From positions 1 through 25,645 of the forward strand of contig JANZKC010000006.1 in assembly GCA_025061115.1 (NCBI GenBank): 25,645 nucleotides of DNA, in the 5' to 3' direction. Under the pieces are notes generated by a model. The model ran no database searches and was not told the origin of the DNA. It was given only the letters and a program-made list of their open reading frames with translations. Below are positions 1 to 25,645 of this stretch, one piece after another; position 1 is the first letter of the stretch; each line of letters starts with the position of its first letter. The translations under genes and the position numbers were made by a program. This DNA comes from Candidatus Culexmicrobium cathedralense. GTDB taxonomy: Archaea; Thermoproteota; Methanomethylicia; Culexarchaeales; Culexmicrobiaceae.

Positions 1-261
1 TGTTTACGTTTACATGTGTAGTGTTGGGTTGGGTTTTGGGGTGGCTTAGCCTAAATCAGACTTACATATGTAATTTGATGAGTTTCAGACAGCAAAAACA
101 ACAAGCGGCAGTTAGAACACTAACAGATAACAATGACAAATTGCGAATTGAAAATTAAATGTTAATTATAATATGTATAATTTTTATGTTTATTGATCTA
201 TTGAATTTTTACAATTGTTTTTTGTGTATTTAAAAACCGTAAGTTTTCATGGTTGTTTTTG

Positions 262-277
262 CCATAAGGTTTATATA
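262..277 (+). promoter_or_regulatory. Conserved BRE+TATA promoter CCATAAGGTTTATATA
   Basis: Near-identical 16-mer also at 6752-6767 and 10001-10016, with variants at 9745, 7972 and 7293. Each lies upstream of an ORF start. Confidence 0.75.
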
Positions 278-326
278 CCCATATTGCCGAATATTACATG
301 AGTAAAAATTTCGGGGGGGTTGGGAG

Positions 327-926
327 TTGGAAGATGTGACAACTAAAAACGAATTTGAAGCCTGCGTAATAGCTTATGATCTTCCCAGCGAAAATCGCAT
401 AGTTATAAGGGATAAGCAAGTGTACAACAAAATAAGAACAACTAGAATACTGTCAACTTATAAACTTCATAGTCTAGGTATTTTGACAACTGAAAGTGTT
501 ATTCTAGTACCAAAGAGCAAGTTAAATGAAGTACAAAATGCAATAGATACAGTTTATAAGCTTTATAATGATTTGAACATTGAACTTGAAAAGAAATATA
601 ATCTTAGCGTTGGCGAGCCACTAATAAAAGTAATACCAATAACTAGAAAGCAACATGAAGACTTTAAGGCGCTGGCTCAAAGAAAAATAAAAGAAAGACT
701 TGACAAATTAATCAACAAATTAACTGAATTGCTCAACGAAATAGATGAGATAATAGAAAGCGAAAAAATAAGGCGAATAAAGAATAACATAAGAAAGCAA
801 AAAAGAGAAATTCAAAGAATTGAGCAATACTGTAAAGAGCTGGGCATTGATACAAATCACAAATTCGAGCTAATTAGTGAACTTTTCCAAGAAGTTTTTA
901 ACACATTAGAGGGTGAAAGTCTATGA
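327..926 (+). CDS. Hypothetical protein with N-terminal Cas2/PaaX-like (ferredoxin-fold) motif and C-terminal coiled coil
   Basis: VIAYDLP...R...LHSLGILTTESVILV resembles the Cas2/PaaX-central pattern YD...G..Q.SV. K/E/I/L heptads at the C-terminus. ATGA overlap with the next gene. Confidence 0.6.
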   Translation: MEDVTTKNEFEACVIAYDLPSENRIVIRDKQVYNKIRTTRILSTYKLHSLGILTTESVILVPKSKLNEVQNAIDTVYKLYNDLNIELEKKYNLSVGEPLIKVIPITRKQHEDFKALAQRKIKERLDKLINKLTELLNEIDEIIESEKIRRIKNNIRKQKREIQRIEQYCKELGIDTNHKFELISELFQEVFNTLEGESL

Positions 927-2374
927 ACATGAGAAATAAGCTATTAAAAATGCGAACATTACTAAGCAAAGTATTCCTACATGAACCATATTATCTAGAT
1001 GCAACACTAGCGTGCTTCGCAAGTAAAGCACACATATGCTTGCTAGGCTTTCGTGGCGGCGGAAAAACGCACCTAATGGAGTGCATACTTAAGACTATTG
1101 AGCCAAAAATTACATGCGTAGCTCAAGGATATTTATCCGCAGAAATAGAAGACATATTCGCAAGACCAGATATAAGCAAATTAACTCAAGGAATAGAAGA
1201 AGTAGTATTTAAGAAAATGGTAAAAGCTAGAGTAAAAGCTTTCGACGAAATCCAGCGTTTAGGAGTTGGAGCACTAAGCTCAATGTTCCGACTAATGACA
1301 ACTGGAACAATAATATACATGGATAAAGAAAGCGGCGTAAAGCCATTCTGGATAATTGCAACAGCAAATCCAACCGAATTAAGCAACGACACATTAAACA
1401 TAAGACTTCCAGAACCTCTGTGGGACAGATTTGACGCAGTACTATGGATACCAATAGCAAAACTAAAATACTTGAGAAAAATCAATGGGCAAATTGAACG
1501 ATTAAAAGAGGCTTTACCAACAATATGGAGCGAAAATGATCTACTACAGCTGTGGAGCGAAGTTGAAAGCATCAATGTACCTAAAGACATTGAGCTGATA
1601 ATAACTTTAATGTGCAGAATAATGGGTTATTGCAAGTATGCGCAAGACTTTGACGCAAGTTCACTAACTGAAGAACAAAAACGTGAGCTGTGCAGTAAGT
1701 GCTCAAGAAATTACACATGTAGTTTAATTGCAAGACCGCCAAGTGTTCGTGCAAAGATGAGCTTAATAAGGGTTGCAAAAGGCTTTGCATACTTAAGAGG
1801 TAGCAATCAAGTTGAGCTAATAGATGTTGAAAATGCTTTTCCAATTGTATTCTGGAAACGTGTTAAATTAATGGAAGATGAGCAAATAAGCAATAGACTT
1901 GAAGCACTAAAAGACTTGTTCGATAAGCTCAAAACTGAAATAATGGAAGTAAAAGAGGGAATACAACTAATCAATAAGCTTAAGCAACGATTTGATGAAG
2001 ACGATTATTATAGATTAAAAGGATTTGAAAATGCAAAAGGCTGGTTCACCGAAGTAGTAGAAGAATTAGAAGACTATTATAAAGAATTGCGAGACAAACT
2101 AATGAGCAAATTTGAAAAAGCAAATGAAGTAACTAAAGCAAAAATATACTTAATTGCAAAAAGCAAATTGCCTAAAGAATATGCTAATGAATTCTACTTT
2201 GACGCAAATGTCAAAGTTAAACTCAACACAAAAATGTTAGCAAAAATTGCAAAAATAGACAAAAACTTGTTCAAAATGTTAAAAGAACTATATGAGCAAG
2301 GCAATGAGCAAGTTACAATTTATGGTGAAGCCGCATTAATGTACTTAGCACTCATAGGTGGTGAAAGTCAATGA
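923..2374 (+). CDS. MoxR-family AAA+ ATPase
   Basis: Walker A GFRGGGKT, Walker B AFDEIQR, ATANP (sensor 1), LPEPLWDRF (Arg finger), PSVRA (sensor 2). Adjacent to a vWA gene. Confidence 0.9.
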   Translation: MNMRNKLLKMRTLLSKVFLHEPYYLDATLACFASKAHICLLGFRGGGKTHLMECILKTIEPKITCVAQGYLSAEIEDIFARPDISKLTQGIEEVVFKKMVKARVKAFDEIQRLGVGALSSMFRLMTTGTIIYMDKESGVKPFWIIATANPTELSNDTLNIRLPEPLWDRFDAVLWIPIAKLKYLRKINGQIERLKEALPTIWSENDLLQLWSEVESINVPKDIELIITLMCRIMGYCKYAQDFDASSLTEEQKRELCSKCSRNYTCSLIARPPSVRAKMSLIRVAKGFAYLRGSNQVELIDVENAFPIVFWKRVKLMEDEQISNRLEALKDLFDKLKTEIMEVKEGIQLINKLKQRFDEDDYYRLKGFENAKGWFTEVVEELEDYYKELRDKLMSKFEKANEVTKAKIYLIAKSKLPKEYANEFYFDANVKVKLNTKMLAKIAKIDKNLFKMLKELYEQGNEQVTIYGEAALMYLALIGGESQ

Positions 2375-3885
2375 TAATCATAAATCAGTTTAGGGAATAT
2401 CAAGATGTAGTTGAAGAAATAGCAAAGGAATACTATTACATAAACTTGAGAATATTCAAAGACAGCGCAAATTCAGTACCACGAAATCAATGTGGCGACA
2501 TATATATACCAGCAATAAAAGATAAGGACGTGTTCGCTGCCGAGCTTACACATGAGGTAGGGCACTCAGTAAATGATCCAATAACACTATACAACTACCT
2601 TAAGGCACTACATAGAGTTAAAGAGGCATTAAGTATTGACGAAACTACAGTTATGCGGATAGGTAATGCAATATGCGATATAATCAACGAATACCACATA
2701 AGCAAAAACAAAAAGCTAAGCAATTATAGAGCCAAAGGCTTAAAGAAAGTATTTAAAGAGTGGTTTAAAGGCTCAAACAACATTCAGAAATTGCTGTGGG
2801 CTTTCTACAATGAGATACACAACATGAAAATAAAAGAGCTTAAAAGCATATTTGCAGATGAAGTCAAAGAGCTAAAAGGCATATTCAACTACATATATGA
2901 AAGGGAAAGGCAATACATAGCTATAGCTGAAGTGTTACTGAAGATTTTAGAGAAAAACGATTATCAAGATTTAAGCAACATGAGCATGAATTTGCCAGTG
3001 CAACCAAACGAAAAAGAACTTGAAAAAACCGTCAAACAAATAATGCAAAATGCAAAAGACATTAGAGAAGTAGAAGTTATGATAAAAATGCTTGCCACTG
3101 GTTTAGGTGAAAGCGAAAATAACATCATAAAAAGCAACAACATATTAAAAGAGTTTTATCAAGAAAAAGCAAATCAAATTAGAAAATTCATAAGCTATCC
3201 AAAAACAAGTTGCAGAAAAGGCGTAAAGTTAGGCTCAAGAAAGTGGCAATTAAGCGACGGATATAAGAACATTGACGTTAAAAGAACAATAGCGAAATTC
3301 GGCGTAAATATACCATTAGTAACTTCAAGGACAGCAAGAATATACAACAAATTCATAAGCTCAAATGAGAGCAGCAAGCCAATAGATGTAGTGATAAGCA
3401 TTGACGTAAGCGGCTCAACTGGAATGCCCAGCGGATACATGCGTGTAGTTGCAGATTATGAAGCAATAATGCTATATGCACTAATTGACGAGGCAAAGAG
3501 GCTCAATCAAAACGTAGGCTTAACACTGTGGAGCAGCAAAATACTATTCACAACACTACCAAAATGCTTGAACTACCGTGAAGTTGAAAAGCTGAAAGAA
3601 ATAGTGTTAGACCAGTCGCTTTGGGGAGGCTCAACAAACATGTATGCGGCGTTAAATCAAGCAAAACGCCACAAAGATAAGCTATTTCTAATATTCACAG
3701 ACGGCGAAGTATATCCAGAAGACTTAATACATGTTGATAATGTAGTGTTCTTCCTGATAATGCCGCATGCAAGCAATTACAAGATGTTTGCAGATACATA
3801 TGGCAGTCACAGAGTAATAAAGATTGACGACATAACGAAAATACCAAAAGTAACGCTGCAGTGGTATAGGAGCGTGATGAGGTAA
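2371..3885 (+). CDS. vWA-domain protein with N-terminal HExxH metallopeptidase-like domain
   Basis: THEVGH near the N-terminus. MIDAS elements IDVSGST, GGSTN and FTDGE. Translationally coupled to the MoxR gene. Confidence 0.88.
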   Translation: MIIINQFREYQDVVEEIAKEYYYINLRIFKDSANSVPRNQCGDIYIPAIKDKDVFAAELTHEVGHSVNDPITLYNYLKALHRVKEALSIDETTVMRIGNAICDIINEYHISKNKKLSNYRAKGLKKVFKEWFKGSNNIQKLLWAFYNEIHNMKIKELKSIFADEVKELKGIFNYIYERERQYIAIAEVLLKILEKNDYQDLSNMSMNLPVQPNEKELEKTVKQIMQNAKDIREVEVMIKMLATGLGESENNIIKSNNILKEFYQEKANQIRKFISYPKTSCRKGVKLGSRKWQLSDGYKNIDVKRTIAKFGVNIPLVTSRTARIYNKFISSNESSKPIDVVISIDVSGSTGMPSGYMRVVADYEAIMLYALIDEAKRLNQNVGLTLWSSKILFTTLPKCLNYREVEKLKEIVLDQSLWGGSTNMYAALNQAKRHKDKLFLIFTDGEVYPEDLIHVDNVVFFLIMPHASNYKMFADTYGSHRVIKIDDITKIPKVTLQWYRSVMR

Positions 3886-4445
3886 TGCTTATGAAAACTT
3901 ACACATGTAGTGAAAAGACAATAGAGAAATTTCATAAAGTACTTGGAGAAGGAGCTGAACGAGGTGAGGTGCTATTAGTAAGCAATGATCGAGTTATTGG
4001 CTTAATGCTTAAGAAAGTAACACTAATCGACGGCGAACAAGCAAACTTGCACTTCAACAAATTCGACAAAGCAATATATGTAGCCACAGCTAAAGTAAAA
4101 ATATCTGAAATACCAGCTGATGAAAACATAAATGTGAAAGGCAAAGTATTCTACAGCAATTATATAAAGCAAGCATTAAGAGTAATTACAGATAGAAAAA
4201 ACAAAGATGCTGACATATGGCTTATAGTAGAGCCACATGCACTATTAGCACTAGGCAATGACAATGGCTTAATGCTAATAGCAGAAAGACAAGGCATCAA
4301 CAACACAATCGACTGGAAACAAATATTCAGAAATAGAAAAGAAATAAAACTAAATGCTGTCGTGGAAAACGTGATATCACACAATGTGAAAGTACCGCAA
4401 GAACTAATAGATAAGTGGCTTAATGAACTTGGAATATCAACTTAA
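3885..4445 (+). CDS. Hypothetical protein, possibly degenerate sliding-clamp-like fold
   Basis: Coupled (TAATG) to the vWA gene. FYSNYIKQALRVI...LIAER weakly recalls the PCNA C-terminal pattern. Confidence 0.6.
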   Translation: MLMKTYTCSEKTIEKFHKVLGEGAERGEVLLVSNDRVIGLMLKKVTLIDGEQANLHFNKFDKAIYVATAKVKISEIPADENINVKGKVFYSNYIKQALRVITDRKNKDADIWLIVEPHALLALGNDNGLMLIAERQGINNTIDWKQIFRNRKEIKLNAVVENVISHNVKVPQELIDKWLNELGIST

Positions 4446-4479
4446 AGCTCAACTTATTTTTATTGTGCTTTTGTCTTGC

Positions 4480-4558
4480 TTACACATGTAATTTTTTCTC
4501 AGCCGTTTCAACTCAAAATTTTTAGAGCAGAGACGTGAGCGAAAGTGATTTCCGATTA
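4480..4558. repeat. 79-bp intergenic direct repeat A, copy 1
   Basis: Matches 7213-7291 with 6 mismatches by manual alignment. Begins with TTACACATGTAA. Confidence 0.93.
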
Positions 4559-4577
4559 ATGCGTCGGAGCGAAAGTC

Positions 4578-4633
4578 TTATAAGCAACTTTTGTCATAAA
4601 AGTTGTTGGTTGTCTCGCAAAAAACTTTGAAGG
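4578..4633. repeat. 56-bp promoter/leader direct repeat B, copy 1 (TATA, inverted repeat, RBS)
   Basis: Matches 5394-5449 with 7 mismatches. Contains TTATAA and CAACTTTT-N5-AAAAGTTG (4585-4605). Confidence 0.9.
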
Positions 4634-4636
4634 GGG

Positions 4637-4849
4637 TTGATAGAATTGGTGATGTTGGAAGTATGTGAGAAATGCGGTGAAAAGCTAATTGATTGCCCAG
4701 TGCACTCGAAGGCTTGTTTCTATTGCGATTGTTTAGAGTGCAACATGCGTGATTGCCCAGTGCATGAAGAAATAGACTATGAAATTGAAATGAGCTTCTA
4801 CCCGCAAGAGCCAGACTTCGTAGATTACACACCAGATTACGAAATATAA
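4637..4849 (+). CDS. Small acidic Cys/His-rich (Zn-binding) protein
   Basis: CEKC, DCPVH twice (15-bp DNA duplication at 4690 and 4750), CFYCDC, acidic tail. Start may be ATG 4652. Confidence 0.65.
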   Translation: MIELVMLEVCEKCGEKLIDCPVHSKACFYCDCLECNMRDCPVHEEIDYEIEMSFYPQEPDFVDYTPDYEI

Positions 4850-4867
4850 AAAACTTTTCTTATTTTT

Positions 4868-5350
4868 ATGGTGGTTGAAATGATGTTTGACGAGACTAAA
4901 AGTATTGTTTTTAGTTTCGGCGGCGGTAGTCACTATAATGTATTTGATAAAACTATTGTTGTTGATCTTAGTGAGATTTATGAGAGCATTAAAGATTATT
5001 GTGAGCAAGTTAGTGATGATATTCTAGTTGATGCTATTTGCAATGCTGTTGTTCATGAAGTTCTTCATGCAGTATTGCACAAATATTCAGATGAATTTCT
5101 TAGAATTATTTACGATTTTGAAGTTGCGGCAGTAGATGCTCATGAACTCTTAGTTGAAGCGCTAACGAACTTCTCACTTAAACATGATGTTCGAGCATAC
5201 TACGACACTTTAGTTGAAGCTAAAGCGCAACTTGAAGAAATGCTTAAAGACAGCGAAGACGAAGAATATGAATACTTAAAAGAAAAACTTGAACTAGCAA
5301 ACTACGTTTACAAATACACAGAAAAACTATACTCATTTCTGTCAAACTGA
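4868..5350 (+). CDS. Acidic protein with HExxH zincin-like motif
   Basis: VVHEVLHAVLH plus a downstream HE. Followed by a T-tract. Confidence 0.7.
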   Translation: MVVEMMFDETKSIVFSFGGGSHYNVFDKTIVVDLSEIYESIKDYCEQVSDDILVDAICNAVVHEVLHAVLHKYSDEFLRIIYDFEVAAVDAHELLVEALTNFSLKHDVRAYYDTLVEAKAQLEEMLKDSEDEEYEYLKEKLELANYVYKYTEKLYSFLSN

Positions 5351-5393
5351 ATTTTTTCACCTGCAACTTTATAAGCAATTGTAAGCATAAGAT

Positions 5394-5449
5394 TTATAAG
5401 CAACTTTTGACATAAGAGTTGATGGTCGTCTTGTAAAAAACTCTGAAGG
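5394..5449. repeat. 56-bp promoter/leader direct repeat B, copy 2
   Basis: Matches 4578-4633. Ends at the GGAGGTGG RBS before GTG 5461. Confidence 0.9.
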
Positions 5450-5460
5450 AGGTGGTTTAG

Positions 5461-5925
5461 GTGGGTAAGATGTTGGTTGTGAAGTGGAGGCATGCCCAAT
5501 ACGTTGGTCAATTCAGTTACCTCAACGACCGATATCCCGAAACTTCAATTAGAACTTTGAATTACCCAAAGGAAGTGAGCTACGTTGTAAAAGCGACTTA
5601 CAGTGAAAAACACCAGCCTTCGACAGGAATATGCGTTTGGTGGGCGGATTTAGACTTGAGAATAAACATTGAAGAAATAGACTGGTATCACGAGGATGAG
5701 AAAAAAGAAATAGAAAGAGTAAAGCAAATTGTCAAGAAGTTCCTCAACGAGCTTGTTGATGAGAATGGAAACGTTACGTTCGACGTTTCAGAGCTATACG
5801 ACAGACTAATTAAATTATCAACAATACTGAAAGCGCCTTACAGCACCGCTGGGCATGAAGCGGAAATCTACGACACTGGCGGAGACTACCCAGACGCACA
5901 CTTGAAATTCAAGTATTATGCATGA
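5461..5925 (+). CDS. Hypothetical protein
   Basis: 154-aa ORF with strong RBS and upstream TATA. Confidence 0.75.
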   Translation: MGKMLVVKWRHAQYVGQFSYLNDRYPETSIRTLNYPKEVSYVVKATYSEKHQPSTGICVWWADLDLRINIEEIDWYHEDEKKEIERVKQIVKKFLNELVDENGNVTFDVSELYDRLIKLSTILKAPYSTAGHEAEIYDTGGDYPDAHLKFKYYA

Positions 5926-6157
5926 GGTGATAAAAATGAAAATAGGAGAGGTTATAGACAAATACATAGAGAAAAAACTCGAAGAATTAACATTAAAGTA
6001 TGGAGAAGTAATTGATAATGATGAAATCGAATTACTAAGAACGGCACACTATGCAATAAAGAGATTCAAATTTAAATTTGAAGACGGCACAGAGACAACT
6101 ATTGACTTTCATTATGATCCACTAACTGAAGAAGTATTCAAAGTTAGAGAAAGCTAA
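5918..6157 (+). CDS. Small hypothetical protein
   Basis: The GAGGTGA RBS suggests the real start is the second Met (MKIGEV...). Confidence 0.7.
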   Translation: MHEVIKMKIGEVIDKYIEKKLEELTLKYGEVIDNDEIELLRTAHYAIKRFKFKFEDGTETTIDFHYDPLTEEVFKVRES

Positions 6158-6177
6158 AATTCAAAGAAGGTGATGAT

Positions 6178-6714
6178 ATGCCCCTCATTTTATGTCCAAC
6201 TTGTGGTAAAGTAACATATGCTTTTCCACGCTATGATGATGAAGGAGAAATCACGTCATATCGCTGCAGCGAGTGCTATAATGTATTTAATTATGATCAA
6301 GTGAATATATTGCCATTTCCCAATGACACAATAATACTTAACGACACTTTTGATAATATAGTTAGTGAAATTAATAAAAAAGAGCCTGATAATCCAGCTG
6401 AAGAGTTTTACTACGTACTATTGTATCTTTGCAGACCTTACGAGCCGCGAATATACAAGCATAAAGTAGCGTACTGGGATTATCGTGGAACTAGAGATGC
6501 TGAAGAATACAATGATAGATTGCTGGAGAAATTGCAAGAATATTTTGCAGATGCAGTAGATAAATACTATTGCATTGTAGAAATAACTGAGCCAGACGAA
6601 GGAGACTCAATATTCATAGCAATACATCCAGATGACGTTGAAATAATTGAAAAAGCATTAAAGCAATACACACTTACACGCAACAAATACAACGACGCAA
6701 TAACTCCCTCTTAA
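6178..6714 (+). CDS. Acidic protein with N-terminal zinc ribbon
   Basis: CPTC...CSEC. AGGTGA RBS. T-tract after the stop. Confidence 0.75.
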   Translation: MPLILCPTCGKVTYAFPRYDDEGEITSYRCSECYNVFNYDQVNILPFPNDTIILNDTFDNIVSEINKKEPDNPAEEFYYVLLYLCRPYEPRIYKHKVAYWDYRGTRDAEEYNDRLLEKLQEYFADAVDKYYCIVEITEPDEGDSIFIAIHPDDVEIIEKALKQYTLTRNKYNDAITPS

Positions 6715-6751
6715 TTTTTTTACATGTGTAATTTTTGTTTGGTAGTTTAAT

Positions 6752-6767
6752 CCATAAGGTTTAAATA
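6752..6767 (+). promoter_or_regulatory. Conserved BRE+TATA promoter CCATAAGGTTTAAATA
   Basis: Identical to 10001-10016 and one mismatch from 262-277. Confidence 0.75.
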
Positions 6768-6810
6768 TATGTACGTGAATAATGAGTTGCGGAGGTGAAA
6801 AAGGGTTGGG

Positions 6811-7164
6811 GTGGAGGATGAAAATTTGGAAGAAATAGAAAAATATGAATGGGGAAGGATGACGATTTCCCCTCATTGGTCGGATAAGAGCAAAGACTAC
6901 TTCATATATGCAAGAGTACTTAGGCAGAGTGTTACTTTTTGGGCTACAAAGTACGAGGGCTATAAAGTGTACCTACTACAAATTAAAGGAGCATATAAAA
7001 TTGGAAAGGATTGCTACGGCGTATTAGTATCATGGTTCAGAAGAGGACATCCAAAGAATATTGATTGTCATGAGGACAGACTAGAACTTTTCGACACGTT
7101 GGAAGAAGCAATGGAACAGTATAAAAGAGAGATGAGAGATCTTAGAGAGAGATTTCCAATCTAA
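6811..7164 (+). CDS. Hypothetical protein
   Basis: 117-aa ORF between a conserved promoter and T-rich terminator-like sequence. Confidence 0.7.
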   Translation: MEDENLEEIEKYEWGRMTISPHWSDKSKDYFIYARVLRQSVTFWATKYEGYKVYLLQIKGAYKIGKDCYGVLVSWFRRGHPKNIDCHEDRLELFDTLEEAMEQYKREMRDLRERFPI

Positions 7165-7212
7165 ACGGCAACATTAATTTTCCTTTTTATCTTTTCCGTT
7201 TTAACATTATTT

Positions 7213-7291
7213 TTACACATGTAAGTTTTTCTCAGCCGCTTCAACTCAAAATTTTTAGAGCAGAGACTTAAGCGAAAGTGATTTTTGATTA
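7213..7291. repeat. 79-bp intergenic direct repeat A, copy 2
   Basis: Matches 4480-4558, 2733 bp away. Confidence 0.93.
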
Positions 7292-7346
7292 GAGGAAAGG
7301 TTTTTATATCTATACGTATATAATGACCATATGGGGGGATTTTGGT

Positions 7347-7910
7347 ATGGGGACTAGGTGTGAAATCATAATTTACGAAACTAATGATGAAGGTGAAGTG
7401 ACGGATAAGGTGGAACTTTGGAAGCACTGGGACGGCTATCCAGACTACGTGGTTGAGATGATTAAAGAGTTCGGCAAATTTGCACGCAAACTAGCGAGAA
7501 GTCAAATTCACTGGCTCGGATATGCACAAGACGTTGCATCCATGCTAATCGTGTACGACTATGAAGACCGAAAGAAATTCGTTGAGCAGCTAAAGCCTAA
7601 AGACAGAGAATTTTTCCTTGAAATGGGCTTTTTGAAGCCAGATGTTAGACCTAGAGGCTTCATGGAAGATGCAGAGTACGTTTACGCATTAGTAATCGAG
7701 AAGGAAACCGAGAAAAAGCCAAAACTAACATGGAAACTGTACATATACGACATATATGAATTAACAGAAAAAGTTCCTAATTTCGACTGCAGAAAGCTGA
7801 GAAACTACAAACATAAATGGGAATTCGAGACAGATGCAAAGCTAGGAATGTGCAAAGCCGAAAAAGTATTCGAGATAGCTCTAAACAAGCTAGCAGCAAT
7901 CGTCACATAA
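7347..7910 (+). CDS. Conserved viral/MGE hypothetical protein (MGTR...HWDGYP type)
   Basis: N-terminal MGTRCEIII...LWKHWDGYP motif, recalled from phage hypothetical proteins. Start moved to ATG 7347, which follows a GGGGGG RBS. Confidence 0.7.
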   Translation: MGTRCEIIIYETNDEGEVTDKVELWKHWDGYPDYVVEMIKEFGKFARKLARSQIHWLGYAQDVASMLIVYDYEDRKKFVEQLKPKDREFFLEMGFLKPDVRPRGFMEDAEYVYALVIEKETEKKPKLTWKLYIYDIYELTEKVPNFDCRKLRNYKHKWEFETDAKLGMCKAEKVFEIALNKLAAIVT

Positions 7911-8045
7911 GATCTATTCTATTAGGTTTTTTTGTTTATTTTGATTCTTTTTTACATGTGTAAGGTATATTGGAAAGGTTTAAATAACCATATGTATATG
8001 ATGTATATTGGTAGAATGTAGATGCACTAGGAGTGTTGTTGAATT

Positions 8046-8303
8046 ATGCGGGTGCCAAAGGAGAAACTTAAAGAAATACTTGACATGTGCAGGAAGCTCG
8101 ACAAGCTTGGTCGCCTGAAGTGCCTAGACTGCCGCAGAAGGCTGCACTACAAAGACGTTAGATATTACGAGCATGGCGAGGGATGCTACTGGGTTTACCT
8201 TCAATGCCCTTACTGCGGGTATGGGACGGCTTTGTGGAAGCTCTTTAAGCATTTACGACGTTATCAGCAGAGTGAAGAAGCATTAGGACTGTTGGAGCGT
8301 TAA
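8046..8303 (+). CDS. Basic zinc-finger protein
   Basis: CLDC...CPYC. GGAG RBS and upstream TTTAAATA. Confidence 0.7.
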   Translation: MRVPKEKLKEILDMCRKLDKLGRLKCLDCRRRLHYKDVRYYEHGEGCYWVYLQCPYCGYGTALWKLFKHLRRYQQSEEALGLLER

Positions 8304-8465
8304 GCCGAGAAACTCATTCCATTCGAGGGGCGTCCTCTTAACTCCCATAACTTTTTTGTATTCATCACATTCCTTGTATTTTTCCTCTTGAATGTTGATG
8401 CAGAACTCCCTGTAAGTTTCATAGTCAACCTTCTTTTTACATCTTGCAATTAGCGGGCAAACCAT
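8283..8465 (-). CDS. Small Cys-containing protein
   Basis: 60 aa with four Cys and K/E-rich composition. Divergent from 8548 across an AT-rich TTTAAATA spacer. Confidence 0.6.
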   Translation of the reverse strand: MVCPLIARCKKKVDYETYREFCINIQEEKYKECDEYKKVMGVKRTPLEWNEFLGLTLQQS

Positions 8466-8547
8466 CTCTCAATCCCAGACTTATCCTTAGTACGATACAA
8501 TATTTAAATATTTACTGAATACAAATAAGTATTTTAGGTGAATTGAA

Positions 8548-8736
8548 GTGGCTGAGGTTCAGTGGGACGTTGTGCTTGCATGTGTAATAGTTGTTGCAGC
8601 TGCAGCGGGACTTATCGAAGGCAGCCTGACGGCTAAGGACTTCATCACCATTATAGGTATGGTTCTAAGCTTTCTGGCTGGAAAGAAAGTTGGGTATAAT
8701 TTGGCTATGAGGAAAATTAGGGGGAGCGAGGCGTGA
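8548..8736 (+). CDS. Small two-TM membrane protein (holin-like architecture)
   Basis: Two hydrophobic segments and a basic C-terminal tail. AGGTGA RBS. Confidence 0.65.
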   Translation: MAEVQWDVVLACVIVVAAAAGLIEGSLTAKDFITIIGMVLSFLAGKKVGYNLAMRKIRGSEA

Positions 8737-8927
8737 GTGAAGAAATATATCGTGTTGTGAAGGAGTATATTAAGTCTCGGAATAGCGGTTGGAGATTCAT
8801 TTTTGGCGGTCAAGTATTTGACAAAAATAAACTTCTAGAAAAAATGGAGAAAGACAAGAAATTCAGAAAGTTTATAATAGAGGAAGTAATCAAAACTGCA
8901 GTTGACCTGCTCACTCCAAAAAAGTGA
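8733..8927 (+). CDS. Small basic hypothetical protein
   Basis: GTGA overlap with the previous gene. 64 aa. Confidence 0.65.
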   Translation: MSEEIYRVVKEYIKSRNSGWRFIFGGQVFDKNKLLEKMEKDKKFRKFIIEEVIKTAVDLLTPKK

Positions 8928-8944
8928 ATTAGGAGTGACTGCAC

Positions 8945-9757
8945 ATGCTAGCCATAGCGCCCAGATACGATGAAGCTACGGAGTACAGCTACAAGTGGAT
9001 TAAAAAACTCATGGAAGAGCTGGAAGCAGAATACACACCACTATTCGAGAGCGACGCTACTAGAGAGAACTTCGAAAAAGAAGTTGAAAACCACAGCATA
9101 GTTGTCTTCTACGATCACGGAGATGAAGTGGGGCTTTACGCTCAAGGCGGACGTACATATGTAATCGACAAGCGGAACAACCACCTACTCAAAGGCAAGA
9201 TAATCTACACGATGGCTTGCCTGTGGGGCATAGACGGTGGAATAGACACGTGGAAAAAAGGAGCAAAAGTAGTCTGGGCATATAAGGACGTGTTTGCATT
9301 CACAAACTACGACGAGGAGCTATTCATGGAATGCGCAAACTACGGCTTAATAATAGTCATTAAAGAAGGAGTTTCATGGGAGGAAGCGGTGGAAAAAGCC
9401 AAAAAGAAGTTCGACGAGGCAATTGAAAAGGCTGAAGACGGTTGGACTAAAATCTGGCTCAGACACGACAGAGATGCACTCGTATGCTACACCGAAAATA
9501 ATCCTCCAGAAACAAGCACATGCATGCTCAGGCAACTTGCAATAAAGCTGTTCGGAGCAAAGCGAGCGTGGAAACTGCGTAGAGCCAAAGTCTTCGCTTT
9601 AATGCTTACATGTGTAGGATACGGCATTGCACTTCACGACTTCGCCCATCAAGTTTGGGAGCTGAAGGGCACTTCCTTAAGCCTTGAAGGCGGATACATT
9701 GGATTCATAATGATGCTGGCAGGTCTTCTCCTACTATTTTTAGACCACAAGGTTTAA
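8945..9757 (+). CDS. Putative clan CD (caspase/gingipain/CHAT-like) cysteine peptidase with C-terminal TM helices
   Basis: IVVFYDHG and IIYTMAC: His-Gly and Ala-Cys, each after a hydrophobic strand, about 35 aa apart. Two C-terminal hydrophobic segments. Confidence 0.6.
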   Translation: MLAIAPRYDEATEYSYKWIKKLMEELEAEYTPLFESDATRENFEKEVENHSIVVFYDHGDEVGLYAQGGRTYVIDKRNNHLLKGKIIYTMACLWGIDGGIDTWKKGAKVVWAYKDVFAFTNYDEELFMECANYGLIIVIKEGVSWEEAVEKAKKKFDEAIEKAEDGWTKIWLRHDRDALVCYTENNPPETSTCMLRQLAIKLFGAKRAWKLRRAKVFALMLTCVGYGIALHDFAHQVWELKGTSLSLEGGYIGFIMMLAGLLLLFLDHKV

Positions 9758-9792
9758 ATATACTCTTAAACATGTATTGTATAGGTGATAAT

Positions 9793-9981
9793 ATGCCGAG
9801 CGGTGAAAAGAAGCCGAAAATGAAGCTGGTGCACCTATCAATACGTGAAGACCTATACGAAAAGCTCTGGCAGATAGTCAAGAAGAGGTTTGTAGTGCCG
9901 CTGAGGAAGTTCCACATAGTCGTTAATGAGGCGCTGGAAGAGTACATTGAGAAGAACAAGCACTTACTAGAGGATAATTAA
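9793..9981 (+). CDS. Ribbon-helix-helix DNA-binding protein
   Basis: KLVHLSIREDLYEKL...VVNEALEEYI RHH pattern. AGGTGA RBS before ATG 9793. Confidence 0.75.
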   Translation: MPSGEKKPKMKLVHLSIREDLYEKLWQIVKKRFVVPLRKFHIVVNEALEEYIEKNKHLLEDN

Positions 9982-10000
9982 ACCACATCTATTTTTTAAA

Positions 10001-10016
10001 CCATAAGGTTTAAATA
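10001..10016 (+). promoter_or_regulatory. Conserved BRE+TATA promoter, followed by inverted repeat GCCCCCAC...GTGGGGGGC (10022-10046)
   Basis: Identical to 6752-6767. Heads the 10038-11865 operon. Confidence 0.72.
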
Positions 10017-10037
10017 TACAAGCCCCCACATATTAGA

Positions 10038-10301
10038 GTGGGGGGCGAAAAAGTGAAGATTAAAAGTTATGATGAAGCAACTGACATGTCGGTTGGATTT
10101 GTAGTTATAGAGGACTTAGGCAATGCGCAGCAAGTAACCATCAACACGGAAAAGCTTAGGCAAATTCTGAGGATAATTACTAGCATGGAGAAGCTGGGAT
10201 TCACAGAAGTAACTATAACTGTTGAGAGCGGCTATCCGCTCGTAATTGGCGGAAAGAAAATTGGAATTGCAATTGTGCCAGTATATGAGGGGGGCGGGTG
10301 A
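10038..10301 (+). CDS. Small hypothetical protein, possibly a single sliding-clamp-like subdomain
   Basis: INTEKLRQIL...EVTITVESGYPLVI...IAIVPV. Start may be GTG 10053. Confidence 0.6.
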   Translation: MGGEKVKIKSYDEATDMSVGFVVIEDLGNAQQVTINTEKLRQILRIITSMEKLGFTEVTITVESGYPLVIGGKKIGIAIVPVYEGGG

Positions 10302-10526
10302 AAAGTGAAGAATGAAGTTGTTAGGGTAAAGCTACCATATCCTCCATTCGAAATCTACAAGCCATACAGGGAGCTGCTCAACGAAGTGAGGGGAAGCTTC
10401 CTTGAGGATGCTCTAAGGAAAATGAGGGAGACTGGCAGGAGCCATGCCGAAGTAAAGTGCCCGTGCTGCGGACGCATAATCAGAATAACGATTCAAGAGG
10501 TTGAGGGGGGTGGGTGAAAAGTGAAG
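10286..10526 (+). repeat. 25-bp gene-junction repeat (10286-10310 and 10502-10526)
   Basis: TGAGGGGGGYGGGTGAAAAGTGAAG, 1 mismatch. Encodes EGGG-stop, the RBS and a GTG start. Confidence 0.85.
10305..10517 (+). CDS. Small hypothetical protein with CPCC motif
   Basis: 70 aa, GGGTGA RBS, within the operon. Confidence 0.65.
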   Translation: MKNEVVRVKLPYPPFEIYKPYRELLNEVRGSFLEDALRKMRETGRSHAEVKCPCCGRIIRITIQEVEGGG

Positions 10527-11063
10527 CTCCTAGAAGTATTTAAGGACTTTCAAGTTGAAGTGATAGGCTCAAGCCAGCACGGCAGATACAGGGCACTATA
10601 CATTGTTGAGCCTAAGCCAAATCACGAGCCAATAACAGTAGAAGACCTGAAGGAATACGTTGAGAAGCTGAGGCAGAAATATCCAGACAGGGGATTCTAC
10701 TTGAGAAAGTACAAGAACTTCATTGTGCTAACCCAAAAGACAGTCATAGCTCCTAGAGGCGTTCAAGGAGAAATCAAGCGCACTAGAAGGCAGCTTAAAA
10801 TGTACATGAAGCTGCTGATGCCATCTCCAGTTGACTTGTGGATGATCCACCTATTAAGGGAAAAGCTGAGGAAGCTTAGCAGCAAAGTGAAAGTAAAGAA
10901 GGATGCCGTGCCGATTTACTTCGACCTTGAAAGCCAGAAGATCTACGTTCCAAAAACCTACGTTGAGAGGAAGCCTAAGCTGGTGAACTACATATTGATG
11001 CGCACGCTCGGAGCACTTGGAGTTGCAAGAACAAGGTATGACAAGATTATTGGGAGGGCGTAG
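10521..11063 (+). CDS. Basic hypothetical protein
   Basis: 180 aa, K/R-rich, GGGTGA RBS. Confidence 0.75.
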   Translation: MKLLEVFKDFQVEVIGSSQHGRYRALYIVEPKPNHEPITVEDLKEYVEKLRQKYPDRGFYLRKYKNFIVLTQKTVIAPRGVQGEIKRTRRQLKMYMKLLMPSPVDLWMIHLLREKLRKLSSKVKVKKDAVPIYFDLESQKIYVPKTYVERKPKLVNYILMRTLGALGVARTRYDKIIGRA

Positions 11064-11067
11064 GAAG

Positions 11068-11283
11068 ATGGAGCTAAAAACATTCATAGAGAAAAACTGT
11101 GAAAAGTGCCCCTACAGGGAAAACTGCAGCGCACTATGCTACAAGGATGAGCCATACCACTGGGACAGGCTGGTCTATGAATGCCCAGCCGTAGAAAACT
11201 TCATCAAAGAATTAATAGAGAAAAAGGAAGTGGAAAAATGGAGAAAGCACGTGAAAACCATAATAGACGTTATAACGGGATGA
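11068..11283 (+). CDS. Small Cys-rich metal-binding protein
   Basis: CEKC-x5-C-x3-C...C. Start moved to ATG 11068, just after the upstream stop. Confidence 0.65.
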   Translation: MELKTFIEKNCEKCPYRENCSALCYKDEPYHWDRLVYECPAVENFIKELIEKKEVEKWRKHVKTIIDVITG

Positions 11284-11405
11284 AAATGAACATAAAGAAC
11301 CCATATGTGAGGGACGCAATATGGTTTCTAGCCTTCAGAGAGCGTAGAAAAACTACATGTGTAAAAGAGGAGAAAAAGGAAGGGTGCAGCAGTGATTGTA
11401 GTTAG
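11280..11405 (+). CDS. Possible 41-aa microprotein
   Basis: ATGA overlap with the upstream gene. Fills the gap in the operon. Confidence 0.35.
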   Translation: MKMNIKNPYVRDAIWFLAFRERRKTTCVKEEKKEGCSSDCS

Positions 11406-11865
11406 GTTTACTGAGGATCTGGCTATATTCGAGGATTGGCTTAGAGAACTTATTCAGATGCATTTCTCGCCGTCGTGGGAGCACTACCCATTAAATATAA
11501 GCACGCACGTCCAGACGCCGTATGGAAGGGAGTGCGACTTAATAATTTCGAATAAGAAGGGGACTTCAGTTCTATGCGAGCTTAAAGACTGGACGGTTAA
11601 AGACACATTACAGCAAGTAATCGTGAGGAGACCGTGCTTTGACTTTGCATATGCAGTCATTAATCAGCCGACCTATCAAATACTGAACATGCTTAGAAAG
11701 ATGGGTAAAGAGAGGCTTGAGAGGATATTGTCGCTGGGTATAGGCATCATAAGCAGCAGAGACAACGTCATTTTAGTGAGGAGCTACAGGATAAAGAAGC
11801 ACGCAAAGGAGTTGATTCCAATAATAGGTGAAATATTGAAATCAGAGTTGGAGAGCGACAGCTGA
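11392..11865 (+). CDS. PD-(D/E)xK nuclease (possible Holliday-junction resolvase or restriction-like endonuclease)
   Basis: E...ECDLII...LCELK...QQ motif arrangement. Confidence 0.75.
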   Translation: MIVVRFTEDLAIFEDWLRELIQMHFSPSWEHYPLNISTHVQTPYGRECDLIISNKKGTSVLCELKDWTVKDTLQQVIVRRPCFDFAYAVINQPTYQILNMLRKMGKERLERILSLGIGIISSRDNVILVRSYRIKKHAKELIPIIGEILKSELESDS

Positions 11866-11901
11866 GCTGCGCTTCCGCTATTTACATATGTAATTTTTTT
11901 G
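11866..11901. terminator. Convergent intergenic region with TTACATATGTAA palindrome and T-tract
   Basis: Lies between the + and - strand operons. T7 run follows the palindrome. Confidence 0.5.
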
Positions 11902-12231
11902 CTACGCTCTTATCTGGATTCTGGGCTTGTAGCCGTGCTTCTTTCGGTAGTATTCTATTGAGAAGATCACTATGTCCTTCTTTTTGGGGCTGTAGCTTAA
12001 AACTATTTGTCCAGCATTGTGCAGTTCTGCTAGGATGTCTATTAGCAGTTTTCTTGGGGCTTTAAATTTCTTTTCCAGCTCTTTCAGGTAGAATTTGTCT
12101 CTCTTATGTTTTGCTAGCAGCTGGAAGTGCTCTAAGAGGTAGTCCAGCACTTCGTTTAGCAGCTTGTTCTTGTATATCCATAGGGTTAACTTGTAGTTTT
12201 TATCTTTCACCGCCAATTTCTCAGCCCCCAC
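11902..12231 (-). CDS. Winged-helix DNA-binding protein
   Basis: FYLKELEKKF...LLIDILAELHNAGQIVL wHTH pattern. Overlaps the end of the upstream wHTH gene. Confidence 0.65.
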   Translation of the reverse strand: MGAEKLAVKDKNYKLTLWIYKNKLLNEVLDYLLEHFQLLAKHKRDKFYLKELEKKFKAPRKLLIDILAELHNAGQIVLSYSPKKKDIVIFSIEYYRKKHGYKPRIQIRA

Positions 12232-12944
12232 CTGTTGATGAAGTGCTTTTTAAGCCCTATTTTCCACTTGCCAGTTACGTCTCTACATATGTAGATTACG
12301 CCTAGTTCACGCAGCCTCGCCAAGTCATTTTGCAGGCTTATCGAGTTGAAGCCGTATCTGACTGCCAGCTCTGTGGGGCTGTCCACGAGGATGAATGGCT
12401 GCCTAGTCTCCTTGAAGTGGTTAACTAATACTTCTACTACTTCTATTTGGTCAGCTGAGCAGTCATGCTCTTTGAGCCACACAACTGCATTGTGGAAGCT
12501 CCTTTGTGAATTTGATGTTTGTAAAGAATTAATTTTACATTTTCTCGTTTCTGTCATATTTCTGTCATATTTCTGACATATTTCTGTCACATTTCTGTCA
12601 TAATATAAATATATGATGTCTCTTATTTTATTATATTCAATGTAGTTTAATCTATTCTTAAAAATATAATCTATAATCTCTATTAATTCATGATTCAGAT
12701 AATATAATCCGTCATGGTAGAGCACTAAGCCGTACTTTCTCAATCTGTACAGTTGCCTGTAAACTGTCCTATACGGAATAGAAGTAGTAGTAGTAATAGC
12801 TGAGTATATCATGTTTAGGGTTTTAGGTTCGCCGAGAAGTATTTTCAGCAGTTCCACGCTTAATCCCCTTATTTTCTCCCACTGAACAGTAGTAGTAGTA
12901 GTAATAGGGGTGCTTACTTCAAGTGCTTTAAGCTTCAAGCTCAC
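12207..12944 (-). CDS. Double winged-helix protein, putative replication initiator or regulator
   Basis: N-terminal wHTH (RTVYRQLYRLRKYGLV) and C-terminal wHTH (SPTELA...LARLRELGVIY). The linker is encoded by tandem DNA repeats. Confidence 0.7.
   Translation of the reverse strand: MSLKLKALEVSTPITTTTTVQWEKIRGLSVELLKILLGEPKTLNMIYSAITTTTSIPYRTVYRQLYRLRKYGLVLYHDGLYYLNHELIEIIDYIFKNRLNYIEYNKIRDIIYLYYDRNVTEICQKYDRNMTETRKCKINSLQTSNSQRSFHNAVVWLKEHDCSADQIEVVEVLVNHFKETRQPFILVDSPTELAVRYGFNSISLQNDLARLRELGVIYICRDVTGKWKIGLKKHFINRWGLRNWR
12548..12602. repeat. 5 x 11-bp tandem repeat TTTCTGTCATA (iteron-like)
   Basis: Units start at 12548, 12559, 12570, 12581 and 12592, two with one mismatch. Very AT-rich tract at about 12603-12710. 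Confidence 0.92.
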
Positions 12945-13043
12945 CGCAAATCCCCTCTAAAAAGTAGTGAGAGCACATCTTAAGCCAAAAATATCTGGAT
13001 AACCAAATTTTAAATTGTTTTCCCTCAAAAATTCTAGAGTGAA

Positions 13044-13403
13044 CTATCTAAGATTCTCGAATAATGATGAGCTTCTAGTTGTTCTCCTGACCGTGAATCT
13101 TCTTGCGCTGAACATTCTCCTCTGCATGCCCATCAGCTTTGCACTTCTAATTATTTCGTCAACCATTTGATTGGCTTTCTTCCTAGCTTCATCTTCCAGC
13201 AGGTCTGGATTCGTGGCTCTAATTACCGTGAAGCATATGTCGAATAGGTCTGTCCTCGCCTGATCCTCATTTATTGCGCCGTCCAAGTACAGGTTGCACA
13301 CGTAAAGTATGCTGGCTGCAACTCCCATTCTGCTTTCCGCTCCAATCACTCCTGCGAGCAGGCTTAAAATTTTGGCTTGGAGGCTCAATTCACTCCCCCT
13401 CAA
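13044..13403 (-). CDS. Hypothetical alpha-helical protein with Arg-rich tail
   Basis: Part of the minus-strand operon. Start may be TTG 13388. Confidence 0.7.
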   Translation of the reverse strand: MRGSELSLQAKILSLLAGVIGAESRMGVAASILYVCNLYLDGAINEDQARTDLFDICFTVIRATNPDLLEDEARKKANQMVDEIIRSAKLMGMQRRMFSARRFTVRRTTRSSSLFENLR

Positions 13404-13533
13404 GCTCCTCTACTGCAAGTAATATTCCCCTCATAACTATATCTTCTATGGTTATTCCTACTTTTCTACTTAACTTCTGCAGCTTCTCCCACACTGCAGC
13501 TGGAATTATAATGTTTATCTCCTTAGAAGCCAT
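13390..13533 (-). CDS. 47-aa ribbon-helix-helix protein (absent from the ORF track)
   Basis: Manual translation MASKEINIIIPAAVWEKLQKLSRKVGITIEDIVMRGILLAVEELEGE. Fills the gap between flanking genes. Confidence 0.72.
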   Translation of the reverse strand: MASKEINIIIPAAVWEKLQKLSRKVGITIEDIVMRGILLAVEELEGE

Positions 13534-13903
13534 ACTTGTATCTCCTCTCCATCTTATTCTCCATTTTACGCAGCCTTCTCAAAATATTCTTTACAGTCCT
13601 CTTCTTCAACACTTCAATTACGTTCTGCTCCTCAGGTATAAGCTCAATAGTTATCCTTACGCCTCTGCCAGTGTCAGCTATCTCGCTAATCATCTTGCAC
13701 CTAATGCCTCTATCTAGAAGGTCGTGGTACCTCCACTGCCCATAGCGCTCAACTTCAGTGAGAGTCTTCCTGCAAATCAGCTTTAATATTGCCATGCCCT
13801 CCTGAAACTCCTTAGTTTTCTTCAGCTCCTCGTCTGGAAGCTCCTCAAAAACCTCGATTAAAGGCTTTTCCTTTCTAGGTCTCGGCATATGGAATACCCT
13901 CAC
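13523..13903 (-). CDS. Hypothetical protein
   Basis: Divergent from the capsid gene. Likely start is MPRPRKEK after an AGGTGAGG RBS. Confidence 0.7.
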   Translation of the reverse strand: MRVFHMPRPRKEKPLIEVFEELPDEELKKTKEFQEGMAILKLICRKTLTEVERYGQWRYHDLLDRGIRCKMISEIADTGRGVRITIELIPEEQNVIEVLKKRTVKNILRRLRKMENKMERRYKYGF

Positions 13904-13964
13904 CTATTTATATATTATCTCTCCACTTATATTTTTTGATTACACCTGTAAGAGGTGAAAATGA
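13904..13964. promoter_or_regulatory. Divergent promoter region of the capsid gene, with TACA box
   Basis: TTTATATA at 13907-13914, TTACACCTGTAA at 13940-13951, GAGGTGA RBS. Confidence 0.6.
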
Positions 13965-14339
13965 ATGCCTCTGTATAGGTCTGCCTTAGATATGTTTAAG
14001 AAATATCAAGCAAAGTACAATCCTACGGTAGTTAGCACTAGATTTGAGAATGTCCAGCAAATTGCATTGGACAGGGCTAATGCTGGATTAGGGATGATAG
14101 GGACTGTCAGAGACTTGATAAGACCAATCCTCGACTCTTACGGTGTTACTGGAGGTATCAGGGCAACCTATTTAGCGTTTGCAACTAAACTCGCTAAGCA
14201 CGCCCTTCGCCAGCAAGGTGACTCTGCAGTTAAGGTTGCCTCAGCCCTCAAGTCCTACTTCGTCAATGCATATGATTTAGATCCGTCCATCTGCGATGAA
14301 ATTATACAAGTAGTCACTGGCTGGGCTGTCGCCTATTAG
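13965..14339 (+). CDS. Major capsid protein, SIRV2/rudivirus type (Adnaviria fold)
   Basis: YQAKYNPTVVST, YGVTGGIRATYLAFATKL and LKSYFVNAYDLDP...IIQVVTG align by eye with my recollection of the rudivirus coat protein (WQAKF..NPTVAST, YGITGPNRAIYQGFGLKV, LKGYYISAFNANP...VVNIITG). Confidence 0.88.
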   Translation: MPLYRSALDMFKKYQAKYNPTVVSTRFENVQQIALDRANAGLGMIGTVRDLIRPILDSYGVTGGIRATYLAFATKLAKHALRQQGDSAVKVASALKSYFVNAYDLDPSICDEIIQVVTGWAVAY

Positions 14340-14369
14340 AGTGGCTGAATAAAAACTAATCAAAATCTG

Positions 14370-14398
14370 AACATAAGCCCCCCACATTTTTTTATGTT
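14370..14398 (+). terminator. Putative oligo-T terminator of the capsid gene
   Basis: T7 tract at 14387-14393 within an AACATAA...TTATGTT inverted repeat. Confidence 0.45.
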
Positions 14399-14475
14399 TA
14401 AAAATCACGTGGCTGAAGCTCCTTTTAGGCAGAAATTTTAAAAAAGCGTGGGCGCACTCTTTTTATTGATGACAT

Positions 14476-15540
14476 ATGGTTAAAGTAGAGTTTGGCGTTA
14501 TTTCAGGCTACGTTCCAAGCCTGCGGACGGTTGGAATGGACATTGCATATGCTCTTAACAAGCTTGGGCACTCAGCAAGGTATTACAGCTATCAAGTGCC
14601 GTACTATGATGCAAAGAAGCTCTTCAGCAAGGCAATAGTGTTCATTCCATTTGATCCGACGTACGTTGGCAACTGGTGCTTAATGGCAACTGAATACTGC
14701 AAGGCTAGGATACCAACAATCATGTACGTGACGGTTGAAGGCGTCCCAAAAAAGCGGTACATTAAAGACTGGATAGTCAGCGAATGCATGTACTATGCAG
14801 TGAGCGAATATGTAAAGGAAATGCTGGAGAAAGTTGGAGTTCCAGTAATTGACACAATATATCACGGAGTAAACTTTGACGACGTTAGAAAGGCTAAGGA
14901 AAACATTAGCTTTAAAAAGAAGCTCCTGCACTCAAAGGTGAATGCGAAAGTCATCTTCGGCACAGTTTCTTCCTCGCTTCCCCGCAAGGGATTAAAAATG
15001 CTTACACATGTAGCAAACTTAGTTGCAGAGGAAATTCCAGACGCAAAATTCTACGTCTTCACAAAGATTACGCCTGCAGGTCAAGTGCTGACTGGAAAGA
15101 ACATAATTGTAGATCAAAGATTTGGAAAGCTTACCCGTGATGAAGTTCTCAGCCTAATAGGCTCATTCGACTACTACTTATGTCCATCACATGCTGAGGG
15201 CTTCGGCTTGCCGCTGTTAGAGGCGAATGCAATGGGAGTGCCAGTAATCTGCGGGGAGTATAAGCCTTTGACGGAAATTACGTCGCCCAAATCAACGCTG
15301 TATGTGCCGATTTACGGAGTTGAAGAGAGGGATGACGGATACGGAATATTATTCACATATCACCTCTACAATGCAGATGACATGGCTGAGAAAGTCAAGG
15401 AAGCATATGAGATTTACATGAGTAATCAAGAAAAGTACCAGCAGATGTGCAGGGATGCAGAGGAGAACGCTAAGAAATTTGATATATTAAAGACATATAG
15501 CAAGTTTATTAGGTGCTTCAGCAGTGCCGATAGCCCCTAA
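14476..15540 (+). CDS. GT-B/GT4 glycosyltransferase
   Basis: IYHGV, RKG and EGFGLPLLEA motifs. Immediately after the MCP, as in rudiviruses. Confidence 0.92.
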   Translation: MVKVEFGVISGYVPSLRTVGMDIAYALNKLGHSARYYSYQVPYYDAKKLFSKAIVFIPFDPTYVGNWCLMATEYCKARIPTIMYVTVEGVPKKRYIKDWIVSECMYYAVSEYVKEMLEKVGVPVIDTIYHGVNFDDVRKAKENISFKKKLLHSKVNAKVIFGTVSSSLPRKGLKMLTHVANLVAEEIPDAKFYVFTKITPAGQVLTGKNIIVDQRFGKLTRDEVLSLIGSFDYYLCPSHAEGFGLPLLEANAMGVPVICGEYKPLTEITSPKSTLYVPIYGVEERDDGYGILFTYHLYNADDMAEKVKEAYEIYMSNQEKYQQMCRDAEENAKKFDILKTYSKFIRCFSSADSP

Positions 15541-16846
15541 AAAGCCATCTTCAATCAAGAAGAAATATCATGCAAAGACTTTGTCAGATGACGGCATATA
15601 CCTTAATTGGATTAGAAGCCTAGATGTTTCACCTATGTTTGCTGATTACGTCTGGCTCAACATTAGTGCATTTGACTTGGCTCAACTGGGGTTAGGTCTC
15701 ATCTACGATATTGCTCCAATTGACTTTGAGCCGTACAATATTGACTTCAACTTCGTTCAGCCATCAATAGATGAGCTTATGCAGGGCATATGGGTTAAAT
15801 TTGAGCGCAAAAAGCTTGAAGAAGAGTACGAGTGGATGCTCGACACAGACTTATATGTTTCAGAAAACTTTGTTCCAGACTATGTAGGCTCCGTAGAATC
15901 TTCAAGGCTTAGAAAAGGAGTTTACGGCAAAACTAAGTACGGCAGGTCGTACTTCGATCCGCTTCTGATGCGTGAATTTCTGAGAGCAACCATTATGAGG
16001 GCAAGGCTGCTGAGGACACCTGACATTTCATATAAGCAATTTCTCGAGCAGATTAAGGAGATACTTGACCTATCTAAAATTGAGGATAAGCACCTTTACA
16101 ACAGGCTCATGCTTCTGTTTTCAGCTCAGAAGCACGCATTCATACTTGGACTTTCAATTCTAGGATACAGCTTCCTAACTAAAACTGAAGGTGACTGCGC
16201 AGTTATACCATTCATGGATGCAGACGGCAACATCTATGACGTGAAGTTTAGGACTCTAGACCAACTGCTATTCGGCTTCATATTAGGCGTAACTCCACTT
16301 GGAAGAGGCATGCTAATGCCTAAAAACTCGATTTTCAAGATGGAAGACGGAAAGAAGAACCCGCCAATGTTAAGGGCATTGCTGAGCAAGATTAGAAGCA
16401 TAATTTCAAAAATCTCATTGACAGCGTGGGCGTACGGCAACTACAACCGCCCAGAAGAAATGACTAAGGCTCACGCAAGTGAGCGCATGGAGCAGTACGA
16501 CATGCTTCAATGGCAGAGAAGGCTTATTGAGCAGTGGGTTAGAAGGCAGATTCCACCAGAAGAGGCAAACCCAGTTAAAATAAGGCAGTATCAAAACGCA
16601 ATTCTGCAGTACTATGGATGGAAGGCTAAGCGCCACAAGTGGGGCTTTAATGCGTGGAAGTACGCTACGGACGATGAATTCTACAGTTGGTGGATTGAAC
16701 ATTGGACTGCACAAGGTTTAAATAGACAAGTGCTAACAAAACTATTTGAGGGAGCGAAGAAATGGCTACCCAGTTTAATCCAGCAAAAACTTCGTCTCGG
16801 AGAAAGAGTAAGAAGGTCAAGGCTCCGACTAGCCCTGAGCAGATAG
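15524..16846 (+). CDS. Probable minor virion protein
   Basis: 440-aa aromatic-rich ORF in the structural operon with an internal FILG repeat. Function inferred from position and size only. Confidence 0.55.
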   Translation: MPIAPKKPSSIKKKYHAKTLSDDGIYLNWIRSLDVSPMFADYVWLNISAFDLAQLGLGLIYDIAPIDFEPYNIDFNFVQPSIDELMQGIWVKFERKKLEEEYEWMLDTDLYVSENFVPDYVGSVESSRLRKGVYGKTKYGRSYFDPLLMREFLRATIMRARLLRTPDISYKQFLEQIKEILDLSKIEDKHLYNRLMLLFSAQKHAFILGLSILGYSFLTKTEGDCAVIPFMDADGNIYDVKFRTLDQLLFGFILGVTPLGRGMLMPKNSIFKMEDGKKNPPMLRALLSKIRSIISKISLTAWAYGNYNRPEEMTKAHASERMEQYDMLQWQRRLIEQWVRRQIPPEEANPVKIRQYQNAILQYYGWKAKRHKWGFNAWKYATDDEFYSWWIEHWTAQGLNRQVLTKLFEGAKKWLPSLIQQKLRLGERVRRSRLRLALSR

Positions 16847-17076
16847 CCCCTGCGCCAGTTCCAGAAGAGATGAGAGATGAATTAACTGCTTTAATGCAGG
16901 AGCTGCTCATGAAGTGCCATGAACTCTCCTTTGAATATTCAACTTTAGACTGCGAGCAGGTGATGGAATGCCCATTAGGGAAGAAGTGCAAGGAGCTATT
17001 CAAAACCGTGAAGAAACTCAACAATCTAGTTAGAAGCTTTGCAGCGCCGCCAGCGAAACCAACATATGTAAGGTAA
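16762..17076 (+). CDS. Small protein with Cys cluster
   Basis: CEQVMECPLGKKC. The 5' end overlaps the previous gene by 85 bp, so the start is uncertain. Confidence 0.6.
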   Translation: MATQFNPAKTSSRRKSKKVKAPTSPEQIAPAPVPEEMRDELTALMQELLMKCHELSFEYSTLDCEQVMECPLGKKCKELFKTVKKLNNLVRSFAAPPAKPTYVR

Positions 17077-17092
17077 ATGCATATTTTTACAT

Positions 17093-17368
17093 ATGAGCAG
17101 CGTAAGTCTAATCATCCCCCCTTTTTCAGTTCAAGTTGACGACTGCACAGTTGAAGTTCTAGAAGTGAAAAAGCACGAGTTAATCTCAGGGGAAAAATTC
17201 TACTCAGTGGCAGTCAGATTCAACTATAAAGGCATAAAAAGCAAAATAGTCAACCTAACAGTCAAAGACGAAAAAGATTTGCAGAGAAAGCTGAAAATAG
17301 AAGTGTCAAAGATAAAATTTTTAGAAATGACTTATGGTATTAATTATGTGAAAGGTGTGCTTACATGA
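17093..17368 (+). CDS. Hypothetical protein
   Basis: 91 aa. ATGA overlap with the 1472-aa gene. Confidence 0.7.
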   Translation: MSSVSLIIPPFSVQVDDCTVEVLEVKKHELISGEKFYSVAVRFNYKGIKSKIVNLTVKDEKDLQRKLKIEVSKIKFLEMTYGINYVKGVLT

Positions 17369-20300
17369 GTAATCTGGAGCAGGAAGCCCTAATGCTCAAT
17401 CCAGAAGATATTGAGAAGCTAAGCAGAATACTGGCTGAAGCACTTGCCAATCAAATAGCTGAGCAGCCCGAAGCACTTCAAGCCATATTCTACCTTGAAT
17501 ATAGTGAAGTAGTTATCATCGATGTTGATGAGATTACACATGTAGTAAACCTAGACTTGATAGCTTCATCAACGCTTGGATTGCTCGATCCTTTGGGGCA
17601 ACTTCAAGACTGGTTCACAAACATTATAAATTCAATTGCCAGTTGGATTATTAGTGGAATTGAGACCTTCATAAATGACTATGTGCTTCCATTATTCGAT
17701 ACAGTTGCAAGCAGCATTTCATCATTCATAAGTGACTATGTGCTTCCAGCATTCGACAACCTGTTCACAAGTATATCCAGCTGGATAACTGAGTATGTTC
17801 TTCCAGCTATAACTGGAGTTTCAGAGGCAATATCGGACTTCATAACTAATAATGTTCTTCCAGCAATATCTGCGCTGGAGGCATTCCTTTCAGATTTGCT
17901 TTCTGGCACTGCGTTAAGCATCACTCAGACGCTTACAGGTGTAATTCACGGAATTTCAGTTGCAATTCAATCTGCAATTAGCGGGGCAGTCACTTCTATA
18001 ACTAGCATCGTTAACTCGATTTCCCAGTCAATAATGTCTGCAATATCAGGGGTGGTTGACGCAGTTTCATCAACTTTCCAGTCAATTATAAGTGCAATAT
18101 CAGGCGTGATTGACACTCTGTCAAGCATATTCAATTCAGTTGCGCAGTCAATAATGTCTGCAATAGGCGGAGCGATAAATGCAATTTCAGGCGTAATTTC
18201 GGGAATTGCAAACTCCATCATAGGTGCAATATCGTATATCGGTCAGAGCCTGTCAGGTCTATGGGACTTCCTAGTAAGCTCATTTCAAAACATGATTGGA
18301 ATGGTGAGCGCTGGATTCCAAGCAATATCTAATACCTTCATGGGATTCGTAAACTCAATACTTCAGCTTCCAGCACTGCTGTCAGAAACGTTCAGACCAA
18401 TAGGAGAGTGGATTTGGAGCGCACTGCCAGACTGGATCAAAACGCCAATAGAAAACATAGGTAAATTCTTCACAGAAGACTTAATAAACGCTGTAACCGC
18501 GTTTTCAGCAGGCTTACAAGAATTCATGTCAGATCCAGCAGGCTGGTTTAAAGCCAACATAGTTGAGCCAGCATTTGACTTTTTAAGCTTCTTAGGAGAA
18601 AAAGCGTCAAGCCTAATTAACTTCATAATTGATACGCTTAAAGGCGTGTGGAAAGCAGTTGAAAGTGCTTTCTCTGGCTTCATGAAATTTATAGCCAACG
18701 CTATTTCAGGCTTTCTTAAGGGCACATATGAGTCACTTGGGAAAGTTGGTGAAGGTTTTAGACCTATATTTGAAAGTGCATATAAACCAATACCAAAATC
18801 TACTGGTGAAAAAATTTCAGAGATATTCAAGCCGCTCTTTGAAAAAGCATTTAAAGACTTGGGTATTGGAACACCAGAATACCTTAAAATTGACTTTGTA
18901 ACTTCTCAGTTGGTTTGGCAATTTTCAATTGCAACAGCACTTGCATTTTCACCTTTCTGGGCGCAAATACCAATAAGATTAGTCTCATTCATACTGTATA
19001 ATGTAGGTCAATTCGTGCATGGATTGGAGCTTCCAATAAGAATTAACTTGACGCCGCTTGGAATAGGTGTGGATAAAACTTTTAATCTTGCAAAGGCAGT
19101 AGGAGCTTCTCTCAGCCACTTCTCAGCTGAGCTGAAGAAATGGGTTGATGAAGTTGGCAGAGGACTGGTTTATGGATTTTCTATATGGGCTACTCAGCCA
19201 ATTACGAAGTCATTAAACTACTTGATGAGAAACGTTATTCCAGTAGAGCTTCCACAGCTTAACGTTATTAGGGAGTTTACTAGACGTGCACTTGCACATG
19301 AAAATTATGGTGAAATTGTTAAGCTGGCATGGTACTACATGGCTCTATACGGGTACTCAGATTATGTTATAGATTTGTTCTTCAAGAAGGCGGAAGAGTA
19401 CTACATTGAAATAGAGGATAGATTCGGCAATAAGAGGATTGTTCCATTAGCATTAGTTTACAATTTGCCGTCCGCCTCAGATGTAGCCCGCATGATGGTT
19501 AGAGACATCATCATCAAAATTGAAGATTTTGAGAAGTTCTTCCTTGCAACTGGAATGCACCCACACATAGCGAAGCTATACTACTTGCTTCACTTCAGGT
19601 ATCCGTCGCCAGAAACATTGTGGAAGTTCACTATGAGGGGAGTAAGCGGATTACTGTGGGCTACAATATCCAGAGAAGAAGAAAAAGACATAGAGAGAGA
19701 TGTAAAGGCATCTGGCGGACACTATCCACTGCCGCCGTCAGCTCTAAATAAAATGGATGCATCTACATGTGGAAAACTGCTGGATGCATTTAAAAAATAC
19801 ATGAAGTGGCATGACTATGCAAGGTTCAGCTACATTCCAGACTTCCCTTCAGACAACCTAATATACATTGACACGTTAGCTGACATTCCAACTAAAATTG
19901 ACCAGAGATGGATGGTTAAGTGGGGCTTATATGAGCTTTTAAGTGAAAAAGGCGTTTCATATAAATCTCCAATCCAACACTTTGTTGCAAAGATAGTTGA
20001 AGATAATCCAGCTTCAGAAGTAAAGATGGATTTAACTAACTTTTCAAGGACACTTCAAGCAACGGGATTGCATCCATACTGGATTCCAGTAACCGCCGTA
20101 GCTGAAGCCATGAATGCACTGTCAGAAGAAAGAACTTATCTGAGGACTGGAGTCATAAATCTCTTCAAAGAAGGCTTCATTTCAAGGGATACTTTGAAGA
20201 GTGTGTTTGCTGGAGCCTTCAAAGTATCATTTAAAGTCGCCTACTTCGATGTAAGTGATTACACGTGGAAGACTGGATACGTTAACCTGCCAGTAATGTA

Positions 20301-21783
20301 CCTTCCAGCTGAGCGTGAATTATTGGCTTTGAGGGCAGACATGGATAGAGTTCTAGATATACTCAGGGAAATACAGAGAGATGTCAGTCAAGCATATCAA
20401 GAAGCAATAATTCCAGATTATGAGAAGTACAAGGAGAGGCTTACACAAGTAATTGAAAACATTAAAGATTTAGCTCCACCAAACGTTAAAATTGAATTTA
20501 TTGAGAAATACTATAAGCCATACGTTAAAGCACTTGAAATATACAGGGAAGTCTATACTGTTAGGAGAATACGCAGCTGGACTATGAGGTGGCTTGGCTG
20601 GATAATGTATCGTGTAGCAACTGGACTGGTAACTGAAAAGGAGCTTTCAAGCCTCGTTAATACATTAGCCTATTACTCAAAGCTAACTAAAACTGAATTG
20701 AAATTCTTCAGCGAAGTATTATCAGTTATGAGGGGAATTGCAGCTAGGGAGTACCTTCCAACTCCATCTCAGCTAGCCACTCTGTCAGAATACCTTGTCA
20801 TTTCAAGTGAGCTGATAGATACGTGCCTCAAAGTTAAAATGGTGCCAGACGAGTGGAAGCCCCTATGGAAGCAGTACATTAGAATTAGACCTGTTGCAGA
20901 TGACATTAAAAGCCTGCTGTCAACTTACCGTAGAGCACTTCTATATGTAACTATTCCAAAGGATATTGAAAAGCAGATAATGAACTATGCAAAGCTAATT
21001 AATTTTGGAAAAGAAGAGCTTGAAATACTAAACTTAAGAGTATCACTTGAAGAGCTAATTCAGAACAGCAGGGAATACATACCTACACCATACTCGCTAG
21101 CCACTCTCTGCGAATACCTGCCAGAAGCCAGAAAGTTCTTCAATCAAGTAATGGAAGCTAAGAGGGTTCCAAAGGAGTGGCGCCCGCTGTGGGCTAAGTA
21201 CATTGATATTAAACCGCTAGTAGATGACATTAAAAAGTACCTAAGTAGAGCTGAAAACCTGTACGCAAGATTCATGATTACAAAAGAAGCCTTTCAGGAA
21301 GTGCTCGACGAAGTAGCTGAGTACTTAGGCTACACTTCTAAAGAAATCGAATTTCTAATGAAGGTGACGGAGTTTGAGAGAGCTAGAAACGCATGGACAG
21401 AGCTTATAGGCACAGTTGAGAGGCTCGTATCTCTAAGCGAATACTCGCCGACAGCAACAAAATATGCGTTAGGTAAACTTAAAGCCATGATAAACTCGCT
21501 GCCGCTTCCAGACCAAGATAAGCAGGAGCTGTACAAGATGTGGGAGGAATACATTAGAAACAGACCAATCAAATCTGAAGCTAGAATGTACATTACCCAG
21601 CTAATAAACCTATACATAGATGACTTAATTACAACTGCAGACTTTGAAAGGGAGCTTCAGGGAATGAAGAAATGGGGGTTCTCAGACAATGAAATAATGT
21701 TTTACAAGGCTATAGCGGCACTTAGAAAAGCTAGAAAGCTGAGAATACCCATAACATATCCAGAGGAAGAGCAGGCAGGCTGA
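17365..21783 (+). CDS. Large virion structural protein (probable terminal fibre/end structure)
   Basis: 1472 aa with N-terminal amphipathic 19-aa and 18/22-aa repeats and C-terminal 108-aa repeats. Largest gene of the structural operon. Confidence 0.65.
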   Translation: MSNLEQEALMLNPEDIEKLSRILAEALANQIAEQPEALQAIFYLEYSEVVIIDVDEITHVVNLDLIASSTLGLLDPLGQLQDWFTNIINSIASWIISGIETFINDYVLPLFDTVASSISSFISDYVLPAFDNLFTSISSWITEYVLPAITGVSEAISDFITNNVLPAISALEAFLSDLLSGTALSITQTLTGVIHGISVAIQSAISGAVTSITSIVNSISQSIMSAISGVVDAVSSTFQSIISAISGVIDTLSSIFNSVAQSIMSAIGGAINAISGVISGIANSIIGAISYIGQSLSGLWDFLVSSFQNMIGMVSAGFQAISNTFMGFVNSILQLPALLSETFRPIGEWIWSALPDWIKTPIENIGKFFTEDLINAVTAFSAGLQEFMSDPAGWFKANIVEPAFDFLSFLGEKASSLINFIIDTLKGVWKAVESAFSGFMKFIANAISGFLKGTYESLGKVGEGFRPIFESAYKPIPKSTGEKISEIFKPLFEKAFKDLGIGTPEYLKIDFVTSQLVWQFSIATALAFSPFWAQIPIRLVSFILYNVGQFVHGLELPIRINLTPLGIGVDKTFNLAKAVGASLSHFSAELKKWVDEVGRGLVYGFSIWATQPITKSLNYLMRNVIPVELPQLNVIREFTRRALAHENYGEIVKLAWYYMALYGYSDYVIDLFFKKAEEYYIEIEDRFGNKRIVPLALVYNLPSASDVARMMVRDIIIKIEDFEKFFLATGMHPHIAKLYYLLHFRYPSPETLWKFTMRGVSGLLWATISREEEKDIERDVKASGGHYPLPPSALNKMDASTCGKLLDAFKKYMKWHDYARFSYIPDFPSDNLIYIDTLADIPTKIDQRWMVKWGLYELLSEKGVSYKSPIQHFVAKIVEDNPASEVKMDLTNFSRTLQATGLHPYWIPVTAVAEAMNALSEERTYLRTGVINLFKEGFISRDTLKSVFAGAFKVSFKVAYFDVSDYTWKTGYVNLPVMYLPAERELLALRADMDRVLDILREIQRDVSQAYQEAIIPDYEKYKERLTQVIENIKDLAPPNVKIEFIEKYYKPYVKALEIYREVYTVRRIRSWTMRWLGWIMYRVATGLVTEKELSSLVNTLAYYSKLTKTELKFFSEVLSVMRGIAAREYLPTPSQLATLSEYLVISSELIDTCLKVKMVPDEWKPLWKQYIRIRPVADDIKSLLSTYRRALLYVTIPKDIEKQIMNYAKLINFGKEELEILNLRVSLEELIQNSREYIPTPYSLATLCEYLPEARKFFNQVMEAKRVPKEWRPLWAKYIDIKPLVDDIKKYLSRAENLYARFMITKEAFQEVLDEVAEYLGYTSKEIEFLMKVTEFERARNAWTELIGTVERLVSLSEYSPTATKYALGKLKAMINSLPLPDQDKQELYKMWEEYIRNRPIKSEARMYITQLINLYIDDLITTADFERELQGMKKWGFSDNEIMFYKAIAALRKARKLRIPITYPEEEQAG

Positions 21784-21788
21784 TGTAA

Positions 21789-22112
21789 ATGTCAAGGTGG
21801 GGGTTAGGGTATAAGTCAGTTGAGTTTCTAACACCTGAAGAGTGGAACTTAGTGATTGACGCACTGCAGGACTTGGATGAGAGGATAAAGTGCGGCTTAG
21901 CAGAATTCACAGGCGACGGCACAACCACTAGCTTCCAAATTGCACATGGAGTTGGAGCTACACCTACATGTGTAATTGTCGGGAAGGGTGCAGCGGATCT
22001 TCCAGACATAGATTACTGGACTGCCGATGAAACCAATATAACTGTGTTCTTTAAGTCTGCACCTGCATCTGGAGCTGAAGTTAAGATTTGGTGGGTTGCC
22101 TTGAAGTGGTAG
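21789..22112 (+). CDS. Small fibre/adhesin-like beta-domain protein
   Basis: GDGTTTSFQIAHGVGATP...NITVFF.SAP..G motif typical of viral fibre accessory domains. Confidence 0.6.
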   Translation: MSRWGLGYKSVEFLTPEEWNLVIDALQDLDERIKCGLAEFTGDGTTTSFQIAHGVGATPTCVIVGKGAADLPDIDYWTADETNITVFFKSAPASGAEVKIWWVALKW

Positions 22113-22119
22113 ATGAGCC

Positions 22120-23157
22120 TTGAGGTACATCTTCTATGCATACCCGCTATTCAAGAAGGTCAGCTTCGCATTTATTGCTGAGAAGCACGTTAAGCAGCTT
22201 AGAAGGTATTTTAAAGTGGAGCTGATTGATGAAAACGCCATCCCTTTTCTGCACGGAATTTTTAAGCCATTCGTATTGCTGCAGCCATTCTTCTATCCAT
22301 TTCAGAATTATGAAAAAATTCTTAGCAGGCGGGTTTACAGGTGGCGTGGACTTATTGGCATTGACGTTGCAGATTCAAATAGGATTAGCAGATATGCGGT
22401 TAGACTAACTGAGTATGCTACTGCAATGATTGTCCCATCAAACTATTCTAGGAATGCTTACGTCCGCTCTGGTGTAAAAAAGCCAGTTTACGTCATTCCG
22501 CATGGAGTTGACTTAGAATACATAGATGCACCTAAAAGCCAGCCCAACAGCTTCAAAATACTGGACGACTTAAAGAAGAGCAGGAAACTGAAAATTCTAG
22601 TGAGCTTCATAGTGCACAGCGAATACAGAAAGGGGCTAGATCTTCTCTATGAAATTTATAATAGGCTTAGAAGAGAAAGAAAAGACGTTGCACTAGTAAT
22701 AAAGGACTTGCATGGAGTTAAATTAATTCTAGATAGTGAAATGCGGATTTACAATGGATGGCTGTCAGAGCAGGACAAAATGGAGCTATTCGACCTGTCA
22801 GACCTATACCTACTAACAAGCAGAGGCGGCGGCTTTGAACATCCAGCTCTAGAAGCAATAGCACGTGGAGTTCCAGCCATTGGAGCTGAAGGCGGGGCAT
22901 GGGAAGATTACATGTGTAATTGGATGCTTGTCCCATCAAAACCTAGTGGAGAAGTTCTGGCTGGAAATCCAATCCATATGGGTATAGGTGTTGAAATGCT
23001 GGTGGATAAGGCAGTCGATAGAGTTCATGACATTCTAAACAACCTAGATGAATATAAGGCTAAGACAAGGGAATATGCAAACACGGTGATTAAAGAGAAA
23101 TTCACATGGACAAGAGTAGGTTTATTATTGAAAAAAGTAGTTGAACGTCATATATAG
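22120..23157 (+). CDS. GT-B/GT4 glycosyltransferase
   Basis: VIPHGVD, RKGLD and SRGGGFEHPALEA motifs. Confidence 0.9.
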   Translation: MRYIFYAYPLFKKVSFAFIAEKHVKQLRRYFKVELIDENAIPFLHGIFKPFVLLQPFFYPFQNYEKILSRRVYRWRGLIGIDVADSNRISRYAVRLTEYATAMIVPSNYSRNAYVRSGVKKPVYVIPHGVDLEYIDAPKSQPNSFKILDDLKKSRKLKILVSFIVHSEYRKGLDLLYEIYNRLRRERKDVALVIKDLHGVKLILDSEMRIYNGWLSEQDKMELFDLSDLYLLTSRGGGFEHPALEAIARGVPAIGAEGGAWEDYMCNWMLVPSKPSGEVLAGNPIHMGIGVEMLVDKAVDRVHDILNNLDEYKAKTREYANTVIKEKFTWTRVGLLLKKVVERHI

Positions 23158-23176
23158 GATGTGAAAGGGGATTGTT

Positions 23177-23797
23177 ATGGGTAATCTTTTCGTCTGCACG
23201 ACAGTTGGAGTAACAAGATACCTTCATGAATGGCTGGAAGGCGTAAAGCTTCTAAAACCTTCAATCATAGTTATAGCCAGAGATTTAGATAGAAGCGAAC
23301 CATTAGAAGCATCTGAACAATACCACATAATAACTTACAGAACATATAAAGCATGGAAAGGATATGAGTTAAGGCATCTGGGTTATGAAAGCGATTACTC
23401 AATAGGATTAGGAATAGTTAAGCTAATGGAGTTCTTCCTCTCAAGAAATGAAACGCACTTCATACATATTGATTCAGACGTAATAATCACAGAGACATGC
23501 GCAAGAAAAGTCTATCCATTAACGTGGGATAACCTAACAATAGTTACACCAGTAATACCAAGAGACAAAATGAATGATCCAAATGCCAAGCCAATGTGGT
23601 TCTGGGATTCAACAAACTTCGGTTTAAGAAGAGACTTACTGGAAAGAATGTTTAATAGCATAAAGCAGATATTAAATGATCCACATCCAATAGACATTAA
23701 AATACATAATGTAATACGAATGTTCAAGCCTACAAGTTACAGAGAAGTGAGGGAAGGCGTCTATCACTATATAAGGGGAGTAAAAACACCTTTGTAA
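23177..23797 (+). CDS. Putative GT-A fold glycosyltransferase
   Basis: HFIHIDSDV (DxD after a hydrophobic strand). Sits between the GT4 and methyltransferase genes. Confidence 0.6.
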   Translation: MGNLFVCTTVGVTRYLHEWLEGVKLLKPSIIVIARDLDRSEPLEASEQYHIITYRTYKAWKGYELRHLGYESDYSIGLGIVKLMEFFLSRNETHFIHIDSDVIITETCARKVYPLTWDNLTIVTPVIPRDKMNDPNAKPMWFWDSTNFGLRRDLLERMFNSIKQILNDPHPIDIKIHNVIRMFKPTSYREVREGVYHYIRGVKTPL

Positions 23798-23809
23798 TGG
23801 TGAGTAGGC

Positions 23810-24655
23810 TTGTCTGAACAAATATATGTAAGTTGGGATAGGTTGAAATGGTTCAAGCATAATAGAGGAACGTGCCCTAGAGAGAAAAATGTTCTAAAAA
23901 CAATACTAAGCCTAACAAATAAAAACTCAATTTTTGTTGATATAGGCGCACACATAGGATTCTACACAGTCAGATTAGCATTAAAATGCAAGCATGTTCA
24001 TGCAATTGAACCTAACCCAGAAAGCGCCTATATTCTTAGAAGAAACATTGAACTCAACAACATAAAGAATGTTACCGTTCATCAATGTGCATGCGGAAGA
24101 ACACACTCCAAAGCAAAAATATATGTTGCCGATACATGCACCACGCTAATTCCTAGAACAGGCAGAAAAACAATTGAAGTTGACGTTAAACCATTAGATT
24201 CATTAGTAAACTACTGCGATGTCGTTAAAATCGATGTAGAAGGATTTGAGGAGGAAGTTCTACTGGGAGCTGAAAACCTAATTACACATGTAAAACCAAT
24301 ATGGGTAATTGAACATCACGATAAAGGCTTAGGCATTCAATACTATCCAGAAACAAAGGGTATGAGTGAAAGAATAAGAAAGATACTTTCAGACTATATT
24401 AAAATAACATTTGATGAAGGAAGGTCGGCGTATATTCATAAAGCAAAGATAAATCAAGTTCCAGAACATGCCTTAAGAAGACTAATTACATTAGGTGTTC
24501 ATCATCATGTTTTAACTAACATAATTGAGGGCAGAGCATGGTATCATGGCTTACCATATTCATGGTGGTATGGTTTAAGTTTACTTGACTTCATGGAAGA
24601 AGTATATGAGCATGTAATTGAAGAACCAGAATGGATCAAAATAGTTGACAAATAA
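23810..24655 (+). CDS. FkbM-family SAM-dependent methyltransferase
   Basis: FVDIGAHIG, AIEPNP and VKIDVEGFE motifs. Confidence 0.9.
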   Translation: MSEQIYVSWDRLKWFKHNRGTCPREKNVLKTILSLTNKNSIFVDIGAHIGFYTVRLALKCKHVHAIEPNPESAYILRRNIELNNIKNVTVHQCACGRTHSKAKIYVADTCTTLIPRTGRKTIEVDVKPLDSLVNYCDVVKIDVEGFEEEVLLGAENLITHVKPIWVIEHHDKGLGIQYYPETKGMSERIRKILSDYIKITFDEGRSAYIHKAKINQVPEHALRRLITLGVHHHVLTNIIEGRAWYHGLPYSWWYGLSLLDFMEEVYEHVIEEPEWIKIVDK

Positions 24656-24680
24656 GCATTGCTTAAGTGGTAAGGCTTGT

Positions 24681-25055
24681 TTAAAGTCTTGATTCAATTA
24701 ATTTTAGTGCTACGTCAACTGGCTTCATGGTGTCAATTAAATTGTTGTGGGCGCTTGGAGTTATGATGTCTCCACTCTTATAATCTATGAGCCACACTTG
24801 CCTCGTAACGGCGGTATTAATTAGATTTTCAACTTCGGGAATGACTTCACCAGTTTTCTCCTTATACATTTCATACAGCTTAGTTAATGCTTCAACCGCA
24901 TCTTTCACAAATTTATTGATGTAGTTTACATCCTCTTTTTGAACGGGATCTCCATCCTTCACAGTCCTCATTTTACTTAGTAAGTCTTCCATTTCAGCTA
25001 TTATCTCATCAAGAGTCCTCTCAGACATATTCAAGCACCAACAATATTTAAGCAA
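24681..25055 (-). CDS. Hypothetical helical, probably structural protein
   Basis: Two GD.h...hN motifs. Likely start is MSERTL at 25028. Confidence 0.65.
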   Translation of the reverse strand: MLKYCWCLNMSERTLDEIIAEMEDLLSKMRTVKDGDPVQKEDVNYINKFVKDAVEALTKLYEMYKEKTGEVIPEVENLINTAVTRQVWLIDYKSGDIITPSAHNNLIDTMKPVDVALKLIESRL

Positions 25056-25064
25056 GCTGATATA

Positions 25065-25645
25065 TCAACTATGTGATTCCAATATTTCCTTTATGCGTTT
25101 AATTGCGTTTAATAGGCAGTTGCATACTGCAACTTTCAAGTTATGGTCATCTGGAAGAATAATGTCATCCATGAATACCCTTCTAAGCTCATATCCGCAT
25201 ATGGTGAATGCCACTCTTAAAAGTCGGTCTAAAGCTGTTACTTCATCTCTAAGAGAATATCCAATTCCCTTAGAGGTTTCAATGTCATGAAACACTCTGT
25301 CAATCAAAGTTATAATAACCGTTCTATACGGGCTATCCCTAACCGTAACATATTCCCTTAAAATTTTAGCTAAATCCCATACTGCCCTTACATCAACAGC
25401 TTTAACTGCATCCGTGATTTCCTTACCTAAAAGCCGAGACGCATAAAAATCTCCGAAAACACTGTCTCTCAAGATTAGCGTAATTGAACTGCTGGTGAAG
25501 TCTATGCTTTTAACTACATCTAAAATTACATGTGTAATATTCTTTAAAACGTAATCTGAAGCAGTAATTGAATCTGCAAGATTTTTACCATATTCTTTAA
25601 GTATTTTATCTGCAGTTCTACTTGCATCATGCAATGTAACATGGA
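25065..25645 (-). CDS. 5'-truncated repetitive fibre-like protein
   Basis: The frame stays open to the window edge. Repeated h-x-D-x-h-x-x-x-D units (LADSITASD, ITDAVKAVD, LRDEVTALD). Confidence 0.65.
   Translation of the reverse strand, partial: HVTLHDASRTADKILKEYGKNLADSITASDYVLKNITHVILDVVKSIDFTSSSITLILRDSVFGDFYASRLLGKEITDAVKAVDVRAVWDLAKILREYVTVRDSPYRTVIITLIDRVFHDIETSKGIGYSLRDEVTALDRLLRVAFTICGYELRRVFMDDIILPDDHNLKVAVCNCLLNAIKRIKEILESHS

Follow-up and report, generated by a model that had tools for sequence, protein, structure and literature searches.

The parS, matS and Noc-binding sites of bacterial chromosomes are short, dimer-bound palindromes that label a whole replicon or a section of it; they group in certain chromosome regions and function in segregation or division. 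On IncP-1 plasmids such as RK2, the operators of KorB and KorA are palindromes of a dimeric global regulator and are spread around the mobile element, with about a dozen sites of which some lie at promoters and some far away. KorB is a ParB-family protein of a bacterial plasmid. The stoperators of Cluster A mycobacteriophages, bound by the L5 gp71-type immunity repressor, are present in 20-30 copies in a genome of ~50 kb, and in the part of the stoperator literature considered here a few copies are true promoter operators while most are not located at promoters (PMC6550527). Their consensus varies by subcluster or related lineage, and the sites of 13-14 bp are described there as having no dyad symmetry, as bound by monomers and as oriented with transcription (PMC6550527). 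The RHH regulators SvtR and AvtR of rudiviruses and lipothrixviruses repress structural-gene promoters, and regulators of this type are described, in the sections drawn on here, as binding distant high-affinity sites and then spreading to weaker promoter sites (PMC5569661). Four sites are reported for SvtR and eight for AvtR, each with an imperfect inverted repeat as its consensus (PMC5569661), unlike the word described below.

The window, which is the whole stretch of 25,645 nucleotides analysed here, is one of two contigs of a linear rudivirus-like virus of ~39.9 kb. The other, contig C7, represents the right-hand 14 kb and is overlapped by the window end by 127 nt. The virus is of the rod-shaped type from heat-loving archaea. 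A 12-letter palindrome recurs through this virus far above chance, which is confirmed here. Its 26 copies in 39.9 kb, the conserved copy at the capsid promoter and the variants ACAGCTGT and ACACGTGT in relatives resemble the stoperators. Unlike those, the word is a perfect palindrome and orientation-free, the virus is archaeal with TATA/BRE promoters, the copies are mostly in coding DNA and the repressor is only presumed. The virus has an RHH-like gene, a feature in common with the SvtR and AvtR systems, but the 26 near-perfect copies are mostly intragenic and this gene has no consistent link with the word. With the KorB/KorA operators it shares palindromic sites dispersed over a mobile element at promoters and elsewhere, but in an archaeal virus and with no ParB-like gene found in family scans. 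Like the parS, matS and Noc sites the word is a short, replicon-marking palindrome, but the scatter of its copies is compatible with random placement and sister viruses manage without it.

Copy number and position of the palindrome

The whole virus contains ~26 copies of the word. The 10-mer core TACANNTGTA is found 21 times in the window compared to 0.42 expected from 100 dinucleotide-preserving shuffles (largest count 2; 0/100 reached 21), an enrichment of 50-fold or more. In first-order Markov simulations (200 for the exact form) TACAYRTGTA, seen 19 times, had a mean of 0.07 and a maximum of 1, and copies with one mismatch, seen 12 times, had an expectation of 2.66 and a maximum of 8. Among all 10-mers of the virus the word ranks first in enrichment (z ~57). 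The full word is YTACAYRTGTAR, a perfect 12-bp dyad whose YR centre is free (TTACATGTGTAA is one site-bearing form), and of the 23 exact copies in the virus as a whole 22 extend to the 12-mer, in line with the preliminary description, according to which most copies extend. All 20 exact positions listed there are right, and one copy had been missed (TACAGGTGTA at 17934). Its eight one-mismatch positions were recovered, with those at 9767 and 20260 in addition.

Each inverted terminal repeat contains two copies of the word, in the window TACATGTGTA at 11..20 and TACATATGTA at 63..72. Intergenic exact sites are located at 4481..4490, with T-runs on both sides, at 6721..6730, between T-runs and upstream of the BRE/TATA of gene 6811, at 7214..7223, upstream of the BRE/TATA of gene 7323, at 7953..7962, ~12 nt upstream of the BRE/TATA of gene 8046, and at 11883..11892 with convergent genes on either side. 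The copies at 4481 and 7214 are parts of longer duplicated segments. The site at 3900..3909 is at a gene junction, 15 nt into ORF 3885-4445, and that at 11354..11363 lies 29 nt upstream of ORF 11392-11865, which we read as a Holliday-junction-resolvase-like gene. Another one (12284..12293), kept in the relative L012, is found at the end of gene 12207-12944 (minus strand) and 53 nt upstream of gene 11902-12231 (minus strand). Sites within genes are those at 1712..1721 in the AAA+ ATPase gene 923-2374, at 9154..9163 (also in L015) and 9607..9616 in ORF 8945-9757, at 15003..15012 in a glycosyltransferase gene, at 17535..17544 (common to L012 and L013) and 17934..17943 in a gene of 1472 aa, at 21965..21974 in ORF 21789-22112, at 22909..22918 in a second glycosyltransferase gene, at 24283..24292 (common to L010 and L012) in an FkbM-type methyltransferase gene, and at 25527..25536 in ORF 25065-25634 (minus strand), the last within the overlap with C7. 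Single mismatches are present in the sites at 1111..1120, within the AAA+ gene, at 17362..17371, the start of the 1472-aa gene, and at 8577..8586, 15415..15424, 19764..19773, 20260..20269 and 20442..20451.

The earlier claim that more than half of the copies lie in ORFs, in different frames, holds. ORFs contain 12 of the 21 window copies and the other nine are found in the 7.4% of the window that is non-coding. The sites occupy two reading frames plus non-coding DNA. The peptides YTCS, ITHV, LTCV and YMCN quoted for them are present. For most copies the sequence beyond the 12 bp is unrelated between sites, and their placement along the genome is consistent with random scatter.

Selection on the DNA

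According to the preliminary description the DNA and not the protein is under selection, and this is supported by two types of evidence. In 1000 synonymous-codon shuffles, which kept each protein and each gene's codon usage, the coding DNA contained 1.05 copies on average (sd 0.88, largest 4) compared to 11 seen. These 11 copies are found among only 15 places where the protein permits the word. In addition, comparison with relatives shows sites that were created by amino-acid changes at conserved positions. The glycosyltransferase site at 15003, found in this virus only, reads LTHVA where the relatives have LA[EQK][AV]I. The site at 21965, common to L012, L013 and L091, encodes PTCVI compared to the family's PT[VI]AL, and that at 22909 DYMCN compared to DY[LM]P[DE].

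The word in related viruses and in cellular contigs

The same word is present in 13 related, independently assembled metagenomic viruses at 3-12 copies per 10 kb. Most motif-bearing viruses have a density of ~5-8 per 10 kb, and the places of the sites turn over. Other relatives carry ACAGCTGT (19 copies in L036, 23 in L040) or ACACGTGT (seven copies in L066, 12 in L091), which are lineage variants of a common ACA-NN-TGT core, and many carry none. The cultured rudivirus ARV1 has six copies of ACAGCTGT against 0.38 expected, all within genes. Within one clade the word has been gained or lost several times: L049, beside L073, and L005, L006 and L026, beside the L024 group, are word-less sisters in which capsid protein and core genes are the same. 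Across 14 genomes, 124 of 154 sites are within genes and 30 are intergenic, the latter in 9.5% non-coding DNA (p 1.5e-4). At most 100 nt upstream of a start are 36 of 153 sites compared to 14% of random places, and about three quarters of the exact sites are more than 100 nt away from any start.

In the remaining 23 contigs of this assembly (1.94 Mb) TACAYRTGTA occurs twice, about the Markov expectation and both times within ORFs. The 12-mer is absent from these co-binned cellular contigs (0 in 1.94 Mb) and present 22 times in the 39.9 kb of the virus. Thus, no cellular regulon for the word is visible, and the word is a mark of the virus and not of these contigs, as had been suggested. The tests for refutation proposed at that time all favoured the finding, with counts far above the shuffles, the word in relatives and its absence from cellular contigs. 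The link between the virus and these contigs is by binning only, as no CRISPR spacer match between them was found, and the related viruses are co-binned with MAGs of widely different taxa. Absence from the contigs is therefore not equal to absence from the true host.

Sites at the capsid promoter and at other promoters

The major capsid protein is encoded at 13965..14339 on the plus strand (Pfam Sulf_coat_C, E 2.4e-21; ~32% identity to Rudiviridae capsid proteins). Its promoter contains TACACCTGTA at 13941..13950, between TATA box and Shine-Dalgarno sequence, 15 nt before the ATG and 38 nt from the divergent gene 13523-13903. In 11 of the 14 viruses with the motif, a site with at most one mismatch precedes the start of the capsid gene by 15-67 nt, compared to ~1.5 of 14 by simple arithmetic from the site density; no site is present upstream of this gene in L010, L024 and L073. 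Mostly it lies between TATA box and Shine-Dalgarno sequence; in L012 and L013 it is upstream of the TATA box, in the others downstream. Recurrent sites are also present upstream of gene 17093 (5/12 viruses; here a one-mismatch site at 17061..17070, 23 nt upstream of gene 17093-17368), of gene 10521 (5/12) and of the gene divergent from the capsid gene (5/7). Three one-mismatch or off-centre copies are located just downstream of TATA boxes, the one at 13941, TACATGAGTA at 295..304, ~18 nt downstream of the BRE/TATA of gene 327-926, and one at 9767..9776 at the RHH-like gene.

Possible functions of the palindrome

The word most likely marks the places where a virus regulator binds, one of a type so far undescribed in such viruses. 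Its copies would be multi-site operators of a dimeric virus regulator, similar to stoperators but palindromic, and we assign a probability of roughly 40% to this explanation. From the perfect dyad symmetry a dimer is expected as the binding protein, as had been assumed before, and YTACAYRTGTAR would be recognised by a sequence-specific protein that attaches as a symmetric dimer, is probably encoded by the virus and may act as a global regulator. At the capsid promoter, where the copy adjoins the TATA box, and at the few other promoters with copies, binding would hinder TBP, TFB or RNA polymerase. Of the ~twenty further, mostly intragenic copies selection would keep the number and not the place, and these could halt elongating polymerase in the manner of stoperators or soak up the regulator. 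Five functions had been offered in the preliminary description with none chosen, and its interpretation is partly supported: the conserved copy at the capsid promoter and the repeated gain and loss among sisters with the same core genes favour the regulator and speak against a packaging or segregation signal that the virus could not do without. The differences between sister viruses are better explained by an exchangeable module of regulation or immunity than by a core function. The excess of promoter-near and intergenic sites, the lineage variants of the ACA-NN-TGT core and the combination of distant high-affinity and weaker promoter sites in the RHH regulators count for a regulator as well. 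Against it count that most sites are intragenic with about three quarters far from starts, that three viruses do not have the capsid-upstream site, that this site is on the other side of the TATA box in L012 and L013, and that C7 has only two internal exact sites.

The extreme density contrast of the 12-mer between viral and cellular DNA could also mean that the word is a non-transcriptional self-mark, on which a viral protein nucleates and so distinguishes the viral DNA from that of the cell. This could serve capsid coating, compaction, segregation of an episome, replication initiation at multiple places or protection during host DNA degradation. Mostly intragenic copies whose places turn over at steady density, the two copies per inverted terminal repeat, the random scatter and the intragenic ACAGCTGT copies of ARV1 would all be consistent with this. 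However, one half of the genome is copy-poor, the conserved capsid-promoter copy would require a second explanation, no ParB, terminase-like or SMC-like gene was found in Pfam/NCBIfam scans of the ORFs tested, and an indispensable packaging or replication signal is unlikely given the sisters that share capsid protein and core genes but not the word. We regard a self-mark as rather unlikely. That the word is a functionless by-product of peptide repeats, codon usage, mutation bias, small duplications or assembly error is hardly credible: the duplicated segments around 4481 and 7214 would fit, but this explanation already fails against the codon shuffles, the two reading frames plus non-coding DNA, the mostly unrelated flanks and the enrichment in 13 independently assembled relatives, and conserved residues have been changed so as to create sites.

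The sites at which modification or restriction enzymes act are usually avoided, an enrichment of 50-fold or more would not be normal for them, and a dyad of 12 bp would be a long target. Together with the breakage of the genome that cutting at the palindromes would cause, this makes it doubtful, even more so than a self-mark, that the word is the target of a DNA-acting virus enzyme. The candidates would be a DUF5131 radical-SAM protein (C7 7313-7987; Pfam E 2.2e-29), which might modify a base, and V10521, a 180-aa protein of no assigned family (10521..11063, plus strand), which might nick or cut. DUF5131 is found solely among motif-bearing genome pieces (6/14 compared to 0/42 others), spread over several sub-lineages and in five of the six zero to three genes away from V10521, but it was not seen in the eight other motif-bearing pieces, all of them partial genomes. 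According to the part of the literature used here, it is a radical-SAM subgroup of the megacluster that also holds spore photoproduct lyase (PMC9477430). V10521 has an invariant C-terminal tyrosine and in four relatives an N-terminal Cys/His zinc-ribbon that we read as HNH-like, but it did not resemble the SIRV2 Rep protein (probability 0.3%), and comparison with known folds gave no clear match. Its gene is present in 12 of 13 motif-bearing loci and in nine of 41 others; eight word-less viruses have it too. Both correlations are confounded by descent because the motif-bearers and the V10521 genes all belong to one clade. The euryarchaeal archaellum regulator EarA is reported to bind TACATA, which is half of TACATATGTA. 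This resemblance, the differences in the word between sister viruses, as expected if it tracked host range, and the absence of any viral protein in perfect correlation with the word could indicate an adaptation to particular hosts, in which the copies recruit or soak up a transcription factor, chromatin protein or topoisomerase of the host. But the co-binned contigs have no 12-mer and only two, intragenic, 10-mers, so that, if they are the host (which is assigned by binning only), its protein would be without own sites, and a viral protein that co-evolves with the word is the simpler explanation for centre variants specific to lineages. Such a host factor seems improbable to us.

Candidate binding proteins

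If the copies are operators of a virus regulator, V10521 is a candidate binder as well, its gene being the one best correlated with the motif. The RHH-like small protein (9772..9981, plus strand; PHROG Arc-like repressor, E 0.0027) is a weak candidate that had been suspected earlier, but its own promoter carries the word in this virus only, and a near-identical RHH beta-strand is present in the word-less viruses L032 and L048, which argues against a specific link. The two genes at 11902..12944 on the minus strand, read as winged-helix proteins, with weak TrmB/HTH_23 matches for 12207-12944, are further candidates and are confined to the closest relatives.

A palindromic word enriched across the viral genome

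The palindromic TACA-NN-TGTA box is by far the most enriched 10-mer of the virus. The window contains 21 copies of TACANNTGTA compared with 0.42 expected, 19 copies of TACAYRTGTA compared with 0.07, and 12 one-mismatch copies compared with 2.66, which confirms the window-wide enrichment of about 20 copies claimed in the preliminary description. The second contig of the virus, C7, adds five exact copies (one in the overlap of the contigs, two in the terminal repeat) and nine one-mismatch copies, and the whole virus has 26 copies of TACANNTGTA over 39.9 kb. In the virus, 22 of 23 exact copies are preceded by a pyrimidine and followed by a purine, so the full word is YTACAYRTGTAR, a perfect 12-bp dyad. 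This 12-mer is found 22 times in the 39.9 kb of the virus but not at all in the 1.94 Mb of the 23 co-binned cellular contigs. These contigs contain 18 copies of TACANNTGTA and two of TACAYRTGTA, which is the Markov expectation, so that the word is there neither rarer nor commoner than by chance. Among 123 intragenic sites from 14 genomes, the preceding base is T in 55%, C in 28%, A in 15%, and G in 0% of the cases, and the following base is A in 66% and G in 26%.

The virus and its genome

The assembly consists of 25 contigs with 1.98 Mb, and the window is the whole contig C6. Its last 127 nt are identical to the first 127 nt of C7 (14,387 nt; L092 among the loci). The reverse complement of its first 104 nt is found at the end of C7, which extends 23 nt beyond. 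Based on the 127-nt overlap and the shared terminal repeat, C6 and C7 form one linear genome of about 39.9 kb, whose inverted terminal repeats are at least 127 nt long (window 1-104 and 25519-25645, and L092). Both numbers equal a common k-mer size of assemblers, so the real inverted repeat may be longer and the true genome ends may be missing. The ORF at 13965-14339 has a Pfam match to the coat proteins of rudiviruses and lipothrixviruses (E 2.4e-21), and the capsid protein is 30-33% identical to Rudiviridae capsid proteins (best 40 of 42 matching records), so that the earlier label adnavirus was correct. The virus also encodes two glycosyltransferases, an FkbM-type methyltransferase, a 1472-aa protein, and a MoxR-like AAA+/VWA pair. 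The latter is located at 923-3885 and consists of a MoxR-like AAA+ ATPase (AAA_5 and AAA_lid_2) followed by a weakly matching VWA (CoxE-like) protein; this second gene has a match in one relative only (L011).

The virus is present in 14 runs labelled hydrothermal vent or sediment metagenome. Four of these runs, compared as contigs, showed no starts or ends, and a joint from 72 to 6742 was discounted as a repeat effect, its shorter side comprising only 27 letters. A near-identity search of a phage collection gave no match, and a single-protein scan of IMG/VR returned no locus. The search for CRISPR spacers tying the virus to the co-binned cellular contigs yielded one 21-nt match only, which we judged to be chance. 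The bins of the relatives are MAGs labelled Archaeoglobales, Thermoprotei, Desulfurococcales, Aenigmatarchaeota, and others.

Selection on the DNA

In 1000 shuffles that exchanged synonymous codons inside each gene, the word occurred 1.05 times on average and at most four times, compared with the 11 copies seen. Thus, selection acts on the DNA and not on the protein, as had been proposed from the reading frames of the copies. The proteins of the window permit the word by synonymous choice at 15 places only, and it is present at 11 of them. Within the genes of the window four sites are in frame 0, eight in frame 2, and none in frame 1, which we attribute to the purine after the word that would give a TAA or TAG stop in this frame. 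At orthologous positions, sites are common to the closest relatives only. Several of the sites arose through replacement of residues that are conserved elsewhere in the family, with DYMCN for DY[LM]P[DE], PTCVI for PT[VI]AL, and LTHVA for LA[EQK][AV]I. The word is kept by selection on copy number.

Location of the copies

Non-coding DNA accounts for only 7.4% of the window but contains 9 of the 21 copies. The intergenic copies of the window are flanked by T-runs and precede BRE/TATA elements of the type AAGGTTTAAATA by 12 to about 110 nt, and the imperfect copies at 295, 9767, and 13941 closely follow TATA boxes. The bias is less pronounced in the set of 14 genomes than in the window, with 30 of 154 sites being intergenic compared with 9.5% non-coding DNA (p 1.5e-4), and 36 of 153 sites are located at most 100 nt upstream of a start, compared with 14% for random places. 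In 14 of 15 genomes the copies are spaced as expected for random scatter (P above 0.05; 0.03 in the relative L036), and regular spacing or phasing was not pursued as an explanation.

One position, ahead of the capsid gene, is conserved. A site with at most one mismatch is present 15-67 nt upstream of the start of this gene in 11 of 14 viruses, the relatives L010, L024, and L073 having none, while according to our arithmetic from the site density about 1.5 of 14 would be expected by chance. Mostly this site is placed between the TATA box and the Shine-Dalgarno sequence, but L012 and L013 have it directly ahead of the TATA box. We infer that it works as an operator. In addition, sites are found 20-23 nt upstream of gene 17093, the first gene of the operon that includes the 1472-aa gene, in 5 of 12 viruses, upstream of gene 10521 also in 5 of 12, and in 5 of 7 viruses ahead of the gene that diverges from the capsid gene.

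Word variants in related viruses

Relatives were collected with the capsid protein, with 158 of 165 candidates having E 1e-5 or better. Seven loci were taken from IMG/VR and the best 80 of 250 from metagenomes, and of these 87 loci the 55 with at least 6 kb that were not duplicates were analysed. The box recurs in related viruses, the word being enriched in 13 of the 55 loci with 3.4-11.8 TACAYRTGTA per 10 kb (L007, L010-L013, L015, L019, L021, L024, L063, L064, L073, and L091). When all 8-bp and 4+2+4 palindromes were scanned in 59 genomes, 20 genomes had a palindrome at p below 1e-6, and TACAnnTGTA was the top palindrome in 12 of them. L091 contains ACACGTGT and TACAnnTGTA together, L066 contains seven copies of ACACGTGT (0.08 expected), and ACAGCTGT is present 19 times in L036 (0.34 expected) and 23 times in L040 (0.32 expected). 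All strong words share the core ACA-NN-TGT. Weaker cases are L008, L029, SIRV2, and SMR1. The cultured rudivirus ARV1 (Acidianus rod-shaped virus 1) contains six copies of ACAGCTGT compared with 0.38 expected, the same word that fills L036 and L040, and all of them are intragenic (5176, 12766, 14584, 15492, 16419, and 17288). SIRV2 has 11 copies of TTAGCTAA compared with 1.5 expected, of which ten are located near the two ends (925-4920 and 32917-34526) between small terminal genes.

The history of the trait was followed on a tree that a quick maximum-likelihood search gave for the 440-aa protein (46 rows, SH-aLRT support). All 12 viruses of the YR type (enriched in TACAYRTGTA) present in the tree group into one clade with a support of 100, together with L066, which is of the CG type, and eight viruses without the word. 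Inside this clade the states with and without the word are interleaved. For example, L073 with 16 copies is sister to L049 with three copies of TACANNTGTA, of which one is TACAYRTGTA (support 100), and the group of L024, L064, L019, and L021 is sister to L006, L089, L026, and L005 (support 96). Therefore, the word has been gained or lost several times among viruses with the same core genes, as read from this tree.

As a side observation, L006 (11500) and L066 (6777) share the promoter frame ATATAAGC.TTTG., and in both the virus' own enriched palindrome follows directly, which is GACTAGTC in L006 and ACACGTGT in L066. By comparison of these sequences it looks as if an operator had been swapped in a fixed promoter.

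Candidate binding proteins

Candidate binders in the window are the RHH-like protein (9772-9981), the 180-aa protein V10521 (10521-11063), and the products of the putative winged-helix genes (11902-12944). The RHH-like protein weakly matches an Arc-like repressor of PHROG (E 0.0027, 18.6 bits) and has no match to Pfam or PDB sequences, and we read a strand-helix-helix pattern from its sequence. A motif-like site downstream of the TATA box of its gene is found in this virus only. In the RHH promoters of 15 relatives the core is present in L063 only, where it precedes the TATA box by about 35 nt. The beta-strand K-x-V-H-x-x-I is also found in L032 and L048, which both lack the word. As the word is absent from the relatives' RHH promoters and the beta-strand does not track the word, we abandoned autoregulation of the RHH gene via the word as an explanation.

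V10521 is the gene whose presence best follows that of the word. Of the motif-bearing loci 12 of 13 have it, compared with 9 of 41 others, but it marks the whole clade containing the word. Confident models of the protein (pLDDT 93.6 and 90.9) show an alpha/beta domain. With VIA-align the best hits of the short form are CENP-N-like and TBP-like alpha/beta domains with Z of at most 6.5 over 105 residues, which is not above background, and a helical hairpin dominates the comparison of the full model. Foldseek gave no match at E 0.001 or better (top RdgC, E 0.013, TM 0.28-0.34), a profile search of PDB sequences gave no match, the protein atlas gave no usable match, and hhalign gave no likeness to the SIRV2 Rep ORF119c (probability 0.3%). 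The C-terminal tyrosine is invariant. Four homologues (L011, L007, L005, and L032) have at the N-terminus an additional Cys/His zinc-ribbon of about 40 residues (C-x2-C … H … C-x2-C-H-x3-H), which to us seems HNH-like from its pattern. A DUF5131 radical-SAM gene (Pfam E 2.2e-29) is located on C7 (L092) at 7313-7987 and scores 65 bits with TIGR04471, below the cut-off of 355. It is found in 6 of 14 motif-bearing pieces but in none of 42 others, all being partial genomes in which absences are weak evidence, and it is beside or near V10521 in five of the six pieces. One further whole record of a relative gave no match to DUF5131.

Comparison with known systems

The closest parallel are the stoperators of Cluster A mycobacteriophages. 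As described in passages of PMC6550527, there are 20-30 of these sites per genome, most of them blocking elongation and a few serving as operators, and their consensus varies by subcluster. The word resembles them in its copy number (26 of TACANNTGTA in 39.9 kb) and in having some copies in promoters, such as that upstream of the capsid gene, whose operator role is our interpretation. However, the same passages describe stoperators as asymmetric sites of 13-14 bp that are oriented with transcription and bound by a monomer, whereas the word is a perfect 12-bp dyad with an unoriented centre (by our count TG seven times and CA seven times in the window regions transcribed on the + strand). By this analogy we would file the word as working like a stoperator set without being a member of that family. 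The archaeal-virus regulators described in passages of PMC5569661 have four to eight sites with different consensus sequences.

In contrast to parS sites, the copies are scattered and not clustered in one region of the replicon, and a ParB family is found neither in the 46 window ORFs scanned with Pfam nor in the 19 C7 ORFs scanned with NCBIfam. Unlike a restriction-modification target, the word is not at or below chance (21 copies, 0.42 expected); the only methyltransferase found in the virus is FkbM-type (Pfam E 1.8e-19), which is not a known DNA methyltransferase family, and the virus also encodes the DUF5131 radical-SAM protein. In the abstracts and passages of the literature searched, such a word is not described for adnaviruses, in agreement with the preliminary description. 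The passages of PMC12934983, in which "palindrom" appears once in a CRISPR reference, and of PMC9894754, in which it appears 0 times, describe no such element, and those of PMC3569270 have no bearing on it.

Possible functions of the word

The perfect 12-bp dyad with its free centre points to a dimeric binding protein. The best explanation, to which we tentatively assign a probability of about 0.4, is that the word represents the site set of an exchangeable dimeric regulator encoded by the virus. This reading is based on the dyad, the selection on copy number, the absence from the co-binned cellular DNA, the conserved TATA-box copy of the main late gene, the lineage-specific variants, and the sister lineages without the word. 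It is rather unlikely that the word serves as a self-mark in coating, protection, or replication; the confinement of the 12-mer to the viral contigs of the assembly speaks for this, and the difference between sister viruses such as L073 and L049 in carrying the word speaks against it. That the word is the target of the DUF5131 or V10521 proteins appears more doubtful still, although both genes are found preferentially in motif-bearing viruses; DUF5131 is present in fewer than half of them, and the fold of V10521 has no match above background. The least probable of these rivals is the capture of a host factor; the 12-mer is absent from the cellular contigs, which are tied to the virus by binning only.

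It is also conceivable, but hardly more probable than such a capture, that a self-mark on viral DNA and binding to the capsid promoter by one viral protein combine a copy-number timer with a packaging mark. The self-mark would let this protein discriminate viral from cellular DNA, and the same protein would also occupy the capsid promoter. Replication would multiply the high-affinity copies and titrate the protein off the weaker promoter copy, so that capsid synthesis would start only when many genomes are present. Coating would then go to the marked genomes, and the mark could be exchanged between viruses through a change of the word centre.

What is known of regulation, replication control, and genome recognition in the filamentous archaeal viruses (Adnaviria) comes from a handful of Sulfolobales viruses in culture. 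The word is a strong and simple cis-element across a clade of uncultivated hydrothermal-vent relatives, kept even at amino-acid cost. It is directly accessible to experiments, which need one oligonucleotide (TTACATGTGTAA) and the expression of a few small proteins; pairs such as L073 and L049 allow natural comparisons, and ARV1 with its six intragenic ACAGCTGT copies is a possible cultured model. If the word is bound by a multi-site repressor, the stoperator principle of mycobacteriophages would gain a palindromic form in archaeal viruses. If it serves as a self-mark in coating or protection, this would answer how these viruses choose their own DNA.

Further features of the viral genomes

Other enriched words of the whole virus are GCTGGAAG/CTTCCAGC (13 compared with 1.3 expected) and TGAAGT/ACTTCA (84 compared with 30 expected). 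Two pairs of intergenic segments of about 45-50 nt are duplicated, 4491-4540 and 7224-7275 as well as 4590-4640 and 5385-5435. One pair begins directly after the palindrome (…TTTTTCTCAGCCG.TTCAACTCAAAATTTTTAGAGCAGAGAC), and the other includes TTATAAGCAACTTTTG.CATAA. In the region 3893-5845, C7 (L092) encodes a radical-SAM/SPASM peptide maturase, whose best NCBIfam match is the PapB-type ranthipeptide maturase (E 1.3e-61, below cut-off), and two ORFs of Cys-rich CxxC-type repeats adjoin it. Judged by these gene products, this looks like a RiPP-like cassette in an archaeal virus. Two capsid genes have been reported for the Ahmunviridae, according to the parts of the literature searched. The loci L096 and L106 belong to one 16.3-kb contig of a motif-bearing relative with two capsid-like genes, whose products have 72% and 54% identity to the query.
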